Shown: one piece after another, positions 1-64,000 of the stretch
How the letters are laid out: each line of letters opens with the position of its first letter
Numbering within the stretch: position 1 is the first letter of the stretch
Source: Candidatus Omnitrophota bacterium
Lineage (GTDB): Bacteria; Omnitrophota; Gorgyraeia; Duberdicusellales; 4484-171
DNA: 64,000 nucleotides
NCBI GenBank assembly: GCA_021735655.1
Contig: JAIPGM010000007.1
Location: 6,125 to 70,124 of the forward strand
Direction: 5' to 3'
Position numbers and translations under genes: made by a program
Notes under the pieces: generated by a model
Seen by the model: the letters and a program-made list of their open reading frames with translations, nothing else
What the model was told of the DNA's origin: nothing
The model's database searches: none

Positions 1-781
1 GGGCTAAGCCCAATGATTTATCCTGAACGTCACGGAGACTAAAAACTAAATCCTTATTTTTAGCTATTTTAACCTTTGCTCCAAGATAGACTTTTTTTAA
101 CTGACCAGACCCATAGTCAACAATGAAGCTTAAACCCAATTTACGGCTAAAGTTCCAGCGGCCGTATAGACTAATAATCTTTTCCCTTTTTAAATCACCC
201 ACCCCAATCCCTAAACGGTATTTTATGGCTCCCTTTTTAGGATAAATGTTAGGCGATTCAACCTGAACTTTAAAATTAAAAACACTCCCTCGGCCTCCCG
301 ATAAAATATACTTAAGTCTATTACGTTCGTTAATCTGCCAAAATCCATCAAAAACAATAGACTCTTTTACCCTCTTTTTTGTCTTAAGTTTTGCCTTCTC
401 ATAAGAGTAAACTATTTTCTGCTGCTTGTTTAACTGCCAAATACCACCGAAAGTAAGCGTCTCGGGATTTCGCTTTCTTTTAACTTCAAAGCTAAGACGA
501 TTAAATTTATCAGCCCGCCACAAGCCCTTCAACTTCAAAAAAGAAACTATCTGCTTATTCTTCTCTGACTTGGTTTTAACTTCAAAGGTTATAAAATCAG
601 CTCCGGCCTCAGTAATCTTTCCCTTTAGAGTTAGCTTATTATCTATGGAACTCTTATCTTCCTCGGCCTTAAAAACTAATTCATGGTTTGAAGTTAGCTT
701 CCAACGACCATCAAAAGCAGAATTTCCAATAAACAAAAGATTATCCTTATCTAAAGAAAGTTTTGATTTAGTTTTACTCAT
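1..781 (-). CDS. hypothetical protein with internal ~45-aa repeats (partial; C-terminus lies beyond window edge)
   Basis: Open minus-strand frame from ATG at 779-781 runs without a stop to position 1, and is missing from the ORF track because it has no in-window stop. Repeated motifs FDGRW, FGGIW, FDGFW, LYGRW recur about every 45 aa. No clear SD. Confidence 0.4.
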   Translation of the reverse strand, partial: MSKTKSKLSLDKDNLLFIGNSAFDGRWKLTSNHELVFKAEEDKSSIDNKLTLKGKITEAGADFITFEVKTKSEKNKQIVSFLKLKGLWRADKFNRLSFEVKRKRNPETLTFGGIWQLNKQQKIVYSYEKAKLKTKKRVKESIVFDGFWQINERNRLKYILSGGRGSVFNFKVQVESPNIYPKKGAIKYRLGIGVGDLKREKIISLYGRWNFSRKLGLSFIVDYGSGQLKKVYLGAKVKIAKNKDLVFSLRDVQDKSLGLA

Positions 782-837
782 CTTAGCTAACTAAAATACC
801 TTAATCTAACTAAATTTGGTTTGATTTAATTAATTGA

Positions 838-1644
838 CTATAACTTACTATTTTCCAATAGGTTATGTAAAAGGGTCCTATTGGAGGCGCAGATAAATCC
901 GGGGTTTTTCAAGCTTTCCTTGTTGTAACTAAAAGGAGTCCCGTCTAGGTTAGCAACAACTGCTCCTGAAGCCTCAGCTATCGCTTGTCCAGCAGCCGTA
1001 TCCCACTCCATAGTTGGACCACTACGCAAATATAAATCAGCTTGGCCTTCGGCAACTCGGCAAAATTTTAGTGAACTTCCAGCATGAATAACAACAGGAT
1101 TAGTAAATGAAGAAATCATTCTATCCTCTTCCTTGCTACTATGCGAACGGCTTCTAACCACGGTTATTTTATCAAGCAAAGGTTTCCTGGTTCTGATTGG
1201 TTTAGATTTACCGCCCTTATCTTGCCTAAAAGCTCCTTTGGATTTTAAGCCAAAATATAGTTGATCATAAGCCGGTAGAACAACTACCCCAAAAACAGGA
1301 ATGGTTTTTTCAATTAAAGCAATATTAACCGTAAACTCGCCGTTTTTTTGGATAAACTCTTTAGTCCCGTCCAAAGGATCAACCAACCAAAAACTATCCC
1401 AACCGCTTCTTTGAGAAAAAGGTATTTCTTTAGCCTCTTCTGAAATAATCGGAATCTCAGGAAAAGCTTCTTTTAAACCAGCGGCGATTACTTCTTGAGC
1501 TAGTCGGTCAGCTAAAGTTAAAGGGCTATTATCTTTTTTTAAATTAACTTCGAAATCTGAAGATTTGTATACTTCTACTACTCTTTGTGAGGCAAGTGAG
1601 GCTATCTCGAGGATTTTTTCAATCTGAGAATCAGAAAAGTTCAT
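838..1644 (-). CDS. cysQ: 3'(2'),5'-bisphosphate nucleotidase (CysQ/inositol-monophosphatase family; PAP phosphatase)
   Basis: 268-aa ORF with IMPase-family motifs (WLVDPLDGT, WDTAAG); sits directly downstream of the sat/cysC genes. Confidence 0.75.
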   Translation of the reverse strand: MNFSDSQIEKILEIASLASQRVVEVYKSSDFEVNLKKDNSPLTLADRLAQEVIAAGLKEAFPEIPIISEEAKEIPFSQRSGWDSFWLVDPLDGTKEFIQKNGEFTVNIALIEKTIPVFGVVVLPAYDQLYFGLKSKGAFRQDKGGKSKPIRTRKPLLDKITVVRSRSHSSKEEDRMISSFTNPVVIHAGSSLKFCRVAEGQADLYLRSGPTMEWDTAAGQAIAEASGAVVANLDGTPFSYNKESLKNPGFICASNRTLLHNLLENSKL

Positions 1645-1648
1645 GCTT

Positions 1649-2260
1649 TTAGATATAACCTTTTTGAGATAAATAATTTAAAATGCTCTTTGCTGCTTCT
1701 TCCTTGGTTAGCTTACCAGTATCAATAACTATTTCAGCCTGCTCTGGTTCTTCATAGGGAGCAGAAACCCCGGTAAACTGCTTAATTTCACCACTGCGAG
1801 CCTTTTTATAAAGCCCCTTAGGGTCTCTTTGTTCGCAAATTGCAAGATCAGCCTTAACAAAAACTTCAATAAAATCACCTTGCTTCATAAGGCTCCGGGC
1901 CTTATCTCTGTCTTTTCTGTAAGGAGAAATAAAAGCAGTTATAGCTAAAGTTCCGGCTTCAGAAAATAATTTTGCCACCTCACTAATTCTTCGAATATTT
2001 TCTTGGCGATCTTCCGGAGAAAAACCCAAGTTACTATTTAAGCCGTGGCGAACATTGTCACCATCTAGAAGATAAACCTGGTGTTCCTTCTCAAAAAGCA
2101 TTGCCTGAAGCTCAACAGCAACTGTAGATTTACCGCTTGAAGGTAAACCCGTAAACCAAATAACTGCCCCCTTGTGCTTATTGCGCTTTTCTCTGTCCTG
2201 TTTAGATATCCCTGATTCATGCCATGTAATATTTGTGCTCTTTCTTTGTTCTTGATTCAT
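1649..2260 (-). CDS. cysC: adenylylsulfate (APS) kinase
   Basis: P-loop GLPSSGKST, typical APS-kinase length of 203 aa, adjacent to sat. Confidence 0.9.
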
Positions 2261-2263
2261 TTT

Positions 2264-3523
2264 TTACCTCTTACTATAATATTTAGCTAATATTTCAGAA
2301 ACTGGTTTACGCATTACTCGCTCGTCAACTACTTCTTGATTTTGTAATTTTTTTCTTAATTCTTTTCCGGAAATTAAAATCTGTTTATATCCTTTACCTT
2401 TAGACTCTTCAACTAAACCAACTCGACCTAACTCTTGAAAGTAAGCAGCAAATCCAACCTTAATCGGCTCTATTATCAGTGCTCCGTTTAGGTTGGAGAA
2501 TTTCTCTTGGGCGTCGAAATCACCCCAAGCCGGAGCTCCATCATCGAAAGGAGCGTCAGCGTGCTTGCGACCAATAATAATATTACTAAAGCCATAGTTC
2601 TGACGATAGATAGCATGCATTATTGCTTCTTTTGGTCCGGCATAAAACATCTTCATATCCAGACCAATCAGCATAAGTTGCTGACCTAAATCATAACCCT
2701 TGCTCTTCCAAAGTTCTGAATCCTTATCACCCTGGCCTAGAAGTTTATTCTCGATTAAAACCTCATAAGTTTTCATTCTTATGTCCGCTGGAACATCATC
2801 AGATTTAGTAGCGCCAACCAAAGGATTCAAAACAACTCCGGTAAAAAACCCTTCTCGAGTAAGTTCCTCAGCTCCGTGGACCAAGGCATATTCGTGAGCC
2901 CGGTGTAAAGCATTCCTGGTTTGAAAAGCAACTATTTTTTGCCAGCCCTTCTTTTTAAATATTTCTCTGGTTTCAGAAGGAGTAAGCATGTATTTTCCAT
3001 ATTCAGGATGTAATTTCTGAGGTAAGGCTAAAATCTTGCCGCCTAAAAGATAATCACGCTGATCATCGCTAAATATACGCGGACCAGGATGATCAATGCG
3101 TTCAGTTCCATATACTGACTTATTGTAAGCGGTTTTGTCAAAAGGATAAATATCAGATATCTCTAGAGACCCAATTATTTCCTGAGACTCATTCCTAACT
3201 ACTACTGTCTCACCAACTTCTAAATTATCAGCCTCGGACTTAGATATTGCAAAAGCTAAAGGTATAGTCCAGGCATAAGGCTTACCATTTCTTTCTATAT
3301 ATTCATCAGCTAAAACTTTATTGAACTCAAGCCTAGCCATCGGACCTTCAAGCGGAGATAGACCACCGTCAGCAATTCGATAAAATATTGATAAATCAGC
3401 ATTAGAAATATTATAAACTTTTAATCTAGATATCTTATCGAGAAAAACTTCTCTCTCTAATTTAGGAATAAATCGATCAATTAAGCCGCAACCACCATGA
3501 GCTAAAATACTATTGCCATCCAT
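2264..3523 (-). CDS. sat: sulfate adenylyltransferase (ATP sulfurylase)
   Basis: QTRNALHRAHE motif and ATP-sulfurylase fold length. Start moved to the internal ATG (MDGNSIL...), which is preceded by a GAGGGGG SD. Confidence 0.9.
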   Translation of the reverse strand: MDGNSILAHGGCGLIDRFIPKLEREVFLDKISRLKVYNISNADLSIFYRIADGGLSPLEGPMARLEFNKVLADEYIERNGKPYAWTIPLAFAISKSEADNLEVGETVVVRNESQEIIGSLEISDIYPFDKTAYNKSVYGTERIDHPGPRIFSDDQRDYLLGGKILALPQKLHPEYGKYMLTPSETREIFKKKGWQKIVAFQTRNALHRAHEYALVHGAEELTREGFFTGVVLNPLVGATKSDDVPADIRMKTYEVLIENKLLGQGDKDSELWKSKGYDLGQQLMLIGLDMKMFYAGPKEAIMHAIYRQNYGFSNIIIGRKHADAPFDDGAPAWGDFDAQEKFSNLNGALIIEPIKVGFAAYFQELGRVGLVEESKGKGYKQILISGKELRKKLQNQEVVDERVMRKPVSEILAKYYSKR

Positions 3524-3584
3524 TATTTTCTTCCCCCTCAATTCGCCTATTCTTTCTTAAGATATAGTCAAATTGGTTGTTCTT

Positions 3585-4313
3585 TTAACTTAAAAATTTA
3601 TTAACTTCTAAATATTTTATTATTTTCTTTGCTGCTTCCTCAGGTGAAATATCTTTGGTGCTAAGAGTAATTTCGGGGTTTTGAGGCGGCTCATAAGGAT
3701 CATCAATACCAGTAAAAAGTTTCAATAATCCCTGCCTTGCTTTTTTATAAAGACCGCGAGGATCTCTCTTTTCACACTCCTCAAGCGGTGTATCAACATA
3801 TACTTCAATAAAATTATTACACATTTTCCTCACAAAACTTCTTGATTCTTGATAAGGTGAAATAAAAGAAGCTATAACAATAACTTTATTTTTCTCAAGC
3901 AAGCTAGCTAATAACCCTACTCGCTTGATATGTCTATCTCTCTCAGACTTAGTAAAACCGATCTTAGGAAATATTGCTCTGATTTTTTCACCGTCTAAGC
4001 GTTCAACATTAAAAGACTTAGCCGTAAGTATCCGATAAAGATTCTCAGCAATGGCTTTTTTCCCTGCGGCAGAAAGTCCGGTTAACCAAATCACACAAGG
4101 AATCGCCTCTCTACGACCAAAAGAAATTTTATCCCAAATTCGTTCATGAAAAAAATAAATCGCCATCTTGCTAACAAATTCCAAAAAACCAACCGTAAAG
4201 GCTAAACTTATTTTTCTTGTAAAAATAAATACAATGATTGATGTGGCTATAGTGCCGGCTGATCTCCAAGTAATAGCCTTAAGTATCGAACGTGCCTTTG
4301 TCTCTCTAAACAT
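3585..4313 (-). CDS. APS kinase paralog with N-terminal ~70-aa hydrophobic (membrane) extension
   Basis: C-terminal 170 aa are a canonical APS kinase (GLSAAGKK P-loop). The N-terminus carries two predicted TM segments. Confidence 0.8.
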   Translation of the reverse strand: MFRETKARSILKAITWRSAGTIATSIIVFIFTRKISLAFTVGFLEFVSKMAIYFFHERIWDKISFGRREAIPCVIWLTGLSAAGKKAIAENLYRILTAKSFNVERLDGEKIRAIFPKIGFTKSERDRHIKRVGLLASLLEKNKVIVIASFISPYQESRSFVRKMCNNFIEVYVDTPLEECEKRDPRGLYKKARQGLLKLFTGIDDPYEPPQNPEITLSTKDISPEEAAKKIIKYLEVNKFLS

Positions 4314-4316
4314 AAG

Positions 4317-5459
4317 TTATTTATTAAAAAACCTTCTAGTTGTTGATATTACATAGTTTATTTGCCGGTCAGTTAGCCAAGGATGGATCGGAAGGCTCAA
4401 AATTCTAGTAGCCATACTTTCGGCAACTTTAAGCTTACCACTTATCTTTACCCTCTTAAAAGCCTTCATCTTATGAAGACAAACCGGATAATAAATTCGT
4501 GAATGTATACCCTTGGAATTCAAGTAGTTAAGAAGTTTATCTCTTTTTGCCGAAATTCTCAAGGTATAAAGATGGTAAACATGTCTACAAGCCTTAGATT
4601 CACTGGGAATTTTAAGCTCTTTAATATCTTTAAAAGCATTGTTATATTTTTGAGCGACACTTCTTCTTAAATCATTAAACTTATTAATATGTTTTAACTT
4701 AGCTAAAAGTACTGCTGCCTGCATTGAATCAAGGCGCGAGTTATAGCCGATATAAGCAGCTCTATACTGGCTAGTTTGACCGTGATTGCGCAAGATAGTT
4801 AAAAAAGAAAACAACTTGCTATCATTAGTTGCAATCAAGCCACCGTCACCAAAAGCACCGAGATTTTTAGAAGGAAAAAAACTAAAAGCTCCACAATCGC
4901 CCAGAGAACCTGCTTGTTTGCCATTAAACTTTGCACCAAAACTTTGAGCCGTATCTTCAACCACAAATAAGCCACGGCTTTTCGCTAATTTTGTAATTTC
5001 GCTCATATTAGCTGCCAAACCATATAAATGCACCGGGATAATACCTACTGTATTCTTATTAATCGCTTTTTTTATTTTTAAAGGATCAATATTGTAACTT
5101 TCCGAATCAATATCAACAAATACCGGCGTGGCCCCTGAGTGTACAATACTTTCAGCAGTAGCAATAAATGTAAAAGGCGTAGTGATAATCTCGTCTTTCT
5201 TATCGAAATGCTCCTTACCTTTTATCTTTAAAGCCAAAGCCTTTAAAGATAAAATTAAAGCATCGGTTCCTGAAGCAACACCAAGGGCATGCTTTGTTCC
5301 TAAATAGTCTTCGGCCTTAGCTTCAAAATCCGAAACTGCCTTGCCTAAAATCCATTGCTGAGACTTAAGGCACTGTTTAATATTCTGATCAATCTCTTTT
5401 TTTAAAAAAGAATACTCTTTCTTTAAGTCTAGGAGTGGTATATTAAAATTTTTCTTCAT
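4317..5459 (-). CDS. DegT/DnrJ/EryC1/StrS-family PLP-dependent sugar aminotransferase
   Basis: 380 aa with conserved aminotransferase class motifs (SGTDAL, PLP-lysine region SFFPSKNLGAFGDGG). Confidence 0.85.
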   Translation of the reverse strand: MKKNFNIPLLDLKKEYSFLKKEIDQNIKQCLKSQQWILGKAVSDFEAKAEDYLGTKHALGVASGTDALILSLKALALKIKGKEHFDKKDEIITTPFTFIATAESIVHSGATPVFVDIDSESYNIDPLKIKKAINKNTVGIIPVHLYGLAANMSEITKLAKSRGLFVVEDTAQSFGAKFNGKQAGSLGDCGAFSFFPSKNLGAFGDGGLIATNDSKLFSFLTILRNHGQTSQYRAAYIGYNSRLDSMQAAVLLAKLKHINKFNDLRRSVAQKYNNAFKDIKELKIPSESKACRHVYHLYTLRISAKRDKLLNYLNSKGIHSRIYYPVCLHKMKAFKRVKISGKLKVAESMATRILSLPIHPWLTDRQINYVISTTRRFFNK

Positions 5460-5467
5460 TTGCTATC

Positions 5468-8394
<2,927 letters not shown>

Positions 8395-8398
<4 letters not shown>

Positions 8399-9351
8399 TT
8401 ATAAGCCTCCCTAAACCAATCTACTGTCTTCTTTAGACCTTGGGCAAAATCGACCTTTGGAGAAAACCCTAATAATTCTTTTGCCTTTTGTATATCAGCA
8501 TGGGTCTTCCTCACATCTCCAAGTCGAATAGGACAATAGTTAGGCTCTAACTTGCTTCCGATAATCTCCTTTAAATTATTAAATAAATTATTCACCGAAT
8601 TAGGTATTCCTAAGCCAACGTTAAATGCTTCCGAACCAACGTTATCCTTCTCAAGACACCGAATATTCATATCAACCACATCGCTAATAAAAGTAAAGTC
8701 CCTCTCCTGATTTCCGTCTCCATATATCGGAGGACTCTTCCCTTCGAATAAACAATTTATGAACTTCGGAATAACAACTGCGTATTCATCCTCTAGAGAT
8801 TGACGCGGACCATATACATTAAAATACCTTAAATTTAAAATTTTCATATTATAAATTTTACTAAAAACATAGGAATATTGTTCAACGATCAACTTTGTGG
8901 CAGCGTAAGGTGAAATTGGTTTTGCAATCTCATTTTCTTTCTCTGGAAAATCATCCCTCTCTCCGTATATAGAGCTTGAAGAAGCACAAACTATCCTTTT
9001 TATACCAGCTTCTTTAGCCGCTAAAAAAAGATTTAAAGTTCCGCTAACATTAACTTTATGATAATCAAGTGGAGCCTCTACTGACTTCGGAACACTGCGT
9101 AAGGCTGCCTGGTGAGAAATAAGCTCTACTCCCGGTAAAACCTGATCCAATATTTTTTGATCGGCAAAGTCACTTTTAATAAACTTTATTTTACTAAAAC
9201 TTTGTTCCAAATTGTCAAGATTACCAGTTATAAGGTTATCTACTACAGTGACCTCAGCGCCTAATTTTACAAGTTTATCAACTATATGTGAACCAATAAA
9301 GCCAGCACCACCAGTAACTAAAACTTTTCTATCCTTAAGGCTATTAGACAT
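8395..9351 (-). CDS. NAD-dependent nucleotide-sugar epimerase/dehydratase (UDP-glucose/GlcNAc 4-epimerase-like)
   Basis: GGAGFIGSH motif, YxxxK (YAATK), 318 aa. Confidence 0.75.
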
Positions 9352-9353
9352 AT

Positions 9354-10655
9354 TTAAAGCACCTCCAAATTAAGATATTTTCTTTTATATACGTTGCGAG
9401 TATCAAAAACAAACTTTGAGTTCTTTCTAATAAGTTCATAGTCTAGATAAGAGTGATCAGTAACAATAACCACACAATTATATTTTTGCAAATTACTCTT
9501 ACTAAGAGCTACCGCTTTTAAATTAATTCCGTTTATCTTTAAGTATGGTATCAACGGATCATAAAAGCTCACCTTGGATTTTTTGCTTAGCTTTTCAATA
9601 ATATCTAAAGCCGGAGACTCTCTTAAATCTTTAACATCTTTTTTATAAGTAACCCCAACAATCAAAATCTTAGCTTTTCTTAAAGAAACGCCCCTAATTT
9701 TAAGTGATTTCTCAAGCCGCTCAACTACATATCTAGGCATAAAGTGATCAATGTAAGCAGCTGAATCAATCATCTTGGTCTTAAAACCCATCTTTTTTGC
9801 CTTCCAGGAAAGATACATTGGATCAGCCGGAATGCAATGGCCGCCAACGCCTGGCCCAGGATAAAAAGGCATAAAACCAAAAGGCTTTGTCTTTGCAGCC
9901 TCAATTACCTCCCAAATACTTATCCCTAGCTTATGAGCTACAATAGCAAACTCATTAACCAGGGCAATATTTACCAAACGAAAGGTATTTTCGAGAAGTT
10001 TTGCGCTTTCAGCTACCTCAGGACTAGATACTGAAAATACCTGTTTAATAATCTTAGAGTACAAAGCTTTGGCTAGACTGGTCGATTTAGGGGATAACCC
10101 ACCAACGACTTTTGGTATTTTTGCCAAAGTATGTTTTTTATCTCCCGGGTTTATTCTTTCAGGAGAAAAACAAAGAAAAAAATCTTTTTCGCTCTCCAAA
10201 CCAGACTTCTCAAGAATTGGTAAAACTACCTCTCGAGTAGTTGTCGGATAAGAGGTGCTCTCCAAAACGATTAGCTGAGACTTCCGTAAATACTTCTTAA
10301 TTAACTTACTAGCTGCAACTACATAAGAAATATCCGGTATCTTTACCTTACGCAAAGGCGTTGGCACGCAAATAATTAAAATATCAGAATCAGCCAAAAC
10401 TCGCCTTTCAGTGGTCGGTAAAAACTTCTTAGCTTTAATCAACGCTTTAATCGTCTTTGGGTCAATATCAACGATATACTGCTTTGCCTCTTTCAATTTG
10501 TTTACCCGTAAAAGATTATTATCGAAACCGTAAACAAAAAAACCTCGCTTTGCAAAATCTACCGCCAAAGGTAAGCCAACATAGCCCAGGCCGATAATAC
10601 AAATTTTAGCCTTTTTTTTAATTATTTTTTCTTTAAGTACCTGGTAGTTACTCAT
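9354..10655 (-). CDS. UDP-N-acetyl-D-mannosamine/glucosamine dehydrogenase-family protein (nucleotide-sugar dehydrogenase)
   Basis: UDPG/GDP-mannose dehydrogenase family with N-terminal Rossmann fold (IIGLGYVGLPLA) and catalytic Cys region. Start uncertain between 10655 and 10700. Confidence 0.8.
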   Translation of the reverse strand: MSNYQVLKEKIIKKKAKICIIGLGYVGLPLAVDFAKRGFFVYGFDNNLLRVNKLKEAKQYIVDIDPKTIKALIKAKKFLPTTERRVLADSDILIICVPTPLRKVKIPDISYVVAASKLIKKYLRKSQLIVLESTSYPTTTREVVLPILEKSGLESEKDFFLCFSPERINPGDKKHTLAKIPKVVGGLSPKSTSLAKALYSKIIKQVFSVSSPEVAESAKLLENTFRLVNIALVNEFAIVAHKLGISIWEVIEAAKTKPFGFMPFYPGPGVGGHCIPADPMYLSWKAKKMGFKTKMIDSAAYIDHFMPRYVVERLEKSLKIRGVSLRKAKILIVGVTYKKDVKDLRESPALDIIEKLSKKSKVSFYDPLIPYLKINGINLKAVALSKSNLQKYNCVVIVTDHSYLDYELIRKNSKFVFDTRNVYKRKYLNLEVL

Positions 10656-10674
10656 CTTGATTTTAAAAAGCAAT

Positions 10675-12015
10675 CTATCTTCCGATTCCGATATATTCAA
10701 ATCCTAGGTCACGAACCTTATCGCGATCAAACATATTTCTTCCGTCAACGATCAACGGATAACGCATCAACTTCTTAATCTTTTTTAAATCTAGCTTCTT
10801 AAACTCTTCCCATTCGGTCAACAAGCAAAGACAATCACTGCCCTTTACGGCCGCATAAGGATCTTTAGCAAACTTTAACTTAGCTGTTTTAAAGATATCC
10901 TTTGCCTCAGAATAGGCTTGGGGATCATAGGCTGAAATTATTGCTCCTTGTTTTAAGAATGAATTTACGATATCAACCGAGGGAGCAAAACGCATATCAT
11001 CGGTATCGGGTTTAAACGATAAGCCTAAAATTGCAATTTTCTTATTTTTTATAATCCAAAGCCGATCTTTTACCTTCTCGATGAAATTATGACGTTGACC
11101 TTGATTAATATTTTTAATCTCTTTCAATAAATTAAATTCATAACCTAACTTCTTAGAAATATAAAAAAATGCTTCGATATCCTTAGGGAAACAAAAACCA
11201 CCATAGCCTAAGCCAGCATCCAGAAAGTCTCTACCAATTCTCTTATCCATACCCATGGCTTGGGCTATTTTTTCAATATCGGCTCCGGCTAAATCGCAAA
11301 CTCGCGAAACCGCATTAATAAACGATACCTTGGTAGCTAAAAATGAATTGCAGGCATGCTTTATTAGCTCAGCCGTATTAATATCAGTAACTATAATCGG
11401 GACCTTAATTTTGGCATAGATATCTTTTAATATATTTTCAGCCTTCGTTGACTCAACCCCGATAACTATTCTGTCCGGAGAGAAAAAATCATAGATTGCC
11501 TTACCTTCCCTTAAAAATTCAGGGTTAGAGGCAATATCAAAGTCTCGGCTATTTTTTTTGTAGCGAGAAATAATATCCTTTATCTTCTTTCCGGTCTGAA
11601 CCGGAACAGTTGATTTTCCAACAATTAACTTATAAGAATTAAGATTATTAGCAACTACCCGAGCAACATTCTCTATGGCGCTAAGATCAGCTGAACCATC
11701 TTTCTGCGGTGGAGTACCGACAGCAATAAAAATCACTTGGCTCTTTCTAATTGCCTCAGTTAACGAGGCTGAAAAAACCAAGCCACCACTCTTAATACCT
11801 TTTTTAACCAAAGGCTCTAGATCCGGCTCAAAGAACGGTACTTTTTTGGCTTTTAAACTCTGGATTTTTTTCTTATCTTTATCAACACAAATTACCTTAT
11901 GCCCTAATTCACAAAAACAAGCTGCAGCGACTAAGCCAACGTGACCAGCCCCAACCACACAAAGATTATACTTTTTAACTGTTTTATTCTTTTGCTTGTT
12001 TGACTTTACTTTCAT
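10675..12015 (-). CDS. ugd: UDP-glucose 6-dehydrogenase
   Basis: VVGAGHVGL Rossmann motif and GGFCFPKD catalytic-Cys motif. Start probably the internal ATG (MKVKSNK...). Confidence 0.85.
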   Translation of the reverse strand: MKVKSNKQKNKTVKKYNLCVVGAGHVGLVAAACFCELGHKVICVDKDKKKIQSLKAKKVPFFEPDLEPLVKKGIKSGGLVFSASLTEAIRKSQVIFIAVGTPPQKDGSADLSAIENVARVVANNLNSYKLIVGKSTVPVQTGKKIKDIISRYKKNSRDFDIASNPEFLREGKAIYDFFSPDRIVIGVESTKAENILKDIYAKIKVPIIVTDINTAELIKHACNSFLATKVSFINAVSRVCDLAGADIEKIAQAMGMDKRIGRDFLDAGLGYGGFCFPKDIEAFFYISKKLGYEFNLLKEIKNINQGQRHNFIEKVKDRLWIIKNKKIAILGLSFKPDTDDMRFAPSVDIVNSFLKQGAIISAYDPQAYSEAKDIFKTAKLKFAKDPYAAVKGSDCLCLLTEWEEFKKLDLKKIKKLMRYPLIVDGRNMFDRDKVRDLGFEYIGIGR

Positions 12016-12028
12016 TAATACCTTTCTT

Positions 12029-14452
12029 TTAATAAGTAGTATAATATTGAGATTTAGCCCCCTCATGCGTCTTATCAAAAGTTATGCTCAAACTGGGAAA
12101 GGCCTTTAAAACAAATTCAAACCAAACAGTATAGTTTTTTCCGCCAACTGAGGCCCTCTTAACATCTAAACCGAGGTCAAGCCACCAACAATGCAAATCA
12201 GTTCTTACTTTATATTGCTGTTCAAATAAGTCGCCACGATTATATTCATAACGCAAATAACTTCCTAACTTTACCTTCGGGGTTAACTGATAGGAAAAAT
12301 CAAAAGTTCCCTGAGTGTCAGTTACCCGGGTATAGCGATGGCCATAGGTAAAAGAGTACCTTTCCTTCTCTACTTCTTCACCAGCTTCAAACACCTTATA
12401 TTTACCTTTGGTAGTAAAATCAAGATTAAAAGAAGTTATTCTTCCTAGCTTGTTACCGTCTGAATTAGCATCATAAGTAACGTTAGAGGTAAGTGATAAG
12501 CCCTCCTTAGGATAGATCTCTAAATCAGCGGTTATAGTAGTAATTCGACTATTAGCACCTTCAGGATTAATCGTATAGTTAAGAGCCGGGCTAAAATAAA
12601 CAAAGTCCCACTTCTCATTTTCCTTATTTTTAACCTGCAACTTATTGCTTAGAACAAAACTAACTGTCTCGGACCGACTTAAGCTATCAATTCCATCAAA
12701 TTGAAAAACATTAGCGTTAGCTACAGTTGGCTCATGAGCGTAACTATAAGTTATCTCAGGAGTTATAAGGTGGCGCACCTTATCTATCTCCTCGCCAAAA
12801 ATATCCCAATCCACATCAAAAACCTTATAAAGTCTGCTACTTAAAGATGTTCCGCTGGTAAAGCCAATTCGCCAAATATCCTCATCGCCAAAAGCATTCT
12901 TAGAGTAATATATTGAATTTAAACCAATGTTAGGTGAAATACTAAGCCACTTTATCTTATCCGAGTAGCTTAAGGTATTTTTACCGTAAAATCTAAAAGC
13001 ATCATCATCCAAATCAGAATTAGCATTCTTTTTAGCTAGATTAGATATCTTTTCACTAGAGTTAAAGTAAAGCTTACTGTTTCCTAACTGTTGACTGAAA
13101 AAATCATAGCTAAGCTCTGGAAGGTACTCACTCATGCTTTCGTAACGATTAAACCTTTTCTGAGTTAATAAAGATAAAGAAGAATTCTGAAAAGGATAAC
13201 GCATGAGAAGGTAACTCTTGGGGTTAGGGTTAAGCTCATACTCTTCCTCAAAGAAATCTTTAACAAAAAACTCATCGGAAAATTTATGAAACTCAGCAAT
13301 TATCGATAAGTTCTTTATCGGTTCACCGTCATAAGATAATTCTGCCTTGTAGCGATCGTCTTCTAAATATTTATCAGCCTTTCCTGAGCGATCACCGTGA
13401 ACTTTAAAAAGACTATTTCGCTTGCCGATTTGATAAAGCTTATCTTGAATCATATAGTAACGAGCCAAGGCTTTACCCATTTTTTTGCTCTCCATCTTAT
13501 GGGTTAAACCAAACCCCCAGCCTCTTTCCTCATACCAATCAATATTAAACCAATCCGTATGCTCTTCATTGAGTTGATAGCGCCAGCGAGTCAGTAAAAA
13601 GTAACCCAGCTCATCATTGTGCCCCGGAACTATCTCAGCCGGAAAAGAGGTATCCTTTAAAGACTGGGAAAAATAAGGAATATAGAATACCGGAACTTTC
13701 CCCACCTTTAAAGTTACTTTTCTGGCTACTACTTTATCGCCGGGATAAATGGTTACCTCTTTTGACACCATCCGGTAGTGCGGCTCAGCTAAATCACAAG
13801 TTGTCATGTAGCCGTTTCTCATTACCAATTTGTTTTTACCTATTTTTTCTCCTTCCGGAGCCTCTCCATAAAAAGGAGTACTCTCAAAACGAATATTATT
13901 TATATCAGCATTATAAGTATTAAAATCATAAACTGCTGTTTCACCATAGAGAACTGTTCCCTCTCTGATTACTTTAATATTTCCAGTAATATTAGCGATA
14001 TTAGTATTAACGTCAAAGATTCCCTCGTCACAGTAAAGCTCAACATCTTTCTGGACCATCTTCACATTGCCTTTAGCATAAATTTTACCCACACCGCGCT
14101 GAAAATCTATTTCATCAGCATCAACAATTACCGGTATTTTTTCACTACCAGAAGTGGCTTTTTGATCAGGCTTAGAGCTATCATCGGTCTTTTTGTCAGT
14201 TTTAGCTTCTTTAGCTTTTTCATCTTGTTTAACTTCTTGAACTAGAGCCTTATCTTCTAAAGGAGATACCTTTTCCTCTCTAGTTAAAGAAACCGCATCA
14301 AGAGTAGACTTAACTGTAGTCAATTTACTAACCAATATCCCTTTGTTTTTGGAAGCAGAAGATAGCGGCGTGGTTTCACTATTAGAAAAAGCAACCAGCG
14401 GTAAGAAAAAAACAACCAGTACAATCAGTTTTTTCATATTACTGTTTCTCAA
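12029..14452 (-). CDS. lptD: LPS-assembly outer-membrane protein LptD (OstA)
   Basis: 807 aa with signal peptide, N-terminal OstA/LptA-like domain and a large C-terminal beta-barrel with aromatic-rich C-terminus. Confidence 0.75.
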   Translation of the reverse strand: MRNSNMKKLIVLVVFFLPLVAFSNSETTPLSSASKNKGILVSKLTTVKSTLDAVSLTREEKVSPLEDKALVQEVKQDEKAKEAKTDKKTDDSSKPDQKATSGSEKIPVIVDADEIDFQRGVGKIYAKGNVKMVQKDVELYCDEGIFDVNTNIANITGNIKVIREGTVLYGETAVYDFNTYNADINNIRFESTPFYGEAPEGEKIGKNKLVMRNGYMTTCDLAEPHYRMVSKEVTIYPGDKVVARKVTLKVGKVPVFYIPYFSQSLKDTSFPAEIVPGHNDELGYFLLTRWRYQLNEEHTDWFNIDWYEERGWGFGLTHKMESKKMGKALARYYMIQDKLYQIGKRNSLFKVHGDRSGKADKYLEDDRYKAELSYDGEPIKNLSIIAEFHKFSDEFFVKDFFEEEYELNPNPKSYLLMRYPFQNSSLSLLTQKRFNRYESMSEYLPELSYDFFSQQLGNSKLYFNSSEKISNLAKKNANSDLDDDAFRFYGKNTLSYSDKIKWLSISPNIGLNSIYYSKNAFGDEDIWRIGFTSGTSLSSRLYKVFDVDWDIFGEEIDKVRHLITPEITYSYAHEPTVANANVFQFDGIDSLSRSETVSFVLSNKLQVKNKENEKWDFVYFSPALNYTINPEGANSRITTITADLEIYPKEGLSLTSNVTYDANSDGNKLGRITSFNLDFTTKGKYKVFEAGEEVEKERYSFTYGHRYTRVTDTQGTFDFSYQLTPKVKLGSYLRYEYNRGDLFEQQYKVRTDLHCWWLDLGLDVKRASVGGKNYTVWFEFVLKAFPSLSITFDKTHEGAKSQYYTTY

Positions 14453-15347
14453 GCTGCTCCTTAACCAGCAAGGCGGCTCCGACTATCCCCGGCTGTTTTA
14501 ACTGAGCCTTGAGAACTTTTAAATTCTTCACTTGAGGCCACATGGCCTGTTGTCTTATCACCTGTAAAAGATATGGTCTAAACAAACCTAAGGCTCCAGA
14601 CACCCCTCCACCTAGGATAATCGCCTCGGGGTTAAATACATTAACCATGCCCGATAAAAACTTACCTAAATTATATGAAAATTCCTTCCAAAGCATAATA
14701 GCCTGTTTTTCACCTTTTAGGCCCCTTTGAAATATCTCACTTACTTCCTTAATCTTAGTTTTATTTCCTTTGAGTTGCCTATAGCGCTTTAAGAGATAAC
14801 CATTACCAGTATAAGTCTCAATACAGCCTCTGGCTCCACAGCCACAAAGGTTTCCCTTTAAAGTTAAAGGTACATGACCTAACTCAGCAGCGCTGGTTCT
14901 CCCAGTTAGAAGCTTGCCATCAATTAATACTGCTCCGCCTAAGCCAGTGCCGAGAGTTAAAAAAATAGCTTGTTTAAACCCCCGACCAGCACCACAGCGA
15001 GCCTCAGCAAGACCAAAAAGATTAGCATCATTACCTATAGCTACCGGAAGCTTGAGCTGTTTGATAAGCACCTCTTTTAAGGGAAAGTTCTTCCAACCAG
15101 GAATGTTGGGAAGATAATAGATGAATCCTTTTTTTGTATCGATTATGCCGGGGGCACCAATACCAAGGCCTTTAATTGAAAAACCTTTAAAATCCTTTAA
15201 TAAAGATTTAAGGTTCTGGATAAAAACGGTTTTTTTTCTTAAGTCAGCCGATTGGTAAATTCTTTCTTTAACTACTACCCCCTTGGGGCTTACCAACCCA
15301 GCTTTTATATAAGTACCACCCCAATCAATGCCTAAAAAGACTGCCAC
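14439..15347 (-). CDS. ROK-family sugar kinase (glucokinase-like)
   Basis: N-terminal GIDWGGT motif and ROK signature with the Cys-rich Zn motif GHVPLTLKGNLCGCGARGCIE. Confidence 0.8.
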   Translation of the reverse strand: MAVFLGIDWGGTYIKAGLVSPKGVVVKERIYQSADLRKKTVFIQNLKSLLKDFKGFSIKGLGIGAPGIIDTKKGFIYYLPNIPGWKNFPLKEVLIKQLKLPVAIGNDANLFGLAEARCGAGRGFKQAIFLTLGTGLGGAVLIDGKLLTGRTSAAELGHVPLTLKGNLCGCGARGCIETYTGNGYLLKRYRQLKGNKTKIKEVSEIFQRGLKGEKQAIMLWKEFSYNLGKFLSGMVNVFNPEAIILGGGVSGALGLFRPYLLQVIRQQAMWPQVKNLKVLKAQLKQPGIVGAALLVKEQLEKQ

Positions 15348-15499
15348 TCCTACCTCTGATTTTTACTGATTTTATATATAAATATTATTAAATTATTTAT
15401 ATACCTAGTATATACTATAGCTGTTATTTTTCAATCAAAAAATGCCTAATTAACAAGGAATTTAAGGGTTAGATTAATTTTGAATGGGATTATTAAATA

Positions 15500-15577
15500 T
15501 GGTCGGGAGAGTGGGATTTGAACCCACGGCCTCAACGTCCCGAACGTTGCGCGCTAGCCAAGCTGCGCTACCTCCCG
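15500..15577 (-). tRNA. tRNA-Pro (anticodon CGG)
   Basis: Hand-folded cloverleaf: 7-bp acceptor stem CGGGAGG/TCTCCCG, D-arm GCGC/GCGC, anticodon stem CAACG/CGTTG with loop TTCGGGA (CGG, G37), T-arm GTGGG-TTCAAAT-CCCAC, encoded CCA. Confidence 0.85.
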
Positions 15578-15581
15578 AATC

Positions 15582-16157
15582 TTAATTCTTATTTTGCTTA
15601 AGTAAATAATCAAACTCTACATTAAGTTGGGCTCCCGGTTTCTTATCCTGTAGAGTCGTATCACGATAAGTAAAAGGAATAATATCTAAAGTAAAATACT
15701 TTGGGTAGATCTTCTTTACAGTTAAAGAAATTCCCTCAACAGCAATAGAGCCATTTTCTAAAACTTTTGACTTAAACCGGGATGGCAAATCTATCTCTAC
15801 CTGCCAATAATCACCTTTTTTAATTATTCGTCTTAATTTTAGTTCGGTGTCGACATGACCTAAAACAAAATGACCACCAAGTTTGTCTCCGGCTTTTAAT
15901 GCTGGCTCCAAATTAACTAGATCACCTACTTTGAGACGCTTAAGATTAGTATTAGCCAAGGTTGAGGCAACAGCCTCAAAAAAAAGATCATTCTTAGATT
16001 TCTTAGTCAAAGTAAGACAAACTCCGTTAATTGCCATACTGTCAGAAACCTCAGCTTCCGAGGCTAATTTTTTTGAACTAACCGCAATTACACTTAGCGA
16101 ACTCTTTTTGCTAAATGCAGTAACCTTAACAACTTCTTTTATTATTCCAGTAAACAT
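15582..16157 (-). CDS. ribE: riboflavin synthase alpha subunit
   Basis: N-terminal MFTGII motif and lumazine-binding repeats, 191 aa. Confidence 0.9.
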   Translation of the reverse strand: MFTGIIKEVVKVTAFSKKSSLSVIAVSSKKLASEAEVSDSMAINGVCLTLTKKSKNDLFFEAVASTLANTNLKRLKVGDLVNLEPALKAGDKLGGHFVLGHVDTELKLRRIIKKGDYWQVEIDLPSRFKSKVLENGSIAVEGISLTVKKIYPKYFTLDIIPFTYRDTTLQDKKPGAQLNVEFDYLLKQNKN

Positions 16158-16302
16158 AATATTTTAGTTTAAATATTTTTAAGTTAAAGCGATTATATCA
16201 CATATTTTTAAGTTACCCAAAAGAGAAAATAACTTAGTCGGGCTTTAAAAAATAGCTTCTCTAACTACCTGCTATATAGGCATTTATGAGTACAATCTTT
16301 GC

Positions 16303-16336
16303 AAAAAAATAACCCCGCGCCTATTGAAGCGCGGGG
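16303..16336 (-). terminator. rho-independent terminator (8-bp GC stem CCCCGCGC/GCGCGGGG, 8-nt loop, then TTATTTTTTT on the minus strand)
   Basis: Perfect GC-rich inverted repeat at 16313-16320/16329-16336 followed on the minus strand by a U-run, 68 nt downstream of the small Lys-rich ORF stop. Confidence 0.65.
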
Positions 16337-16403
16337 TCGAAATTTCATCGATGTTTTTATTCGTAAGAAGTTAAACAAAGGTTCTATTACCTTCGTCTAT
16401 CAC

Positions 16404-16475
16404 TTATTTCTTTTTTTTCTTTGCTGCTTTTTTCTTTGCAGGTTTTTTCTTCTTTGCTGCTTTCTTCTTTGCCAT
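16404..16475 (-). CDS. 23-aa lysine-rich peptide MAKKKAAKKKKPAKKKAAKKKKK (histone-H1-tail-like basic peptide; function unknown)
   Basis: ATG at 16473-16475 is preceded at optimal spacing by a strong SD AGGGGGGTG and an upstream TTGACA-17-TAAATT promoter, and is followed by an intrinsic terminator. Below the ORF-track size cutoff. Confidence 0.45.
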   Translation of the reverse strand: MAKKKAAKKKKPAKKKAAKKKKK

Positions 16476-16531
16476 GAAAATCACCCCCCTTTTTTATTCT
16501 CAACACTTTGTTAAGAAATACCTTATAATTC

Positions 16532-16560
16532 AATTTAACAAACTTATCACTCAATGTCAA
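16532..16560 (-). promoter_or_regulatory. sigma70-like promoter (TTGACA, 17 nt, TAAATT) for the Lys-rich peptide gene
   Basis: Minus-strand TTGACA (plus 16555-16560) and TAAATT (plus 16532-16537) with a 17-nt spacer, about 55 nt upstream of the ATG. Confidence 0.45.
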
Positions 16561-16676
16561 CACATTTTCGTGTTTTTTTTGATTTTTTAATGCGACTTAA
16601 ATTTTTTGAAATTGCTATTCCGAAAAATTATTAGTTGAATTATTTTTCAAAGTCATTAAAAATGACTAAAAAAATA

Positions 16677-17066
16677 TTAGTGGGGTTTTTTAGGCTGGGC
16701 TTTTATCTTTCGAGGAATTTTAACGGTAACTTTTTTTGCTTTATCCCATAACCGTTCAAGATTGTAATATTCTCTAGCTTCATCGGTAAATATATGCAAG
16801 ATGATATCGAAAAAATCAACCAAAACCCAATACGATGACTCATTAGCTTCAGAATGCTGAGCTCTCATATCACCTTCTTTGCAACTCCTGATAGTTTCTT
16901 CATGTATTGCCTTTACTTGCCGGGTTGAATCTCCGGAACAGATAATAAAATAATCACAAAGACCGCTAAAATTGTGCACATCTAGAATAACTATATCTTT
17001 AGCCTTTTTTTCACTAATAATTTCAACGATTCTAGCAAGCTTTTCTTTAATTTTTAAAGTAGTCAT
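16677..17066 (-). CDS. rsfS: ribosomal silencing factor RsfS (Iojap)
   Basis: 129 aa with Iojap family motifs. Confidence 0.9.
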   Translation of the reverse strand: MTTLKIKEKLARIVEIISEKKAKDIVILDVHNFSGLCDYFIICSGDSTRQVKAIHEETIRSCKEGDMRAQHSEANESSYWVLVDFFDIILHIFTDEAREYYNLERLWDKAKKVTVKIPRKIKAQPKKPH

Positions 17067-17068
17067 AA

Positions 17069-18328
17069 CTAACTAATCAGCCTCCTTATTTGACTATCTA
17101 AGCCTTCTTTGATATTGCCGACGCAAGAAACACAAACCCGATCAAAGCTAAATAAATCTTTAACTAGCTGCCTTATTTGACTGGCACTAACAGCTTCAAT
17201 CTTCTTTTTTAAAGCTAGAAAACTATCAATTTCTCCAAGATTAATATAACTCTGAGCAGCGTAGCCCATCCGCCCTTGCGACGTCTCAAGAGCCATGGCA
17301 ATCTGGCCCAACAAATAATCTTTAGCTCGTGACAACTCTTTAGCCGGCACCTCTTTTTGCTTTAAACGATTAAGCTGGGCTAAAATCACTTTAATTGCTA
17401 ACTCTACCTTACTGGCGTCTAGACCTAGATGAATTAAAAAACCACCACTATCCTTATAAGACCTAGCTTCAGTAGAAATATCGTAGCAAAGTGATCTTTT
17501 TTCACGTAATTCTTCAAACAAGCGACTACTCATGTTGGCACCTAAAATAACATTAAGCAAACGCAAAACCATCCGCTCCCGACTCATATAAGGAACCCCT
17601 CTAAAGCCCAAATAAAGATGAGCTTGCTCATAAGGTTTTTTCTCAATAGCAATGCGTACACCGCTTAAAGGCTTAGGTTTAGGGCTGGCTAAATTAACCT
17701 TAGCCTTTGAGCCCTTAGCTCTTGCCTTAATGATGTCTAAAACTTCCCGCCGGGGAAAAGCCCCAGAAAGCGATATAACTGTATTACTCGGAGCATAGTA
17801 TTTATTTCTAAAAGCCTTCAGATCGCTCTCTAGAACATTGTTAACTGTCTGGGTAGTACCAATAACATCTTCACCTAAAGCATGCCCCTTCCAAAGTAAA
17901 CTTTCAACAAGCATCCCTGCTCGAGCCGAAGGAAGATCGTTATACATCTTTATCTCTTGTAAAATTACTTTTCGTTCTTTCTGAATATCAAAAGGCCTAA
18001 ATAGTGGGTTTTGCACCATATCTAAAAGAATATCTAAGGTCTGAGTAAAGTTTTTCTTAAGAAAATTAGCATGATAAGCAGTTAACTCTTGGGAAGTAAA
18101 AGCATTCAGCAACCCGCCGCGACCCTCGATTTCCTGTTTTATCTTACGATGAGTATAGTTTTTAGTCCCCTTAAAAACCATATGTTCTAGAAAGTGGGCA
18201 ATACCTTTAAGCCTCTTTTCTTCAAAACGCGAACCAATACGTAAAAAAATCCCCAAAGATGCTGTCTCCATATTGTCTAAAGGGGAAAATACAAAGGTTA
18301 GGTTATTGACTGGAATTATTTCATACAT
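17069..18328 (-). CDS. M16-family zinc peptidase (insulinase/pitrilysin-like)
   Basis: Inverted zincin motif HFLEHMVFKGT (HxxEH), 419 aa. Confidence 0.85.
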   Translation of the reverse strand: MYEIIPVNNLTFVFSPLDNMETASLGIFLRIGSRFEEKRLKGIAHFLEHMVFKGTKNYTHRKIKQEIEGRGGLLNAFTSQELTAYHANFLKKNFTQTLDILLDMVQNPLFRPFDIQKERKVILQEIKMYNDLPSARAGMLVESLLWKGHALGEDVIGTTQTVNNVLESDLKAFRNKYYAPSNTVISLSGAFPRREVLDIIKARAKGSKAKVNLASPKPKPLSGVRIAIEKKPYEQAHLYLGFRGVPYMSRERMVLRLLNVILGANMSSRLFEELREKRSLCYDISTEARSYKDSGGFLIHLGLDASKVELAIKVILAQLNRLKQKEVPAKELSRAKDYLLGQIAMALETSQGRMGYAAQSYINLGEIDSFLALKKKIEAVSASQIRQLVKDLFSFDRVCVSCVGNIKEGLDSQIRRLIS

Positions 18329-19101
18329 AGGCTTGCTGTGTAACGCTCAAGACGCCTCAAAAAGTCTTTCTTGTCATAGTTTCCTTCGATAAACTTAACT
18401 ATACTACTGCCAACAATTGCTCCGTCTGAAAACTTATTAACTTCGGCAACCTGTTTTGCTGAATGTATCCCAAAACCAACACAAACCGGCAAGTTTGACA
18501 ATTTCTTTATGCCCTTTATCTGTTTAGTAATTGCACCATAAGCGATATCCTTAGGCCCGGTTATTCCAGTTATTGAAATATAATAAATAAATCCTTTAGT
18601 TGAACGAACTATTCTTTTTATCCGTTCTTTATCGGTCGTCGGGGTAATAAAAAAGATCGTATCGATATCATACTTCCTGGCTTGCTTTAGGTATTCATCC
18701 GACTCTTCAAGCGGTAAATCTACAACCAATACCGCTGAAACCTTATATTTTTTTAGTTGTTTAAAAAACTGACTTATTCCGAACTTAAAAATAGGATTAT
18801 AATAAGTCATAACCGCAACCGGTATGGTCAAAACCTTATCTAGACTTCCTAGGCAGCTAAAAAACTTATCGATATTTGCACCGTTAGCTAAAGCCTTAGT
18901 AGTTGCAGCCTGAATTATTGGGCCATCAGCCAAAGGATCAGAAAAAGGAATACCTAGCTCAATTACATCAGCACCACCACGCTCCAAGCTAAGACAGATA
19001 TTCTTGGTTGCCGAAGGATTAGGAAAACCGAAAGGGACATAAGCAATGAAAGCTCCCCGGTTTTCTTTTTTTAGTTGTTTAAATTTATCTTTTAGTCGCA
19101 T
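18316..19101 (-). CDS. trpA: tryptophan synthase alpha chain
   Basis: TrpA family, 261 aa, directly downstream of trpB. Confidence 0.9.
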   Translation of the reverse strand: MRLKDKFKQLKKENRGAFIAYVPFGFPNPSATKNICLSLERGGADVIELGIPFSDPLADGPIIQAATTKALANGANIDKFFSCLGSLDKVLTIPVAVMTYYNPIFKFGISQFFKQLKKYKVSAVLVVDLPLEESDEYLKQARKYDIDTIFFITPTTDKERIKRIVRSTKGFIYYISITGITGPKDIAYGAITKQIKGIKKLSNLPVCVGFGIHSAKQVAEVNKFSDGAIVGSSIVKFIEGNYDKKDFLRRLERYTASLCMK

Positions 19102-20288
19102 TACTTGCGCTGCTTTTTTTGATTATATTCTTTAATAATATCTAAATCCTTATCGCCGCGGCCAGAAAGGCAAACAATCACTGTTTTTCCCTTATTTTTT
19201 TTAGCCAAAGGCTTTAAGTAATAAATAGCATGTGCGCTTTCAAGAGCTGGGATTATCCCCTCTAGTTCAGAAAGAAACCTAAAGCCCTCAACGGCCTGAT
19301 CATCAGAAACAGCTTCATACTTAGCACGCTTACTTACCTTATAGTAAGAGTGCTCTGGGCCAACCCCGGGATAATCTAAACCAGGGGCTACTGAATGAGC
19401 ATTTTTAATCTGGCCAAACTCATCTTGCAAGACATAAGAAAGTGACCCTTGAAAAACTCCCGGTTCACCTTTAACTAGTGATGCTGAATGATACCCCCCC
19501 AAGCCAAAGCCAGCAGCTTCAACGCCAATAAACTTAACCTGTTTATCAGCAAAAAAAGGATAGAAAAGTCCGATTGAGTTGCTACCGCCGCCAACACAGG
19601 CAAGCAGATAATCAGGAAGCCTACCCTCTTTTTTCAATATCTGGCTTCTAGCTTCAATACCAATCGGAGCCTGGAAATCTCTAACCATCATCGGATAGGG
19701 ATGTGGACCAACTGCTGAACCTAAGAGATAATAAGTTGTTCGCACATTAGTTACCCAATCACGAAAAGCTTCATTGCAGGCATCTTTTAAGGTCTTTGAG
19801 CCGCTTTCAACCGGAATAACATTTGCTCCCAAAACCTTCATCCTCAAAACATTCATCTGCTGTCGCTTAACATCCTCAGCGCCCATATAAATATCACAAT
19901 CCAAAGATAAAAGCGAACAAACTGTAGCTACGGCAACGCCATGTTGACCAGCGCCAGTTTCAGCAATTACCCGATGCTTACCCATATGTTTTGCTAATAA
20001 AGCCTGACCGAGAGCATTATTAATCTTATGCGCTCCAGTATGTAAAAGATCCTCTCGTTTCAAATATACCTTAAGGCCCAGCTGTTTACTGATCCGCTGA
20101 GCAAAATATAAAGGCGTTGGTCTTCCGGCATATTCATTCAAGTAAAAGCTTAAGCTCTGCTTAAATTTGCTATCTCGCTTATAGCTATTGTAGGCATTCT
20201 CAAGTTCCTTTAAACAAACCGAAAGCGTCTCGGGAATATATTTTCCACCAAAAGCTCCAAAATATCCTTTCTTGTTCGGTAAGCTCAT
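19101..20288 (-). CDS. trpB: tryptophan synthase beta chain
   Basis: PLP-dependent TrpB motifs (HTGAHKINN), 395 aa. Confidence 0.95.
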
Positions 20289-20917
20289 CTTTTAACCTTC
20301 TCAATAAATTCTTTAATTAGCTGTTCATCCTTTTTACCAACCAACTTCTCAATGCCGCTAGCAACATCTATAGCATAAGGTTTAAGTTTTTTTATTTTAA
20401 TAACATTATTAACATTAAGGCCGCCGGAAATTATCACCGGTTCACCCCTTTTAATAAGCTTTGAAATGCCGGCTAAAATGCTTTCTGAAAGAAAGTTGAC
20501 CCCACTCTTTTTTTGTTCATATTTTACATCAAACATATTAGCATCTACCTTATAGCCTGATATTTTCTTCAAGTCAGCTGAATTTTGCGGAAAAAATACC
20601 TTTACCAATTTAAACTTTTTAGCGAAAAAACGACAGTAACTGGCTGATTCTGAACCATGGAACTGTAAAACATCCAGATTAAGCTTAGTGGCAATATCAA
20701 AAACTGCTTTTGGTTCCTGATCAAGAAATACCCCAACCTTGGTTAAGAAAGGATCAAGTCGAGTTATAATCTTCTTTGCTGCTGACTCACTTATATAGCG
20801 TGGGCTTTTCTTAGAAAAAATAAACCCCAAAGCATCAGCTCCTAAACTTGAAGCCAACAGCGCATCTTCTAAATTAGTAATTCCGCAAATTTTTACTTTA
20901 ACCATCTTCGGCGTCAA
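20285..20917 (-). CDS. trpF: phosphoribosylanthranilate isomerase
   Basis: N-terminal VKICGIT motif, 210 aa. Confidence 0.9.
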
Positions 20918-21686
20918 TATGCAGTTCTTTTAACTTCTCTTGGATATTTTCAGCACGCATTAAAGCTTCCCCAACCAAAACAGCATTAACCCCTAAGCCC
21001 TTAAGCACCAACATATCTTTTAAGGTTTTTATGCCGCTTTCACTAACCTTTACGATCCCTTCAGGAACAAACGGTATGAGTTTTTTAGGCCGCTCAATAT
21101 TAACTTCAAAAGTATGTAAGTTTCGACTATTTATTCCGATAATATCCACCCCTAGATTAAGGGCCTTCTTTAATTCTTTCTCGCTATGGACCTCAACTAT
21201 AACATCCATATTCAGCTCTTTGGCTAAATCATACAGCTCTTTTACTTTCACCTCATCGAGAATCGCCATAATTAATAAAATAGCGTCTGCACCGACTGTT
21301 CGTGACTCTAAAATCTGTACCTCTTCAATTATAAAATCTTTGCGCAAAATCGGCAGGCTAATTTGCTTTCTGATTTCTTCGATATAGTTGATCTTTCCCA
21401 AAAAGAAATCCTCTTCAGTAACTACTGAAAGCGCATTAGCACCCCCATCCTTAAATATCTTGGCTAGTTCTAAAGCTGAAAAGTCTTTACGCAATATTCC
21501 GGCTGAAGGAGAAGCTTGTTTGATTTCAGCAATAAACGAAACCTTATCTTTACGATTTATTGCATCTTTGAACGATAGCGGCTGAGGAGCTTTTTTAATT
21601 AAAGACTCAAAAACCTCACGGTTTTTGCGTAAAACTTGGACCCTTCTTTTTTTGGCCTCTAAGATAAGTGATAATGTCTTATGCAT
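20898..21686 (-). CDS. trpC: indole-3-glycerol-phosphate synthase
   Basis: TrpC (IGPS) fold with conserved FIAEIKQASPS motif. Confidence 0.9.
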   Translation of the reverse strand: MHKTLSLILEAKKRRVQVLRKNREVFESLIKKAPQPLSFKDAINRKDKVSFIAEIKQASPSAGILRKDFSALELAKIFKDGGANALSVVTEEDFFLGKINYIEEIRKQISLPILRKDFIIEEVQILESRTVGADAILLIMAILDEVKVKELYDLAKELNMDVIVEVHSEKELKKALNLGVDIIGINSRNLHTFEVNIERPKKLIPFVPEGIVKVSESGIKTLKDMLVLKGLGVNAVLVGEALMRAENIQEKLKELHIDAEDG

Positions 21687-22722
21687 TGGTTTCTAAAAAA
21701 TTCTTAAATTCAAGATATTTAGCCTTAGCTTTACCTTGATCTATCAATTGAGCAGCCTGGGCTACGCCCTGCTTAAAGTTATCTACCTTAGCTAAGATAT
21801 AAAGACAAGCTGAAGCATTAGCTAAAACAATATCCCGAGAAGCCCCCTTTTTTCCAGCCAAAACATCCCTAATCATTTGGGCTGAGATGTCAGGCCGATC
21901 AGCTAGAATATCAGAAACTCTGATCTTCTTTAAGCCAAAGCTAGCCGGTGATAAGGTTAATTTAGTTATTTTTTTATTATTCAAAAAAGCACTTTCAGTT
22001 TTTCCGGTAAGCGATATCTCATCTTTTAAATCTTTACCATAAACTACCATTGCTCTTTTTGAACCCAACTGTCTCAACACTTTAGCCAAAGGTACAACTA
22101 AATCCGGGCTGTAAACTCCGAGCAATTGATGGTTAGCTTGAGCCGGATTACAAAGCGGACCCAAAATGTTAAAAATCGTCCGAATCCCCATTTCTCTTCT
22201 TATCTTAGCTACCTCACCTAGGGCCGGATGATATAAAGGTGCATACAAAAATGCAATTCCACATTTTTTTAAAGCCTGCTCCATCACTTCCGCTTTAGCA
22301 GAAATATTGATACCTAAGGCCTCTAGAACATCGGCACTGCCGCAAGATGAAGACATTGCCCTATTACCATGTTTAGCCACGATTGTGCCCGATGAAGCTA
22401 TCACAAAGCTAACCGCAGTCGAAATATTAAACTTATTAAGGCCAGAGCCTCCAGTTCCACAAGTATCGATTATCGGCTGGCTATTTATGTCTTGGCCAAT
22501 GAGATCTTTTCCGATATTTATCTTATTGGCATGACTTCGGACAACAGTCGCAGCTGCTGATATCTCCGATTCTTTCTCACCCTTTATCTTTAAGGCTGTT
22601 AAAAAAGCCGCTATCTGTGAGCTCTCAGCCTTATGGTTAAATATCTGCTCAAAAACAGCCTTGGTTTGATCAAAACTTAAATCTTGGCCATTAACTAAAG
22701 CATTGATTGCTTCTTTAATCAT
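21679..22722 (-). CDS. trpD: anthranilate phosphoribosyltransferase
   Basis: DTCGTGG motif, 347 aa. Confidence 0.92.
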   Translation of the reverse strand: MIKEAINALVNGQDLSFDQTKAVFEQIFNHKAESSQIAAFLTALKIKGEKESEISAAATVVRSHANKINIGKDLIGQDINSQPIIDTCGTGGSGLNKFNISTAVSFVIASSGTIVAKHGNRAMSSSCGSADVLEALGINISAKAEVMEQALKKCGIAFLYAPLYHPALGEVAKIRREMGIRTIFNILGPLCNPAQANHQLLGVYSPDLVVPLAKVLRQLGSKRAMVVYGKDLKDEISLTGKTESAFLNNKKITKLTLSPASFGLKKIRVSDILADRPDISAQMIRDVLAGKKGASRDIVLANASACLYILAKVDNFKQGVAQAAQLIDQGKAKAKYLEFKNFLETNA

Positions 22723-23285
22723 AGCTTTAAGAAGTTTTTAAGTATTTTTTTACCTTCTTTAGTTAAAATAGACTCAGGATGAAACTGAACTCCATAAAGA
22801 GGAAAATCATCCATCTTAACTCCCATTATTATACCATCTTTAGTTTGAGCGGTAATAGTTAAATTTTCTGGCAAAGTCTTTTTATCAATCAAAAGCGAAT
22901 GATAACGAGTAGCTAAAAAGGGATTCTTAACTGCCTTAAAAATCCCCTTTTTGTTGTGATAAACTAATGAGGTTTTACCATGCATTATTTTTCTAGCTCT
23001 GACTATCTTAGCACCAAAACAAGAACCAATACATTGATGCCCCAAGCAAACTCCTAAAATTGGCACTTTTTTATAAAAATAGCTAATTAATTCACAACTT
23101 ATTCCGGCATCTTTGGGCTGGCCCGGACCGGGAGAAATAACTATTCGGTCGAATTTCAACCTTTTTAACTTTGACAAGCTAACAGCATCATTTCGAAACA
23201 CCTGGGTATCAGCGCCAAGTTCTTGTAAATATTGAACCAAGTTATAGGTAAAAGAATCATAATTATCTATGATCAGCACTTTCAT
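22719..23285 (-). CDS. trpG: anthranilate synthase component II / class-I glutamine amidotransferase (TrpG/PabA)
   Basis: GVCLGHQ catalytic-Cys motif and HPE, 188 aa. Confidence 0.88.
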   Translation of the reverse strand: MKVLIIDNYDSFTYNLVQYLQELGADTQVFRNDAVSLSKLKRLKFDRIVISPGPGQPKDAGISCELISYFYKKVPILGVCLGHQCIGSCFGAKIVRARKIMHGKTSLVYHNKKGIFKAVKNPFLATRYHSLLIDKKTLPENLTITAQTKDGIIMGVKMDDFPLYGVQFHPESILTKEGKKILKNFLKL

Positions 23286-24544
23286 TGTTTTTCTCGCTTT
23301 ATCTTTGCTCCAGCCTTTCTTAATTTATGCTCTATCTGCTCATAACCGCGATCAATATGATAAACTCTTGAAACTTCGGTCTTACCTTTGGCTGCTAAAC
23401 CAGCAATTACCAAGGCTGCCGAAGCCCTTAAATCAGAAGCCATAATTTCTGCCCCGTAAAGGCTGCCTTTGCCTTCAATAATGGCATAAGGTCCACTCCG
23501 CTGGATCGCCGCACCCATCCGATTTAATTCAGCCACGTGCATAAATCGATCAGGATAAATCTTCTCATTGATTAAGGATGTTCCCTTGGCTAAGCAAAGA
23601 CAAGCCATAAACTGAGCCTGAAGATCAGTGGGGAATCCCGGGTAAGCAAGGGTTGTTATATTTACCGGCTCTAGCCTTGCCTTAGGTTTAACCACTAGCG
23701 AAGAACCATCACAAATTGTAATCTGAGACCCAATACTTCTAGCTGTATCAATAACCGAAGTCAAATGAGTTGGGTTTACTCCCTCTATTTTAAGCTCAGA
23801 ACCAGTTGCTAAGCTCGCAGCAATAAAAGTTCCAGCTTCAATTCTATCCGGAATAACTCTAAATTTACAGCCACCAAGCTCCTTAACTCCTTTTATTCTT
23901 ATTAAAGGCGATCCTTCTCCTTTAATCTCTGCTCCCATTTTCCTTAAAAATGAAGCTAAGCACTCTATCTCTGGCTCGCAAGCCGCATACTCAATTATGG
24001 TTTCACCATCGGCCAAGGTAGCGGCCATTAATACATTTGCGGTAGCTAAAACTGAAGATCCAAAAGCTCCACCCAAATAAATATGCTCACCGTTTAACTT
24101 CTTAGCCTTAGCCTGACAATAGCCCTGTTCAATAAAAATATCAGCCCCGAGCTGTTTTAATCCTTTTATATGTAAATCTACCGGTCTTGGTCCAATAACG
24201 CAACCACCGGGCAAGGCTACTTTTGCCTTTTTGCGTTTAGCTAAAAGCGGCCCTAGACAACAAAAAGAAGCCCGCATTGTCCGAACCAAACGATAAGGAG
24301 CCACAAAAGACTTATTCGGCTTAGCCTTAATAACTAAATTACTATTTTCAAAGCTTATTTTTTTGCCCAAGCCTTCAAGAATTCCAATCATGGTTCGAAT
24401 ATCCCGAAGCTCGGGCACATTCTCGATTAGGCAATCTTGATCGGTAAGAATAGTTGCGGCCATTATCGGCAAAGCTGCATTCTTGGAACCGCTCACCTTT
24501 ATACTTCCTGAAAGTTGGGATTGATGAATTACAAACTTATCCAT
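23282..24544 (-). CDS. murA: UDP-N-acetylglucosamine 1-carboxyvinyltransferase
   Basis: 420 aa; N-terminus and catalytic-Cys region are typical of MurA. Confidence 0.92.
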   Translation of the reverse strand: MDKFVIHQSQLSGSIKVSGSKNAALPIMAATILTDQDCLIENVPELRDIRTMIGILEGLGKKISFENSNLVIKAKPNKSFVAPYRLVRTMRASFCCLGPLLAKRKKAKVALPGGCVIGPRPVDLHIKGLKQLGADIFIEQGYCQAKAKKLNGEHIYLGGAFGSSVLATANVLMAATLADGETIIEYAACEPEIECLASFLRKMGAEIKGEGSPLIRIKGVKELGGCKFRVIPDRIEAGTFIAASLATGSELKIEGVNPTHLTSVIDTARSIGSQITICDGSSLVVKPKARLEPVNITTLAYPGFPTDLQAQFMACLCLAKGTSLINEKIYPDRFMHVAELNRMGAAIQRSGPYAIIEGKGSLYGAEIMASDLRASAALVIAGLAAKGKTEVSRVYHIDRGYEQIEHKLRKAGAKIKREKQ

Positions 24545-24558
24545 CGGTTATATTTTGA

Positions 24559-25323
24559 CTACCTATTCTTTAAAACGATCCCTCGAAAATGACCAGAATA
24601 ATCTTTGATTGATTCAACTATTTCGTATGAGTTAAGCCGGTTAATATACTCATCAAGAATATTCTTATGTTTATAACCAATCTCAATGATCAGATAACCT
24701 TCATTCCTTAGGCAACCTTTAGCTTGCTTGAGAATCTTTTTAATAACCCCTAATCCGTCACTGCCGCCGGATAAAGCCGCACGAGGCTCATAGTTAAGTG
24801 TACCTCCTATGGCTTCATCTTCAACATAGGGAGGGTTGCTGACGATTAAATCAAAACTGTTTCGCTCAAAACCAGTTAATAAGTCTGTCTGAATGAAATT
24901 AATATTAACCTTATGCTTCTTAGCATTTAACTCGGCTACTTTAAGGGCCTCAAGGCTACAATCAGAAGCAACGATTGATAAATCCCTAGAAAGTGAATTC
25001 TTGATAGCTATTGCAATATTTCCCGAACCACAGCATAAATCTAGCACTGAGCTTAAATCTTGAGTATTAACTAATTCTATTGCCTTCTCAACAATTAGCT
25101 CAGTTTCCGGCCGAGGAATTAAAACATCCGGCGATATATCAAACTCATAGCCAAAAAACTCTTCTTTACCTAAAATATAAGCCAAGGGCATGCCTTGGGC
25201 GTAAGCCTTACATATTCTTTCCAATTCGGAATCATCTTTCCCCAAGCTATGCTTTAGGAGAAAGCGTAAGTCCCGATCATTGAAATCAGCCCGATACTCT
25301 TTAAGCCAATCCTTTAGCTTCAT
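24559..25323 (-). CDS. prmC: release-factor glutamine N5-methyltransferase (PrmC/HemK)
   Basis: NPPY motif (VSNPPYV) and SAM-binding motif (LDLCCGSG). Start probably the internal ATG at 25321-25323. Confidence 0.85.
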
Positions 25324-26371
25324 AAATTTTTTTTCTTTCCTCAGCAATTAAGCGATCAGTAACTTCATCGAGATTTCCCTCTAAGACAGCTTCAAGTTTA
25401 TAAAGAGTAAAATTTATCCGATGATCAGTGACTCTTCTCTCAGGAAAATTATAAGTACGTATTTTTTCACTACGATCACCAGTGCCAACTTGGGTACGAC
25501 GAGCCTCGGTCATCTTATTAGTTTCATCACGCATCATCTTTTCCATTATTCGAGCCTTAATAACTCGCAAAGCTTTGGCTCGGTTTTTAATTTGCGATCG
25601 TTCATCCTGACAAGTTACTATAACTCCACTCGGAATATGGGTCATACGTACTGCTGAGTCAGTAACGTTTACGTGCTGACCGCCGGCACCAGAAGCCCGA
25701 TAAGTATCTACTTTTAAATCTTCAGGGTTTATCTTCAACTCAACCTCTTTTGGCTCAACTAAAACTGCTACCGTAGCGGTTGAAGTATGGATTCTACCTC
25801 CGCTTTCAGTAGTTGGGACTCGCTGAACCCGATGTACGCCGCTTTCAAATTTAAGATGCTGCCAAGCTCCTTTTCCTTTTAGCGAAAAGTAAATTTCTTT
25901 AAGCCCGCCGATTCCGGTAAGATGCGAACTTAGAATCTCTTGTTTCCATCCTTTAGACTCAGCATACCTAGAATACATATTAAACAAAGTTGCGCCAAAA
26001 AGAGCAGCTTCATCTCCTCCAGCAGCCGAGCGTATCTCAATAATTACGTCACGGTCGGGCTGATCGGCTTCAAAAATCTTATCTTCAATTTCCCGATCAA
26101 GCTCAACTAGCTTTTGCTTTAACTCTTTTAACTCTTCACTAGCCATAGCTCTCATCTCTTCAGATTCCGAACTATCAGAAGAAATCTGGGAAAGATGTTC
26201 CTTCTCTTTAAGATGCTTGTCTCGAGTTTCCGAAAGCTTGATGATTTTTTCTAGGTAGGAAAATCTCTTAGCCAATTTAGTGTACTCTTCTCTCTTTTTC
26301 AGCAAATCCTGAGAAGAAAGTTCTTTAGCAATTTTCTTATGCTCTTCTTTTAATTTATCAAAGTTAATCAT
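25301..26371 (-). CDS. prfA: peptide chain release factor 1
   Basis: GGQ motif (SGAGGQHVN) and PxT-type decoding region. Confidence 0.93.
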
Positions 26372-26387
26372 TCGAAATTTCGACGCC

Positions 26388-26591
26388 TTATTTCTTTTTA
26401 CCGTATTTCTTCAAAAACTTATCGACTCTTCCTTCAGAATCAACAAACTTTTGCTTTCCGGTGAAAAAAGGATGGCAATTTGAACAAATCTCCACATTGA
26501 TTGATTTCCTGGTCGAACGAGTATGCACCACATTGCCACAAGCGCACATTACCGTTGCCTGCTCATACTTAGGATGTGTCTTTTCCTTCAT
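26388..26591 (-). CDS. rpmE: 50S ribosomal protein L31 (Zn-ribbon type, CxxC...CxxC)
   Basis: 67 aa with the HPKYE motif typical of L31. Confidence 0.92.
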
Positions 26592-26692
26592 TGCTTACCT
26601 CCGTTTTACTTAGATTTTACTTAAAATAATCACCATTTCAACCTCTCCTGGCCCCCTAAGGTCTTTGGGCTAAAAAGAGCTGTATTATATCA

Positions 26693-27994
26693 TTATTTAT
26701 TAAGAGTCAACAGAAATTCCACGTTGTTCTGAGTTTTGGCTAATCTCTGAAGCAAAAGCTCAAGAGCCTCTACTGAGCTTAGCTCATTTAAGGCCTTTCT
26801 CAGTATCCATATCCTTGGCAACTCATCAGGATGTATCAAAAGCTCCTCTCTACGAGTATTGGAACGCTTAATGTCAATTGCCGGATAAATTCTCTTCTGA
26901 AAGATGCTACGATCAAGGGTAATTTCCATATTACCAGTTCCCTTAAACTCTTCAAAAATTACATCATCCATTCGCGATCCAGTATCAATAAGCGCTGTTG
27001 CAATTATAGTCAAAGAACCGCCCTCTTCCTGAGCCCGAGCTGCACCAAAAAATCTTTTCGGCTTATGCAAAGCTCCCGAATCAATACCTCCCGAAAGAAT
27101 CCTTCCCGAATGAGGCTCAACAAGGTTATAAGCCCGAGCTAAACGAGTGATACTGTCTAGAAGTATAACCACGTCTTTCTTGTGCTCAACTAACTTCTTC
27201 GCCTTCTCGATAACCATCTCGGCGACTTGAACATGGCGCTGAGCCGGCTCATCAAAGGTCGAGCTAATAACCTCACCCCTAACCATCTTTTTCATTTCAG
27301 TTACTTCTTCCGGTCGTTCATCAATAAGCAGAACCATCAAAATAACCTCTGGATAGTTCTTAGCAATAGAATTCGCTACCTTCTGAAGCAGGACTGTTTT
27401 TCCGCTGTAAGGCGGAGCAACAATCAAACCGCGCTGGCCCTTACCAATCGGACAAAGAATATCCAATATCCGAGTCGAAGGTTCCTTAGGTTCAGTCTCT
27501 AAAATAAATCTGTCCTTAGGGTAAATCGGGGTAAGGTTGTCAAAAAGAATTCTATTTCGTGACTCATCAGGATGCTCAAGATTAACTGCTTCAACCTTAA
27601 GCAAAGCAAAATACTTTTCATTATCCTTGGGCGGCCTAATTTGACCGCTAACCGTATCTCCGGTCCGAAGAGAAAATTTTCTAATCTGAGAAGGAGAAAC
27701 ATAGATATCATCAGGTGAAGGTAAATAATTATAGTTTGTTGCCCTCAAGAACCCAAACCCTTCCGGCAGAACTTCTAATACTCCATCCCCAAACATTAAC
27801 CCTTGTTTTTCAGCCTGAGCTTGCAGTATCTTAAAAATCAAATCCTGCTTTTTTACTCCACTCATGCCATTAACATTAAGCTTTTTGGAAATTTTATTCA
27901 ATTCAGAGACCTTCATCTCCTTAAGCGTGCCGATGTCAATGGTGCCATCTGTTTGAGCTTCTTTAGCCTTTACTTTTGTTTTAGGTTTTTCCAC
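26693..27994 (-). CDS. rho: transcription termination factor Rho
   Basis: N-terminal RNA-binding domain plus RecA-like ATPase with P-loop APPYSGKT. Confidence 0.95.
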
Positions 27995-28566
27995 AGTAAA
28001 TCAACCTCCTTGGTTAATTCTTTAATCTTACCACTATTATCAATAACAAAATCTGCCCGTTTTATTTTTTCTCTCAAGGGGCAATAAAAAGACAACCGCT
28101 TGAGAGCTAACCCTTTAGAAAATCCATATATTTCATTAAGCCGCTTAAGACTGACTTTTAGTTTCAGTTTAACCAAAACAACTAAATCAAACCTGGCGGT
28201 TAGTTTTTTCTCGAAAAGAAGTGGGACTTCGGCGATGGCGATTTTCGACCTAGCCTGCCTACGACATTTCTTAATCCAATTAGTCAAATCTTTAATGACT
28301 AACGGATGAACCACTCTTTCAAGTTTTTTCAACTTAACAGGATCGGAAAAAACAATCTCAGAAAGCAACTTCCGATTAATCCGGCCACGGCTTAAAACTT
28401 CCGGAAACAAAGCTACTAACTTTTTATAAACTAAACCTTTACGATTACGATAATACTTATGAATCTGTTGATCACAATTAAAAGTAGGGGCTCCTTTAGC
28501 CTTGAGCAACTTAAGAACCGTTGTTTTTCCGCTTCCAATATTTCCGGTTAAACCAACAACTAGCAT
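27970..28566 (-). CDS. coaE: dephospho-CoA kinase
   Basis: [13 protein letters not shown]-loop, 198 aa. Confidence 0.88.
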
Positions 28567-28574
28567 AAACTTAA

Positions 28575-29954
28575 TTATTGAGTCAATAAAGACTCATAAA
28601 CCTCATAATAATGCTTAGCGGCTACTTCCCAGGAAAAATTATAGGTAACTATCTCATCTAAAATTTTCTGCCATTGATCTTTATGATCAAATACCTTCTT
28701 AGCTCGATCTAAGGTTAAAAGTAAGTCCTCGGCAGCATAATTTTTAAAAACAAATCCGCCACCGCCGCAAGAAGCATCGACAACCGTATCAACCAAGCCT
28801 CCAGTATGATTAACTATTGGTACAGTTGCATACTTATAACTGATCATCTGGGAAAGCCCGCAAGGCTCAAAACGTGAAGGCAATAAAAAAGCATCACAAC
28901 CAGCATAAATTTTATGAGCTAAACTCTCATTAAAAGTTAAATTAAGCGAAAAAGAATTTTTGAATTGTTCACTCTTAGCCTTAAGCATCTGATGATACTG
29001 CTCATCACCTAAACCAAGAATAACCAGCTGATATTTACCAAGCATTTCATCTAAAGCCTGATGAAGAATATCAACTCCCTTTTGTTCGGCTAAACGGCTA
29101 ACCATCCCAAGCAAAAAAATATCTTCATCAACCTTAAAACCAAGCTCTTTTTGGAGACCCTTCTTATTTATTTTCTTATCCGAAAGGGACTTTGGACTAT
29201 ATTTCTTATCGATAAGGTTATCTATTGCCGGGTCCCAAATATGATAATCAATAGCATTAAGAATACCAATTACCTTATCGCCTCTTTCGGCTAGCACGCC
29301 CTCTAGGCCACAGCCAAATTCAGGAGTTTTAATCTGTTTAGCATAGGTAGGGCTTACCGTATTCACTAGGTCGGAAAAAATAATCCCCCCTTTAAGTAAA
29401 TTGATCTTATCGTAAAACTCCAAGTATTCAGGACGAAAATATTTTTCAGCTATCCCTAAAAGAGAAAATTTATCCTTATCAAAAATACCCTGATAAGCAA
29501 CATTATGAATTGTTAAAACCGTCTTGGTTTTAGCATAAAAAGGATCGTCGCCGTGTTTTAGCTTAAGCGCAATATTAACCCAAGAAGTCTGCCAATCATT
29601 GCAATTAATTATATCGGGCTGGAAATCTATTTCCTTTAGAACTTTCAATACTTGATTACTAAAAAAAGTAAACCGTTCTAAATTATCAGGATAGTCTCCA
29701 GAAGGAGTGCCATAGATTCCGGAACGAAGGTAAAATTCGTCATTCTTGATAAAGAAAAACTCTAACTTACCCTTTCGGCTAATCCCAAAACCATCACCCA
29801 TTTGCTCAGGTTTTATGTTTTTATAAAGCGGTAGGAAAACTTTTACTTCACACCCAGACTCAACTAAGGCCGCCGGTAAAGCTGCAACGACATCAGCCAA
29901 TCCACCAGTCTTAGCAAAAGGGAAAACCTCAGATGAACAAAAAGCTATTTTCAT
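28575..29954 (-). CDS. glgA: glycogen synthase (ADP-glucose type, GT5)
   Basis: N-terminal KTGGLADV motif, 459 aa. Confidence 0.9.
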   Translation of the reverse strand: MKIAFCSSEVFPFAKTGGLADVVAALPAALVESGCEVKVFLPLYKNIKPEQMGDGFGISRKGKLEFFFIKNDEFYLRSGIYGTPSGDYPDNLERFTFFSNQVLKVLKEIDFQPDIINCNDWQTSWVNIALKLKHGDDPFYAKTKTVLTIHNVAYQGIFDKDKFSLLGIAEKYFRPEYLEFYDKINLLKGGIIFSDLVNTVSPTYAKQIKTPEFGCGLEGVLAERGDKVIGILNAIDYHIWDPAIDNLIDKKYSPKSLSDKKINKKGLQKELGFKVDEDIFLLGMVSRLAEQKGVDILHQALDEMLGKYQLVILGLGDEQYHQMLKAKSEQFKNSFSLNLTFNESLAHKIYAGCDAFLLPSRFEPCGLSQMISYKYATVPIVNHTGGLVDTVVDASCGGGGFVFKNYAAEDLLLTLDRAKKVFDHKDQWQKILDEIVTYNFSWEVAAKHYYEVYESLLTQ

Positions 29955-32464
29955 TGAATATTCTCCAAATCACCCCAATTATTACCAGCCTTTAAGTTAA
30001 CTTTAACCGGAATTTCTAAATCAACCGCTCCCTCCATCTGCTTTCGGACTAAAGCCGAAACCCGACTTAGTTCACTCTTAGGAAGATCAAAGATTAATTC
30101 ATCATGAATTTGAATAGTAAGTTTTGCCTGTAATTTTTCCTGCTTTAATTGATTGTAAATTTTAATCATCGCGACCTTAATAATATCAGCGCAAGAGCCT
30201 TGAATCGGAGCATTAACTGCTTGACGAAGGGCAAACTCTCGTAACTTAAGATTAGGACTCTTTACCTCTGGTATCCTTCTTTGGCGACCCAAAATTGTCG
30301 TAACAAAGCCTTGTTTGTTGGCTTGAGCTTTAACCTCTTCTGAATAAGCCTTAACTCCGGGGTAACGCTTGAAATAATCATCAATAAAATTTTGAGCTTC
30401 AATATTGCTAATTTTTAATTCACGAACTAGGCCGTATGAGCTCATACCATAAATAATCCCAAAATTTACTGTCTTGGCAACATTGCGTTCTAACTCCGAA
30501 ACCTTATCATTCTTCTTACCAAAAAGTAATGACGCAGTATAAGTATGAATATCTAAGTTATCTCTAAAAGCCTTAATTAGCTCTTTATCTTTAGAAAGAT
30601 GAGCCAAAATCCGCAACTCAATTTGTGAATAGTCTCCAGAAAGAATACAACCATCAGGGCTCTTTGGAACAAAGGCTCTTCTCAAGGCATTTGAAAACTC
30701 GCCCTTAACCGGAATGCTTTGCAAGTTAGGTCCTGAGCTTGAAAGTCGGCCAGTTTGAGCCTTGGTTTGATGAAATTGAGTATGTAACATTCCTTTATTG
30801 GCCTTAACTTCTTGAATCAACGGCATAATATAGGTATTTTTAAGCTTATTTAAATGCCGGTGCTCAATAATGTCCTTGGCTATTGAATGATCTAAAGAAA
30901 GTTTTTCTAAAACTTCTTCATTGGTTGAATACCCGGTCTTAGTTTTTTTTACTGGCGGTATGCCCAACTCCTGAAAAAGGACTAAACTCAGCTGTTTAGG
31001 AGAGTTTAAGTTAAACTCATGCCCAGCTGCTTTAAAAACCGCTGCCTGATGGGACATGACTTTTGCTTCAACCTCCTCTAATAACTTAGTTAACACCTTA
31101 GCCTGGACCTTAACTCCTTGAGCTTGCATCTGGCTTAAAACTTCAATTAGCGGCACTTCTACTTCAAAAAAAAGTTTATCCAAAGACTGTTTTTTTAATG
31201 TCTCTAAGAATAACTGATAAAGTTTATAGATAAAATAAGGTTTAAGCTCATCAGGTATTTGATTAGTATGCTCTCCTAAATAGTGATTAACAACTGCCTC
31301 TAGCTCATAATCAATGAGACTTGAATCTAAGAGATAAGCGGCTATTTTGGTATCAAACCAGACCCCTTGAAGTTTACTGATCGCCGACGCAGAATCAGCC
31401 ATCTTTTCCCTAAAACCATGAGATAACTTCTTAATTTTCTGATCAGTAAGAATATCTTCCGCTTCACTTAAAGCCAGTTTATAAATACAGTTTTTAAATT
31501 GATCAAAAATAAAAATATCATTACCGCTAACCACTAAAGGCAACGGCTCTTTAACCAAATTTTCTTTTGCCTTTTTATCTAAACTAGTTTTTACCGCTAA
31601 ATCTATTTCCAGCTTTGGCGCCGGAAGATCTTTTAAAAATGCCTTAAATTCAAATTCGCTAAACATATCATACAAACCTTTAGTATCAATCTGATCTATT
31701 TTCAAATCATCACAACTCAATTCAAGCGCCGGCGTCTCTAGGGTCACCAACTCTTTGCTTAAGAAAACAGTTTCTTTACTTTCTTTCAATATAGTTTGCA
31801 TTTTTGGTGAAACTTTATCTAAATTATTAAAAATATTCTCAACGGTTTTAAATTCTTTTACTAATTTGCTAGCGCCGACTTTTCCAATGCCTCTAGCCCC
31901 AGGAATATTGTCGCTGGCATCTCCGGCCAAAGCGAGATAGTCAATAATTTCTTCTGGCTTAAAACCATTTTCTTTAATAAAATCGCTACGGTTAGTAAAC
32001 TTGTCTTTGTGGTAACTATAAATACTTACCTCATCGTTCTCAAGAAGTTGATAAAGATCCTTATCAGAAGAAACAATTACAACTTGTTTTTTACGACTGG
32101 TTGCCTGTTTACAAAGAGTAGCAATAACATCGTCGGCTTCAAAATTTTTCTTTTCGACTATTTTAATACCCAAATAAGAAATTAGTTTTTTCACCAAAGG
32201 GATTTGAGTCCCTAGGTCATCGGGCATCGGCGGACGCTGAATCTTATATTCTTTAAACTTATCCTGCCGAAAGGTTTTTCGGGAAACATCAAAACAAACT
32301 CCCAAATATGACGGATTATACTTTGAGATTATCTTTTTTAAAGTTTGATACACTCCGTATACTGAACCGGTAGGCACTCCTTGTGAGTTTGAAAGTTTAA
32401 TTGCAAAGAAAGAACGATAACATAAGGACGTCCCATCAACGAGATAAACTGTTTCCTTGGGCAT
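29951..32464 (-). CDS. polA: DNA polymerase I
   Basis: 5'-nuclease domain plus family-A polymerase motifs (DYSQIELR, RRxAKxxNFGxxYG, QIHDELI). 837 aa, Taq-like size; the proofreading DTE motif is not evident. Confidence 0.93.
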   Translation of the reverse strand: MPKETVYLVDGTSLCYRSFFAIKLSNSQGVPTGSVYGVYQTLKKIISKYNPSYLGVCFDVSRKTFRQDKFKEYKIQRPPMPDDLGTQIPLVKKLISYLGIKIVEKKNFEADDVIATLCKQATSRKKQVVIVSSDKDLYQLLENDEVSIYSYHKDKFTNRSDFIKENGFKPEEIIDYLALAGDASDNIPGARGIGKVGASKLVKEFKTVENIFNNLDKVSPKMQTILKESKETVFLSKELVTLETPALELSCDDLKIDQIDTKGLYDMFSEFEFKAFLKDLPAPKLEIDLAVKTSLDKKAKENLVKEPLPLVVSGNDIFIFDQFKNCIYKLALSEAEDILTDQKIKKLSHGFREKMADSASAISKLQGVWFDTKIAAYLLDSSLIDYELEAVVNHYLGEHTNQIPDELKPYFIYKLYQLFLETLKKQSLDKLFFEVEVPLIEVLSQMQAQGVKVQAKVLTKLLEEVEAKVMSHQAAVFKAAGHEFNLNSPKQLSLVLFQELGIPPVKKTKTGYSTNEEVLEKLSLDHSIAKDIIEHRHLNKLKNTYIMPLIQEVKANKGMLHTQFHQTKAQTGRLSSSGPNLQSIPVKGEFSNALRRAFVPKSPDGCILSGDYSQIELRILAHLSKDKELIKAFRDNLDIHTYTASLLFGKKNDKVSELERNVAKTVNFGIIYGMSSYGLVRELKISNIEAQNFIDDYFKRYPGVKAYSEEVKAQANKQGFVTTILGRQRRIPEVKSPNLKLREFALRQAVNAPIQGSCADIIKVAMIKIYNQLKQEKLQAKLTIQIHDELIFDLPKSELSRVSALVRKQMEGAVDLEIPVKVNLKAGNNWGDLENIQ

Positions 32465-32527
32465 TGAAGTTAGTTTCTTTTAATCGCTAAAGAGGTTAAA
32501 CGGCTGGTACAATGAGCTTCTTATTCG

Positions 32528-33373
32528 TTACCGGGAAACACGAAAAACAGCGTCGAGAGCATCTTTGAGCCTCTCACCTGCAGACAAATAATCATTATTC
32601 TTTATATACTCTAAAGCACTCTTGGTGTTATTTAAAGCTTCCTGTTCTAAATAAAGCCTCTCTGCTTGTTGATAAAGCTTACGAGCGTGCTCTTTTAACT
32701 CTTGATCAGGAGGATTCAAGGCAAGAACTGTCTTAAATTCTCCTAGGGCCACTTCGGCATTGCCTTCTTTTAAAGCTCGATTACCAATATCAAAGTGAAG
32801 TTTTGCTTCCTCAGTAAGCATCAAGCGTTCCTGCTCACGCTTATAGATAAACTCTCTCGATAGACGGGCAGCTTTTTCTTCTAATAGCTCCTTACGTACC
32901 TCAGGATAAGTTCCTAACTTAAGTAAGTGCTGTCGGGAAACTTCCCACCAATAGTCGCCTTGCTGACCTAAGGTATATCTTTTCTTCCAATAAGTAGTAG
33001 CATTCCTTATATCGCCTTTTTTCTCATAAAGAAATGCTAAATTAGTATAAGCCGCTAAGTAGCTCGGATCAATCTTCAATACTTCCTTATAAGCTAGTAG
33101 AGCCTGATCTTCTTCGCCGATAGCCTCATAAATTACACCCAGGTCATTTTGAACCTCAGCATAATGAGGATCCATCTGAGCAGCCTTCTGATAATACATA
33201 AGCGCCGACTTTAAATCCCCCATCGACTGTAACCGATAGCCCTCTTCTCGATAATTACGGGCCTCTTGGTTAAGCGCACCAATTTTATCAAGATTCTCGG
33301 CCTGGGAAGTAAATAAAGGGAAGAGTAATAAAAGAGTGACTAGAAAAATCTTCATCAGTTTTAACTTTAACAT
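32528..33373 (-). CDS. secreted tetratricopeptide-repeat protein
   Basis: Signal peptide plus multiple TPR-like repeats. Confidence 0.65.
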   Translation of the reverse strand: MLKLKLMKIFLVTLLLLFPLFTSQAENLDKIGALNQEARNYREEGYRLQSMGDLKSALMYYQKAAQMDPHYAEVQNDLGVIYEAIGEEDQALLAYKEVLKIDPSYLAAYTNLAFLYEKKGDIRNATTYWKKRYTLGQQGDYWWEVSRQHLLKLGTYPEVRKELLEEKAARLSREFIYKREQERLMLTEEAKLHFDIGNRALKEGNAEVALGEFKTVLALNPPDQELKEHARKLYQQAERLYLEQEALNNTKSALEYIKNNDYLSAGERLKDALDAVFRVSR

Positions 33374-33421
33374 AAATAGATATATCTGTCAAGAAAATTC
33401 ATACTCGGCTTTGTATTTTAG

Positions 33422-33772
33422 CTATTCCTTAGAAGCCAAAGGATCGGGAATTTCCTTAGAAGATGACTTAACAGGTTGATCTAGCTTCTCTTTATCCACG
33501 TCACCACCGCCTGCATTTTCTGTACTCTCTTGGGAAAATAAAGATTTCCCCTGCTGCTTGGAAATATAGGCTAAAGAAATTGAAGTAACAAAGAAAAGAA
33601 TTGCTAAAACAACCGTCAGTTTAACAAAGAATGAACTGGTTTTTGTACCAAAAATAGACTCAACCCCACCTAAAGCCTCAACTAATCCGCCGCTTCTTCC
33701 CCGCTGGATAAGAATAGCTCCAATTAAACCAATCGCGATAATTACATGTAAAACTAATACTAAATTATACAT
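33422..33772 (-). CDS. secG: preprotein translocase subunit SecG
   Basis: Two TM helices; N-terminus LIGAILIQRG is typical of SecG. Confidence 0.85.
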   Translation of the reverse strand: MYNLVLVLHVIIAIGLIGAILIQRGRSGGLVEALGGVESIFGTKTSSFFVKLTVVLAILFFVTSISLAYISKQQGKSLFSQESTENAGGGDVDKEKLDQPVKSSSKEIPDPLASKE

Positions 33773-33791
33773 TTTACCTCACTCCGTTTAT

Positions 33792-34547
33792 TTATAGAGA
33801 ATTCTTAACTATTTGGGCAAATGAACTACTATCTAAAGATGCTCCTCCGACCAAAGCTCCATCAATATCAGCTTCTTGCATCAGCTCTTTAATGTTTGAT
33901 GGCTTAACGCTTCCTCCGTAAATAATTCTCAAATTAGCCGCTAGCTGATCAGAGTACTGTTTAGCTAACCAGTTCCGAATAAACTTATGGACTTCTTCAG
34001 CCTGTTGAGGGGTCGCTGTCTTTCCAGTGCCAATAGCCCATACTGGCTCATAAGCAAGAACTAACCTTTCGACACTTTCAGCTTCTAAGCCTTTAAGGCC
34101 TCCAGAAAGCTGCTCCTCGATCACCGAGATAGTCTTATTTGCTTCACGCTCCTCTAAGGTCTCACCAACACAAACAATTGGAATTAGATTTTCAGCTTGT
34201 GTGGCCTTTATTCGTTTATTAACCATCTCATCGGTCTCAAAAAAATATTTCCTTCGCTCTGAGTGACCAATGATAGCATAAAAACAACCAGCATCTTTAA
34301 GCATTGCTGCTGAAATTTCGCCGGTGAAAGCTCCGGAATTTTCCCAATATACGTTTTGGGCCCCTAACTTAATATTAGAATTTTGCAAAATATCAGAAAC
34401 TTCTGAAAGGGCTACGTAAGTCGGACATACTGCTACATCAATTGTGTCCACATCAACCAACTCCCGTTTTAAACTATTAACTAATTCTAAAGCTTCGGGA
34501 ATGGTTTTCTGCATTTTCCAGTTTCCGGCTATAAATGGCTTTCTCAT
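33792..34547 (-). CDS. tpiA: triosephosphate isomerase
   Basis: AGNWKM and IGHSERR motifs. Confidence 0.95.
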   Translation of the reverse strand: MRKPFIAGNWKMQKTIPEALELVNSLKRELVDVDTIDVAVCPTYVALSEVSDILQNSNIKLGAQNVYWENSGAFTGEISAAMLKDAGCFYAIIGHSERRKYFFETDEMVNKRIKATQAENLIPIVCVGETLEEREANKTISVIEEQLSGGLKGLEAESVERLVLAYEPVWAIGTGKTATPQQAEEVHKFIRNWLAKQYSDQLAANLRIIYGGSVKPSNIKELMQEADIDGALVGGASLDSSSFAQIVKNSL

Positions 34548-34612
34548 AATTAAATCTCCTTAATGAAACTTAGCTTTTTTGAAACCAAAGGCTCAAAAAA
34601 GCATTAGTTGAA

Positions 34613-35809
34613 TTATTTATCACTTAAGGCGGCTATTCCCGGCAAAACCTTTCCTTCTAAATACTCTAAGGATGCTCCGCCTCCGGTTGAAATGTGAGAC
34701 ATCTTATCACTTAAATTAAATTTAGCCACAGCTGCAGCAGTATCTCCACCGCCAATAACTGAGGTAACTTGGCTCTCGGCCGTTGCCTTAGCTACTGCTA
34801 AAGCTAATTCTTTTGTGCCTTGAGCAAACTTTTCATTTTCAAAGATTCCTGCTGGACCATTCCAAACAACTGTTTTACTTTGAGCTATTTTATCACAAAA
34901 TAATTTAATTGTCTTTGGGCCGATATCAACACCGATCCAGCCTTCAGCTATTGTTTGATCAGCAGTAACCTTTACATTTAAAGACTCTTTAATGTTGTCA
35001 GTAATTACGTGATCTAAGGGCAAGACTAATTCGACTTTACTTTCTTTTGCCTTAGCCAGTATCTTCTCAACAATCGGGATACTATCAAGCTCAACCCTTG
35101 AAGAACCAATTTCAACACCCTTTACCTTCATAAAGGTATAGGCCATGGCTCCGCCGATTATAATACAGTCAGCGCGTTCAAGCATATTCTCAATAACCGG
35201 GATCTTATCAGCAACCTTAGCCCCACCAAGAATGAACAAGAAAGGCTTCTCAGCTTGAGTTAAAACTTTCTGAAAATACTCTATCTCTTTTTGCACTAAA
35301 AAGCCTGAAACTGATTCAAGGTAATGAGTTACCCCTTCCGTTGAGGCGTGAGCCCGATGACAAGTTCCAAAAGCATCATTAACAAATACATCACCCAAAG
35401 AGGCTAACTGCTTAGCAAAATCAGGATCATTCAGTGTTTCTTGCTCATAGAATCTTAAATTTTCAAGCAAGACAACTTCGCCGACAGCTAAACTTTTAAC
35501 CTTGGCTTTTACATCCTCACCAATACAATCTGAAAGCATCTCAACTGGCTTAGCTAACAATTCACTAAGACGTTCAGCTACTGGTTTAAGGCTATACTCT
35601 GGTTTTTTCTGACCCTTTGGTCTTCCCAAGTGGCTCATTAAGACTAATTTTGCCTGCTTGGATAAACAATAGTTTATTGTCTCAAGAGCTGCCTTAATTC
35701 TTGAATCGTCAGTGATCTTCTGATGCTCATCTAGCGGCACATTAAAGTCTACTCGCATCAAAACAGTCTTGCCCTCTAGATTAATATCGGTTACTGATTT
35801 CTTATTCAT
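34613..35809 (-). CDS. pgk: phosphoglycerate kinase
   Basis: RVDFNVP motif, 398 aa. Confidence 0.95.
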   Translation of the reverse strand: MNKKSVTDINLEGKTVLMRVDFNVPLDEHQKITDDSRIKAALETINYCLSKQAKLVLMSHLGRPKGQKKPEYSLKPVAERLSELLAKPVEMLSDCIGEDVKAKVKSLAVGEVVLLENLRFYEQETLNDPDFAKQLASLGDVFVNDAFGTCHRAHASTEGVTHYLESVSGFLVQKEIEYFQKVLTQAEKPFLFILGGAKVADKIPVIENMLERADCIIIGGAMAYTFMKVKGVEIGSSRVELDSIPIVEKILAKAKESKVELVLPLDHVITDNIKESLNVKVTADQTIAEGWIGVDIGPKTIKLFCDKIAQSKTVVWNGPAGIFENEKFAQGTKELALAVAKATAESQVTSVIGGGDTAAAVAKFNLSDKMSHISTGGGASLEYLEGKVLPGIAALSDK

Positions 35810-35831
35810 ATTTTCCTTTTAAGTTAACTTC

Positions 35832-36827
35832 TTACTTAATCATATAGGGAATTAGATCAACCACTCGACATGAATATCCCCATTCATTGTCATACCAAGA
35901 AAGAAGCTTAAAAAATCCCTGACCTAACTTAATTATACTCAAAGAATCATAAACTGAAGAATGAGTATTCCCGATTACGTCTGCTGAAACTATTGGATCT
36001 TGGCAATACTCTAAAATTCCCTTCATCGGGCCATCAGCGGCTTTTTTCATGGCACTGTTAACCTCTTCTATCGAAGGATCTTTAACTAGCTTTACAGTTA
36101 AATCAACAATCGAACCGGTTGGAACCGGAACTCGCATAGCCAGCCCATTAAGCTTTCCGTCTAATTCAGGAATTACTAAGCCAACTGCCTTAGCTGCCCC
36201 GGTAGTAGTCGGAATAATTGAAAGACCGGCTGAACGAGCTCGTCTTAAATCCGAATGCGGAAAATCAAGAATTCTTTGATCATTAGTATAAGCATGTACG
36301 GTTGTCATCAAACCTTCGACGATTCCAAAATTATCCTGCAAAACTTTCGCTATTGGTGCAAGGCAATTAGTAGTACAAGATGCATTAGAAACGATCAAAT
36401 CTTCATCTTTTAAGCTTTCGGTATTAACACCCAAAACGATTGTGTTGTCAACTTTATCTTTAGCCGGCACCGTGAGGATAGCCTTTTTCGCTCCGGCTTC
36501 AATATGCATAGCAACCTGATCACGCTTTCTGAAAACTCCAGTTGATTCAACAACTAAATCTACCCCTAATTCTTTCCAAGGAAGATTCTTAGGATCTCTT
36601 TCAGAAAGTATCTTTATTTCCTTGCCATCAACTACAATTGCCCCTTCTTTTGCGCTCACTGATTTAGAAAACTTTCCATATACTGAGTCATACTTTAAAA
36701 GATGGGCTAAAGTTTTCGCATCAGTTAAATCATTGATAGCGACTACTTCAATATCTTTTCTTTCACTAATTACCTTAAAAACATTTCTACCAATTCTGCC
36801 AAAACCATTAATTGCTACTTTTACCAT
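35832..36827 (-). CDS. gap: glyceraldehyde-3-phosphate dehydrogenase
   Basis: INGFGRIGR and SCTTNCL motifs. Confidence 0.95.
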   Translation of the reverse strand: MVKVAINGFGRIGRNVFKVISERKDIEVVAINDLTDAKTLAHLLKYDSVYGKFSKSVSAKEGAIVVDGKEIKILSERDPKNLPWKELGVDLVVESTGVFRKRDQVAMHIEAGAKKAILTVPAKDKVDNTIVLGVNTESLKDEDLIVSNASCTTNCLAPIAKVLQDNFGIVEGLMTTVHAYTNDQRILDFPHSDLRRARSAGLSIIPTTTGAAKAVGLVIPELDGKLNGLAMRVPVPTGSIVDLTVKLVKDPSIEEVNSAMKKAADGPMKGILEYCQDPIVSADVIGNTHSSVYDSLSIIKLGQGFFKLLSWYDNEWGYSCRVVDLIPYMIK

Positions 36828-36881
36828 CTCAAAACCTCCTTTAATGAGACTGCCCCTTTAGGGGTCTAGTCAAATTACAAC

Positions 36882-37886
36882 TTATTTTATCTCTACTTTC
36901 TTCAAATAACTACTGGCTACCTCTGGCGAGGTAGGATTTATATAGAAACCAGTTCCCCATTCAAAACCAGCAATCTTACTCAATTTAGGCATAACTTCAA
37001 CATGCCAATGATACCATTCTTGACTTTCAGCTTTGTCAACGGGGTTGGTATGAATAATAAAGTTATAGGGTGGATTCCCTAAAACTAGTTTAATTCTAGT
37101 AAGCACCTCTTTCAAAATACGGGCAAAATTATCTATGGCTGCTTCGGAAATATCGGTAAAATCAGCCTGATGCTGTTTAGGCATAATAACTATCTCAAAA
37201 GGAGAACGCGAGGCAAAAGGACAAAAAGCAATAAAATCTTTGTTCTCACAAACCTCCCGATGTCGATGTTCAATTTCCTGTAAGATCATATCGCAGAATA
37301 TACAGCGCTCCTTATAGTCAAAGTGACGATGAGAGCATTTAAGTTCTTCATCTACCCTCCGGGGAACAATTGGCAATGAAATAAGCTGAGTGTGGCTATG
37401 CTCAAGTGATGCTCCGGCGACTAGACCGTAATTTTTAAAAATAAGAACATATTTAAATCGCTCATCTTTACTTAGAGCAATGCTTCGACGCTTATAAACT
37501 CCGATTACTTTTTTAATCTGCTCAATAGTTAGGTCAGCTAACTGCTTAGAGTGATCAGTTCCCTCAATAATAACTTCATGCTTTCCTACGCCGTTCATCA
37601 TATCAAAAATGCCTACGCCAGTTTTACCTAGGTTGTCTTCATCAGCTAAGGCCGGATATTTATTAGGTACGGTGCGTGTCTGCCAACCAGTAGTGTCGGG
37701 CTTGCTACCTTTCGGACGATCAGCGTCAACCTCAGGCGGAGTCATTTTTTCCTTTCCTTCACAAAAAGGACACATCCCTTCTTTAATATCAAGCTTCTCT
37801 ACCTCATAATTATCAGGGCCAAAGTTCTTTTCGGTGCTGATAATAACCCAACGAGCCGTAATCGGATCTAATCTTAATTCACCCAT
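36882..37886 (-). CDS. galactose-1-phosphate uridylyltransferase-like HIT-family nucleotidyltransferase (type-1 GalT-like)
   Basis: Zn motif CPFCEGKE and intact HSHTQ (HxHxQ) active-site motif. Start set at the ATG 37884-37886, which abuts the upstream paralog's stop. Confidence 0.75.
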   Translation of the reverse strand: MGELRLDPITARWVIISTEKNFGPDNYEVEKLDIKEGMCPFCEGKEKMTPPEVDADRPKGSKPDTTGWQTRTVPNKYPALADEDNLGKTGVGIFDMMNGVGKHEVIIEGTDHSKQLADLTIEQIKKVIGVYKRRSIALSKDERFKYVLIFKNYGLVAGASLEHSHTQLISLPIVPRRVDEELKCSHRHFDYKERCIFCDMILQEIEHRHREVCENKDFIAFCPFASRSPFEIVIMPKQHQADFTDISEAAIDNFARILKEVLTRIKLVLGNPPYNFIIHTNPVDKAESQEWYHWHVEVMPKLSKIAGFEWGTGFYINPTSPEVASSYLKKVEIK

Positions 37887-37887
37887 T

Positions 37888-38913
37888 TTAGAGTTTAACC
37901 TCGCGTAAAAATTTAGCAGCCTCCTCCGGAGAGGTAGGATTAATATAAAAACCGGTTCCCCATTCAAAGCCAGCGACTTGAGTCAAACGAGGAATAATTT
38001 CAATGTGCCAATGGTAATCTTGTTCTATTGTACCCCAATAACCTACCTTAGCCCGTCGATAGGGTGCTATATGCAACATATAGTTATAGGGCGGATCTGA
38101 AAGGGCAACCTTAATTCTATGTAAAACTTCCTTAAGTGTTTTCGCTAGGCTAGAAATATCTTTATCGCTTATTTTGCTAAAATCAGCACAATGCTCTTTA
38201 GGTAAAACCCAAGTCTCAAAAGGAAACCGTGAAGCATAGGGAGCAATTGCTACAAATCCGTCTTTATCTAAAATTAACCTTTGTTTATCGTTAACTTCCT
38301 GAGCAATAATGTCACAATAAACGCACCGATCTTTGTAGTCAAAATAACGTTTAGCTCCTTCTAGCTCCCCCTTTACGCTCTTGGGACAAGCCGGAAGAGC
38401 AATCAACTGACTGCGAGAATGTCCCGAGCCAATAGCACCAGCAGCAAGTTTATGATTTTTGAATATTAATACATATTTAAAACGAGGATCTTTTTCAAGA
38501 TCTAAAATCCTGGCCCGGTACATCTGTAAACTCTCAGCGATTTCATCCGGACTTAATTCATCTAAAGAACTTACATGTCTTGGGCTCTCGACAATAACCT
38601 CATGAGCCCCAACTCCATTCATCATATCGTAAATGCCGTGTGGCCGCTTGTCTAGCTCTTCGGCACTGTGCAAAAGCGGTACAATACTTGGGATAACTCT
38701 TGACTGCCAACCAGGTTTATTTGGTTTACTATTTTTTTCTCTGCTAGCAGCTACTTCTTCAGGAGTATATTCTTCATGGCCTTCACAAAAAGGACAACTC
38801 TCAGAAAAAGCATCAACTTGATCGTTAACCTTAAACTCTTTGGGACGTTTGGCTCGCTCGGTAGCAATAATAACCCAACGGCCGATGATCGGATCTTTTC
38901 TTAATTGAGGCAT
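37888..38913 (-). CDS. GalT-like HIT-family paralog with altered active-site motif (HSRSQ instead of HxHxQ)
   Basis: About 40% identical by eye to the adjacent paralog. CPFCEGHE Zn motif retained. The second His of HxHxQ is replaced by Arg. Confidence 0.7.
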   Translation of the reverse strand: MPQLRKDPIIGRWVIIATERAKRPKEFKVNDQVDAFSESCPFCEGHEEYTPEEVAASREKNSKPNKPGWQSRVIPSIVPLLHSAEELDKRPHGIYDMMNGVGAHEVIVESPRHVSSLDELSPDEIAESLQMYRARILDLEKDPRFKYVLIFKNHKLAAGAIGSGHSRSQLIALPACPKSVKGELEGAKRYFDYKDRCVYCDIIAQEVNDKQRLILDKDGFVAIAPYASRFPFETWVLPKEHCADFSKISDKDISSLAKTLKEVLHRIKVALSDPPYNYMLHIAPYRRAKVGYWGTIEQDYHWHIEIIPRLTQVAGFEWGTGFYINPTSPEEAAKFLREVKL

Positions 38914-38938
38914 AATTTTTAAACTTTACTTAATCTAA

Positions 38939-40138
38939 TTATAAAACAACCTTAAGAAACTTTTTCTTACCAACTTTTAAAATAAGCTCTGGAGAAGACA
39001 TCTCTAAAATTTGCTCACTCAAAACATGGTGTTTTTTAGAATCAGCGCCATCAACAACAGAGATAGCTCCTTGCTGCAATAGACGACGAACTTCATTCTT
39101 AGAAACAATCAACCCACTTTTCTGTAAAACTTCGGCAATATCAATCTTTGAATCTTTAACTCTGTAGGTCGGTATCTCCTCCGGTAAGCCGCCTTTTGAA
39201 AAAACTTTTTCAAACCCTAAGCGGGCCTTCTTAGCCAAAGACTCTGAATGATAAAACGAAACAATCGACTCAGCCAGAGTTAACTTTGCTTCCTTGGGAT
39301 GCATTACTTTTAAAGCCTCCCGATCACCATCATAAAGTAACTTTACATATTCAGCCATCAGCTCATCAGAGATGCTCATTACTTTTCCGAATATTGAATC
39401 AGGACTCTCGGTTATACCTATATAGTTACCTAAAGACTTAGACATCTTATTCTTACCGTCAGTACCAACTAAAAGCGGCATAGTTACTAAGCATTGAGGC
39501 GCCTGATTAAAATTTTCCTGAAGGTGCCGTCCAACGATTAAATTAAACTTCTGGTCAGTACCGCCAAATTCAATATCAGCCTCTAGTTTATAAGAATCAT
39601 AGCCTTGAATCAAGGGGTAGATTATCTCTAAAAGAGTTAGTGGCTTTCCTTGGCTCATTCTTTTTGAAAAATCATCCCGCTCAAGGACTCTAGCAATCGT
39701 ATAGGACCCCAACAGTTCTAGAAACTTCGAAAGATCCATCTTCTTGTACCAAATACTATTATAAATTATAGTAGTTTTCTTCTTATCAAGAATCTTGAAA
39801 GCTTGCTTAGTATAAGTTAAAGCATTAATCTTAATCTGTTTATCAGTTAAAACTGGACGAGTGGTTGTTTTTCCAGAAGGATCGCCGATTTTTGCCGTAA
39901 AATCACCGATAATAAAATAAACCTGATGTCCTAAATCTTGTAATTTGCGAAGTTTTTTAAGTAAAACTGTGTGTCCTAGATGAATATCGCAAGCCGTAGG
40001 ATCGAAACCAATTTTTAGTTTAAGCGGTTTATTTTCTTTGAGCGAATTTTTCAGCTTAGTAATCAGTTCACTTTCAGCAATTAGTTCAGCTGCGTTTTCC
40101 TTAATAATCTTGAGATGGTCTGATATGGTAGGATCCAC
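38939..40138 (-). CDS. tyrS: tyrosyl-tRNA synthetase
   Basis: HIGH-type motif (HLGH), KMSKS motif, C-terminal S4 domain. Confidence 0.93.
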   Translation of the reverse strand: MDPTISDHLKIIKENAAELIAESELITKLKNSLKENKPLKLKIGFDPTACDIHLGHTVLLKKLRKLQDLGHQVYFIIGDFTAKIGDPSGKTTTRPVLTDKQIKINALTYTKQAFKILDKKKTTIIYNSIWYKKMDLSKFLELLGSYTIARVLERDDFSKRMSQGKPLTLLEIIYPLIQGYDSYKLEADIEFGGTDQKFNLIVGRHLQENFNQAPQCLVTMPLLVGTDGKNKMSKSLGNYIGITESPDSIFGKVMSISDELMAEYVKLLYDGDREALKVMHPKEAKLTLAESIVSFYHSESLAKKARLGFEKVFSKGGLPEEIPTYRVKDSKIDIAEVLQKSGLIVSKNEVRRLLQQGAISVVDGADSKKHHVLSEQILEMSSPELILKVGKKKFLKVVL

Positions 40139-40226
40139 TTAATTTATCCTCACTAATTAAACCTTCTGCTGCGCTCTCTGAGTTATCCACAAAGACAATC
40201 CTCCTGATACCCTTAAAGGAGGGGTC

Positions 40227-41786
40227 TTATTCCGCGGAGGGTTCTTCGGTATTAGCTGACAAACCAATCTTAGCTGCCCCGGGGTCAATCTTTATTATTT
40301 TAACTTTAAGCTTATCCCCAGCCTTTAGATTCGTCATCAAATCCTTGTCTACTTCGCCTGAAAAAACCAAACCTTCTAACTCTTCGTCTATCTTGACGAA
40401 TACGCCAAAATTGGTCACTTTGACAACTTGGCCTTCAACTACCGTATCTACTGGAAACTTCTCAAGAATCTGAGGCCAAGGATCTTGCTCTAACTGCTTT
40501 AGACCCAAAATAACCTTTTTATTGCCGCGATCAATTCCTAAAATTTTCCACTCATAACCGTGTGAACGTTTTAGTATTTCTTGAGCTCGAGATATCCTCT
40601 TAGTCCAAGAGATATCTTCGTTGTAAATCACCCCTTCTAGACCGTTCTCAAGCTCAACAAAGGCACAACCTTCGCCAAACCCGGAAACCTTACCTTTAAT
40701 TGTATTATCAATTGTAATTAAGGTCTCAATATCTTCCCAAGGATCTTTCTCTAGCTGTTTAATACTCAAAGATATCTTTCTTTCGGCAGGATCAACACTT
40801 ATTACCTTTATTTCTATTGCATCGCCATGAGCAAAAGTATCCTGTAGGTTAATGAAACGTCTAGTCCAAGAAACCTCACTTATGTGCACTAACCCCTCAA
40901 TACCTTTCTCCAACTCAACAAATATTCCGTAGTTCTGGATATTGGTAATTCTTCCCTTAATTACCGAACCAGGAGGAAATTTTTTACCAATTTCCATCCA
41001 AGGGTCAGGTGTAGTCTGCTTTAACCCTAGAGAAATCTTACCTTTTTCTTTATCAAAACCGACAACCATAACTTGGATATCGTCACCAACCGCCACAATC
41101 TCCGAAGGATGAGTAATCTTTTTCCAGCTCATATCAGCGATATGCAGCAATCCGTCAACTCCGCCAAGATCAATAAAAGCTCCGAAGTTAGTTATACTCT
41201 TAACTCTCCCCTTCATCATCGTGTTCTTTTTTATTGTTTCCCAAACTTTCTTTCGAGAAACTTCTCTCTCAGCTCTAAGTGCATCCCGACGCGAGATGAT
41301 AAAGCTACTTTTAATCTTGTTCATCTTAACTATCTGGAATTTAAAAGTACCAGACATAACCTCATCTTCACTCGAATTCCTAAAAGAAGATAAACTTTGA
41401 GGTAAAAATCCTTCGACGCCAAAAACATTCACTATGTAACCACCCTTTACCTTACGGATAACTCTACCTTCGACTAAATCGCCCTCTTTGTAACTATTAG
41501 CTAAGGTTAGCCAACCTCTGGCTTCACGAGCCCGCCGGTAAGAAAGTACAATCTTTCCATCTTCATCTTCTACGGTCTCAACATAGACATCAATCTCATC
41601 CTGTTCTTTGACATCCGAACCCTTAAACTCATCACTCAAAATTATCCCTTCAGACTTATAGCCAACATCAATGATTACCTCACTAGGATTGATGCTGATA
41701 ATCTTACCCTTGATAATCTCGCCTTCGGCTATCTCCTTAATAGAAGCATAATAGGCATTCGCCAATTCTGTTGTATCAATAGTCAT
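40227..41786 (-). CDS. rpsA: 30S ribosomal protein S1
   Basis: Multiple S1 repeats. Start set to the ATG at 41784-41786 (MTIDTTELANAYY...), which is preceded by a GGAGGA SD; the longer track ORF lacks an SD. Confidence 0.9.
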   Translation of the reverse strand: MTIDTTELANAYYASIKEIAEGEIIKGKIISINPSEVIIDVGYKSEGIILSDEFKGSDVKEQDEIDVYVETVEDEDGKIVLSYRRAREARGWLTLANSYKEGDLVEGRVIRKVKGGYIVNVFGVEGFLPQSLSSFRNSSEDEVMSGTFKFQIVKMNKIKSSFIISRRDALRAEREVSRKKVWETIKKNTMMKGRVKSITNFGAFIDLGGVDGLLHIADMSWKKITHPSEIVAVGDDIQVMVVGFDKEKGKISLGLKQTTPDPWMEIGKKFPPGSVIKGRITNIQNYGIFVELEKGIEGLVHISEVSWTRRFINLQDTFAHGDAIEIKVISVDPAERKISLSIKQLEKDPWEDIETLITIDNTIKGKVSGFGEGCAFVELENGLEGVIYNEDISWTKRISRAQEILKRSHGYEWKILGIDRGNKKVILGLKQLEQDPWPQILEKFPVDTVVEGQVVKVTNFGVFVKIDEELEGLVFSGEVDKDLMTNLKAGDKLKVKIIKIDPGAAKIGLSANTEEPSAE

Positions 41787-41977
41787 TTTTCTGGATCCTC
41801 CTTGAAAAAGCAGGCAATTTACGGCCTCCAAAAAGGCTATAAACTGTGTTCTGATATTCAGAACGTCTACAAATTTCTCGCAATTATCTCCTAAATCCCT
41901 ATTTTTGTCAACAAAAAACAGACTAATTATCGAACGATAATAAACCGTCAATTAGCCCTAATCTCGACTATCTCAAT

Positions 41978-42547
41978 CTATAAACTTTCTATCGTAGCCA
42001 TAACTTTTTGAGTAATGGCCTGATAGTCATCGCCTTCTTTTACGGTATTGACCTTTGCAAAAATAACCTTTATTTTGCCCCGACGAAAAAACTTTGCCCG
42101 CTTAGGAAGGACTTTGTCAGTTCCATAAATTCTTGCCGCAATTACCGGAACCTTTGCTTTTCTAGAAAGAAAACCAACCCCTGAATTAGCTTCATTAAAA
42201 CTGCGCCCTCGAGTTCCTTGAGGAAAAATAAGTAAGGCCTTAGTTTTAAGCGTCTTTAAGGCCAACCGCATAATCCTTATATCAGATTTTCCCCGTTTTA
42301 TTGGAATTGCCCCTACGTCTTTTAAATACAAAGAAAGCAATTTATTAGTAAACAACTCCTCTTTAGCCATAAAAGCTATTCGCTTAGGACAAGAAACAGC
42401 CAAAACCGGCGGGTCTAAATTACTTAAATGGTTAGCAGCTAGAATGAAAGGTTGAGCGGCCGGGAAAACATCTTTTCCTTTTATCTCTAAAGCAAAAAAT
42501 GTTTTAAAAAAACAACCAGCTAAAATAACTGAAACTCTATAGAGCAT
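41978..42547 (-). CDS. plsC: 1-acyl-sn-glycerol-3-phosphate acyltransferase
   Basis: NHLSNLD (HxxxxD) and FPQGTR motifs. Confidence 0.85.
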   Translation of the reverse strand: MLYRVSVILAGCFFKTFFALEIKGKDVFPAAQPFILAANHLSNLDPPVLAVSCPKRIAFMAKEELFTNKLLSLYLKDVGAIPIKRGKSDIRIMRLALKTLKTKALLIFPQGTRGRSFNEANSGVGFLSRKAKVPVIAARIYGTDKVLPKRAKFFRRGKIKVIFAKVNTVKEGDDYQAITQKVMATIESL

Positions 42548-43928
42548 AGATCATTTTTGTACCAAAACTCATCAGCTTGTCAGATTGTTTTTTACTTTTA
42601 CTTTCAGCGTAAACTCTCACAATTGGTTCAGTACCTGACTTCCTGAACATAAGCCAACAGTCGCCGGCGATAAGTTTTATACCATCAAGAGTATTTACCC
42701 GTTCCACCTTCTTACCACAAATAGCCGTTGGCAACTTCATGTCGCTTAAACTTTTTTTAACGCTCTTTAAAGGAATTGATGCTCGACTATAGTAATAATG
42801 TCCGTATTGAGCGTAGAACTTAGACAGAAGCGTGTTAAATTTTTTCTTTTCAACAGCGAGCATCTCTAAAAGTAATAAAAAAGCTGCGGAGCCATCTCGC
42901 TCCGGGACGTATCCCTTGACGCCGATTCCACCGGCTTCCTCTCCGCCAATAGCAATAAGGTTCTGCTCGAATAAACTAGATATATATTTAAATCCAACTG
43001 GAGTCTCATAGCAAGCTACCCCTAAAGAAACAGCTACTTTATCGATGACATTACTGCCAACAACAGTTTTCCCAATTGCCCCTTGAGCTTTTCGGTTCTT
43101 GACCATATGTATCGCCAAAAGCGGTAAGATAACTTGAGCATTAATGTAATTACCGTGGCCGTCAAACATGGCAATTCTGTCAGCATCACCGTCAAGGACT
43201 AAACCCAAATCATACTTCCCTTTTTTCATTATCTTAGTCATTTCAACCAAATTACTCTCAATCGGCTCAGGGTTAATTACGCCGAAAGAAGGATTATATT
43301 CATTATGTAAATAGTCTATCTTTATTTTACTCGGATCTAACACTTGTTCAGCGAAGGTACCGGCGGAACCATACATATTGTCGACTAAAACTTTTAGTTT
43401 GAGATTCCTGATCTTATTTAAACCTACAAATTTTTTCAAAAAAGCTATGCAGTCTTTAGTTAAGTCTTTTATCTCTAACAACTTATTTTTTCTAGCTATC
43501 GCTTCATCAAGAAAGCGTACCTTTTTCTTAAACATCAATCGCTCAACGCTATCGGTTAAAGACTTATCGGCTGAACCGCCACGAGGTGTCTTTATTTTTA
43601 AACCATTAAACTTAGCCGGATTATGAGATGCCGTAATCATTATTCCTAAATCATATTTCTTATGTAGACAATGAAAACTTACTACTGGAGTGGGCACATC
43701 TTTATCGGAAAGTACAACTTTTATCTTATTTGCCCCTAAAACTAAACCTACTGTTTTGGCAAATTCGGCTGAAAGAAATCTACGATCATAACCGATTACA
43801 ACCTTTTTCTTGCCTTTTTTAGTTTTATTTAAATAGTCAGCTATTGCCTGTGAGACAACTTTTAGATTTTCAAAAGTAAAATCTTGGGCAATAACTGCTC
43901 TCCATCCATCGGTACCGAATTTAATCAT
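42537..43928 (-). CDS. phosphoglucomutase/phosphomannomutase (alpha-D-phosphohexomutase)
   Basis: Active-site TASHNP motif, Mg-binding DGDADR motif, sugar-binding GEEAGG motif. Confidence 0.88.
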   Translation of the reverse strand: MIKFGTDGWRAVIAQDFTFENLKVVSQAIADYLNKTKKGKKKVVIGYDRRFLSAEFAKTVGLVLGANKIKVVLSDKDVPTPVVSFHCLHKKYDLGIMITASHNPAKFNGLKIKTPRGGSADKSLTDSVERLMFKKKVRFLDEAIARKNKLLEIKDLTKDCIAFLKKFVGLNKIRNLKLKVLVDNMYGSAGTFAEQVLDPSKIKIDYLHNEYNPSFGVINPEPIESNLVEMTKIMKKGKYDLGLVLDGDADRIAMFDGHGNYINAQVILPLLAIHMVKNRKAQGAIGKTVVGSNVIDKVAVSLGVACYETPVGFKYISSLFEQNLIAIGGEEAGGIGVKGYVPERDGSAAFLLLLEMLAVEKKKFNTLLSKFYAQYGHYYYSRASIPLKSVKKSLSDMKLPTAICGKKVERVNTLDGIKLIAGDCWLMFRKSGTEPIVRVYAESKSKKQSDKLMSFGTKMIYAL

Positions 43929-43978
43929 TAGTTACTCCTTTTTCCTGAGACTTCCTCTAACATCTAAGATGTCTTAGG

Positions 43979-44545
43979 TCAGTCAAGTTGATATAAATTA
44001 TGTTTTTTTATGTACTCAAACACTCTGTCTTTGACTAAATGCTCTATGCAGTGCCCCTCTTTAAATAGCTGTCTTATCTGTGAAGAAGATATGTACAATT
44101 GAGCAATATCTAAAAGAATAAAATCGTCTTTTTCCTTTAAAGGATAGTTATTACGACAAGCAACCGCTATCTTTATCAACTTTTTAACTTCTTGATAATC
44201 CTTCCAGCTGGAAAAATCATTAGCCAGGTCTGAGCCAATAATAAGATAAAACTGATCATCAGGATATTTATCTTTCAACTCTTTAATCGTATCTATGGTG
44301 TAGGAAGTGCCACCTCTTTTGATTTCACAATCTTCGATTTTAAAACGCTTATCTTGTGAGAAGGCTAAGCTTATCATATCCAGACGCCTTGCAACTTCAA
44401 CCTTATCGTTTTGTTTATGAGGAGCTATATTAGTTGGAACCAAAAGAACCTTGTCGAGCTTAAGCTGTTCCATAGCTTCGATAGCTAAAACACTATGCCC
44501 TAGATGCGGAGGATTAAATGTACCGCCAAGAATTCCTATTTTCAT
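43979..44545 (-). CDS. nadD: nicotinate-nucleotide adenylyltransferase
   Basis: GGTFNPPHLGH motif. Confidence 0.9.
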   Translation of the reverse strand: MKIGILGGTFNPPHLGHSVLAIEAMEQLKLDKVLLVPTNIAPHKQNDKVEVARRLDMISLAFSQDKRFKIEDCEIKRGGTSYTIDTIKELKDKYPDDQFYLIIGSDLANDFSSWKDYQEVKKLIKIAVACRNNYPLKEKDDFILLDIAQLYISSSQIRQLFKEGHCIEHLVKDRVFEYIKKHNLYQLD

Positions 44546-45792
44546 GTACGTATTTGCCCTGTACCTTTAACTATCCATTTGTAGGTCGTTAGTTCCTCTA
44601 ACCCCATTGGTCCGCGAGCATGTAACTTATCAGTCGAAATACCGATCTCAGCACCAAGACCAAACTGATAGCCATCGCTGAAACGGGTTGAGATATTTAA
44701 AAAACAACAAGCAGAATCAACTTCTTTCAGAAACTTATTAGCATTTACCTTATTTCTAGTAAGAATACTCTCAGTATGTCGAGAACCATAGGTATTTATA
44801 TGCTCAATCGCCTGGTCAACGCTCTTAACAACTTTTATTGCTACGATTAAATCTAGGTATTCAGCACTCCAGTCACTCTTATTGGCCAGTTTTGAATTCT
44901 TAAGTAACTTATGCGTTTTATTATCTCCCCGAATCTGAACACCGTAGATATCGAATACTTTTTCAAGCAAAGGTAAGAATTTTGAAGCAACCTCTTCATG
45001 AACCAGAATAGTCTCAACAGCATTGCAAACTGAAGGCCGCTGGACTTTAGCATTAATACATATCTTTAATGCTTTTTTTAAATCTGCCGTGCTATCAACA
45101 AAAATATGGCATACCCCTTTATAATGTTTTATTACCGGAATAGTTGAGCTTTTTACTACCTTTCTGATTAAGGATTCTCCGCCACGCGGAATTACAATAT
45201 CAATATAGGCATCTTGCTTTAGAAGTTCAGCTACTGTACGGTGGTCTAACTTGTCAACTAGAAAGAAAGGCTTAAAATCAATACCACTGTCTCTTAAGGC
45301 CCGATAAAGAACAGTAGTAATTGCGCTATTTGAATTATAGGCGTCTCTGCCGCCACGTAAAATACCCAAGTTAGAAGTTTTAAACAGTAGGGCAATGCAA
45401 TCACTGGTAACATTCGGCCGAGCCTCATAAACTATTAAAACAACCCCCAAAGGAACCCTTACCTTCTGGACCTTAGCTCCATTGGCCATAGTATTCTCAT
45501 AAAAAACTCCACCAACTGGGTCAACTAATTGGGCTACCTGTTTTAAAGAGACACTCATTTCTTTAATCCGGGCGTCATTAAGAGTAAGTCGATCAATAAA
45601 ACTTTGCTTTTTGTTATTCTTTCTAGCTAAAAGAATATCTTTCTGATTCTCTTTCAAGATAAACTCACGTCCATCTAATAAAGCTTTGGCCATGGCTTTA
45701 AGTACCTTATTCTTTTGAACCGTGCTCAAATTAGCCAGCTTAAAACTGTTCTCTTTTGCCTGGGCTACTAGCTTTTTTACATAAACACTCAT
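44542..45792 (-). CDS. proA: gamma-glutamyl phosphate reductase
   Basis: Aldehyde-dehydrogenase fold with ProA-specific motifs, 416 aa. Confidence 0.9.
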   Translation of the reverse strand: MSVYVKKLVAQAKENSFKLANLSTVQKNKVLKAMAKALLDGREFILKENQKDILLARKNNKKQSFIDRLTLNDARIKEMSVSLKQVAQLVDPVGGVFYENTMANGAKVQKVRVPLGVVLIVYEARPNVTSDCIALLFKTSNLGILRGGRDAYNSNSAITTVLYRALRDSGIDFKPFFLVDKLDHRTVAELLKQDAYIDIVIPRGGESLIRKVVKSSTIPVIKHYKGVCHIFVDSTADLKKALKICINAKVQRPSVCNAVETILVHEEVASKFLPLLEKVFDIYGVQIRGDNKTHKLLKNSKLANKSDWSAEYLDLIVAIKVVKSVDQAIEHINTYGSRHTESILTRNKVNANKFLKEVDSACCFLNISTRFSDGYQFGLGAEIGISTDKLHARGPMGLEELTTYKWIVKGTGQIRT

Positions 45793-45802
45793 AATTTATA
45801 CT

Positions 45803-46891
45803 TTATTTATTAGGCTCAGAAGATATCGTACAGGAATGATAAGAAAAACCCTTAAGACTTTTAGTAAAATTGTCCCGATGAATTACTGCTTTGGCTAATT
45901 TCTTTTTTGTTTTATTCTTTAACTCCTCAATAGGATAATGAGTTAAACCGAAACCCAAAAGTTTGCCTTGTTCATCAACCACAGCTACCGCATCGTCCTT
46001 TTTAAAGCAACCCTCAACAGAAGCTATCCCTACATTTAAAAGACTCTTTCCTTTATTAAGCAAAGCATCTTTTGCTCCCTGATCAATAAAAATCTTGCCC
46101 CTTATTTTCTTGCTCACAATCCATTTCTTGCGTTCTCGCTCTGTGCTTTGAGAAGGACAAAATAGAGTGCCCAGAGTTTCACCGTTAATAATCTTTGAAA
46201 TAACACTTTTAATCGAACCTTTAGCAATAATTGTCCTGATCCCCGAAGATGTTGCCATTTCGGCTGCCTGAAGCTTAGTAATCATTCCGCCGGAAGTATG
46301 AGTTTTATCCTCTTTCTTAGCCAAAGATGTAATATCAGAAGTAACCTGAGAAACTTCTTTTATAAGTTTAGTTTTATCAAACAAGCCTTCGACATCTGAA
46401 AGCATAATTAACTTTTGAGCCCCAACCAATACTGCTACCCGAGCCGAAAGACTATCATTATCGCCAAACCTAATCTCCTCACAGGAAACTGCATCATTTT
46501 CATTAATTATCGGAACTATATCCATGGCTAGTAACTTATCAATAGTAGTTCGGATATTTACAAAGCGGGAACGTATATCAAAATCATCCCAACTAAGAAG
46601 AATCTGAGCACAACGTCGCTTATATTTTTTAAACTTACTGTTGAAAGTATCCATCAACACAATCTGGCCATATGAAGCTATGGCCATAAGCGAATGGATA
46701 TCGGCAGGCTTGCGCTTCAAACCCAAAGCATTCACCCCAGAGGCAATTGCCCCTGAACTAACTAAGACAACCTTATAGCCTAAACTTTCAGACTCAAGGA
46801 TATCTCTAACAATTTGGTTGACTAAAGCTGGGTTCAACTTACCCTTGGGAGCTATGACGCTGCTTCCTATTTTTACAACTATCTTTTTCAT
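45803..46891 (-). CDS. proB: glutamate 5-kinase (with C-terminal PUA domain)
   Basis: Amino-acid kinase fold (VVKIGSS) plus PUA domain. Confidence 0.9.
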   Translation of the reverse strand: MKKIVVKIGSSVIAPKGKLNPALVNQIVRDILESESLGYKVVLVSSGAIASGVNALGLKRKPADIHSLMAIASYGQIVLMDTFNSKFKKYKRRCAQILLSWDDFDIRSRFVNIRTTIDKLLAMDIVPIINENDAVSCEEIRFGDNDSLSARVAVLVGAQKLIMLSDVEGLFDKTKLIKEVSQVTSDITSLAKKEDKTHTSGGMITKLQAAEMATSSGIRTIIAKGSIKSVISKIINGETLGTLFCPSQSTERERKKWIVSKKIRGKIFIDQGAKDALLNKGKSLLNVGIASVEGCFKKDDAVAVVDEQGKLLGFGLTHYPIEELKNKTKKKLAKAVIHRDNFTKSLKGFSYHSCTISSEPNK

Positions 46892-46920
46892 GATCGTTAA
46901 ATTACTCTAATCTGTCTCAC

Positions 46921-47832
46921 TTAGAGGCTTTTTAGGATTATTTTCTTCAAAGCTTGGAGCTTTAACTTTTCTTTTGTTCCGATTAATAAGAATTCATCGT
47001 TGCCTGCTTTCTTATCTATTGTATCAATTTTAGCCAACAAGTAAAAAATTTTTTTTCCTTTTAATAATAACGAATCGTAACGCTCAACCTCTCGACGAAT
47101 ATCCTGAAAGTCGTTCTCATAATCACTTTGATTATCGCTTAAAAAAATAACTACCTTGCTACGCAGAATTTGTCCGAGGAAGTTATTTTTCGCCTCCTGA
47201 CTAGGTTTCTCAATCCTAGTAAGCGGCGGCGTATCTAATACCGTAAAATAATCAAACTCATAATCGCAGGGCGCCCAAACGCAAGAAGTGGTAGTAAAAG
47301 GATAATCGGCAACTTTTTGATTTTGGCCGCACAAACTATTAAAAAGACTAGTTTTTCCGCAATTAGGAAATCCAAGGATTGCTACATCATGAGGAATTCG
47401 GTAGTCAAGGACCACCTCACGAACCTGACCTTCCTTGGCTTGAGTTATATAATTTCGTTTATGATTACCTAAGCCACCGCTTCCTCCCCGGCATAATAAA
47501 ATCTGATCATCTTCCTTAATCAAATCAAATACTACCTTGCCTTGCTCGATGACTCTCGTGCCAAGAGGTACTCCAACTATTAAGTCTTCAGCATCCGGGC
47601 CTTTTTTATTTTTTTTTGATCCGGGTTCACCATTAAGAGCGCGAAACTTTTTATTGCCTTTAAAAGTTTTTAGATCATAAAGATGGAGGTTAACCTTTAG
47701 GATAACACTTCCGCCTTTTCCACCATCGCCGCCAATGCCAACACTTTTGCCTGAAGAAAGTTTAATAACTCCTCGGCTTCCTTGGCCACCGGAACCTGAT
47801 TGAAAAACTACTCTTGCTTTTGAAAAAATCAC
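46921..47832 (-). CDS. obg: GTPase Obg
   Basis: Glycine-rich Obg fold (GGDGGKGGSV) followed by a G domain (GFPNCGKTS). Confidence 0.85.
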   Translation of the reverse strand: MIFSKARVVFQSGSGGQGSRGVIKLSSGKSVGIGGDGGKGGSVILKVNLHLYDLKTFKGNKKFRALNGEPGSKKNKKGPDAEDLIVGVPLGTRVIEQGKVVFDLIKEDDQILLCRGGSGGLGNHKRNYITQAKEGQVREVVLDYRIPHDVAILGFPNCGKTSLFNSLCGQNQKVADYPFTTTSCVWAPCDYEFDYFTVLDTPPLTRIEKPSQEAKNNFLGQILRSKVVIFLSDNQSDYENDFQDIRREVERYDSLLLKGKKIFYLLAKIDTIDKKAGNDEFLLIGTKEKLKLQALKKIILKSL

Positions 47833-48167
47833 TTTGCTGAGCTTTGGCTCTGTGAAGAAGTTGCAACAATGCGGGTAATAGTAAGATTGGTAAGGATTTG
47901 ACGATGCCCTTGTTTTTTACGATATTTCTTTCGGCGTTTGCTCTTGTAAATGATAACCTTTTTGCTCTTTACTTCAGCATCAATCTGAGCCTCAACCTTT
48001 GCCTTATCTACATAGGGAGTGCCTACTTTAATCTTTTTATCATCAGCCAAAAGCAATATCTTATCAAAAACAATCTTGCCCTCTTTTTCCTTAAGGCGCT
48101 GGACCTTTATCCGATCCCCTTTTTTGACCAAATACTGCTTTTTGCTTATTTCTACTACTGCTAACAT
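47829..48167 (-). CDS. rplU: 50S ribosomal protein L21
   Basis: MLAVVEISKKQYLVKKGD is a typical L21 N-terminus. Confidence 0.9.
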   Translation of the reverse strand: MLAVVEISKKQYLVKKGDRIKVQRLKEKEGKIVFDKILLLADDKKIKVGTPYVDKAKVEAQIDAEVKSKKVIIYKSKRRKKYRKKQGHRQILTNLTITRIVATSSQSQSSAK

Positions 48168-48222
48168 AGGCTAAATATTAACATAGGCCCTAAATTACGT
48201 CAAGCGAAAAAGAAATTACCCC

Positions 48223-48693
48223 TCAAATGGCTGATTTTTTTAAATGTGACGGGGTCAAGTCAATTACTTCGCCAACCTTCATCTCAATAAGGTATTTAAA
48301 CTTAGGAAAACGCGACTCAGGATGCAATGAAGAACCTTTATCTTTCTGAATATTCTTAACTACCCGCTTGGACATCCGATCAATTAATCGCTTCTCCCAT
48401 TTCTTGATAACCGCTTCTTTTACATTTTTGCGTTCTACCATATAAGCAAGGCCTTTTAAAGCAAAACCAATAAATTGATGTTCGTCTATAGCGGTTATGG
48501 TTATGGTCGGGTTTTTTTCTAAATTAGAAAAAGTTTTCGCTTCGTATAGGTCAATCAAATATACCCTACTATGATCAACCCCGACGATTCCCTTGGCTGA
48601 AGAATGTATCTTATTATTTTGATCAAGAGTAGAGACAATAACAAAATCTTGATTATGGAAAAAATTAATTATCGAATCTGATAGCTTTTCCAT
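48223..48693 (-). CDS. hypothetical protein, pyridoxamine-5'-phosphate-oxidase-like FMN-binding split-barrel (tentative)
   Basis: 156 aa; weak resemblance only. Confidence 0.4.
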   Translation of the reverse strand: MEKLSDSIINFFHNQDFVIVSTLDQNNKIHSSAKGIVGVDHSRVYLIDLYEAKTFSNLEKNPTITITAIDEHQFIGFALKGLAYMVERKNVKEAVIKKWEKRLIDRMSKRVVKNIQKDKGSSLHPESRFPKFKYLIEMKVGEVIDLTPSHLKKSAI

Positions 48694-48695
48694 AG

Positions 48696-49604
48696 TTAAT
48701 GAGTAGAAATATATTTAAAGGCCGAAAGACAAGCTTTTGAGCCCTCGCCACAAGCAATAATAATCTGCTTCTCAGGAACATCAGTTACATCTCCAGCAGC
48801 AAACACACCTTCGATATTAGTCTTATTATTCTGATCAACAATAATCTCACCTTTCTGATTTTTTTTCAAAATTCCGGCAAAGCCAACATTAGGCGCTAGC
48901 CCAACTTCAATGAATACTCCCTCTAACTCTAGATTAACTACCCTTCCCTGCTGCTCAAATTCGATCCCCTTAACAAAGGTTTCACCATATATTTTTTTCA
49001 TCTGAGCATTATTATGAATCTCGACCAATTGAGACTGATCTAGCTTCTCAATCATTATTGGATCACCGGTAAGCTTTGGCCCAATATTAACTATGTGCAC
49101 TTTTGGTGAAATTTTAATCATTTGTAAAGCTGCCTCTAGTGCTGAATTGCCACCACCGATTATGGCAACCGATTTATCCTTAAAAACTGGGCCATCGCAA
49201 GTCGCACAATAGGTAACACCCTTATTCTTATACTCCTCTTCACCAGGAACATTAAGCATCCGTGGTTTTTTCCCGGTTGCAACAATGATCATTCTTGAGA
49301 TATACTCCGCTTTATCAGTAATTACCCTTAGCCGATCTCCCTCTTTCTTTAAATCCTTTACCGTTTCAGGTATATTTGTCTTAGTACCGAATGATTCCAT
49401 ATGTTTTTGAAATTTTAAAGTGAGCTCCGGACCAGTAATAAATTGATAACCGGTGTAATTTTCGATATCCCCGCTCCAAGCAGTTTGGCCGCCAATATCA
49501 AAACTAATTATTAAAAAATTTAGGCGCTTTCTCACTGCGTAAACCGCTGCAGTTATCCCTGCTGGACCAGCACCAAGAATTATTAAATCGTAAATTTTAC
49601 TCAC
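48696..49604 (-). CDS. trxB: thioredoxin-disulfide reductase
   Basis: FAD motif GAGPAG, redox CATCDG, NADPH motif GGGNSA. Confidence 0.92.
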   Translation of the reverse strand: MSKIYDLIILGAGPAGITAAVYAVRKRLNFLIISFDIGGQTAWSGDIENYTGYQFITGPELTLKFQKHMESFGTKTNIPETVKDLKKEGDRLRVITDKAEYISRMIIVATGKKPRMLNVPGEEEYKNKGVTYCATCDGPVFKDKSVAIIGGGNSALEAALQMIKISPKVHIVNIGPKLTGDPIMIEKLDQSQLVEIHNNAQMKKIYGETFVKGIEFEQQGRVVNLELEGVFIEVGLAPNVGFAGILKKNQKGEIIVDQNNKTNIEGVFAAGDVTDVPEKQIIIACGEGSKACLSAFKYISTH

Positions 49605-49635
49605 TTTTTATCCAAAAAGGTATATTTAGGTATGT

Positions 49636-49860
49636 TTATAGGAAAGAATCAATCTTATCTTTATCAAAACCAATAATAATTTTACCGTCGATAGAGATAA
49701 CCGGAACTCCCATTTGCCCTGAAATCTTTACCATTTCTTCACGAGCAGCAGCATCTTGAGAAACATCAAAATTTTGGTAAGCTATGCTCTTGGAAGTCAG
49801 GTAATCTTTCACCATCACGCAATAGGGACAAGTTTTGGTAGAGTATACTTTTACTTCCAT
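49636..49860 (-). CDS. glutaredoxin/NrdH-like small redoxin (CPYC)
   Basis: 74 aa with TCPYC active site. Confidence 0.85.
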   Translation of the reverse strand: MEVKVYSTKTCPYCVMVKDYLTSKSIAYQNFDVSQDAAAREEMVKISGQMGVPVISIDGKIIIGFDKDKIDSFL

Positions 49861-49866
49861 TGTAAT

Positions 49867-50349
49867 TCACTCCATCAGTTTCTTTTTAACAAGATTGAGT
49901 TTGGAAAGATGTTTCTTCTCATCGCCGACAATCTTATTAAAAATATCCAACTTTAAAGGTGTGATCTGATCTTTTAAAGTTGAATAGACCAGTATTACTT
50001 TAATCGTTATATATATCGCGAACTCAACCGCATCGAGATCCTTCTCAAATAACTCTCTGGTTTTTTTCTCAATCATCTCCTGGGCATAAAGAAAACTTGG
50101 AATAATGTCTTTCAAGTAAGGATCATACTCTCCCGAAACAAGTTCATAAACCACATAACCCTCAGGGTCATCCCGCATCTCACTAAGTACCTTGCTGTAC
50201 ATTAAATTGTCCTGTTCAAGATCAGCCCAAAGATCTCGTAATTCGCTATTTATTGTTTTCTGACCCAAAGCCTCATAAAGTTTTGCTAAATTATATTTAA
50301 CCTTAAAAGCTATTTCTAAAATTTTTTGAGGATTAAACTGTTCGGACAT
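49867..50349 (-). CDS. ferritin-like four-helix-bundle protein (degenerate di-iron motifs)
   Basis: Paralog of the next gene; only one ExxH motif (DEKKH) is retained. Confidence 0.5.
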   Translation of the reverse strand: MSEQFNPQKILEIAFKVKYNLAKLYEALGQKTINSELRDLWADLEQDNLMYSKVLSEMRDDPEGYVVYELVSGEYDPYLKDIIPSFLYAQEMIEKKTRELFEKDLDAVEFAIYITIKVILVYSTLKDQITPLKLDIFNKIVGDEKKHLSKLNLVKKKLME

Positions 50350-50362
50350 GGAATTCTTAGTT

Positions 50363-50842
50363 CTAAGTAAGTATGTGTTTTAGGTTTTTCAACTGTACAA
50401 GATGCTTCTCTTCTTCCTTAATGATCTTATCTAAAACAGCCAGCTTATCTTTTTTTATATATTCTCTTAAGGCAGTATAAGTAAGAATTGATATTTTTTC
50501 AACTGAGATGCCGAAGTCTATAGCCTGATTGCTGTTTTCAAAGCGCTGGCTAATAAACTTTTTAATTAAACCCTGGGTAAAAATATACTCAGAAGCAATC
50601 GCGCCAAGATAGGCTTGATGTTCTCCAGGAGAAAACTCAAATATTAAATAATCTTTCTGATTATCAAGCATCTTCTGAAATAGCTCTCGGTGAATCTCTT
50701 CCTGTTCTTTTAGATAAGACCAAAGCTGTTCAGTTTTTTCATCCTGGCTTTCTGAAGCCAAGGCTTCATACAAATCTTTACCGTTTTTTTCAACTTCAAC
50801 GGCTATTTTTAAAATTTCACCAGGGCTATACTGCTGCAACAT
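50363..50842 (-). CDS. ferritin-like/rubrerythrin-like di-iron four-helix-bundle protein
   Basis: Two ExxH motifs (EEIH, EEKH), 159 aa. Confidence 0.55.
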   Translation of the reverse strand: MLQQYSPGEILKIAVEVEKNGKDLYEALASESQDEKTEQLWSYLKEQEEIHRELFQKMLDNQKDYLIFEFSPGEHQAYLGAIASEYIFTQGLIKKFISQRFENSNQAIDFGISVEKISILTYTALREYIKKDKLAVLDKIIKEEEKHLVQLKNLKHILT

Positions 50843-50845
50843 AGA

Positions 50846-52027
50846 TTAATCATCCTTTATTTTATCCAGTATTTTTGGAATTATTTCTGAAAGCGAAGCT
50901 AATTCTTTCTCATCAGGAATATATTGAAAATACTTACCTTCGGCTATTAATTCTATGCCCGAAGCCTTTAAGCCTTCTTCTAAATCCTTAAAGCCAGCCT
51001 TAGACCATCCGTAAGAACCGAAGCTAAAGCCAAACTTGGCTTTCGGCTTTAGCCCTTTTAAATAGGTAAATAAAGCCCCTAGCGAGGGAAGGATTCCATT
51101 GTTCAGTATCGGACTACCGACGATAACCGCCCTAGCAGAAAGAATATCGGCTACGACATCAGAAGTATCCTTTGTCTGCAAATTAACTAGATCCACCGGA
51201 ACATTTTCTTTATCAATCAACTCATAAATTCTTCTCGCCATCTTCTCGGTAGAATGCCACATACTATCATAAATGATAACTGCCCGTTCTTCGCTCTTGG
51301 CATTAGCCCACTTATCATAAAGATCTATAATCGTTTCGATATTCTGCTTTTGTCGCCAAATTAAACCATGAGAGGGGCAAATTGCCTCTAAATTTAAAGA
51401 CTGTAAAGTCTCTAAGGCTTTTACCACTTGAACTCCATAAGGCATAACAATGTTGGCGTAATATTTAGCTGCTTCACGAAAAATAATATCAGCACCTATC
51501 TCGTCGACAAACCGCTCACTGCTGGCATAATGTTGCCCAAAAGCATCGTTAGAAAACAATATCTGTTGATCTTTAAGGTAAGTGACCATAGAATCCGGCC
51601 AATGAACCATCGGAGTTAAGTGAAATTGCAAAGTCCGTTTGCCTATTGAAAGTTTATCCTGTGAGTCAACAACTTTGAATTTCCAATCTTTCTTATAATG
51701 CCGTCCAAGAGCCTCTTTTCCTTTAGGAGAACAAACTACTTCAGCTTGAGGACAAAAATCAAGCAGCTTATCGATTGAGCCTGAATGATCCATCTCAGCA
51801 TGGTTTGAAATAATATACTGAATCTTAGACGGATGGATAATCTCCTTAATCCGGTTTAGCATGTCGTCCGATCCATAATGTTTCACAGTATCGATTAAGG
51901 TTGGCTTTTCATCCACGATAAGATAAGCATTATAGGTAGATCCTTTTGGCGTTGAATAACCATGGAAATTCTTTAAATCCCAATCAACATGACCAACCCA
52001 ATAGATATCATCATTTATTTTAATCAT
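50846..52027 (-). CDS. flavodiiron protein (rubredoxin:oxygen/NO oxidoreductase, FprA/ROO type)
   Basis: Metallo-beta-lactamase domain with HxExDH (NHAEMDHSG) plus C-terminal flavodoxin domain. Confidence 0.9.
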   Translation of the reverse strand: MIKINDDIYWVGHVDWDLKNFHGYSTPKGSTYNAYLIVDEKPTLIDTVKHYGSDDMLNRIKEIIHPSKIQYIISNHAEMDHSGSIDKLLDFCPQAEVVCSPKGKEALGRHYKKDWKFKVVDSQDKLSIGKRTLQFHLTPMVHWPDSMVTYLKDQQILFSNDAFGQHYASSERFVDEIGADIIFREAAKYYANIVMPYGVQVVKALETLQSLNLEAICPSHGLIWRQKQNIETIIDLYDKWANAKSEERAVIIYDSMWHSTEKMARRIYELIDKENVPVDLVNLQTKDTSDVVADILSARAVIVGSPILNNGILPSLGALFTYLKGLKPKAKFGFSFGSYGWSKAGFKDLEEGLKASGIELIAEGKYFQYIPDEKELASLSEIIPKILDKIKDD

Positions 52028-52051
52028 AATTTAATTTATTAACCTCTCTTT

Positions 52052-52216
52052 TTAATCAGCAGCCTTCTCAAACTGATCTTTACCTACACCACATTCAGGA
52101 CACACCCAAGAATCAGGAAGTTGTTCAAAAGCAGTCCCCGGCTCTATCCCCGAACTAGGATCGCCGACTGCCGGATCATAAATATAACCACAAACTACAC
52201 ATCGATATTTACTCAT
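52052..52216 (-). CDS. rubredoxin
   Basis: CVVCGY...CPECG motifs. Start set to MSKYRC, which is preceded by an AAAGGAG SD. Confidence 0.9.
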
Positions 52217-52467
52217 AGTTTCTCCTTTAGCTTCGATTTTACCACATTCATTACTCTTGTAAACCCTCAAAAACTAAGCCTTTAATATAATTAATCCACC
52301 CGTTAATTACAATCTAAAACAAACCAGCGAATATGAGAAAACAGGCACCAACAAGCAATAGAAGAGCCACTAAGCCTGATATTGATTCAAAACAAATCGG
52401 GCAAACGCTTTTAGTTAAAGCATGCACCTTACAGTGAAAAAGTCCTATTGTCTTCTCAATCTAAACC

Positions 52468-52914
52468 TTAGCACACCGTTTGATTTTGTGAAAAATCAAA
52501 AATTAAACCCTTGAGCCTGTCACGCACCGTCCGAAAAGCCTCTAATTTTTCTTGATCGCCAACTACTGCAGCCGGGTCCTCTAACGACCAATGTATTTTT
52601 TTATAAACTCCCGGAAATACTGGACATTCTTTAGCAACATTATCACAAACCGTAATCAAATAGTCAAACTCCTGACCAATGAATTCAGTTAAACTCTTTG
52701 AACGCTGGCTAGAGATATCAATGCCGATTTCGGCCAATACTTTAATTGCATAAGGATTTACCAATGATGGCTTAGAGCCGGCACTTTCTACTTTAAACCG
52801 TTCTTGAGCCATATGCCTAAAAAGACCCTCAGCCATTTGGCTACGAGCAGAATTCTGAGTGCACAAAACTAAAACTCTCTTTTTTTTCATTAAAAAATTA
52901 ATTTTTAGCAGCAA
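52468..52914 (-). CDS. low-molecular-weight phosphatase family protein, ArsC-type arsenate reductase-like
   Basis: P-loop CTQNSARS and downstream Cys pair (VCDNVAKECP). Confidence 0.75.
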   Translation of the reverse strand: MLLKINFLMKKKRVLVLCTQNSARSQMAEGLFRHMAQERFKVESAGSKPSLVNPYAIKVLAEIGIDISSQRSKSLTEFIGQEFDYLITVCDNVAKECPVFPGVYKKIHWSLEDPAAVVGDQEKLEAFRTVRDRLKGLIFDFSQNQTVC

Positions 52915-52934
52915 CCGCCACCTAAAGACTCCTT

Positions 52935-54065
52935 TTATTTTCTACACAACTCTTTTTCCTTAATGTCTATTGTTTGAAGCAACGAATCAAAAGAACCCTG
53001 AAAAGCAATAACTCCTTTTTCCAACAACTCTTGGCAAACCTGGTTTAAATCAATACCTAAACTTCCAAGACTGTCAACGATAGACTTAGCTCCTAAGATA
53101 TCACCGTCCAAAGAAATATTAGCTACCCCGTGGTCAAGAAAGGCTTGAAAGGTAGCCTCAGGCAAAGTGTTAACCGTATTTTTTCCAATCAATTCAGTAA
53201 CATATTTGATGTCGCTGTAGGCTGGACTTTTTGTCGAGGTTGAAGCCCAAAGAACCCTTTGTAAATTTGCCCCTCTTTGCTTTAACGATTTAAACTGATT
53301 GGATGAAAAAATATCTAAATATTCCTTATAAATTAACTTTGAGTTTGAAACGGCGGCTTTCCCTTTTAATAATTCTAAATTAACTTTTTCTTGATCGGAA
53401 CTATCAATTATCATCTCATCTAGAAACCGGTCAATTACGCTATCAATCCTACTTACGAAAACGCTGGCTACCGAATGTAGATTTTTTAACTGACCGCCGA
53501 TCTCTAGGAATCGCTTTAAACCATTCATATAAGAAGCAGCCGTTTTCTTATACTGCTCTAAAGAAAAAATTAGAGTCGCGTTAACATTCATGCCTTGAGC
53601 CAATATCTCCTCAATTGCCCTAAAGCCTTCTTCAGTCGCCGGAATCTTTAGCATTAAATTTGGCCGCTTAACCTTAGTCCAAAGCCGTTTAGCTTCTTCA
53701 ATAGTCTCTTCTGTGTTATAAGCAAGCTGAGGATTAACCTCTAGACTAACATAGCCATCCTTACGGTTACTTTCATTGTAGACTACGCTTAAAAGATCAG
53801 CGGCTTCCTGAATATCCTTTACCGTTAAATTATCATATATCTCAAATGTAGATAACCCTTGTGCTGCCGATTCTTTAATTTTCTGATCATAATCAGAACC
53901 TTTTGAAATAGCCTTATCAAATATTGTAGGATTGGAAGTAATTCCCTTTAATCCTAAGGCGATCATTTCCTCGAGCCCACCCTTTTCAATTAAAGGACGG
54001 CTGATCTGATCCAACCAGGCACTTTGGCCTGCATCATACAACTCAACAATTCTTGTCTTATCCAC
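52935..54065 (-). CDS. tal: transaldolase (long form)
   Basis: ITSNPTIF motif and Schiff-base Lys region, 376 aa. Confidence 0.85.
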   Translation of the reverse strand: MDKTRIVELYDAGQSAWLDQISRPLIEKGGLEEMIALGLKGITSNPTIFDKAISKGSDYDQKIKESAAQGLSTFEIYDNLTVKDIQEAADLLSVVYNESNRKDGYVSLEVNPQLAYNTEETIEEAKRLWTKVKRPNLMLKIPATEEGFRAIEEILAQGMNVNATLIFSLEQYKKTAASYMNGLKRFLEIGGQLKNLHSVASVFVSRIDSVIDRFLDEMIIDSSDQEKVNLELLKGKAAVSNSKLIYKEYLDIFSSNQFKSLKQRGANLQRVLWASTSTKSPAYSDIKYVTELIGKNTVNTLPEATFQAFLDHGVANISLDGDILGAKSIVDSLGSLGIDLNQVCQELLEKGVIAFQGSFDSLLQTIDIKEKELCRK

Positions 54066-54220
54066 CGCTTACTCCTTTTTAGTTAGATAACTTACCTATC
54101 TAATATCATAATACATTCTTCCCAAACGCTCTGTAAATGACCCAAATATAAAACCCAAAGTTAACAACCAATTTAAGTATAATTACTGAAATCGTTTAGT
54201 CTATTAATCCCTAAAACCGA

Positions 54221-54760
54221 TTAATTAGAAATCCTGATCTTTAATGGTCCCTTATAAATTGATATCTTGGGCTTAATTAACTCTTGATCTTCGGAAGTCC
54301 CTTTTTTCCCAGACAAAAATTCTTCAATGTCAACAAGGAAAACCGTTGTCAAATTATCTTCATCCATATTTTCGGCATCCGAATCTTCATGAATAACTAT
54401 TTTAATCGTATGCCAACTTCCTAATTTATGAGCTTCAACTCCCCCGACATAAGTTCCTTGCCCCAAATTATCAGCAAAAAAACTATAAGGAGACTTTCCA
54501 ACTCCAGCCATTGCTGAACCCTTTAATAACCAAACAGTATACAAGCCACGAGGCTCTAAACCCTTTGCCTTGAACTCAATCCTATTCTTTCCACCGTAAT
54601 AAATATTTTCGTTTAAAAAAACTTTCAACTCTGCTTTATGATGAACGCCCTGCCCCTTAGCTGTAATTTTAGACTCAGCAAAAACTCCAATCGATAAACC
54701 AAAAACAAAAATTAAGAATGCTACGATTTTAACCCAATGGCCATAAATTTTCATCTTCAA
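54221..54760 (-). CDS. secreted hypothetical protein
   Basis: N-terminal signal peptide, no recognisable domain. Confidence 0.5.
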   Translation of the reverse strand: MKMKIYGHWVKIVAFLIFVFGLSIGVFAESKITAKGQGVHHKAELKVFLNENIYYGGKNRIEFKAKGLEPRGLYTVWLLKGSAMAGVGKSPYSFFADNLGQGTYVGGVEAHKLGSWHTIKIVIHEDSDAENMDEDNLTTVFLVDIEEFLSGKKGTSEDQELIKPKISIYKGPLKIRISN

Positions 54761-54774
54761 ATCTCCTTTGACTA

Positions 54775-55941
54775 TTAAAATATTAGATTAGCAATAAATC
54801 CTAAAACAATTACCTGGGGAACAGTTACGATCGGAAGCCAAATAGCAACTCTCCGACCAACGTTATGCCAAAGAAGCCCAATCTCAGTATAGTCAATAAC
54901 TACCCCGGCCATAAGAAAAACAAAACTGTTTCCCAAAGCTCCGGTTTGTTTAAATATTTCAAAGGCTAAGGGAGCTGACCCCTCAGAACATACCTCAATT
55001 ACGGTGGCAACAGCCAAAGTGACTAAAAGCCCCAAAACCGTTGGGCCCATATAGTTACTAAAAATACTTGAAGGAATATAGGCTCCGGCTAAGCTAGCTA
55101 ATCCAGTACCGATTAGAATCCACCAAAGAACCATATTGCTTAGAGAAATGGCTCCTTTGTATATACCTTTTAAATCCGACTTGAAAATAGCAAAAGAAAA
55201 TTTTCGTCGCTTAATCCGCAGCTTTAAATCTTTAATTACCGAAAAATCTTCTGCAACATTTACAGTATTAGTATTACTCTCAATCAACCCCTGATTTTCT
55301 AGAAATTGAAAAATAAATCCGGTGATTATCGCAATGATAATCGCTGAAATAATTATAAATAGGGCTTTTAAACCAAAAAGCCCTATTAACATTATGGTTA
55401 AAACCATATTCGCCCAGGGACTCGCCAAGAGAAAAGCTACAACCGCTGGGTTTGAAGCTCCTTTTTTATGTAACTGGATTGAAATAGCAAGGATTCCGTG
55501 CGAACAAACACTCATTAAAAAACCGAGAAAAACCGAATAAAAAATTGTTCGCTTTCTAGGACGGGAAAGAAGCAATGAAATATAGTGACGAGGTATATAG
55601 TGCTCGATAACTCCTCCAACTAAAAGACCTAAAGCTATGGCCCACCAGAGGATTTTAAAATAATTAAATAAAGTTTTTCTAAATGGTTCAAGCAGAGGAA
55701 TAAAATAGGAAGCTAAACTCAAAATAGCCATGGCCAAGGCAACAATGAATGTTTTATTTTTATAAAAAGGGTTTTTTGCTACCGTTAGGCAACTCTTAAG
55801 TTTTAATTGAGGTATTTTATTGTCTTGAGCGAACTTTTCTAAACAGCTCTGGCTACAAAAAAAGAAAGTCTCACTCTCGTGATCAATCTGTAAGCTCTTT
55901 TTTTCGTTAACCTTCATTCCGCAAATAGGATCTTGAGCCAC
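54775..55941 (-). CDS. YHS/TRASH metal-binding domain fused to an ArsP/DUF318-like permease
   Basis: N-terminal DPICGMKV (YHS motif) plus CxxC, followed by about 8 TM segments resembling the two-repeat permease family found in ars loci. Confidence 0.6.
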   Translation of the reverse strand: MAQDPICGMKVNEKKSLQIDHESETFFFCSQSCLEKFAQDNKIPQLKLKSCLTVAKNPFYKNKTFIVALAMAILSLASYFIPLLEPFRKTLFNYFKILWWAIALGLLVGGVIEHYIPRHYISLLLSRPRKRTIFYSVFLGFLMSVCSHGILAISIQLHKKGASNPAVVAFLLASPWANMVLTIMLIGLFGLKALFIIISAIIIAIITGFIFQFLENQGLIESNTNTVNVAEDFSVIKDLKLRIKRRKFSFAIFKSDLKGIYKGAISLSNMVLWWILIGTGLASLAGAYIPSSIFSNYMGPTVLGLLVTLAVATVIEVCSEGSAPLAFEIFKQTGALGNSFVFLMAGVVIDYTEIGLLWHNVGRRVAIWLPIVTVPQVIVLGFIANLIF

Positions 55942-55951
55942 TGGGAGTCTC

Positions 55952-56389
55952 CTACTTTAAAAAATCAATATAAACAGCCAGTAATAATGCTAACCCGGAA
56001 AAAATAAAGATAAAAAAATAATTAATTTTATCCTTTTTTGAACTCAATTGACAAAGTAATGTTCCCAAAAGTTCATAGTCATGATCGGACAGTTCTTGCT
56101 TTGAAAGCAGCTTAGGAGTAAGCTGAGAATCCTTTAACTGACGATGCATCAAATTATGACGTCTGAATTTATAGATAAAAAATAAGGTAAACCCGCTTAT
56201 TCCAACATACCAAAATATCTTTGCCAGCATCGGATTAAAATCCAAAACTAAATTAACCGCCCTGACTGATATTGTTGCGATCAAAGCTATAGTAAAAAAC
56301 ACCCAAGCAATCGGTGATTCTTTGCAAGTTTTTAATCTGATACAGTCCTGGCAGATGAACTTTTTATCTTTCTTAAGTGATTTCGACAT
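55952..56389 (-). CDS. small membrane protein with N-terminal CxxC...C motif
   Basis: FICQDCIRLKTC followed by 3 predicted TM helices. Confidence 0.5.
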   Translation of the reverse strand: MSKSLKKDKKFICQDCIRLKTCKESPIAWVFFTIALIATISVRAVNLVLDFNPMLAKIFWYVGISGFTLFFIYKFRRHNLMHRQLKDSQLTPKLLSKQELSDHDYELLGTLLCQLSSKKDKINYFFIFIFSGLALLLAVYIDFLK

Positions 56390-56391
56390 TA

Positions 56392-56892
56392 CTACCTAAT
56401 AGACTTTAATAAATCTTGAAGCAAGCCCCTATGATTTTTCTCTTCACTGATAATTCTATCTAATTCTTTTTTAACTTTCTCAGCAGAAACTGAATTTTTG
56501 CAAAATTCATAGAAGGCAACTGTCTTACTCTCAATGACAACAGCTAACTCTATTGCTTTTTTGGTATCAGTAATAATCTTTTCTAGTTCTTCTTGTCTTT
56601 TAAGACCCTGGAAAATTCCAAAATCAATACTGCTTAATAAATCATTATCTTCGGAAATATCTTCGCCGTTCTTTCTTACTTCGCTTAGAAGATATTCAAA
56701 AATTCTCAAGTGTCGAACTTCCTCAGAAACTAAAAGCTCCAAGGTACTTTTAACCTGCAGCTCAACTACTTTGGCAGCTAATCTTTTATAAAAATCCACG
56801 CCATCTTTCTCAATTTTTTCAGCTATTCGATAAGCTTCAAATTCTGTAAAATCGGTAATTACCAGTTTATCATTTTTTTCTTCTATTTTCAT
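56392..56892 (-). CDS. rubrerythrin-like ferritin-family di-iron protein (no rubredoxin domain)
   Basis: ExxH motifs EEVRH and EEKNH, 166 aa. Confidence 0.65.
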   Translation of the reverse strand: MKIEEKNDKLVITDFTEFEAYRIAEKIEKDGVDFYKRLAAKVVELQVKSTLELLVSEEVRHLRIFEYLLSEVRKNGEDISEDNDLLSSIDFGIFQGLKRQEELEKIITDTKKAIELAVVIESKTVAFYEFCKNSVSAEKVKKELDRIISEEKNHRGLLQDLLKSIR

Positions 56893-57030
56893 AACCAGCC
56901 CTCCATTTGATCAATTATTCTAGCTATTATAAAATCATTATCAGTAAACCCCACGGAAACTAACAACTCTAAAAAAGGAAAAGGGCTTTCCTGAAATACC
57001 ACCTTTCGCATAGCAATGCTCCTTCAGAAA

Positions 57031-57165
57031 TTAAAGATTCCAACTTCCTTTTTCTTTAGTCGTCATCGTCTTATTACAACATTTTATCTTTTTGGTTGAT
57101 TTTTTACCCTTGCCACAAATAACACAAAGGTAAGCTTTTTTTTTATTAGTCTTTCTTTTCGCCAT
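57031..57165 (-). CDS. 44-aa Cys-rich basic protein MAKRKTNKKKAYLCVICGKGKKSTKKIKCCNKTMTTKEKGSWNL (putative small Zn-binding protein)
   Basis: ATG overlaps the upstream gene stop (TAATG), with an AGGAGA SD 5 nt upstream; C-x2-C-x13-CC motif. Below the ORF-track size cutoff. Confidence 0.5.
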   Translation of the reverse strand: MAKRKTNKKKAYLCVICGKGKKSTKKIKCCNKTMTTKEKGSWNL

Positions 57166-57638
57166 TATTTTCTCCTATTCAATAATCTAATTTTCGTCTG
57201 TAATGTCCCCATCGGACAAACCGCACACCAAGTGCGAGCCTGAAAAGGAATCCCGATGAAAATTGCAATCAAGGTAGTTACTAGGCACATTCTTACAAAA
57301 ACAAAACCTAGCGAATAAACATTTCTCTCGACCACAAAAAGTTGACTAGCAAAAAAAATCATAAAGATCGCAAATACCCCCCAACGAAACTTCTGGCTAG
57401 CAAAAATTCTTGGAAGCTGAGCTTTACGACTAACTCTGCTTAAAGCCAAATCCAAAAATGCTCCCCGCGGGCAAAGATGTGAGCACCAAAACCTCCCCTT
57501 AAAATAGGATAAACTTAAAAGAAAAATCATCATCAATAACACCAAGTAGCCTAAAAGAGGAAAAAATAACCCACCGACGATGATTAAAGGTAAAAACCAA
57601 ACCATTATCAACTGACTAAGTTTTACTTTTTTTCCCAA
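57165..57638 (-). CDS. membrane protein with two Cys clusters (4Fe-4S-binding, NapH/MauN-like fragment)
   Basis: CSHLCPRG and CAVCPMG motifs flanking TM helices. Confidence 0.55.
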   Translation of the reverse strand: MGKKVKLSQLIMVWFLPLIIVGGLFFPLLGYLVLLMMIFLLSLSYFKGRFWCSHLCPRGAFLDLALSRVSRKAQLPRIFASQKFRWGVFAIFMIFFASQLFVVERNVYSLGFVFVRMCLVTTLIAIFIGIPFQARTWCAVCPMGTLQTKIRLLNRRK

Positions 57639-57904
57639 AACTCTTCAGCCTCCTCTTCCATTTTTTCTAGCCGATCATAATAATCAGGAAATTCATTAAG
57701 ATGGGCCAAGGCAATTTTTCCGGTAGTTAAGGGATCATCGTTGCTAACATTGGTCTTTGAGTCTACCAAACCATGCTCTAACTCTACATCCATACCTGTC
57801 CTAAACTGATCAAGATCAAATTTATCCCATTTAATTCCTAATTGCTTGCCGATAGCTTTTGCTTCATCTGAGGTAAAATGTTCTTTTGTTGACACCCAGA
57901 CCAC
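57623..57904 (-). CDS. conserved hypothetical protein (DUF; ELEHG...DYY motif)
   Basis: 93 aa, acidic C-terminus, embedded in the rubrerythrin operon. Confidence 0.5.
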   Translation of the reverse strand: MVWVSTKEHFTSDEAKAIGKQLGIKWDKFDLDQFRTGMDVELEHGLVDSKTNVSNDDPLTTGKIALAHLNEFPDYYDRLEKMEEEAEEFWEKK

Positions 57905-57911
57905 CTCCTTT

Positions 57912-58490
57912 TTAATAATTTTCAGCTAAAATTTCGTAATAGCTCTGCGGATGGGCACAGGCCGGACACTTATCCGGGGCCTCTTTGCCTTCATGGACAT
58001 AACCGCAATTACGACATCTCCACTTAACTAATGTATCTTTTTTAAATACTTTTCCTTCCTTCACATTTGAAAGTAGCTTACGATACCTCTTTTCATGTTC
58101 CTCTTCAACCTCGGCTATCTCTTTAAATAAATCAGCAATTTCTAAGAAATCTTCTTCGCGGGCCACAGCTTCAGCTTCTTTATAAAGCTTAGTCCATTCT
58201 AGATTTTCTCCATCGGCCGCCCCTTCCAAATTAGATGCCGTATCTGAAACTATTCCTGCTGGGTAGCTAGCCTGAATCTCAACTTCACCACCTTCTAAAA
58301 ACTTAAAAAACTTCTTAGCATGTTCTTTTTCATTGTCAGCAGTCTCTAGAAAAATGGCTGCTATCTGTTCGTATCCGGATTTTTTGGCCACTGAAGCAAA
58401 ATAAGTATAGCGATTCCGGGCCTGTGATTCCCCGGCAAAAGATGCCAATAAATTTTTTTCTGTTTTAGTTCCCTTTATAGATTTGCCCAT
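57912..58490 (-). CDS. rbr: rubrerythrin (di-iron domain plus C-terminal rubredoxin-like CxxC...CxxC)
   Basis: ExxH motifs plus WRCRNCGY...CPAC. Start set to MGKSIKG, which is preceded by an AAGGAGGA SD. Confidence 0.9.
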   Translation of the reverse strand: MGKSIKGTKTEKNLLASFAGESQARNRYTYFASVAKKSGYEQIAAIFLETADNEKEHAKKFFKFLEGGEVEIQASYPAGIVSDTASNLEGAADGENLEWTKLYKEAEAVAREEDFLEIADLFKEIAEVEEEHEKRYRKLLSNVKEGKVFKKDTLVKWRCRNCGYVHEGKEAPDKCPACAHPQSYYEILAENY

Positions 58491-58509
58491 GACTGAATCC
58501 TCCTTAGAT

Positions 58510-58629
58510 TTATATTTTTTCCATCGGCTGCTCACAACAAACTAATTCTCCGCCTCCAGCCTTAGTCACCGTCACCTCATTACCACAAACATTACACTTA
58601 TATTTTTCACCAACCTGTTCAACTGCCAT
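58510..58629 (-). CDS. desulforedoxin (39 aa)
   Basis: Translation [39 protein letters not shown] has the Dx signature CxxC...GGG..VCC and an AGAGGAGG SD. Not in the ORF track. Confidence 0.8.
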
Positions 58630-58645
58630 AAATACCTCCTCTTAT

Positions 58646-59041
58646 CTACTCAAAACTCAATTCTTGAGAATTTTCCCAAAGTCCATGAATATTGCAATAA
58701 CTAGATACCAAAATTACCCCTGGCTTATCGGTTTTTAAACAAACTGTGGCTTTTGGACAAACATAAACTGTACTTGTATTCGGTCCTTGAACCGATGCTC
58801 CATGGGCACTAAATTCAAATCTTCCTAACTGACAAGGGAATTTCTCTCCTTGAGGCTTAAAATATAGCTCAATCCAAGAAATATGGTGCTCGGTTGTATT
58901 GGGATGGGCAATTTCTTTACCTACGGTTACAACAATGCTAACGCATTCGCCCCTTTTAACCGCGCCCTGAACCTCAATAACCGGAACATGTTTCTCAGAC
59001 TTCCAGTCAGCAGTTTGTAATAAATCTTTTATGCTAGCCAT
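58646..59041 (-). CDS. superoxide reductase (neelaredoxin/1Fe-SOR type)
   Basis: EKHVPVIE, HP...EHHI, and C..HG ligand motifs. Confidence 0.88.
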   Translation of the reverse strand: MASIKDLLQTADWKSEKHVPVIEVQGAVKRGECVSIVVTVGKEIAHPNTTEHHISWIELYFKPQGEKFPCQLGRFEFSAHGASVQGPNTSTVYVCPKATVCLKTDKPGVILVSSYCNIHGLWENSQELSFE

Positions 59042-59054
59042 ACCCTTCTCCTTT

Positions 59055-59288
59055 TTATGCTACCTGTTCAACTTCCTTAACCTCAGGTACCACTTCTTTT
59101 AGTTTCTTCTCAATACCCATCTTAAGAGTGTAAGTGCTCATCGGACAACAACCACAAGCGCCGGTTAAACGTAGCTTAACTACCGCCTCTTTGGTTACCT
59201 CGACCAATTCAACATCTCCTCCGTCGGCCTGAAGAGCCGGCCTTATGTCTTCTAAAGCTTTTTCTACCTTCTCTTTCAACATATGCAC
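59055..59288 (-). CDS. NifU-like (Nfu-type) Fe-S cluster scaffold domain protein
   Basis: GACGCCPMS (CxxC) motif, 77 aa. Confidence 0.8.
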
Positions 59289-59303
59289 CTCCTTAATCTC
59301 TAA

Positions 59304-60605
59304 TTATTTAATTACTTTATCCCCTAAAATAGATTTTAAATCTTCTTCAGCCGTAGTGATTGGTTTGATTTCAAATTTCTCAACCAGTATCTCTAACACC
59401 TTCGGTGAAACAAATGCCGGCAAAGTCGGGCCTAAGCGTATATTTTTAACTCCAAGATGAAGCAAAGTTAATAAAATTGCAACCGCCTTCTGTTCAAACC
59501 AAGATAATACTAATGACAGCGGCAATTCATTTACCCCACAGTTGAAAGCCTTTGCCAAAGCTAAGGCAACTTCTATCGCCGAATAAGCATTATTGCATTG
59601 CCCTAGGTCAAGCAATCTAGGTATGCCTTCAATCTCGCCAAACTCAAGTTTGTTGAACCGATACTTACCGCAAGCAAGGGTAAGAATAAGGCAATCAGCA
59701 GGAACCTTCTCGGCAAACTCAGTATAGTAATTTCGGCCCAGCTTAGCCCCATCACAACCCCCAATAAGAAAGAAATGACGGATCTTTCCTCGTTTAACCG
59801 CATCAACTATTTTATCGGCTAAACTTAGAATAGCCGTGTGATGAAACCCAGTCATTATTTTTTTACCCGGTGCTTCAATAAGTGCTGGAAGTTGTTTGGC
59901 TTTAGCAATCACTGACGAAAAATCTCTCGACTTAAGGTGATTTGCGCCAGACACCCCAGTAACGCCAATCGTAAATAACCTATCTAAATAAGTATCTTTA
60001 GGTGGTATCAAAACGCAATTAGTCGTTACCAATAACGCCCCAGGAAATTCTTTAAACTCCTTCTTTTGCTCTTGCCAAGCATTACCGTAATTACCAACCA
60101 AATGTTTAAACTTCCTTAATTCTGGATAGCCATGGGCTGGCAACATTTCGCTATGGGTATAAACATTAACTCCGGTACCCTCTGTTTGTTTAAGTAGTTC
60201 ATACAAGTCAAGCAAATCATGACCGGTAATTAAAATTCCCGGACCGGCCTTTGTCCCAGTTTCAACCTCTGCCGGAAAAGGATTGCCAAAACGATCAGTA
60301 TGAGCCTTATCAAGCAAAGCCATTACCTTTAAGTTCATCTCGCCACACTTTAGAACCATAGCTAGATAATCATTGAGATCAAAACTGACGTTAGTCACTG
60401 TCTTAAAAAGAGCCTCATGCATAAAGCCATCTACCTCTGGATCCACTGCGCCTAATTCCCGGGCATGAAAAGCATAGGCAGCTATTCCTTTCAATCCGTA
60501 AAGTAAAGTATCCTGCAAGCTCTGGATATCAGAATCTTTACCACAAGCGCCTACTTTCACGCATCCGCTGCCACCAATTGTCTGTTCGCATTGATTACAA
60601 AACAT
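59304..60605 (-). CDS. hcp: hybrid-cluster protein (hydroxylamine reductase), short class
   Basis: N-terminal CNQCEQT...C..VGACGK Cys cluster. Start set to MFCNQCEQ at 60603-60605; the longer track ORF is upstream read-through. Confidence 0.85.
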   Translation of the reverse strand: MFCNQCEQTIGGSGCVKVGACGKDSDIQSLQDTLLYGLKGIAAYAFHARELGAVDPEVDGFMHEALFKTVTNVSFDLNDYLAMVLKCGEMNLKVMALLDKAHTDRFGNPFPAEVETGTKAGPGILITGHDLLDLYELLKQTEGTGVNVYTHSEMLPAHGYPELRKFKHLVGNYGNAWQEQKKEFKEFPGALLVTTNCVLIPPKDTYLDRLFTIGVTGVSGANHLKSRDFSSVIAKAKQLPALIEAPGKKIMTGFHHTAILSLADKIVDAVKRGKIRHFFLIGGCDGAKLGRNYYTEFAEKVPADCLILTLACGKYRFNKLEFGEIEGIPRLLDLGQCNNAYSAIEVALALAKAFNCGVNELPLSLVLSWFEQKAVAILLTLLHLGVKNIRLGPTLPAFVSPKVLEILVEKFEIKPITTAEEDLKSILGDKVIK

Positions 60606-60621
60606 ATCGACCAAACCCCCT

Positions 60622-61332
60622 TTAATAACCGATGAAGCTTTCTGTTTTAACCTTATTTTTATCACAACCGGTTTTAAGGCACAAGTCATGCATCGCCTTA
60701 ACCATCGATGGTGGGCCAAAAACAAAAAAGGTTCTATCTTTCCATCTCTCTATCTTCTCAACTAACAACTCTTGACTAATCACACCGTTAATGCAGCTCT
60801 GATCCTTTGGTTCACAATCAGTCACCAGATAGAATACCTTTATAGTATCATTAGCCGCTTGCCAGTTATCCAGCTCTTCTTTAAAAGCAATATCTTCAGT
60901 CCGGTTAGAATAAAGCAAAATAACATTTGTCTTAAGCCGCTTATTTTCAATGTATTCAATAATTGAAATTACCGGGGTTATGCCAATTCCACCAATTAAA
61001 AATGCTACCTTCTTATTGTCATCACTGAATACACAGCTACCCATCGCCGGCTTTAAATCTACTTTATCACCCGGTTTCAGGTCTCTTAGCTTTTGAGAAA
61101 ATTCACTTTCGCTCAATCTTTTAGTGACCTCCAAATATTGTTTAGTTGGTGAAGAGGAAAAAGAAAGGTACTTATTCAGCTGATGATTCCTAAGATTATC
61201 GCTATCGAAAATAAGTTGTGTAAACTGTCCGGGTAAAAAATCTACCCTTACTTCCGGAAAAAACCGAAAACTCTCTATATCTTTAGTTCTCTTGATGCGT
61301 TCACTTAAACTTGCCTTAATTTTATTTTCCAT
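60622..61332 (-). CDS. FNR-family FAD/NAD(P)-binding oxidoreductase (putative Hcp/rubredoxin reductase partner, no Fe-S domain)
   Basis: KYLSFSS (RxYS-type FAD motif) and GGIGITP NAD motif. Start at the MENKIKA ATG, overlapping the fur-family stop by 11 nt. Confidence 0.7.
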   Translation of the reverse strand: MENKIKASLSERIKRTKDIESFRFFPEVRVDFLPGQFTQLIFDSDNLRNHQLNKYLSFSSSPTKQYLEVTKRLSESEFSQKLRDLKPGDKVDLKPAMGSCVFSDDNKKVAFLIGGIGITPVISIIEYIENKRLKTNVILLYSNRTEDIAFKEELDNWQAANDTIKVFYLVTDCEPKDQSCINGVISQELLVEKIERWKDRTFFVFGPPSMVKAMHDLCLKTGCDKNKVKTESFIGY

Positions 61333-61741
61333 TATTAACCTCCCGGCAGTTTTTACATGTACCATAGAAGTAACCCTGAAGCTCTTCGATGATATTACCG
61401 TCAACTTCTCGTTGTTCAAGAGCCTTGCAAGGCTTCATATTAAGATCCGAAATTTCATCACAGCTCTTACATAAAAAATGATGGTGGGGGTCAATTCTAG
61501 CTTCAAAGCAAGACTTATCAAACTGTATTCTTATCTCATTAATTACGTGCTTCTGCTTAAAAAGATCCAAAACCGTATAAACAGTAGCCAAAGATACTGC
61601 TGGCATTCTAAGCTTAACTCTCTCGTAAATCTGATCAGCAGTTAAATGCTTACCATTATTTAAAAGAACTCCATGGACCTCTAACCTCTGCTGAGTTGGC
61701 CTTATATCATGACCCCTTAATACCTTAAGACTGTTTTCCAT
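61322..61741 (-). CDS. Fur-family metalloregulator (PerR-like by context)
   Basis: N-terminal HTH region, HHHF.C..C metal-site motifs, C-terminal CxxC; heads the oxidative-stress cluster. Confidence 0.85.
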   Translation of the reverse strand: MENSLKVLRGHDIRPTQQRLEVHGVLLNNGKHLTADQIYERVKLRMPAVSLATVYTVLDLFKQKHVINEIRIQFDKSCFEARIDPHHHFLCKSCDEISDLNMKPCKALEQREVDGNIIEELQGYFYGTCKNCREVNNGK

Positions 61742-61750
61742 ATTAATCGA

Positions 61751-61779
61751 CTATACAACTTTTTCTCCTTATTGTCAAG
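61751..61779 (-). promoter_or_regulatory. sigma70-like promoter for the fur-family gene (TTGACA, 17 nt, TATAGT); implies a near-leaderless mRNA
   Basis: Minus-strand TTGACA (plus 61774-61779) and TATAGT (plus 61751-61756); the ATG lies only about 9 nt after the -10 element. Confidence 0.5.
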
Positions 61780-61794
61780 AATTATTTTTGATTA

Positions 61795-61807
61795 ATAATG
61801 ATTATTG
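61795..61807. promoter_or_regulatory. Fur/PerR-box-like perfect palindrome AATAATGATTATT
   Basis: 13-bp 6-1-6 perfect inverted repeat about 55 nt upstream of the fur-family ATG; resembles the PerR box TTATAATnATTATAA and the Fur box core. Confidence 0.5.
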
Positions 61808-61928
61808 TTAAAAGTCATAACCCTCTTTCCTCCATAAGGTTCTAGTCCAACTCATTAATCGGGTTAAAAAATGGGCATGAAAACAAGCTAAAAAATAATA
61901 GCGTTTTCAGATCAAAAGAAAAATACCC

Positions 61929-61958
61929 TTGAAAGGAAAGCTAAAACCATGTTATATT
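61929..61958 (+). promoter_or_regulatory. promoter module A (TTGAAA, 18 nt, extended -10 TGtTATATT), plus strand
   Basis: Part of a roughly 44-nt block repeated in inverted orientation at 62517-62545. Confidence 0.55.
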
Positions 61959-61964
61959 TATATG

Positions 61965-62067
61965 AAATAAGGGTAGCATAACAACTTAAACTAAAAAAGA
62001 GAGGGACTTCCGTTAAGGAAGAGGCTTCAAGAATAATCTTGTAAGCAGAAACCCCTCTCTTTTTTTA
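61965..62067 (+). ncRNA. candidate ~100-nt small structured RNA (orphan; promoter A to intrinsic terminator)
   Basis: No ORF. Short leader, then a multi-branch structure (outer stem AGAGAGGG/CCCTCTCT enclosing hairpins CTTCC-GTTAA-GGAAG and GCTTCAAGA-ATAAT-CTTGTAAGC) followed by T7. Confidence 0.4.
61993..62067. terminator. bidirectional rho-independent terminator (A6-stem...stem-T7)
   Basis: AAAAAAGAGAGGG...CCCTCTCTTTTTTT works on both strands, ending the plus-strand sRNA and the minus-strand pilZ transcript. Confidence 0.6.
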
Positions 62068-62123
62068 TAGAATTTTTAAACTATCTTTAAGCTGAAACGA
62101 TTGAAAAGGTTGGGTTTTTAAGG

Positions 62124-62453
62124 CTAAGTTGCAAAAACTTTCCCTAAAAAATGGGAAAGCGACTTCTTGCCTTTCTCATTTAACTCAATGAATTGAAGAC
62201 CAGCTGAATAACGATCAGCCATCCTATCTTTATTGCACCAAACAAGTTTGGCCTTTAAGTCGACCACTGCATCAACAAGGTTAACATGTAATTTTAAAAG
62301 ACTATCTCTAGGAATAAAGGTATTGCTTACTATCTTTACTCCAACCATACTTAGATCCTTGCAAACGGTATAAAAATACTTCTGAGAAGGAAGAGTTTTG
62401 CACTCAACCGGGAAAGATATTCCTACTCTGGGGTTATTTCTTCTTTCTTGCAT
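62124..62453 (-). CDS. single-domain PilZ protein (c-di-GMP receptor-like)
   Basis: RRNNPR (RxxxR) and DLSMVG (DxSxxG) motifs, 109 aa. Confidence 0.7.
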   Translation of the reverse strand: MQERRNNPRVGISFPVECKTLPSQKYFYTVCKDLSMVGVKIVSNTFIPRDSLLKLHVNLVDAVVDLKAKLVWCNKDRMADRYSAGLQFIELNEKGKKSLSHFLGKVFAT

Positions 62454-62464
62454 AATTGTCGGTT

Positions 62465-62510
62465 AAAAAAGAGTCCGAACCCGTGGCTTTAGAGACACAA
62501 GTTCGGATTT
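62465..62510 (-). promoter_or_regulatory. promoter-proximal hairpin plus U6 tract in the pilZ 5' leader (attenuator/terminator-like)
   Basis: Minus-strand RNA forms UCCGAAC-(20-nt loop)-GUUCGGA then CUC-UUUUUU, ending 11 nt before the pilZ ATG; no SD in between. Confidence 0.45.
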
Positions 62511-62516
62511 CATATA

Positions 62517-62545
62517 AATATAACATAATTTTTCTTACTTTTCAA
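62517..62545 (-). promoter_or_regulatory. promoter module B (TTGAAA, 17 nt, extended -10 TGtTATATT), minus strand
   Basis: Inverted copy of module A, including an identical 20-nt core ATGTTATATTTATATGAAAT. Confidence 0.55.
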
Positions 62546-62635
62546 GGTAAATAGGCAATATTTCTGAATTTTTTTCTCTTCTCTAACCGTCTGGCTGGTA
62601 AAAGGTAGGGGCATTTTGAAAATATAAAAAATACG

Positions 62636-62710
62636 TGGCTGCCCGGCTAGGACTCGAACCTAGGAAACAAGAACCAGAATCTTGCGTGTTGCCAATTACA
62701 CTACCGGGCA
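62636..62710 (-). tRNA. tRNA-Gln (anticodon CUG)
   Basis: Hand-folded: acceptor TGCCCGG/CCGGGCA (U1-A72, G73 as in bacterial tRNA-Gln), anticodon stem CAAGA/TCTTG with loop TTCTGGT, T-arm CTAGG-TTCGAGT-CCTAG, encoded CCA. G37 is atypical. Confidence 0.75.
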
Positions 62711-62718
62711 AAAAAATA

Positions 62719-62976
62719 CTATACCATCTTTAGGGCGCTAGCTAAAGCCTCTTTCAGGCGCGTTATCCCTTGGGCATCAAACTCAAAATGACGTGTTTCA
62801 CCACCAATTAAAGTGGTACTTTCTCTTATGACTACCCTCTTTTTACCGTGTTTTTCAATCAATAAAACATCGTACTTAAACTTAGCTATGCCTTTACGTC
62901 GCTCACTGACTAAGCCAAAATTTTTAATTACACTTTCCGGTGCAATAGCTGGTTTCGATTTTTTAAAAAAATTCAT
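62719..62976 (-). CDS. hypothetical protein (85 aa)
   Basis: ORF ends 9 nt before tRNA-Gln; no recognisable motif. Confidence 0.45.
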   Translation of the reverse strand: MNFFKKSKPAIAPESVIKNFGLVSERRKGIAKFKYDVLLIEKHGKKRVVIRESTTLIGGETRHFEFDAQGITRLKEALASALKMV

Positions 62977-63305
62977 TCATTGTCCTCCTCTAAAGTGCCA
63001 ACATCAGTACCTCTAAACCAATCTTTCACCTTCCCATCTTCAAGATAAAAAGTAATATTATCACCAACTAAAGTTATATCTAAAAATGTCATGTATTCTT
63101 GATTCCCGGATAGATTATAACTAAGTAACTTATCTTCACTAAACCCGACATTTCCTAAATTTTCCTTGGGCATTCCTCTAACAATAACTCCAACATCAGT
63201 AACCACTCTGCTTTTAATTTCAGTTGGGTTTTCGGCAACCGAAACCAGACTAAACAAAAAAGTTATTACAACGAAAAATAAAGCTGACTTCCGCATCTGT
63301 GACAC
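62973..63305 (-). CDS. secreted hypothetical protein (110 aa)
   Basis: N-terminal signal peptide (LFFVVITFLFSLVSVA). Confidence 0.5.
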   Translation of the reverse strand: MSQMRKSALFFVVITFLFSLVSVAENPTEIKSRVVTDVGVIVRGMPKENLGNVGFSEDKLLSYNLSGNQEYMTFLDITLVGDNITFYLEDGKVKDWFRGTDVGTLEEDNE

Positions 63306-63308
63306 AAT

Positions 63309-63554
63309 CTAATGCTTCTTTTGCTGTTGTCCATAAGGACCATAAAATATTTCAAAAAGGTACTGAGTGACAGCTGGAACAAGTATTATACTAACAACAG
63401 CAATCGAGATATAATACGCAAACATGCTCCAATTCAACACGACCTGAGTAATAATCATAACCGGCAAAACAATCAAAACATAAGCTAAGATAAGGCAGAG
63501 TTCTAAAAGCAAGAACTTCCATCCTCTTTTCCAATGTTGAATAAAGTTTTTCAT
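63309..63554 (-). CDS. small integral membrane protein (81 aa, 2 TM)
   Basis: Two hydrophobic helices; stop and start of neighbouring genes overlap. Confidence 0.45.
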   Translation of the reverse strand: MKNFIQHWKRGWKFLLLELCLILAYVLIVLPVMIITQVVLNWSMFAYYISIAVVSIILVPAVTQYLFEIFYGPYGQQQKKH

Positions 63555-63683
63555 GTAATACCTCCTTATTCAAGCAATTATTGACCGATTGACCCTGCCA
63601 TAAACTTAATTAAATTATCTATAGAATGATACTACTTTAGCTAAAAATGGTCAACTAAGGGTTAACGGTTAATTAACAACCCT

Positions 63684-63857
63684 CTACCAAGCATGTTCAT
63701 CGACCCACTCGTCAGCTTTAACCACTGATTTCCAAGCAGCCTTGGTATCTTTAGCTAATCCCTCACCAAAACCATGAACCGTATGGTAAACCGTAGAACA
63801 ACCGCTTAAAGCAATCAGCCCGATAAAAAAAATTGCTACAAAAGTTAACTTTCTCAT
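63684..63857 (-). CDS. entericidin-like small lipoprotein (57 aa)
   Basis: MRKLTFVAIFFIGLIALSGC lipobox followed by GFGEGLAKDTKAAW, matching the entericidin EcnA/B GFGEDIK core; AGGAGGGG SD. Not in the ORF track. Confidence 0.6.
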   Translation of the reverse strand: MRKLTFVAIFFIGLIALSGCSTVYHTVHGFGEGLAKDTKAAWKSVVKADEWVDEHAW

Positions 63858-64000
63858 GACCCCTCCTATGTTAATTGTCCAGTATATTCTACTCTCAAAA
63901 TATCAAGCCATTTATCGCAAGCCCTACATTAGGCTGGAGATAAATGGTAAACTTTTTTATCAGATTGTAATTTAAAATTACTAAAATCTTCAAATACCCA

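What the first reader, a model, noticed from the sequence alone, without database searches (positions are those of the whole stretch)
838..14452. PAPS synthesis/recycling genes fused to a nucleotide-sugar and LptD locus; candidate sulfated-glycan (LPS/EPS) pathway
lptD is followed in the same direction by ugd, a UDP-ManNAc dehydrogenase-like gene, an epimerase, gmd, fcl, a UXS-like gene, a DegT aminotransferase, a membrane-anchored APS kinase, sat, cysC and cysQ, with overlapping junctions. These supply GDP-fucose, UDP-uronic acids and amino sugars. Sat and two APS kinases make PAPS, and CysQ removes the PAP by-product of sulfotransferases. The assimilatory genes PAPS reductase and sulfite reductase are absent from the locus. 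That points to PAPS as a sulfate donor for glycan sulfation rather than cysteine synthesis. Sulfated bacterial surface glycans are rare and poorly characterised.
Basis: partly seen in the sequence, partly recalled or inferred. Interest (0 to 1): 0.55.

Follow-up and report, generated by a model that had tools for sequence, protein, structure and literature searches.

The report
PAPS-supply cassette inside Omnitrophota glycan locus
An uncultured Omnitrophota bacterium carries genes for making the activated sulfate donor PAPS inside its cell-surface sugar gene cluster, which suggests a sulfated surface glycan, but the enzyme that would attach the sulfate was not found.

Summary
The gene content is as described. 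On the minus strand, a ROK kinase and an LptD-like gene are followed by ugd, a second NDP-sugar dehydrogenase, an epimerase, gmd, fcl, a UDP-xylose synthase, a DegT aminotransferase, a DUF2061-anchored APS-kinase-like gene, sat, cysC and cysQ. The organism is a Candidatus Omnitrophota MAG.

The PAPS genes behave as an accessory cassette. It lies between UXS-DegT and an EPS-type MarR regulator in six related Omnitrophota loci and is missing from most others. The same Sat clade sits in differently arranged polysaccharide loci elsewhere. More distant Sat relatives lack CysC and pair with CysH.

This favours PAPS as a donor for a surface glycan. However, no sulfotransferase, PAPS reductase or sulfite reductase is present in about 84 kb of this genome. 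No sulfotransferase turned up in the annotated parts of about 15 related cassette neighbourhoods either. The rest of the genome could not be read.

The "second APS kinase" has degenerate catalytic motifs (GKKA, DGE), so it is probably not a kinase.

Verdict: a likely but unproven new member of a known kind of locus, of moderate interest.

The parts
14439..15347 (-). ROK-family sugar kinase, the first gene after tRNA-Pro and a promoter-like site, so the probable start of the long co-directional block
   Evidence: PF00480, E 3e-62. tRNA-Pro lies at 15500-15577. A strong terminator lies at 16338-16311 and a promoter-like site at 15434-15407. ribE-ROK-LptD synteny is conserved in L084 and L085.
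12029..14452 (-). LptD-like outer-membrane LPS-assembly protein, divergent
   Evidence: OstA_2, E 5e-5; NF003358 LptD, E 4e-10, N-terminal part only. The protein has a signal-peptide-like N-terminus and a C-terminal Y. Orthologues are 78% identical in L085 and 52% in L084; the L084 one has PF04453 LptD.
10675..12078 (-). UDP-glucose 6-dehydrogenase (Ugd/TuaD-like). The true start is probably about 11970.
   Evidence: All three UDPG_MGDP_dh domains match; TIGR03026 scores 467 bits against a cut-off of 190.
9354..10700 (-). Second NDP-sugar 6-dehydrogenase (WbpA/TviB/WecC-like); substrate not assignable
   Evidence: TIGR03026 scores 418 bits. The specific equivalogs fall below their cut-offs.
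8395..9351 (-). SDR nucleotide-sugar epimerase (TviC/GalE-like)
   Evidence: PF01370, E 5e-59; best NCBIfam matches are TviC and GalE, both below cut-off.
7355..8398 (-). GDP-mannose 4,6-dehydratase (gmd), a lineage-specific insert absent from L084 and L085
   Evidence: TIGR01472, 496 bits against a cut-off of 415.
6394..7350 (-). GDP-L-fucose synthase-like (fcl)
   Evidence: NF047922, 305 bits; this is the best match but below the cut-off of 500. The start follows the gene call in L001.
5468..6397 (-). UDP-glucuronate decarboxylase / UDP-xylose synthase (UXS)
   Evidence: E 5e-111 to human UXS1 structures 4GLL and 2B69.
4317..5459 (-). DegT-family sugar aminotransferase, always directly upstream of the PAPS cassette in relatives
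   Evidence: PF01041, E 1e-116. The closest solved structures are 7B0D, then QdtB and WbpE, which are C-3 aminotransferases. DegT-Sat adjacency is seen in L004, L007, L052, L084, L085 and L094.
3585..4313 (-). Membrane-anchored (DUF2061, two-helix hairpin) APS-kinase-like protein with degenerate catalytic motifs; probably not a kinase
   Evidence: PF09834 plus PF01583. Walker A reads GLSAAGKKA and DGD is replaced by DGE. The same erosion is seen in all five cassette-linked copies, whereas all 36 CysC domains are canonical. Both Asp residues of DGDN are essential in human PAPSS (PMC8528679).
2264..3523 (-). ATP sulfurylase (Sat), divergent subfamily with motifs QTRNALHRAH and GRKHAD
   Evidence: PF14306 plus PF01747, E 2e-59. 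NCBIfam equivalog cut-offs are not reached. The closest solved structure is the M. thermolithotrophicus ATPS 8A8D. Start site.
1649..2260 (-). Canonical APS kinase CysC ([14 protein letters not shown])
   Evidence: NF003013, 293 bits against a cut-off of 163; TIGR00455, 275 against 139. Motifs.
838..1644 (-). 3'(2'),5'-bisphosphate nucleotidase CysQ, which removes PAP
   Evidence: TIGR01331, 289.8 bits against a cut-off of 228.8.
1..781 (-). First 260 of 296 residues of an all-beta repeat protein of unknown function (Unk296). It is a general component of Omnitrophota sugar clusters, not of the PAPS cassette.
   Evidence: No Pfam, NCBIfam or PDB match. The family has 370 clusters. It is 66% identical to the gene after cysQ in L091, but it is also present in 24 RmlB loci that lack PAPS genes.

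Best explanation
The region is part of a very long, co-directional cell-envelope glycan locus of a Candidatus Omnitrophota bacterium.

Layout. An LptD-like gene is followed by enzymes for UDP-GlcA, UDP-Xyl, a UDP-HexNAc uronic acid, GDP-Fuc and an amino sugar. Beyond the window come carbamoylation genes, an EPS-type MarR regulator, dTDP-rhamnose genes, heptose-type genes and B12-radical-SAM genes.

The cassette. A PAPS-supply cassette has been inserted between UXS-DegT and the conserved Unk296/MarR-EPS genes. In it, Sat makes APS, canonical CysC makes PAPS, and CysQ hydrolyses the PAP left after sulfuryl transfer. The DUF2061-anchored APS-kinase paralogue has lost key catalytic residues. It more likely binds APS or PAPS at the inner membrane than phosphorylates APS.

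Inferred role. PAPS is most likely the donor for O- or N-sulfation of a surface glycan (LPS O-antigen or core, or capsule/EPS). The sulfotransferase would be encoded further along the locus, elsewhere in the genome, or belong to an unrecognised family.

Shown: the gene identities, the cassette-like insertion, its recurrence in polysaccharide loci, and the absence of reductive genes nearby.
Inferred: the sulfation itself, its acceptor, and the role of the degenerate kinase.
For: Gene identities.

Taxonomy.

Same cassette, same position (DegT-[APSK-like]-Sat-CysC-[CysQ]-MarR_EPS):
- L084 and L085, 60-62% aa identity.
- L004, L007 and L052.
- About 25 other Omnitrophota RmlB loci have the backbone (for example Ugd-UXS-Unk296-RmlA in L055 and L061) without it. 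L089 lacks it too.

Sat relatives in JGI metagenomes:
- 27 loci carry Sat at 61% identity or more. Twenty-two also have CysC; the five without are contigs under 4.2 kb.
- Seven of the nine such loci of 9 kb or more carry polysaccharide genes: Wzc, Wza, UbiA, NusG paralogue, WecB, RmlA, a flippase-like gene, and carbamoyltransferase plus SxtJ.
- Nine carry an SLC13 permease and three carry CysQ.
- The 53 loci with Sat at 52-62% identity mostly lack CysC (3 exceptions). Twenty-four of them carry a CysH-like reductase and five carry TauE.

Other phyla: Aquificaceae L076 has rmlA-rmlC-rmlB, one unlabelled gene, then Sat-CysC-CysQ-KpsS-like. The L088 locus, of unstated taxonomy, has DUF2061-APSK inside a CPS locus.

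The downstream regulator passes TIGR04176, "MarR family EPS-associated".

No PAPS_reduct or NIR_SIR family occurs in 84 kb of this genome.

Literature: PAPS genes inside CPS clusters mark sulfated polysaccharides (PMC11641403). Omnitrophota carry hypervariable polysaccharide cassettes (10.64898/2026.06.07.730766).
Against: - No member of any Pfam sulfotransferase family lies in the 64 kb window or in 20.6 kb beyond cysQ.
- None was seen in the annotated neighbours of about 15 related cassette loci. Motif scans of 1.4 Mb of related loci found none.
- Every ORF of 200 aa or more in the 84 kb has another family assignment except Unk296, whose distribution is independent of the cassette.
- No glycosyltransferase or export gene was reached in this genome.
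- All genes of the window are co-directional, and lineage-wide synteny is high (ribE-ROK-LptD is conserved too). Adjacency is therefore weaker evidence than usual.
- Three loci of the Sat+CysC clade (L095, L096, L098) carry a PAPS_reduct-type neighbour, so this clade can also serve assimilation.
Confidence: 0.5

Rival explanations
1. Ordinary assimilatory sulfate activation. Sat and CysC make PAPS for a PAPS reductase and sulfite reductase encoded elsewhere, and CysQ removes the PAP that the reductase releases. The position in the sugar locus reflects a tightly packed, single-strand genome with conserved synteny, not a functional link.
For: - The closest Sat relatives outside the CysC-bearing clade sit next to CysH-type reductases in 24 of 53 loci. 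Three loci inside the clade have a PAPS_reduct neighbour.
- No sulfotransferase was found (and others).
- All 64 kb is co-directional, and unrelated housekeeping genes (trp operon, rsfS, ribE) lie in the same block.
- In E. coli, CysQ belongs to the cys regulon (established knowledge).
Against: - No cysH, sir or cysK lies in 84 kb.
- The cassette is accessory. It is present in only 3 of the 80 RmlB-centred loci fetched, and it recurs in polysaccharide loci with quite different gene orders (L093, L103, L107, L140) and, by record title, in a different phylum (L076, Aquificaceae).
- The organism is a strict anaerobe by its oxidative-stress gene set. Such organisms usually have sulfide available, which is an inference.
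Confidence: 0.25
2. PAPS is made for sulfation of a non-glycan acceptor, such as a membrane lipid, a small molecule or a protein tyrosine, as in the Bacteroides BT_0411-0416 cholesterol-sulfation cluster. The sugar genes are only neighbours.
For: - The Bacteroidales locus L087 (CysQ, DUF2061-APSK, CysD) resembles the BT_0411-0415 PAPS cluster, which feeds a steroid sulfotransferase (PMC9417993).
- The membrane anchor of the APSK-like protein would fit a membrane acceptor.
Against: - No such transferase is adjacent here, unlike BT_0416.
- The repeated embedding in polysaccharide loci points to glycans.
Confidence: 0.12
3. The degenerate DUF2061-APSK-like protein is itself the missing piece. It would be a membrane-anchored PAPS-binding pseudo-kinase acting as, or as part of, a new kind of sulfotransferase or donor-delivery device for lipid-linked glycans.
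For: - All five cassette-linked copies have lost the second Asp of DGD (E, E, E, K, K), and several have lost the Walker A Ser/Thr. They keep the APS-binding core motifs and about 60% identity, and each sits beside a canonical CysC.
- No classical sulfotransferase was found nearby.
- Non-catalytic APSK-like domains are known: the P. chrysogenum ATP sulfurylase C-terminal domain, 1I2D and 1M8P, appears among the hits. Its allosteric role is established knowledge.
Against: - The protein is absent from L004, L007 and L052, which still carry Sat-CysC in the same position. It is therefore dispensable for whatever the cassette does.
- D-to-E is a conservative change, and L084 keeps GKST.
- No acceptor-binding feature is evident, and there is no experimental precedent.
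Confidence: 0.07

Closest known systems
Sulfated capsular polysaccharide clusters of marine Gammaproteobacteria (Vibrio sp. KMM 8419; Cobetia marina KMM 1449)
   Same: A second set of PAPS-synthesis genes is embedded in a large polysaccharide and O-antigen locus, together with dTDP-rhamnose and other nucleotide-sugar genes (PMC11641403; PMC11766843 listed).
   Different: Those clusters use CysDN rather than Sat and contain three recognisable sulfotransferases, glycosyltransferases and Kps/Wzx export genes. The sulfated product was shown chemically. Here no sulfotransferase, glycosyltransferase or exporter was reached, and there is no chemistry.
Bacteroides thetaiotaomicron BT_0411-BT_0416 PAPS cluster with cholesterol sulfotransferase
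   Same: A dedicated, non-assimilatory PAPS operon with a CysQ-type phosphatase, an SLC13-type sulfate importer and an APS kinase. The DUF2061-APSK architecture is seen in the Bacteroidales locus L087 (PMC9417993).
   Different: The sulfotransferase BT_0416 is immediately adjacent and the acceptor is a steroid. It uses CysDN rather than Sat. The Bacteroidota DUF2061-APSK copies keep canonical catalytic motifs.
Rhizobial Nod-factor and LPS decoration genes (NodPQ PAPS synthesis, NodH/LpsS sulfotransferases, NodU carbamoyltransferase)
   Same: Accessory PAPS synthesis is dedicated to decorating a surface or secreted glycan. It co-occurs with a NodU-family carbamoyltransferase. Here that gene lies just beyond the window (NodU model E 2e-40) and also sits beside the cassette in L093. 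The rhizobial functions are established knowledge.
   Different: NodH and LpsS are present and characterised in rhizobia. None is identified here.
Assimilatory sat/cysC-cysH-sir operons
   Same: Sat, CysC and CysQ are the same enzyme families.
   Different: Reductive genes are absent from 84 kb here. Sat relatives that do pair with CysH mostly lack CysC.
Non-catalytic APS-kinase-like domain of Penicillium chrysogenum ATP sulfurylase (PDB 1I2D, 1M8P)
   Same: An APSK fold kept as a nucleotide-binding module without kinase chemistry. These chains are among the hits. The allosteric PAPS-binding role is established knowledge.
   Different: That domain is fused to the sulfurylase and soluble. Here the domain is fused to a DUF2061 membrane hairpin and encoded separately.

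Membership tests
Sulfated-polysaccharide biosynthesis locus (PAPS synthesis plus sulfotransferase inside a glycan cluster) | PAPS-synthesis genes located inside a nucleotide-sugar or polysaccharide gene cluster | tested here: met
   Sat, CysC and CysQ lie between DegT and the MarR_EPS regulator and rml genes. The arrangement recurs in relatives.
Sulfated-polysaccharide biosynthesis locus (PAPS synthesis plus sulfotransferase inside a glycan cluster) | At least one PAPS-dependent sulfotransferase in the cluster | tested here: not met
   No sulfotransferase Pfam family occurs in the window or in 20.6 kb beyond it. None was seen in the annotated neighbours of related loci. About 61 kb of the same contig could not be read.
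Sulfated-polysaccharide biosynthesis locus (PAPS synthesis plus sulfotransferase inside a glycan cluster) | Glycosyltransferases and polymer export or assembly genes in the cluster | tested here: inconclusive
   None lies in the 84 kb of this genome. Relatives show GT4, GT2 and GT9, an ABC transporter, and Wzc/Wza further along or beside the cassette.
Sulfated-polysaccharide biosynthesis locus (PAPS synthesis plus sulfotransferase inside a glycan cluster) | Sulfate esters or sulfamates shown chemically on the glycan | not testable with these tools
   The organism is uncultured and known only from metagenomes.
Assimilatory sulfate reduction operon | PAPS or APS reductase (CysH) and sulfite reductase linked to sat/cysC | tested here: not met
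   No PAPS_reduct or NIR_SIR hit occurs in 84 kb. Genome-wide absence could not be tested.
APS kinase (PF01583 / TIGR00455), applied to 3585-4313 | Domain match above the curated cut-off | tested here: met
   PF01583, E 1e-53; TIGR00455, 193 bits against a cut-off of 139.
APS kinase (PF01583 / TIGR00455), applied to 3585-4313 | Walker A GxxxxGK[ST] and the DGD(N) Mg-ATP motif | tested here: not met
   The motifs read GLSAAGKKA and LDGEK. All five cassette-linked paralogues lack the second Asp. D87A and D89A each abolish activity in human PAPSS (PMC8528679).
APS kinase (PF01583 / TIGR00455), applied to 1649-2260 (CysC) | Domain match above the cut-off plus intact catalytic motifs | tested here: met
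   NF003013, 293 bits against a cut-off of 163. Motifs GLPSSGKST and LDGDN are intact.
ATP sulfurylase (Sat) | PUA_2 and ATP-sulfurylase domains with catalytic QxRN..HxxH and GRDHAG motifs | tested here: inconclusive
   Both Pfam domains are well above gathering, and HRAH is present. NCBIfam equivalog cut-offs are not reached (292 against 387; 261 against 323). The motifs read QTRNALHRAH and GRKHAD, and they are conserved in the Omnitrophota clade.
CysQ 3'(2'),5'-bisphosphate nucleotidase | Equivalog model TIGR01331 above its cut-off | tested here: met
   289.8 bits against a cut-off of 228.8.
LptD | N-terminal OstA-like domain plus C-terminal LptD beta-barrel | tested here: inconclusive
   Only weak N-terminal matches were found here. 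The 52%-identical orthologue in L084 has PF04453 LptD on record.

The most novel reading that the evidence does not exclude
Omnitrophota, and some other bacteria, sulfate a lipid-linked surface glycan without any classical sulfotransferase. The DUF2061-anchored APS-kinase paralogue, which has lost its kinase residues in every cassette examined, would have been re-purposed. It would act as a membrane-bound PAPS-binding protein that either delivers the donor to, or itself acts as, a new type of glycan sulfotransferase.
Probability: 0.07. Interest if true: 0.8.

Novelty: new member of a known kind. Interest (0 to 1): 0.38.

Why it matters
If the inference holds, members of the uncultured, ultra-small phylum Omnitrophota decorate their envelope glycans with sulfate. 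Sulfated surface glycans are rare in bacteria. They change charge, adhesion, and recognition by phages or hosts, which matters for organisms thought to live attached to or preying on other cells.

The presence or absence of the cassette at a fixed site in a hypervariable polysaccharide locus would make it a strain-level surface-variation module.

The systematic decay of kinase motifs in the membrane-anchored APSK paralogue is a concrete, testable lead on a widespread but unstudied domain fusion (DUF2061-APSK).

If the cassette instead serves assimilation, the finding is ordinary.

Tried and rejected
1. Unk296, the unknown gene after cysQ, as the missing sulfotransferase: rejected.
   - It is conserved after CysQ in L091 at 66% identity.
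   - Homologues also occur in 24 Omnitrophota RmlB loci with no PAPS genes, and it is missing from L004, L007, L052 and L084.
   - It has no Pfam, NCBIfam or PDB similarity.
   - The single-sequence AlphaFold model was unusable (pLDDT 34), so no fold search was run.

2. Walking the 90 kb Logan contig.
   - One step worked, reaching contig record position 29,444.
   - The second step failed because the exact DegT protein was not among the returned hits.
   - About 61 kb therefore stays unread.

3. "RmlB/RmlD fusion": rejected. The 655-aa protein is an intein-containing RmlB (PF14890 and PF14528).

4. Regex scans for the sulfotransferase 5'-PSB and 3'-PB motifs over 92 loci (1.4 Mb) gave no credible hit. 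This is a crude negative.

5. Pfam census of 45 unlabelled neighbours. Only the top 25 of 66 families are shown, so a single weak sulfotransferase hit could be hidden.

6. Rfam found only two tRNAs, and no riboswitch upstream of the cassette.

7. There is no compositional anomaly. GC is 0.35-0.40 throughout, so there is no sign of recent foreign origin.

8. Literature searches for Omnitrophota with sulfotransferase, PAPS or sulfate found nothing relevant. A search for DUF2061 found nothing functional.

Full report
OBSERVATION

All ORFs of 80 aa or more between 838 and 15347 lie on the minus strand and are tightly packed. Pfam and NCBIfam identify the following, in the direction of transcription:
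- a ROK kinase (15347-14439);
- an LptD-like protein (14452-12029), with only weak N-terminal OstA_2/LptD matches;
- Ugd (12078-10675);
- a second NDP-sugar dehydrogenase (10700-9354), which passes only the generic TIGR03026 model;
- a TviC/GalE-like epimerase (9351-8395);
- Gmd (8398-7355), TIGR01472 at 496 bits against a cut-off of 415;
- an Fcl-like protein (7350-6394);
- an SDR (6397-5468), a clear UDP-xylose synthase with E 5e-111 to human UXS1;
- a DegT aminotransferase (5459-4317), closest to 7B0D and then the C-3 aminotransferases QdtB and WbpE;
- a DUF2061 plus APS_kinase fusion (4313-3585);
- Sat (3523-2264), starting at an ATG behind a GAGGGGGA Shine-Dalgarno sequence;
- CysC (2260-1649);
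- CysQ (1644-838), TIGR01331 at 289.8 bits against a cut-off of 228.8.

Three caveats apply:
- Only three junctions overlap, each by 4 nt.
- The whole 64 kb window is co-directional, with a steady negative GC skew. "Same direction" therefore says little.
- The rest of the window is housekeeping and anaerobe oxidative-stress genes, with no sulfotransferase, PAPS reductase or sulfite reductase.

A strong terminator (16338-16311), tRNA-Pro (15500-15577) and a promoter-like site (15434-15407) precede the ROK gene. No convincing terminator follows on the minus strand. A very long transcription unit starting there is plausible but inferred.

ORGANISM AND SURROUNDINGS

The exact DUF2061-APSK protein is on record as "MAG: Candidatus Omnitrophica bacterium". 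Relatives of neighbouring genes are overwhelmingly Omnitrophota MAGs.

A 90 kb Logan contig carries cysQ and extends past the left edge of the window. One walking step was possible, so I read 20.6 kb beyond cysQ. In order, that stretch holds:
- a 296-aa all-beta repeat protein with no family, here called Unk296 (its first 260 residues are window 781-1);
- a NodU-family carbamoyltransferase, with a small SxtJ-like membrane protein and DUF5989;
- a B12-radical-SAM enzyme;
- a regulator that passes TIGR04176, "MarR family EPS-associated";
- an epimerase, then RmlA and RmlC;
- an intein-containing RmlB;
- more SDRs and a split transketolase;
- HddA/HddC-like heptose activation genes;
- two further B12-radical-SAM enzymes, a sugar-isomerase-type TIM barrel and a second DegT.

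There is still no glycosyltransferase, flippase or sulfotransferase. A second walking step failed.

In relatives, the corresponding DegT is followed by different gene sets:
- GT4, GT2 and GT9 in L089;
- GT1 and GT4, a methyltransferase and AsnB in L092;
- a GT2-like gene, a Glf-NeuB fusion and an ABC transporter in L091.

The block is therefore a glycan-synthesis locus whose assembly part lies further on.

IS THE PAPS MODULE TIED TO THE GLYCAN LOCUS?

Several lines say it is a cassette that associates with polysaccharide loci.

1. Same cassette at the same position in relatives.
- Two Omnitrophota genomes with only 60-62% identity in the APSK-like protein have the same order (L084, L085). The order is ribE, ROK, LptD, Ugd, dehydrogenase, epimerase, UXS, DegT, DUF2061-APSK, Sat-CysC (fused), CysQ in L085 only, then MarR_EPS.
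- L004, L007 and L052 have DegT, Sat, CysC, (CysQ), MarR_EPS without the DUF2061 gene.

2. The cassette is accessory.
- Only 3 of the 80 RmlB-centred loci fetched, which are mostly Omnitrophota MAGs, carry it.
- Many others show the uninterrupted backbone, for example Ugd-UXS-Unk296-RmlA in L055 and L061.
- L089 runs from the dehydrogenases straight into other sugar genes.

3. A scan of JGI metagenomes with an alignment of the Omnitrophota Sat returned 80 loci. They split cleanly.
- The 27 loci with Sat at 61% identity or more: 22 also have CysC, and the five without are contigs under 4.2 kb.
- Of the nine such loci of 9 kb or more, seven carry polysaccharide genes in a different arrangement from the window. 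These include Wzc, Wza, UbiA, a NusG paralogue, WecB, RmlA and a flippase-like gene. In L093 the carbamoyltransferase and SxtJ sit directly beside CysQ.
- Nine have an SLC13 permease, presumably a sulfate importer as proposed for BT_0412 (PMC9417993).
- Three short or medium contigs (L095, L096, L098) have a divergent PAPS_reduct neighbour.
- The 53 loci with Sat at 52-62% identity mostly lack CysC (3 exceptions). Twenty-four of them carry a CysH-like reductase and five carry TauE. That is the APS-based assimilatory layout.

4. Other phyla.
- An Aquificaceae contig has rmlA-rmlC-rmlB, one unlabelled gene, then Sat-CysC-CysQ and a KpsS/KpsC-type capsule gene.
- L088, a JGI contig of unstated taxonomy, has a DUF2061-APSK inside a capsule locus.

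Published work treats PAPS genes inside a polysaccharide cluster as a hallmark of sulfated polysaccharides when sulfotransferases accompany them (PMC11641403). A recent preprint describes hypervariable polysaccharide cassettes in Omnitrophota (10.64898/2026.06.07.730766).

WHAT IS MISSING

No known sulfotransferase family appears in any of these places:
- the window;
- the 20.6 kb beyond it;
- the precomputed Pfam lists for L084, L085/L091, L086, L089 and L092;
- my scans of L004 and L052 and of 20 selected neighbours;
- the 25 families listed from a census of 45 further unlabelled neighbours.

Crude motif scans of 1.4 Mb of loci were also empty.

In the 84 kb of this genome, the only ORF of 200 aa or more without a family is Unk296. 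I tested it as a candidate. It is 66% identical to the gene after CysQ in L091. However, it also occurs in 24 loci that lack PAPS genes, and it is absent from four cassette-bearing loci. It is therefore a general Omnitrophota sugar-cluster gene of unknown function, not the missing transferase.

CysQ does not discriminate between the two readings, because PAPS reductase also produces PAP.

THE "SECOND APS KINASE"

The DUF2061-APSK architecture is common. There are 7559 hits, named from Omnitrophica, Bacteroidales, Gemmatimonadales and Vicinamibacterales.

The window copy has GLSAAGKKA in place of the Walker A GLSGSGKST, and LDGE in place of LDGD. The pattern is systematic:
- All five DUF2061 copies that sit beside a Sat plus canonical CysC have lost the second Asp. 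These are the window, L085, L084, L107 and L140, with E, E, E, K and K at that position.
- Several have also lost the Walker A Ser/Thr.
- All 36 plain CysC domains are canonical.
- The two DUF2061 copies outside Sat cassettes, L087 (Bacteroidales) and L088, are canonical. In L087 it is the other, CysN-fused APSK-like domain that is degenerate.

Either Asp of DGDN is essential in human PAPSS (PMC8528679). I infer that the membrane-anchored paralogue here is not the working kinase. It probably keeps nucleotide (APS or PAPS) binding, because the FISPY, GF and Arg motifs are conserved. Its role is unknown. It is dispensable for the cassette, since L004, L007 and L052 lack it.

Sat is also a divergent subtype. 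Its motifs read QTRNALHRAH and GRKHAD, it falls below the NCBIfam equivalog cut-offs, and its closest solved structure is the active M. thermolithotrophicus enzyme 8A8D.

VERDICT

The most likely reading (about 0.5) is an accessory PAPS-supply cassette serving sulfation of an envelope glycan, with the transferase not yet seen. Assimilatory use (about 0.25) cannot be excluded without the rest of the genome. Sulfation of a non-glycan acceptor (about 0.12) and a re-purposed pseudo-kinase (about 0.07) remain possible.

In kind this is already known: PAPS genes in polysaccharide loci of Vibrio and Cobetia, rhizobial NodPQ, and the Bacteroides BT_0411-0416 cluster. New here are the phylum, the fixed insertion site in a hypervariable locus, the consistent lack of a recognisable sulfotransferase nearby, and the decayed membrane-anchored kinase paralogue. 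Interest is moderate.

Noticed in passing
L086 10001-11968 (about 8.4 kb beyond the window's left edge, same strand as the operon): The dTDP-glucose 4,6-dehydratase RmlB is 655 aa because it carries an intein (Pfam Intein_splicing PF14890; many homologues also carry LAGLIDADG_3 PF14528). Intein-bearing RmlB of 650-700 aa is common in Omnitrophota and also appears in Patescibacteria, WOR-1 and Thermococcus records.
   Followed up: partly
window 1-781 (minus strand); full gene at L001 9108-9998: Unk296 is an all-beta protein built of repeated F-x-G-x-W...L units. It has an invariant C-terminal aromatic residue, no signal peptide, and no Pfam, NCBIfam or PDB match. The family has 370 clusters at 50% identity, and it sits in many Omnitrophota sugar clusters next to UXS or RmlA.
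   Followed up: partly
window 3585-4313 and loci L084, L085, L107, L140: The DUF2061-anchored APS-kinase paralogues that accompany a canonical CysC have all lost the second Asp of the DGD motif (E or K), and several have lost the Walker A Ser/Thr. In Bacteroidales L087 the roles are reversed: DUF2061-APSK is canonical and the CysN-fused domain is degenerate.
   Followed up: yes
L001 10090-12493; also L093 and L061: A NodU-type carbamoyltransferase and the small SxtJ-like membrane protein lie next to the PAPS cassette in this genome, together with DUF5989. In L093 the two lie directly beside CysQ in a different gene order. In L061 they sit near RmlB without PAPS genes.
   Followed up: partly
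window 1-64000: Every ORF of meaningful length in the 64 kb is on the minus strand, and GC skew is uniformly negative (-0.13 to -0.30). This strand bias is extreme and weakens any operon argument based on shared orientation.
   Followed up: no
window 48200-61800: A dense block of anaerobe oxidative-stress genes: rubredoxin, a flavodiiron protein, three rubrerythrin-type proteins, glutaredoxin, thioredoxin-reductase-like, desulfoferrodoxin, hybrid-cluster protein with its NAD-binding partner, and a Fur/PerR regulator.
   Followed up: no
window 36882-38913: Two tandem GalT-like genes (GalP_UDP_transf with DUF4921 and DUF4931) lie between tyrS and gap.
   Followed up: no
window 2264-3523: The Sat of this clade has GRKHAD where canonical ATP sulfurylases have GRDHAG, and QTRNALH where they have QTRNPxH. 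Both variants are invariant across six Omnitrophota sequences.
   Followed up: partly
L091 17117-19513: A relative's locus encodes a 798-aa fusion of UDP-galactopyranose mutase (GLF) and NeuB/SAF domains, followed by a G3P-dehydrogenase-like gene and an ABC transporter.
   Followed up: no

Follow-up and report, generated by a model that had tools for sequence, protein, structure and literature searches.

A Candidatus Omnitrophota contig carries, on its minus strand, an oligolysine mini-gene of 72 bases that is equipped with a promoter, a ribosome-binding site and a terminator of its own. Equivalent mini-genes look to be spread over many bacterial phyla and DPANN-type archaea, as a widespread unannotated class encoding Lys/Ala(/Thr/Val/Pro) peptides of 17-27 aa. 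Our favoured reading, which draws on analogy with known proteins and which we regard as evenly balanced between right and wrong, is that this is a genuine monocistronic mini-gene whose product would be a diffusible polycation that binds nucleic acid in the manner of a histone-H1/PAKKA tail.

Anatomy of the mini-gene

We analysed a stretch of 64,000 nucleotides of the contig, referred to here as the window. The mini-gene was placed between rsfS and ribE by the initial annotation, and both flanks were indeed identified, rsfS at 16677-17066 (TIGR00090, E 2e-34) and ribE at 15582-16157 (E 7e-57). Its parts are the following.

16561..16589, minus strand: A-tract, UP-element-like, abutting the -35 box on its upstream side, AAAAAATCAAAAAAAACACGAAAATGTG (sequence reading)
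16532..16560, minus strand: sigma-70-type promoter, -35 TTGACA at 16560-16555, 17-nt spacer ending in TGT, -10 TAAATT at 16537-16532 (10/12 match)
16497..16517, minus strand: 5'UTR stem-loop UUCUUAAC-loop-GUUGAGAA, downstream of the predicted transcription start and ahead of the Shine-Dalgarno (SD) sequence (MFE fold)
16481..16489, minus strand: SD sequence GGGGGGTGA, with the ATG 5 nt downstream (sequence reading)
16404..16475, minus strand: coding sequence of MAKKKAAKKKKPAKKKAAKKKKK, 23 codons plus TAA, ATG at 16475-16473 and TAA at 16406-16404 (ORF; syntenic orthologues differ by in-frame indels)
16375..16396, minus strand: small hairpin with the core AAGGU/ACCUU, inside the conserved 3'UTR (fold and alignments)
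16303..16338, minus strand: intrinsic terminator GACCCCGCGC-TTCAATAG-GCGCGGGGTT followed by the T-run ATTTTTTT (stem 16338-16311)

The promoter had been proposed earlier as TTGACA-17-TAAATT, and to this we can add a TG extension (TGnTAAATT) that makes the -10 region an extended one, TGTTAAATT at 16540-16532. When promoter-like sites were ranked over the whole 64-kb window with an ad hoc score, this promoter came first, and in alignments of Omnitrophota-type loci both TTGACA and TTTGnTAAATT were invariant. The A-tracts upstream of the -35 box were kept in at least 12 Omnitrophota-type loci and may work as an UP element. Promoter-like and terminator-like sites counted over a 2-kb region (10 vs 5.8+/-2.3 and 2 vs 1.3+/-1.1, respectively) were not significant by themselves. 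In the 5'UTR, the hairpin was recovered with 7 pairs in an RNAalifold consensus of 12 loci, and six of these seven pairs showed compensatory double changes; it may stabilise the mRNA or have a regulatory role.

The SD sequence is present as first described, and in relatives its position is taken by GGGAGGTGA or AGGAGGTGA. The 23-codon ORF also stood, running from the ATG at 16475 to the TAA at 16404, but the 17 lysines ascribed to it did not, the count being 15. Besides these 15 Lys, the window peptide contains 6 Ala, 1 Pro and 1 Met, with AAKK occurring twice and PAKK once; it has a mass of about 2.6 kDa and a net charge of roughly +15. Beyond the stop codon, the 3'UTR elements ACGAAGG and ACCTT recur in most Omnitrophota-type loci. 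The predicted GC-rich terminator was found there as well, with a stem of 12 bp that includes 8 G-C pairs, a 4-nt loop and the T-run; it begins 65 nt past the stop, and its stem, CCCCGCGC/GCGCGGGG, was invariant across relatives.

Two other ways of reading the frame were rejected. A GTG at 16484, which is in frame here, falls within the SD sequence and is out of frame in locus L005, which leaves the ATG as the start. In the +1 frame, the window has an overlapping ORF of 58 aa, which a gene caller took for a 36-aa gene in L002-L004; this ORF has neither an SD sequence nor a conserved start, and in L006 it meets a stop before the Lys region. The kinship suggested earlier with the 44-aa ORF at 57031-57165 (MAKRKTNKKKAYLCVICGKGKKSTKKIKCCNKTM...) was wrong, as that ORF is Cys-rich and represents a different kind of small protein. 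The mini-gene was the sole Lys-rich small ORF in the 64-kb window, and related loci totalling 973,597 nt added no further ones except tandem copies beside family members. By its uniqueness and its conservation in relatives, the mini-gene ORF is far beyond chance.

Conservation in relatives found without the peptide pattern

Four syntenic Omnitrophota relatives, which we reached via RsfS alone (56-71% identity), kept a Lys/Ala ORF between rsfS and ribE. Their peptides are MAKKKAAKKKPAKKKAAKKKKK, MAKKKKKAAKKKKAAKKKKK, MAKKKPVKKAAKKKVAKKKVAKKKKK and MAVKKKKAAKKKTTKKKAAKKKKK; the SD sequence and the ATG were retained in all four, and every indel was in frame. Frame-breaking indels in a region conserved at the nucleotide level had been named at the outset as an observation that would speak against a gene, and no frameshift was seen. 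That the relatives keep frame, SD sequence, ATG and stop supports the original proposal of a self-contained unit for a free-standing Lys/Ala peptide.

Two Bdellovibrionota loci, reached via PyrD alone (53-54% identity), contained the mini-gene between pyrD and ntrY and encode MATKKKAAKKKVAKKKTAKKKAKK and MATKKKAKKKVAKKKVAKKAKKK. A cultured Bdellovibrio carrier was sought through PyrD homologues, and there was no named isolate among the best matches. L008 and L009, two Omnitrophota relatives at a greater distance, lacked the mini-gene at the syntenic site, so it may be dispensable or sited elsewhere.

These comparisons also bear on the idea that the locus produces a non-coding A-rich RNA, for instance an sRNA or an (ARN)n sponge for Hfq or another protein, with a fortuitous ORF. 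The classical motif for the distal face of Hfq is a run of AAR triplets; the entire transcript, both UTRs included, shows nucleotide-level conservation in Omnitrophota, and its fold z-score is -5.6. However, GCN, ACN, GTN or CCN account for 35-45% of the triplets and break the ARN motif, indels are always multiples of three, and the variation falls mostly at synonymous positions, where it tracks genome GC. With SD, ATG and stop conserved across phyla, the element carried by CPR and DPANN as well, and an Rfam 15 search of the whole window matching only two tRNAs and nothing in the mini-gene region, we consider such an RNA very improbable.

A widespread class of mini-genes

Scanning GTDB genomes with a degenerate pattern yielded at least 120 loci. 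All 120 listed genome matches are MAGs, some of which have clearly wrong labels (L101), and 117 of the 120 matches listed are free-standing in-frame ORFs of 17-27 aa, whose shared MA...AKKKKK ends were imposed by the search pattern. Together with the window and the four syntenic relatives, these 117 make up 122 non-redundant family ORFs. The labelled taxa among the matches listed comprise Acidobacteriota, Planctomycetota, Bdellovibrionota, Alphaproteobacteria, CPR and DPANN archaea, the archaeal context having been verified for L014 and L015; Bacteroidota are also among the carriers, and so are free-living Acidobacteriaceae, Nitrospira and Hyphomicrobiales. In nearly all loci the upstream frame is shut within 0-45 codons, and the ORFs have an SD sequence and an ATG of their own. 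In peptides of such low complexity, homology cannot be told from convergence. Viral contigs gave 13 pattern matches, all of them C-termini of longer ORFs (MMRGG/MAKKK repeats) with no SD sequence; they are unlike the mini-genes and provided a negative control.

Equivalent mini-genes were annotated in none of the resources that we searched. Profile scans of the peptide against Pfam and NCBIfam gave no match even at E<=10, and phmmer against PDB gave 0 matches at E<=10, with the composition correction of HMMER penalising such queries. An exact look-up in a collection of 15 billion proteins found 0 of 10 family peptides. A full-text literature search with peptide strings and for lysine-rich small proteins returned nothing relevant, and lysine-rich families go unmentioned in the GMSC and sORFdb papers.

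Selection on the peptide and independence from neighbours

A 5-mer SD sequence preceded 95 of the 122 family ORFs, compared with 3.2% of random ATGs, and in 92 of 125 loci a hairpin and T-run, judged by ad hoc criteria, followed the stop by no more than 150 nt. As locus GC increased from 0.27 to 0.73, the AAG fraction went from 0.48 to 0.79 and GC3 of the non-Lys codons from 0.06 to 0.60, with the K/A/T/V/P composition unchanged. Synonymous sites thus track genome GC while the composition of the peptide is fixed, a codon pattern that demonstrates, at the level of sequence, selection on the amino acids. Indeed, 15 Acidobacteriaceae species have an identical 17-mer encoded by 11 different DNAs, in flanks that are about 40% identical. 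The length (17-27 aa) and the spacing of the Lys runs vary freely, close relatives included.

The neighbours of the mini-gene differ by lineage and have unrelated functions (pyrD, secA, oxoprolinase and others). No shared genomic partner was found across family loci, synteny being lineage-specific only, and in 43 of 111 loci the downstream neighbour is convergent. Neighbours that are lineage-specific and often convergent argue that the mini-gene is not a leader peptide. This largely refutes a cis-acting leader or attenuator in which the run of Lys codons would sense Lys-tRNA or ribosome speed and set terminator read-through into ribE, and we give that model next to no credence. Its appeal lies in a superficially trp-/his-like layout: a short ORF rich in one codon, a terminator about 65 nt further on and a co-oriented ribE. 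As in trpL and hisL, the short ORF is dominated by one codon family and followed by an intrinsic terminator; unlike them, the mini-gene has no conserved downstream operon and its peptide sequence is under selection, with composition and termini conserved beyond mere Lys codon content. Furthermore, ribE is unrelated to lysine and is preceded by a TGTGATATAAT box (16203-16193, sequence reading), and the fold predicts no alternative antiterminator pairing with the end of the ORF.

The peptide has no hydrophobic segment of the kind expected in the small toxin of a type I toxin-antitoxin system, and the sole opposite-strand promoter-like site, at 16500-16529 on the plus strand, faces away from the mini-gene ORF. 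Taken together, the sequence comparisons establish the anatomy of the gene, the conservation of its frame, the selection on its amino acids, its breadth and its independence from neighbours.

Likeness to DNA-binding tails and proposed function

A likeness of the peptide to tails of the histone H1, Hc and AlgP type was noted in the initial annotation, and at the level of composition it holds: Lys accounts for 55% of the unconstrained part of the family peptides, Ala for 27%, Thr for 8%, Val for 5%, Pro for 3% and Arg for 0.1%. AlgP and chlamydial Hc2 have further Lys/Ala/Pro low-complexity tails that bind DNA; the window peptide had no Pfam match that would place it with chlamydial Hc1/Hc2, and it is just 23 aa long. 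Nearly the same composition, K >> A > T/V/P, is found in the H1 C-terminal domain, mycobacterial Hlp/HupB, Ku, HbhA and the N-terminus of Deinococcus HU. H1/PAKKA-type tails and the mini-gene peptides have AAKK, AKKK and PAKK in common, and both lack acidic and aromatic residues and contain almost no Arg. [quoted passage not shown] The mini-gene peptides agree with the H1-like/AKKA-PAKKA module in composition and motif but not in placement. Whereas the known tails are appendages of 40-150 residues on folded proteins, the mini-gene product, 17-27 aa from a free-standing ORF, consists of the repeat alone.

Free polycations of about 19-50 aa whose only known job is to neutralise or condense DNA do exist, namely the adenovirus core peptide mu and protamine-type peptides. 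These differ from the mini-gene product in that they are Arg-rich and viral or eukaryotic, and mu arises by proteolytic processing; none is a stand-alone prokaryotic gene.

On our favoured reading, the strong sigma-70 promoter with its upstream A-tracts would drive a transcript of about 230 nt, made up of the 5' hairpin, the near-consensus SD sequence, the 23-codon ORF and the strong terminator. Sequence signals and evolution argue that the ORF is translated in vivo. Because Ala occupies position 2, the initiator Met is probably removed, so that the mature product would probably have 22 residues and about 2.5 kDa. It would be an unstructured polycation, its Lys runs split by one or two small residues, which might act in trans as a genetically encoded diffusible polycation and hold nucleic-acid phosphates electrostatically, without sequence specificity. 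Its composition, being that of histone-H1 C-terminal and AKKA/PAKKA tails, would make DNA the most likely target, and the peptide might neutralise its charge or compact or bridge the nucleoid; rRNA may be bound as well. The binding of nucleic acid or another polyanion, suggested from the outset, is thus what we infer for the window peptide, together with its abundance. A free 17-27-mer might be quickly degraded or might bind DNA too transiently to organise it.

The ribosome as a possible alternative destination

AKKA repeats are also found in the ribosomal protein RplV (PMC10665949), and together with the location of the mini-gene next to rsfS in Omnitrophota they make rRNA an equally accessible target. 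The main rival to a free polycation, which we consider unlikely though a serious contender, is accordingly that the mini-gene encodes a tiny unannotated ribosomal or ribosome-associated peptide (cf. Thx, bS22/eL41, bL37 and Coxiella CLaSP), which would sit in a pocket of the rRNA or cover the rRNA and offset its phosphate charge. There are repeated precedents for unannotated, very basic ribosomal proteins of 24-33 aa discovered only by cryo-EM, among them Coxiella CLaSP and the bS22 of Borrelia, which MS failed to detect and in which K/R make up 61%; bS22 belongs to the DUF1713/AURKAIP1 family and has been equated with eL41 and mS38. Like the Lys/Ala class, bS22, Thx, bL37 and CLaSP (>55% basic) are products of stand-alone mini-genes that often lie under the length limits of gene callers and hence go unannotated, and tryptic MS is blind to them. 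The strong expression signals of the mini-gene and its broad distribution would fit such a peptide, as would the rsfS neighbourhood and the repeats in RplV.

The known ribosomal mini-proteins are, in contrast, Arg-rich and of fixed length, with conserved non-basic (hydrophobic or aromatic) anchors, whereas our class has about 0.1% Arg, no anchors and freely variable length and Lys-run spacing. By sequence we could relate the class neither to bS22 or Thx nor to any other PDB chain: the bS22/AURKAIP1-COX24 (DUF1713) profile was not matched in NCBIfam, Pfam or PDB, the last of which, as searched, holds many bS22 chains, and 0 PDB sequences of Thx (bTHX) or other solved tiny ribosomal peptides matched at E<=10. 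Apart from rsfS in one lineage there is no recurring translation-related context, and Bacteroidota, which already possess bS22 and bL38, carry the mini-gene as well. Whether the partner is DNA or RNA, the family looks to be an overlooked class of strongly positive micro-proteins that probably bind one or the other.

An exported or externally acting cationic peptide, be it antimicrobial, cell-penetrating or directed at a host or prey, appears improbable. Oligolysines are membrane-active and antimicrobial, and lineages of predators or episymbionts, such as Bdellovibrionota, CPR, DPANN and Omnitrophota, are numerous among the matches listed; yet these matches (at least 120) stand in no meaningful order, so that enrichment cannot be claimed, and the Acidobacteriaceae, Nitrospira and Hyphomicrobiales carriers are free-living. 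Moreover, the peptide has no signal peptide or leader, it lacks a hydrophobic face and is hence not amphipathic, and genes for transport, immunity or maturation do not recur nearby.

Implications

Returning to the free polycation, we think it possible, with the balance tipping slightly towards doubt, that the class constitutes a previously unrecognised, highly expressed 'genetic oligolysine' of more than 12 phyla in both domains, which would be a general constituent of the nucleoid (a minimal H1-/protamine-like condenser) or of the ribosome. If that reading is true, the class would have been missed because its members fall below gene-caller length limits, are masked as low complexity and are destroyed by trypsin in proteomics. 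Made at the level that its signals suggest, the peptide would be a major intracellular polycation beside polyamines and Mg2+. It would then bear on DNA compaction or ribosome stabilisation in small or slow-growing, mostly uncultured bacteria and in DPANN archaea, and annotation pipelines would never have called a deeply distributed class of genes. At 17-27 aa (e.g. AKKKAAKKKKPAKKKAAKKKKK), the class also offers a concrete and easily synthesised reagent. In two lineages, gene callers chose the wrong frame or start.

A self-contained Lys/Ala mini-gene between rsfS and ribE

The observation of a mini-gene for a Lys/Ala peptide is confirmed. Promoter, Shine-Dalgarno (SD) sequence, 23-codon ORF and intrinsic terminator are all present as described, on the minus strand as read from the window sequence, and both flanking genes were verified against NCBIfam. 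The central reading of the initial annotation is upheld and much extended. By comparative criteria this is a real gene, one of a broad and apparently unannotated class.

Features of the mini-gene and its flanks (window coordinates)
16677-17066: rsfS, flank (NCBIfam match)
16589-16561, minus: A-tract block (sequence)
16560-16555, minus: -35 element TTGACA, perfect (sequence)
Between -35 and -10, minus: 17-nt spacer with 3' end TGT (sequence)
16537-16532, minus: -10 element TAAATT; promoter 10/12 against consensus, plus TG extension
16517-16497, minus: 5'UTR stem-loop (predicted fold)
16489-16481, minus: SD GGGGGGTGA (sequence)
16475 (ATG) to 16406-16404 (TAA), minus: ORF of 23 codons, MAKKKAAKKKKPAKKKAAKKKKK (sequence)
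Stop to terminator, minus: 65-nt 3'UTR with a small hairpin inside (sequence/fold)
16338-16311, minus: terminator of 12 bp, 8 of them G-C, then a T-run (terminator prediction)
15582-16157: ribE, flank (NCBIfam match)

The peptide comprises 15 Lys, not 17 as initially counted, with 6 Ala, 1 Pro and 1 Met; it has a mass of ~2.5 kDa, a charge of ~+15 and no hydrophobic core. By an ad hoc score, its promoter ranks highest of all sites in the window, and A-tracts, consensus -35, extended -10, 5' hairpin and strong SD together would predict high output. An opposite-strand promoter-like site, TCAACA-18-TATAAT (10/12; 16500-16529, plus strand), lies within the 5'UTR, facing rsfS and away from the mini-ORF; a chance resemblance in AT-rich DNA is the probable explanation. 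Further out, an M16 peptidase gene and the trp operon are found on the upstream side, and tRNA-Pro and a ROK kinase gene on the downstream side. The window RsfS is 100% identical to that of a Candidatus Omnitrophica MAG.

Conservation of the Lys frame in syntenic relatives

The initial annotation had proposed frame conservation in related genomes as a check. We picked relatives' contigs by RsfS homology alone, without using the peptide as a query. The four relatives at 56-71% RsfS identity all kept the gene order and a Lys/Ala ORF at the equivalent site, each ORF with a GGAGG-type SD and ATG, and every length difference among them was in frame.

Lys/Ala ORFs in the rsfS-ribE gap of relatives
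L006: MAKKKAAKKKPAKKKAAKKKKK
L002-4: MAKKKKKAAKKKKAAKKKKK
L005: MAKKKPVKKAAKKKVAKKKVAKKKKK
L007: MAVKKKKAAKKKTTKKKAAKKKKK

In DNA alignments TTGACA, TTTGnTAAATT, the SD, ATGGCA, the ORF end and the CCCCGCGC/GCGCGGGG terminator were invariant, embedded in intergenic DNA that otherwise cannot be aligned. Of the 7 predicted pairs of the 5'UTR hairpin, 6 showed compensatory double changes across 12 loci. In two more distant relatives (L008 and L009, 49-52% RsfS identity) no mini-ORF was found within 8 kb, and an 85-aa HypA-like (PF01155) zinc-ribbon gene fills the gap (4428-4685 and 4461-4718, respectively).

An overlapping +1-frame ORF was rejected as the true gene: it is interrupted in L006 and lacks an SD, so that conservation lies with the Lys frame. 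Public calls at this locus are wrong, giving a 36-aa +1-frame ORF (KEKSSKEKK..., TTG start) in L002 (4310-4420), L003 (4525-4635) and L004 (1773-1883), and a 50-aa upstream extension from TTG at a further locus, L143 (4225-4377). The real SD-ATG mini-ORF is absent from the calls at all four.

A class of free-standing mini-ORFs

Support for a self-contained unit was widened beyond the syntenic set by scanning one genome per GTDB species with the pattern ATGGCNNNNAARAARN{18,48}GCNAARAARAARAARAARTRR, which matched at least 120 loci. Among the matches listed, 117 of 120 were free-standing in-frame ORFs of 17-27 aa, and all 120 lay in MAGs. With the window ORF and four syntenic relatives, these 117 made a non-redundant family of 122. 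Among the matches listed, a 5-mer SD stood 4-17 nt upstream of 95/122 family ORFs, against 3.2% of 5,905 random ATGs from the same loci, those lacking it being mostly from Bacteroidota and Saccharibacteria-type CPR; 92 of 125 loci had a hairpin and T-run no more than 150 nt past the stop (an ad hoc criterion).

Labelled carriers among the matches listed were Acidobacteriaceae (many), Planctomycetota/Phycisphaerae/Pirellulales, Omnitrophota, Verrucomicrobiota, Bdellovibrionota/Oligoflexia, Alpha- and Gammaproteobacteria, Nitrospira, Gemmatimonadales, Eremiobacterota, Dormibacterota, Elusimicrobia, Bacteroidota, several CPR groups, and Pace-, Woese-, Aenigm- and Thorarchaeota. The labels of L101 ('Methanosarcinales archaeon') and of L027, L047 and L079 ('Planctomycetia') are probably binning or classification errors; these loci share the Omnitrophota-type gene order M16-rsfS-mini-ribE as well as its promoter and terminator sequences. 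A Pacearchaeota copy, L014 (5320-5345, minus), has a true archaeal context: its neighbour carries Nre_N and Nre_C domains (E 5e-77), an TTTAAATA box precedes the ATG by ~40 nt and oligo-T follows the stop, yet these archaeal-style signals accompany a GGGGGTG SD. The neighbour at L015 is Taw1-like.

Since the pattern required the MA-x-KK start and AKKKKK-stop end of the 117 scan ORFs, these were not counted as conservation. The syntenic Omnitrophota set above and the observations that follow do not depend on the pattern. Two Bdellovibrionota loci reached solely via PyrD homologues (53-54% identity) encode MATKKKAAKKKVAKKKTAKKKAKK and MATKKKAKKKVAKKKVAKKAKKK between pyrD and ntrY, with C-termini that do not fit the pattern. 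Among the matches listed, the unconstrained peptide middle is made up of K 55%, A 27%, T 8%, V 5%, P 3% and R 0.1%; acidic and aromatic residues are absent. Over the locus GC range of 0.27 to 0.73 among these matches, the fraction of AAG climbs with GC, from 0.48 to 0.79 (Spearman 0.69), and so does the GC3 of non-Lys codons, 0.06 to 0.60 (Spearman 0.75): synonymous sites drift with genome composition and the peptide stays. At least 15 Acidobacteriaceae species share the identical 17-mer MATKKKATKKAAKKKKK, encoded by 11 different DNAs in which all 14 variable sites are third codon positions and whose flanks are only ~40% identical.

Other Lys-rich ORFs of 15-30 aa in 973,597 nt of loci amounted to four tandem copies adjoining family members (L019 2002-2068, L056 1416-1473, L059 7110-7182, L118 7396-7471), and the 64-kb window held no Lys-rich small ORF besides the mini-gene. 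The tandem ORFs look like local duplications, hence multi-copy loci; that of L019, MKGKSMTKKKTSRKKAAKKKK, has its own GGAGG SD ahead of a shared terminator, and that of L118 is MACCCKTKKAKKKVTKKVAKKKKK. As a negative control, the pattern gave 13 matches in 2.9 million viral contigs. These IMG/VR matches (L130-L142) were rejected as family members, since all form the C-terminal ends of longer, repeat-containing (MMRGG/MAKKK) ORFs and lack an SD; their Lys/Met/Gly-rich tails include GGMAKKKKK, MMRGG and AYMYGGMAKKKKK, for example MAKKKKPMMMAKKKKPMMMAKKKKK.

Stop codons of the 122 family ORFs were TAA 77, TAG 44 and TGA 1 among the matches listed, with TGA permitted by the pattern; many of the genomes exceed 55% GC, where TGA is usually common. 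Its scarcity may reflect leaky-stop avoidance after a Lys run, or RF1 preference.

Gene neighbours and autonomy

Among the matches listed, neighbours were conserved within lineages only.

Gene contexts by lineage
Omnitrophota-type: M16 peptidase, rsfS, mini-gene, ribE
Bdellovibrionota: mini-gene between a convergent pyrD and a divergent ntrY
One alphaproteobacterial group: mini-gene follows gatB
CPR: mini-gene precedes secA
Acidobacteriaceae: in the vicinity of genes for oxoprolinase, thiolase and CPBP

Among the matches listed, 43 of 111 loci had a convergent downstream neighbour and 55 of 113 a divergent upstream one. Together with its own SD and terminator, these orientations make the mini-gene an autonomous unit and argue strongly against the mini-ORF being a leader peptide or attenuator, as does the window ribE, which is preceded by its own TGTGATATAAT box (16203-16193).

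DNA or ribosome as possible target

Lacking a hydrophobic core, the polycation itself must act electrostatically if it acts at all, with DNA, rRNA or another polyanion as putative targets. The proposed likeness to H1-type tails holds, in that the peptide's composition matches histone-H1 C-terminal and AKKA/PAKKA tails. Such tails of Hlp/HupB, Ku and HbhA bind, bridge and compact DNA independently of sequence, and the repeat domain of HbhA is both required for DNA binding and sufficient for it (PMC3553676; PMC10665949).

That the peptide is instead a tiny ribosomal protein is a serious alternative: ribosome structures have repeatedly revealed unannotated basic mini-proteins (in Borrelia bS22 and bL38, in Coxiella CLaSP), RplV also contains AKKA repeats, and the mini-gene adjoins rsfS in the Omnitrophota lineage. 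However, known tiny ribosomal proteins differ from the peptide: bS22 (33 aa), for one, is Arg-rich with conserved hydrophobics, whereas the Lys/Ala class has almost no Arg, lacks anchor residues and varies freely in length and Lys-run spacing. Such sequences are easier to reconcile with fuzzy, charge-based binding than with a defined rRNA pocket. With the match to the tails, these properties favour reading the peptide as a diffusible, nucleoid-directed polycation, which would amount to a stand-alone H1-tail. Between lineages, these low-complexity sequences may be related by either homology or convergence.

The window peptide matched no Pfam or NCBIfam profile and no PDB sequence, its region matched no Rfam family, and none of ten family peptides occurred among ~15 billion predicted proteins. 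Full-text searches of openly accessible papers for the peptide strings and for lysine-rich small proteins returned nothing relevant, and on that basis we regard the class provisionally as not described before. It may sit unnamed within GMSC, which predicted ORFs down to 30 nt and holds 2,437 multi-phylum small-protein families, mostly unannotated.

Other features of the window

The suggested kinship with a 44-aa ORF (57031-57165, minus; MAKRKTNKKKAYLCVICGKGKKSTKKIKCCNKTMTTKEKGSWNL) did not stand, the latter being Cys-rich and unrelated. It contains CxxC and CC motifs and resembles a small, basic protein of the zinc-ribbon-like kind; the gene at 57165-57638 overlaps this stop with its start region. 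The minus strand carries all 55 window ORFs of at least 150 aa, and GC skew stays negative throughout the 64 kb (-0.13 to -0.30). This extreme co-orientation and uniform skew are consistent with a single replichore arm.

Follow-up and report, generated by a model that had tools for sequence, protein, structure and literature searches.

A PerR-headed gene island probably serving oxidative and nitrosative stress defence in an anaerobic Candidatus Omnitrophota lineage

INTRODUCTION

Does a long run of redox genes in a compact genome constitute one stress defence system, or does it merely reflect the way in which the genome is packed? This question is raised by positions 48223-61810 of the window, i.e. 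the whole 64-kb stretch of DNA that was analysed, where 23 genes are encoded on the minus strand. A sequence-only reading had listed them as an O2/ROS/NO defence supercluster headed by a PerR-like gene; all were recovered by ORF, Pfam and NCBIfam analysis in near one-for-one agreement with the earlier calls, and gene calling done independently on the identical public contig yielded the same set. The array had also been said to run without a break, and indeed all 23 genes are co-directional with no unrelated or opposite-strand gene between them, but gaps of 138, 155 and 251 nt do interrupt it. The support that had been drawn from the shared strand and from junctions below 20 nt falls away: of 69 window ORFs with a length of 60 aa or more, 66 lie on the minus strand, and the median intergenic gap is 14.5 nt within the cluster versus 4 nt outside it. 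Since both are genome-wide properties here, co-directionality and short junctions carry no evidential weight.

RESULTS

The regulator and the operator-promoter ahead of it

The head of the array comprises the following features.

61794..61806, minus strand: putative PerR operator, a perfect 6-1-6 palindrome AATAAT-C-ATTATT, then AAAAATAATT, abutting the -35
61750..61778, minus strand: sigma-70-type promoter TTGACA-17-TATAGT, the top-scoring site of the scan (11/12)
61322..61741, minus strand: perR-like gene for a Fur-family regulator, 139 aa (Pfam FUR, 82 bits)

The best NCBIfam model for the regulator is PerR (94.5 bits, below the equivalog cutoff of 180). Aligned with Bacillus subtilis PerR (2fe3), the regulator has H37, H91, H93 and D104 in place and a Glu instead of D85, i.e. 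four of the five regulatory-site ligands are retained, together with the Cys4 zinc site; D104 is the residue that tells PerR from Fur. The three best solved-structure matches are headed by 6dk4 (Campylobacter jejuni) and include 2fe3 and the Leptospira Fur-family regulator 5nl9; the PDB labels of 5nl9 and 6dk4 read just Fur or Fur family, and we take both to be PerR structures. Judged by the structure matches, the kept ligands and the conserved operator-promoter, the regulator resembles PerR more than Fur.

Only two perfect copies of the palindrome occur in the 64 kb, the perR operator being one of them, and with mismatches allowed it is found at near chance frequency. The same operator-promoter architecture is shared by 7 loci with diverged flanks, where it precedes a probably leaderless perR; the operator is present once per locus, in every case upstream of perR, and no second copy was found ahead of the tal or rd units in the loci scanned. 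In a second Omnitrophota clade, the palindrome belonging to its perR marks essentially only that gene's own promoter. The operator centre in the window's locus lies ∼22 nt upstream of the -35, unlike the position of classic PerR boxes. Direct reading of the sequence placed the end of the -10 only 8 nt ahead of the ATG and found no Shine-Dalgarno sequence in front of perR, so the transcript is probably leaderless.

Known defence families in the head and tail of the array

The six genes behind perR and the nine at the far end of the array encode the following products.

60622..61332, minus strand: FNR-like FAD/NAD(P)H reductase, 236 aa (Pfam NAD_binding_1 and FAD_binding_6)
59304..60605, minus strand: Hcp (hydroxylamine reductase), short form, 433 aa (NCBIfam hydroxylamine reductase, 735.9 bits, cutoff 367)
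59055..59282, minus strand: Nfu, a NifU C-terminal-type Fe-S carrier, 75 aa (Pfam NifU, 103 bits)
58646..59041, minus strand: 1Fe superoxide reductase (SOR) of neelaredoxin type, 131 aa (Pfam Desulfoferrodox)
58510..58629, minus strand: stand-alone desulforedoxin (Dx), 39 aa (Pfam Desulfoferrod_N, 63 bits; CxxC-x15-CC)
57912..58490, minus strand: rubrerythrin (Rbr), 192 aa (NCBIfam rubrerythrin equivalog, 302.6 bits, cutoff 200; CxxC-x12-CxxC)
52935..54065, minus strand: transaldolase, 376 aa (NCBIfam transaldolase, 461 bits, cutoff 367)
52468..52890, minus strand: LMWP-family, thioredoxin-type ArsC-like protein, 140 aa, alternative TTG at 52914 (Pfam LMWPc)
52052..52216, minus strand: rubredoxin, 54 aa (Pfam Rubredoxin, 89.8 bits)
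50846..52027, minus strand: flavodiiron protein with metallo-beta-lactamase-like and flavodoxin domains (Pfam ODP, Flavodoxin_1)
50363..50842, minus strand: FerL159, ferritin-like diiron protein with all ligands retained (Pfam Rubrerythrin, 33.2 bits)
49867..50349, minus strand: FerL160, tandem paralogue of FerL159 (phmmer, E 2e-23)
49636..49860, minus strand: YruB-family glutaredoxin-like protein, 74 aa (TIGR02196, 106.9 bits, cutoff 88.55; CPYC)
48696..49604, minus strand: TrxB/AhpF-C-terminal-like flavoprotein disulfide reductase, 302 aa (Pfam Pyr_redox_2; CATC)
48223..48693, minus strand: PNPOx-like flavin-binding split-barrel protein, 156 aa (Pfam PNPOx_N)

Judged by published definitions, the motifs of SOR centre II, of the Dx centre and of the rubredoxin-like domain in Rbr are all present, and the expected Cys motifs were seen in the other proteins. 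The SOR carries the centre II motif EKH-x19-27-H-x5-H-x40-63-C-x2-H without an N-terminal Dx domain, and the desulforedoxin is 85-92% identical across 7 loci. The FNR-like ORF overlaps the perR stop by 11 nt, and its product, which resembles the Hmp reductase domain and the Hcr-type NADH oxidoreductase (both below cutoffs), is probably the reductase for Hcp; the latter lacks ∼110 profile positions after its N-terminal Cys motif. In the tail, several proteins matched named models below their cutoffs, i.e. the ArsC-like protein (TIGR02691, 120.5 versus 174.3 bits; CX5R and C-x6-C found), the flavodiiron protein (NorV-type, 420.9 versus 635 bits) and the TrxB-like reductase (AhpF 306.8 and TrxR 293.7 bits, each below its cutoff). 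The closest solved structure to FerL159 is TM1526 (1vjx, E 8.5e-9); FerL160 gave no Pfam match and has degenerate ligand columns, with most diiron ligands lost. Both the FerL159/FerL160 pair and the transaldolase are kept in L004, L027, L082 and L084. The 23 adjacent genes cover nearly the full known repertoire by which anaerobes withstand oxygen, peroxide, superoxide and nitric oxide.

Candidate components in the central segment

Between rubrerythrin and transaldolase lie seven further genes.

57623..57904, minus strand: DUF5661 protein, 90-93 aa, alternative ATG at 57895 (Pfam PF18905, 87.8 bits)
57165..57638, minus strand: four-helix membrane protein with two CX2-3CP motifs (Pfam Fer4_5; hydrophobic segments)
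57031..57165, minus strand: Cys44, a very basic protein of 44 aa, seen in 9 loci
56392..56892, minus strand: RbrL166, rubrerythrin-like diiron protein without rubredoxin domain (Pfam Rubrerythrin, 37.8 bits)
55952..56389, minus strand: CxxC membrane protein, 145 aa, three hydrophobic helices, starting 2 nt after RbrL166
54775..55941, minus strand: YHS-domain and ArsP_1 permease, 388 aa (Pfam YHS, ArsP_1)
54221..54754, minus strand: Sec179, a signal-peptide protein, always after the permease

DUF5661 comes next after rubrerythrin in the window, L002, L027 and L084/85, as it does in L004 if a small opposite-strand ORF is disregarded; the family is very large and elsewhere stands alone in unrelated contexts, and it is tied to the cluster only in the window's clade. 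The Fer4_5 ORF overlaps that of DUF5661 by 16 nt and that of Cys44 by 1 nt, and its product resembles a mini-NapH, the NapH/CcoG similarity being weak (NCBIfam). In Cys44, CxxC-x11-CC is invariant and a KG(S/T)WN(L) tail near-invariant; hhalign against the Dx family (73% probability, E 3e-5) aligned all four Cys, marking Cys44 as a predicted desulforedoxin-like protein. RbrL166 keeps both ExxH motifs and the Glu ligands.

The CxxC membrane protein has invariant C13, C16, C22 and C113, no above-threshold Pfam or NCBIfam match, and an AF2 model (pLDDT 79.6) without specific fold match. Its family comprises 81 clusters, the named ones nearly all from Omnitrophota, and 120 species genomes. By using its gene as the anchor for neighbourhood counts in 78 loci, a ROS gene was found within 2 genes in 50 of them; SOD, SOR and Dx lie directly downstream in 11, 10 and 5 loci, respectively (SOR or SOD, 21/78), a ferritin or Rbr-like gene lies directly upstream in 13, and the order SOR-PNPOx-TrxB recurs downstream in 9. 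Core ROS genes make up 24.6% of the genes beside the anchor versus 2.3% of those beyond 5 kb (odds ratio 13.9). Moreover, in P0283 of Fibrobacterota the membrane core of the family is fused to a rubrerythrin-like domain homologous to RbrL166, and this Rosetta-stone fusion sits within a ROS cluster.

The permease resembles efflux transporters of the SO_0444 Cu/Zn type (NCBIfam CuZnOut_SO0444, 102.7 versus a cutoff of 300 bits), and the model of Sec179 has a weak likeness to a Cu,Zn-SOD-like beta-sandwich in which the catalytic histidines are absent. Functions in this membrane/metal segment are inferred from context, the one fusion protein and moderate-confidence models.

Conservation of the locus and its internal gaps

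In related Omnitrophota contigs the array occupies a fixed locus, PilZ | perR...PNPOx | rplU-obg-proBA, with modules gained and lost; gene order and chromosomal site are kept in L002, L004, L027 and L082-85. In the second clade, perR stands at the cluster end, with transaldolase one gene upstream of it (L006, L016, L059). The proposal that the uncharacterised ORFs are redox-defence candidates had been tied beforehand to this comparison as its refutation test, and it survives: the relatives' clusters keep DUF5661, the Fer4_5 protein, Cys44, the CxxC protein, the permease, the secreted protein and the ferritin-like pair.

The largest gaps were inspected for internal signals.

56893..57030, minus strand: 138-nt gap holding weak promoter-like sites plus, at 56929-56943, a Fur-box-like TGATAATGATTTTAT

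That TGATAATGATTTTAT is not above chance, the gap is absent in L027, and a 40-aa ORF called in it is probably spurious. The 155-nt gap ahead of transaldolase and the 251-nt gap ahead of rubredoxin hold promoter-like sites at 54137-54108 and 52263-52236, respectively; the sites in all three gaps score 9-10 of 12. RNA structure in the 251-nt gap is not unusual (z = +0.83), with no Rfam match. Downstream of the PNPOx gene, rplU starts after 55 nt.

DISCUSSION

We consider the array to be, with good probability, a conserved island for oxidative/nitrosative stress defence in an anaerobic lineage of Candidatus Omnitrophota, with a PerR-type repressor gene at the head of the island, and the claim of a PerR-headed supercluster gains from the kept PerR ligands, the structure matches and the operator-promoter found in 7 loci. 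Chance clustering, as a side effect of a small, compact, one-strand genome, would fit strand and spacing, which equal those of the rest of the window, but redox-defence families account for about 19 of the 23 genes in the row, ordinary housekeeping genes lie on either side, and the arrangement recurs in numerous species and, with its genes shuffled, throughout the phylum; the conservation data effectively refute this explanation, to which we give next to no credence. Functional concentration, unlike strand or spacing, exceeds chance and is kept in related genomes. The regulator being an iron- or other metal-sensing Fur paralogue rather than a peroxide sensor, and the array an iron-dependent regulon of iron-rich proteins, is improbable: nearly all products are iron proteins, the PerR equivalog cutoffs are missed, the operator is built of Fur-like AATAAT hexamers and Glu replaces D85, whereas PerR is the best family match, the nearest structures are PerR or presumed PerR, D104 is kept along with the three His ligands, and the gene content agrees with known PerR regulons.

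Rather unlikely is a recombination hot spot holding functionally separate cassettes, in which permease, secreted protein, transaldolase and ArsC would provide metal/metalloid, possibly arsenic, detoxification and some of the uncharacterised ORFs would be passengers. Arsenic resistance is the classic setting of the ArsP_1 and LMWP-type ArsC families, modules vary in presence between relatives, DUF5661 occurs alone elsewhere, and L082 carries at the same place an insertion of a radical-SAM/DUF3641/methyltransferase fusion, a pyridine-nucleotide disulfide reductase, a DedA/VTT protein and a phosphatase. The permease, however, has a YHS metal-binding domain and scores higher with Cu/Zn efflux models than with any ArsP model; immediately upstream of it in the window's clade is the CxxC membrane gene or Cys44, with the former within 4 genes of it in 12 loci, two clades show a link between transaldolase and perR, and pentose-phosphate enzymes are also embedded in a Fibrobacterota ROS cluster. 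The permease-ArsC-secreted-protein segment could still be a metal/metalloid module instead of ROS defence. As for transcription, the whole 13.5 kb from perR to PNPOx, possibly on into rplU-obg, may form one PerR-repressed polycistronic operon here too, which we regard as possible and lean against. One operator per locus, no terminator-like site in any intergenic gap scanned, and the near-gapless arrays of L084 (all gaps from perR to PNPOx at most 65 nt) and L027 favour it, as do the many overlapping junctions, but short gaps prove nothing under genome-wide compaction and rplU has its own promoter-like site (48203-48175); the three sizeable gaps (138-251 nt) with promoter-like sites speak against a single unbroken operon here.

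For the defence island, we propose that metal-loaded PerR would sit on AATAAT-N-ATTATT/AAAAATAATT abutting the -35 of a strong sigma-70-type promoter, a site whose conservation is observed, and would repress the leaderless perR transcript; the regulator is predicted to bind the AATAATCATTATT region and to be peroxide-sensitive, such that peroxide would oxidise the regulatory His ligands, release PerR from DNA and allow the downstream genes to be transcribed. The ancestral layout, as in L084 and L027, would be compact enough for one unit, while insertions may have opened the three gaps in the window copy, probably with internal promoters; co-induction and operon boundaries are predicted. Six modules may be envisaged: FNR-like reductase, short Hcp and Nfu would remove NO or hydroxylamine and repair Fe-S clusters; 1Fe-SOR, desulforedoxin and rubrerythrin would convert superoxide to peroxide and on to water; a membrane/metal module would comprise DUF5661, the mini-NapH-like protein, Cys44, RbrL166 and the CxxC protein as a putative two-gene membrane-anchored diiron unit, the YHS-ArsP permease for metal efflux and the secreted SOD-fold protein; transaldolase and the ArsC-like protein would serve reductant supply and thiol chemistry; rubredoxin, flavodiiron protein and FerL159/160 would reduce O2 or NO; and the Grx-like, TrxB-like and PNPOx-like proteins would form an NAD(P)H-driven reductase chain feeding the other modules.

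The characterised rbr-perR-sor-CD0828 operon of C. difficile follows the same logic on a small scale. The Omnitrophota array is an enlarged variant of known PerR-type anaerobe ROS loci, and it suggests a few new candidate redox-defence components.

Gene content of the island

The ORF calls placed 23 genes on the minus strand in 48223-61810, and a public metagenome contig that is identical to the window carries independent gene calls that agree with them; the contig belongs to a Candidatus Omnitrophota MAG. Nearly all gene identities that the sequence-only reading had assigned by eye were confirmed through Pfam and NCBIfam.

Genes of the island (48223-61810, minus strand) in the order of transcription
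1, Fur/PerR regulator (perR)
2, FNR-like FAD/NAD reductase
3, short Hcp
4, Nfu
5, 1Fe-SOR
6, 39-aa desulforedoxin (Dx)
7, rubrerythrin
8, DUF5661 protein, ~90 aa, 57623-57904
9, Fer4_5 membrane protein
10, Cys44, a 44-aa Cys-rich protein
11, RbrL166, a rubrerythrin-like protein
12, 145-aa CxxC membrane protein, 55952-56389
13, YHS+ArsP_1 permease
14, Sec179, a signal-peptide protein
15, transaldolase
16, LMWP/ArsC-like protein
17, rubredoxin
18, flavodiiron protein (FDP)
19, FerL159, ferritin-like
20, FerL160, ferritin-like
21, YruB-family glutaredoxin-like protein
22, TrxB/AhpF-like reductase
23, PNPOx-like flavoprotein

The SOR centre II, the Dx centre and the rubredoxin-like domain of the rubrerythrin all satisfied the published motif definitions, and the other island proteins carried the expected cysteine motifs. 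The SOR matched the centre II motif (E)(K)H-x19-27-H-x5-H-x40-63-C-x2-H and had no N-terminal Dx domain, which identified it as the 1Fe (neelaredoxin) form; it scored 116 bits with the ferrous-iron-domain model (cutoff 61.9) and did not reach the full 2Fe desulfoferrodoxin model (47 bits versus 146.9). The 39-aa protein is a desulforedoxin, defined as a protein of ~36-40 aa with CxxC-x15-CC, as it presented this motif and scored 63.3 bits with Pfam Desulfoferrod_N. Rubrerythrin, defined by a diiron four-helix bundle and a C-terminal CxxC-x12-CxxC rubredoxin-like domain, was identified at the NCBIfam equivalog level (302.6 bits versus a cutoff of 200) with the C-terminal motif present. Similarly, Hcp, defined by the prismane fold with an N-terminal Cys motif, passed its equivalog cutoff (735.9 versus 367 bits) and is of the short form with an N-terminal CxxC-x8-C-x5-C, and the glutaredoxin-like protein was assigned to the YruB family (106.9 versus 88.55 bits). 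The FDP comprises a metallo-beta-lactamase-like diiron domain (Pfam ODP) followed by a Flavodoxin_1 domain, and fell below the NorV equivalog cutoff (420.9 versus 635), so its substrate preference is not fixed by the match. The TrxB/AhpF-like reductase scored under both the TrxR and the AhpF cutoffs. No peroxiredoxin was found in the window, and the related locus L002 has one elsewhere in its array.

Strand, spacing and operon layout

The island had been described as an unbroken, co-directional run with many tight junctions. All 23 genes are indeed co-directional, but this is no evidence for an operon, given that 66 of 69 window ORFs (≥60 aa) lie on the minus strand; likewise, 15 of the 22 junctions inside the island are ≤20 nt, but so are 28 of the 43 outside it, and the median gap in the window gene calls was even shorter outside (4 nt) than inside (14.5 nt). 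Strand and spacing, both genome-wide properties, were thus rejected as operon evidence. The GC skew is negative throughout 1-64000 (−0.13 to −0.30), and the strand bias, spanning 64 kb or more, is extreme. Nor is the run strictly unbroken, as gaps of 138, 155 and 251 nt precede RbrL166, transaldolase and rubredoxin, respectively, each with a promoter-like site (9-10 of 12).

Sites in and around the island
62639-62710, minus strand, tRNA gene upstream of PilZ (60 bits in Rfam)
56889-57011, 40-aa ORF of the public gene caller in the 138-nt gap, with no family match
55358-55387, hairpin with a 12-bp stem and a T-rich run after it, within the permease ORF (YHS-ArsP) on the coding strand
54066-54220, gap before transaldolase, with the inverted repeat TTAGATA-N7-TATCTAA just downstream of the promoter-like site
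52217-52467, gap before rubredoxin, with the inverted repeat TAATTAA-N8-TTAATTA just downstream of the promoter-like site
46921-48167, rplU (L21) followed directly by obg with a 4-nt overlap and no rpmA (L27) between

No terminator-like site was detected in any intergenic gap of the region, whose strongest minus-strand terminator-like match is the intragenic hairpin in the permease ORF. An Rfam scan of the region returned only a tRNA, outside the cluster; the 251-nt gap folded no better than shuffled sequence, and the Fur-box-like sequence in the 138-nt gap did not exceed chance. The 40-aa ORF is probably spurious, because its gap is absent in the related locus L027. The inverted repeats in the other two gaps may be operators of other regulators. 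The flanks are ordinary, with rplU, obg, proB, proA and nadD downstream, and the PilZ gene, small unknown ORFs and the tRNA upstream. Of three small ORFs beyond the tRNA, none matched a family significantly; two are found again in L027. The rplU-obg junction without rpmA is also seen in L084, and in L002 proB comes after rplU.

Conservation of the island in related genomes

Whether the concentration of defence genes is significant was judged by comparison with other genomes. The CxxC membrane protein, which has no Pfam family, was used as the anchor to fetch 80 loci from species-representative genomes; further loci were added by exact-protein look-ups, and all window proteins were then mapped onto them. 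The same array was found in L002, L004, L027, L082/83 and L084/85, and wherever the contig includes the flanks it lies between PilZ and rplU-obg-proBA. By a simple run-length measure, the window array is the largest of 85 loci (22 labelled genes, 13.5 kb), followed by those of L027 (19), L084 (18) and L002 (17), while more distant Omnitrophota have smaller and shuffled sets, e.g. ferritin-CxxCmem-SOR-PNPOx-TrxB. Hence the claimed concentration of the anaerobe defence toolkit does stand out and is kept in relatives, and the uncharacterized ORFs, for which a lack of conservation had been named as the counter-evidence, proved conserved in the homologous clusters.

Gene content varies among the arrays. 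Within the window's clade, SOR and Dx occur in the window and L002 only, and RbrL166 in the window and L004. L084 has no CxxC membrane gene; its perR-to-PNPOx array has 18 genes and gaps of at most 65 nt. L082 carries a six-gene insertion between the transaldolase and rubredoxin genes. In L082 10560-17801, a glycosyltransferase gene precedes the transaldolase gene, which is followed by genes for a dual-specificity phosphatase, a 476-aa pyridine-nucleotide disulfide reductase, a DedA/VTT protein, a radical-SAM/DUF3641/methyltransferase fusion and a DUF2064 protein; these extra genes may be a metalloid-related cassette. The radical-SAM/DUF3641/methyltransferase insertion occupies the same spot as the permease, ArsC-like and Sec179 segment of the window, and that segment could itself be a metal or metalloid cassette.

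The PerR-like regulator and its putative operator-promoter

The regulator has the Fur-family winged helix and dimerisation domain (Pfam FUR, 82 bits versus a cutoff of 23.1). Its structural Zn(Cys)4 site is made up of two CxxC motifs, C91-x2-C94 and C129-x2-C132, whose counterparts in the alignment with B. subtilis PerR are C96/C99 and C136/C139; of the regulatory metal site of that protein, H37, H91, H93 and D104 are identical and D85 is replaced by Glu. The best model was PerR (NF052545) at 94.5 bits, under the curated equivalog cutoff of 180, so the regulator is PerR-like but no curated equivalog itself. Among its top three solved matches is one labelled B. subtilis PerR in the PDB; 6dk4 (Campylobacter) and 5nl9 (Leptospira), labelled only Fur or Fur family in the PDB, we take to be PerR structures as well.

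The perR ATG has no ribosome-binding site in front of it and lies 8 nt past the end of TTGACA-17-TATAGT, which at 11 of 12 is the strongest promoter-like site of the region. Alignment of the perR upstream regions of seven loci displayed a conserved block amid diverged flanks, namely cAATAATcATTATTAtttAAAAATAATTcTTGACAA - N17 - TATAGT - ~8 nt - ATG. From this block we read a putative Fur-family operator array directly adjoining the −35 element, and a perR transcript without a leader. Perfect copies of the palindrome number only two in the 64-kb window; in the clade each locus has one, located at perR in every case. No further operator copies were found inside the clusters of the window's clade, and with two mismatches allowed the motif occurred near chance frequency. 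The only other perfect copy in the window, AATAATCATTATT at 32587-32599, lies within the 3′ end of a TPR gene, with polA (29951-32464) ~120 nt further downstream; this copy may be a chance match or a link to a repair gene.

A second Omnitrophota clade (L005, L006, L010, L012, L013, L016, L018 and L059) has perR at the cluster end under its own promoter, TTGACA-17-TATAAT, followed immediately by an 11-1-11 palindrome, TTGATATTGAA-N-TTCAATATCAA; two loci carry a perfect copy of it, and the copies of the other loci deviate by one or two mismatches. Transaldolase is found one gene upstream of perR in L006, L016 and L059. The palindrome was present at the perR promoter of every locus, plus one site in L010, and was absent in front of the main defence operon; as it marks the perR promoter and not the main operon, it failed as proof of a regulon shared through one operator. 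Judged from these sequence elements, autoregulation of perR is well supported, PerR probably controls the first transcription unit, and we infer that its control extends to the entire island.

The CxxC membrane protein and its probable rubrerythrin-like partner

The 145-aa CxxC membrane protein had no family match above threshold in Pfam or NCBIfam. It has three predicted hydrophobic helices and four invariant cysteines (C13, C16, C22 and C113). Its family is compact: when 1.84 billion representatives were searched exhaustively with a profile, only 142 clusters at 50% identity emerged, and at 90% identity there are 81 clusters, the named ones almost all from Omnitrophota; relatives are encoded in 120 species genomes.

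A ROS gene lay within two genes of the anchor in 50 of 78 loci. Directly downstream were Fe/Mn-SOD (11), SOR (10) or desulforedoxin (5), and directly upstream a ferritin or rubrerythrin-like gene in 13. With the window's clade excluded and shared ancestry ignored, the share of core ROS genes was 24.6% at up to two gene positions from the anchor and 2.3% beyond 5 kb (odds ratio 13.9). The N-terminal Cys motif was found in only 7 of 67 full-length representatives of the wider membrane family, and all four positions lacked cysteine in every distant relative inspected. One Cys-less relative, sharing a 90% cluster with a CPR (Falkowbacteria) protein, sits in an unrelated gene context, on which ground a universal ROS association of the membrane family was rejected.

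In the window, the RbrL166 stop codon lies 2 nt upstream of the membrane gene. A fused counterpart, known from one protein cluster, is the Fibrobacterota protein P0283, in which a rubrerythrin-like domain is joined to the membrane core: its N-domain passes the Pfam cutoff and its BLASTP alignment with RbrL166 covers both ExxH motifs, and its membrane core matches the CxxC membrane family (hhalign 98.2%). P0283 is encoded in a Fibrobacterota ROS cluster of rubrerythrin, rubredoxin, Rbr-like, fusion, Ogg, FDP, G6PD and 6PGL (6-phosphogluconolactonase) genes; with G6PD and 6PGL, pentose-phosphate enzymes within ROS clusters thus recur across phyla. This cluster (L090, 3910-11238) also holds an AOX-like protein.

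MbfA-type membrane-bound ferritins, linked to peroxide and iron stress, have an erythrin domain fused to a VIT1 iron exporter. RbrL166 matched the MbfA model weakly, and, as in MbfA, a diiron domain of rubrerythrin type goes together with a membrane domain, P0283 being the fused form. Unlike in MbfA, the partner has no VIT1-family membrane domain; it is an unrelated, predicted three-helix protein of ~120 residues with no known transport activity, and in Omnitrophota it is a separate gene product with four invariant cysteines. RbrL166 and the CxxC membrane protein are therefore probably a two-gene membrane-anchored diiron unit, to judge from sequence, analogous but non-homologous to MbfA.

Other uncharacterized proteins

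Cys44, whose start codon shares 1 nt with the stop codon of the Fer4_5 membrane protein gene, is kept in nine loci and is very basic, with an invariant CxxC-x11-CC and a near-invariant KG(S/T)WN(L) tail. All four of its cysteines aligned with the desulforedoxin family (hhalign 73%, E 3e-5). Membership of that family was rejected on the spacing (x11 versus x15 in desulforedoxin), the lack of a Pfam match and an hhalign probability of only 73%, and we regard Cys44 with moderate confidence as desulforedoxin-like. FerL159, whose nearest solved relative is Thermotoga TM1526, retains all diiron ligands, and its tandem paralogue FerL160 has lost most of them; the pair is kept across the clade.

Sec179 belongs to a narrow family of six clusters and always follows an ArsP-type permease. 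Its predicted fold best matched the Cu,Zn SOD / CCS domain II / B. subtilis YojM family, and it is secreted like bacterial SodC and YojM. Unlike the Cu,Zn SOD family, to which its identity is 9-17%, it lacks the Cu/Zn ligand set of His and Asp and is coupled to an ArsP-type permease; searches returned no Pfam Sod_Cu match and no family match. With the ligand histidines and aspartate absent, a Cu,Zn superoxide dismutase was rejected, and the single invariant His makes Sec179 a SOD-fold protein without the catalytic site, the fold itself being assigned with moderate confidence from the model.

DUF5661 has at least 8,000 homologues, and among the matches listed (proteins P0088-P0207) the identity to the Omnitrophota protein was 74-87%, Methanosarcina included, which appears an unusually strong conservation across domains for an uncharacterized small protein. 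No solved relative was found. Outside Omnitrophota, it stands alone in gene contexts unrelated to ROS defence. While the uncharacterized ORFs as a set are conserved in homologous clusters and hold as redox-defence candidates, the guilt-by-association signal is therefore weak for DUF5661, stand-alone in unrelated contexts outside the window's clade.

Comparison with known systems

In Desulfovibrio vulgaris, a Fur-like regulator gene adjoins rubrerythrin and rubredoxin-like genes (perR-rbr-rdl), and SOR, rubredoxin and flavodiiron genes form the trio sor(rbo)-rub-roo; in Clostridium acetobutylicum, the PerR regulon comprises O2 and ROS detoxification enzymes. There the genes are spread over several loci versus one locus here, and the island adds NO, thiol, metal and pentose-phosphate functions. 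In E. coli, hcp-hcr encodes Hcp and an FNR-family NADH oxidoreductase under FNR/NsrR-type control. The island likewise pairs Hcp with an FNR-family NADH oxidoreductase, scoring 74 bits with the NCBIfam NADH oxidoreductase model PRK10684 (presumably Hcr); unlike in E. coli, the reductase has no 2Fe-2S domain and its gene precedes hcp, Hcp is of the short form, and the proposed control is PerR-type. By analogy, the logic of the island matches that of the C. difficile rbr-perR-sor-CD0828 operon, and of the Desulfovibrio operons and the C. acetobutylicum PerR regulon as well.

By their biochemistry, the products of C. pasteurianum cp34-cp9-cp20 are a TrxR-like protein (Cp34), a Grx-like protein (Cp9) and a peroxiredoxin. 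These genes form one operon in that order (PMC3720550). As there, a YruB/Cp9-family Grx-like gene adjoins a TrxB/AhpF-like reductase gene in the island, but the order is reversed, no peroxiredoxin gene is adjacent in the window, and a ferritin-like diiron gene precedes the Grx/TrxB pair in the window and several other loci. The two island genes would correspond, by this analogy, to those of Cp9 and Cp34.

The C. difficile operon encodes rubrerythrin, PerR, SOR and a putative electron-donor flavoprotein, and is induced by H2O2 and air and autoregulated (PMC11980386). It shares with the island a perR within or heading an array with rubrerythrin and SOR, but has 4 genes versus 23, a 2Fe-SOR versus a 1Fe-SOR with a separate desulforedoxin, and none of the Hcp, FDP, thiol-reductase, permease and membrane components; the operator also differs in sequence and position, perR here being first and leaderless (PMC11980386). 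From these systems the island differs in size, bringing six functional modules together at a single locus, in its leaderless perR-first layout with a distinct operator, and in several conserved accessory families undescribed so far.

Proposed working of the island

What the enzymes are, and that the regulatory element is conserved, is shown; the rest of the following scheme draws on established knowledge of the families. PerR would repress from the conserved operator until inactivated by peroxide. Superoxide would be removed by SOR, fed by desulforedoxin or rubredoxin; peroxide by rubrerythrin and the rubrerythrin-like proteins; O2 or NO by rubredoxin and FDP; and NO or hydroxylamine by the FNR-like reductase and Hcp. 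Nfu would repair Fe-S clusters, and the Grx-like and TrxB-like proteins would regenerate reductant, with the PNPOx-like flavoprotein and transaldolase contributing. Metal would be handled at the membrane by the YHS-ArsP permease, Sec179, and RbrL166 with the CxxC membrane protein.

Taken jointly, the mid-island unknowns might form an unrecognized membrane-associated arm of anaerobe ROS and metal defence, a two-part reading that we consider rather unlikely as it stands. One part would be a membrane-anchored rubrerythrin-like diiron system of two genes (fused in Fibrobacterota), whose three-helix partner would have gained a cytoplasmic four-Cys centre in Omnitrophota; its direct partner would be the superoxide-removing enzyme of the genome, SOR or SOD, and it would be served by the desulforedoxin-derived basic mini-protein Cys44 and the mini-NapH-like membrane protein. 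The other would be the YHS-ArsP exporter with the secreted, ligand-poor SOD-fold protein, by which metal or superoxide may be handled outside the cytoplasm.

Significance

The literature search found no paper linking Omnitrophota to these genes, and the main genomic survey of Omnitrophota makes no mention of their oxygen-defence genes. The locus is solid, conserved and testable, and is no surprise to specialists in anaerobe oxidative stress; as the known PerR-type defence logic is unchanged, its value is incremental. Omnitrophota are widespread, uncultured and mostly ultra-small bacteria, and a conserved single-locus toolkit informs how such presumed anaerobes survive oxic-anoxic interfaces. 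As a compact DNA fragment, the island would lend itself to transfer into a surrogate host. It also gives testable functions to families so far without one, i.e. the three-helix membrane proteins encoded in many species beside SOR, SOD or ferritin-like genes, with a Rbr-like fusion in another phylum; the desulforedoxin-like basic mini-protein; the tandem pair of an active and a degenerate ferritin-like protein; and the secreted SOD-fold protein coupled to a metal permease.
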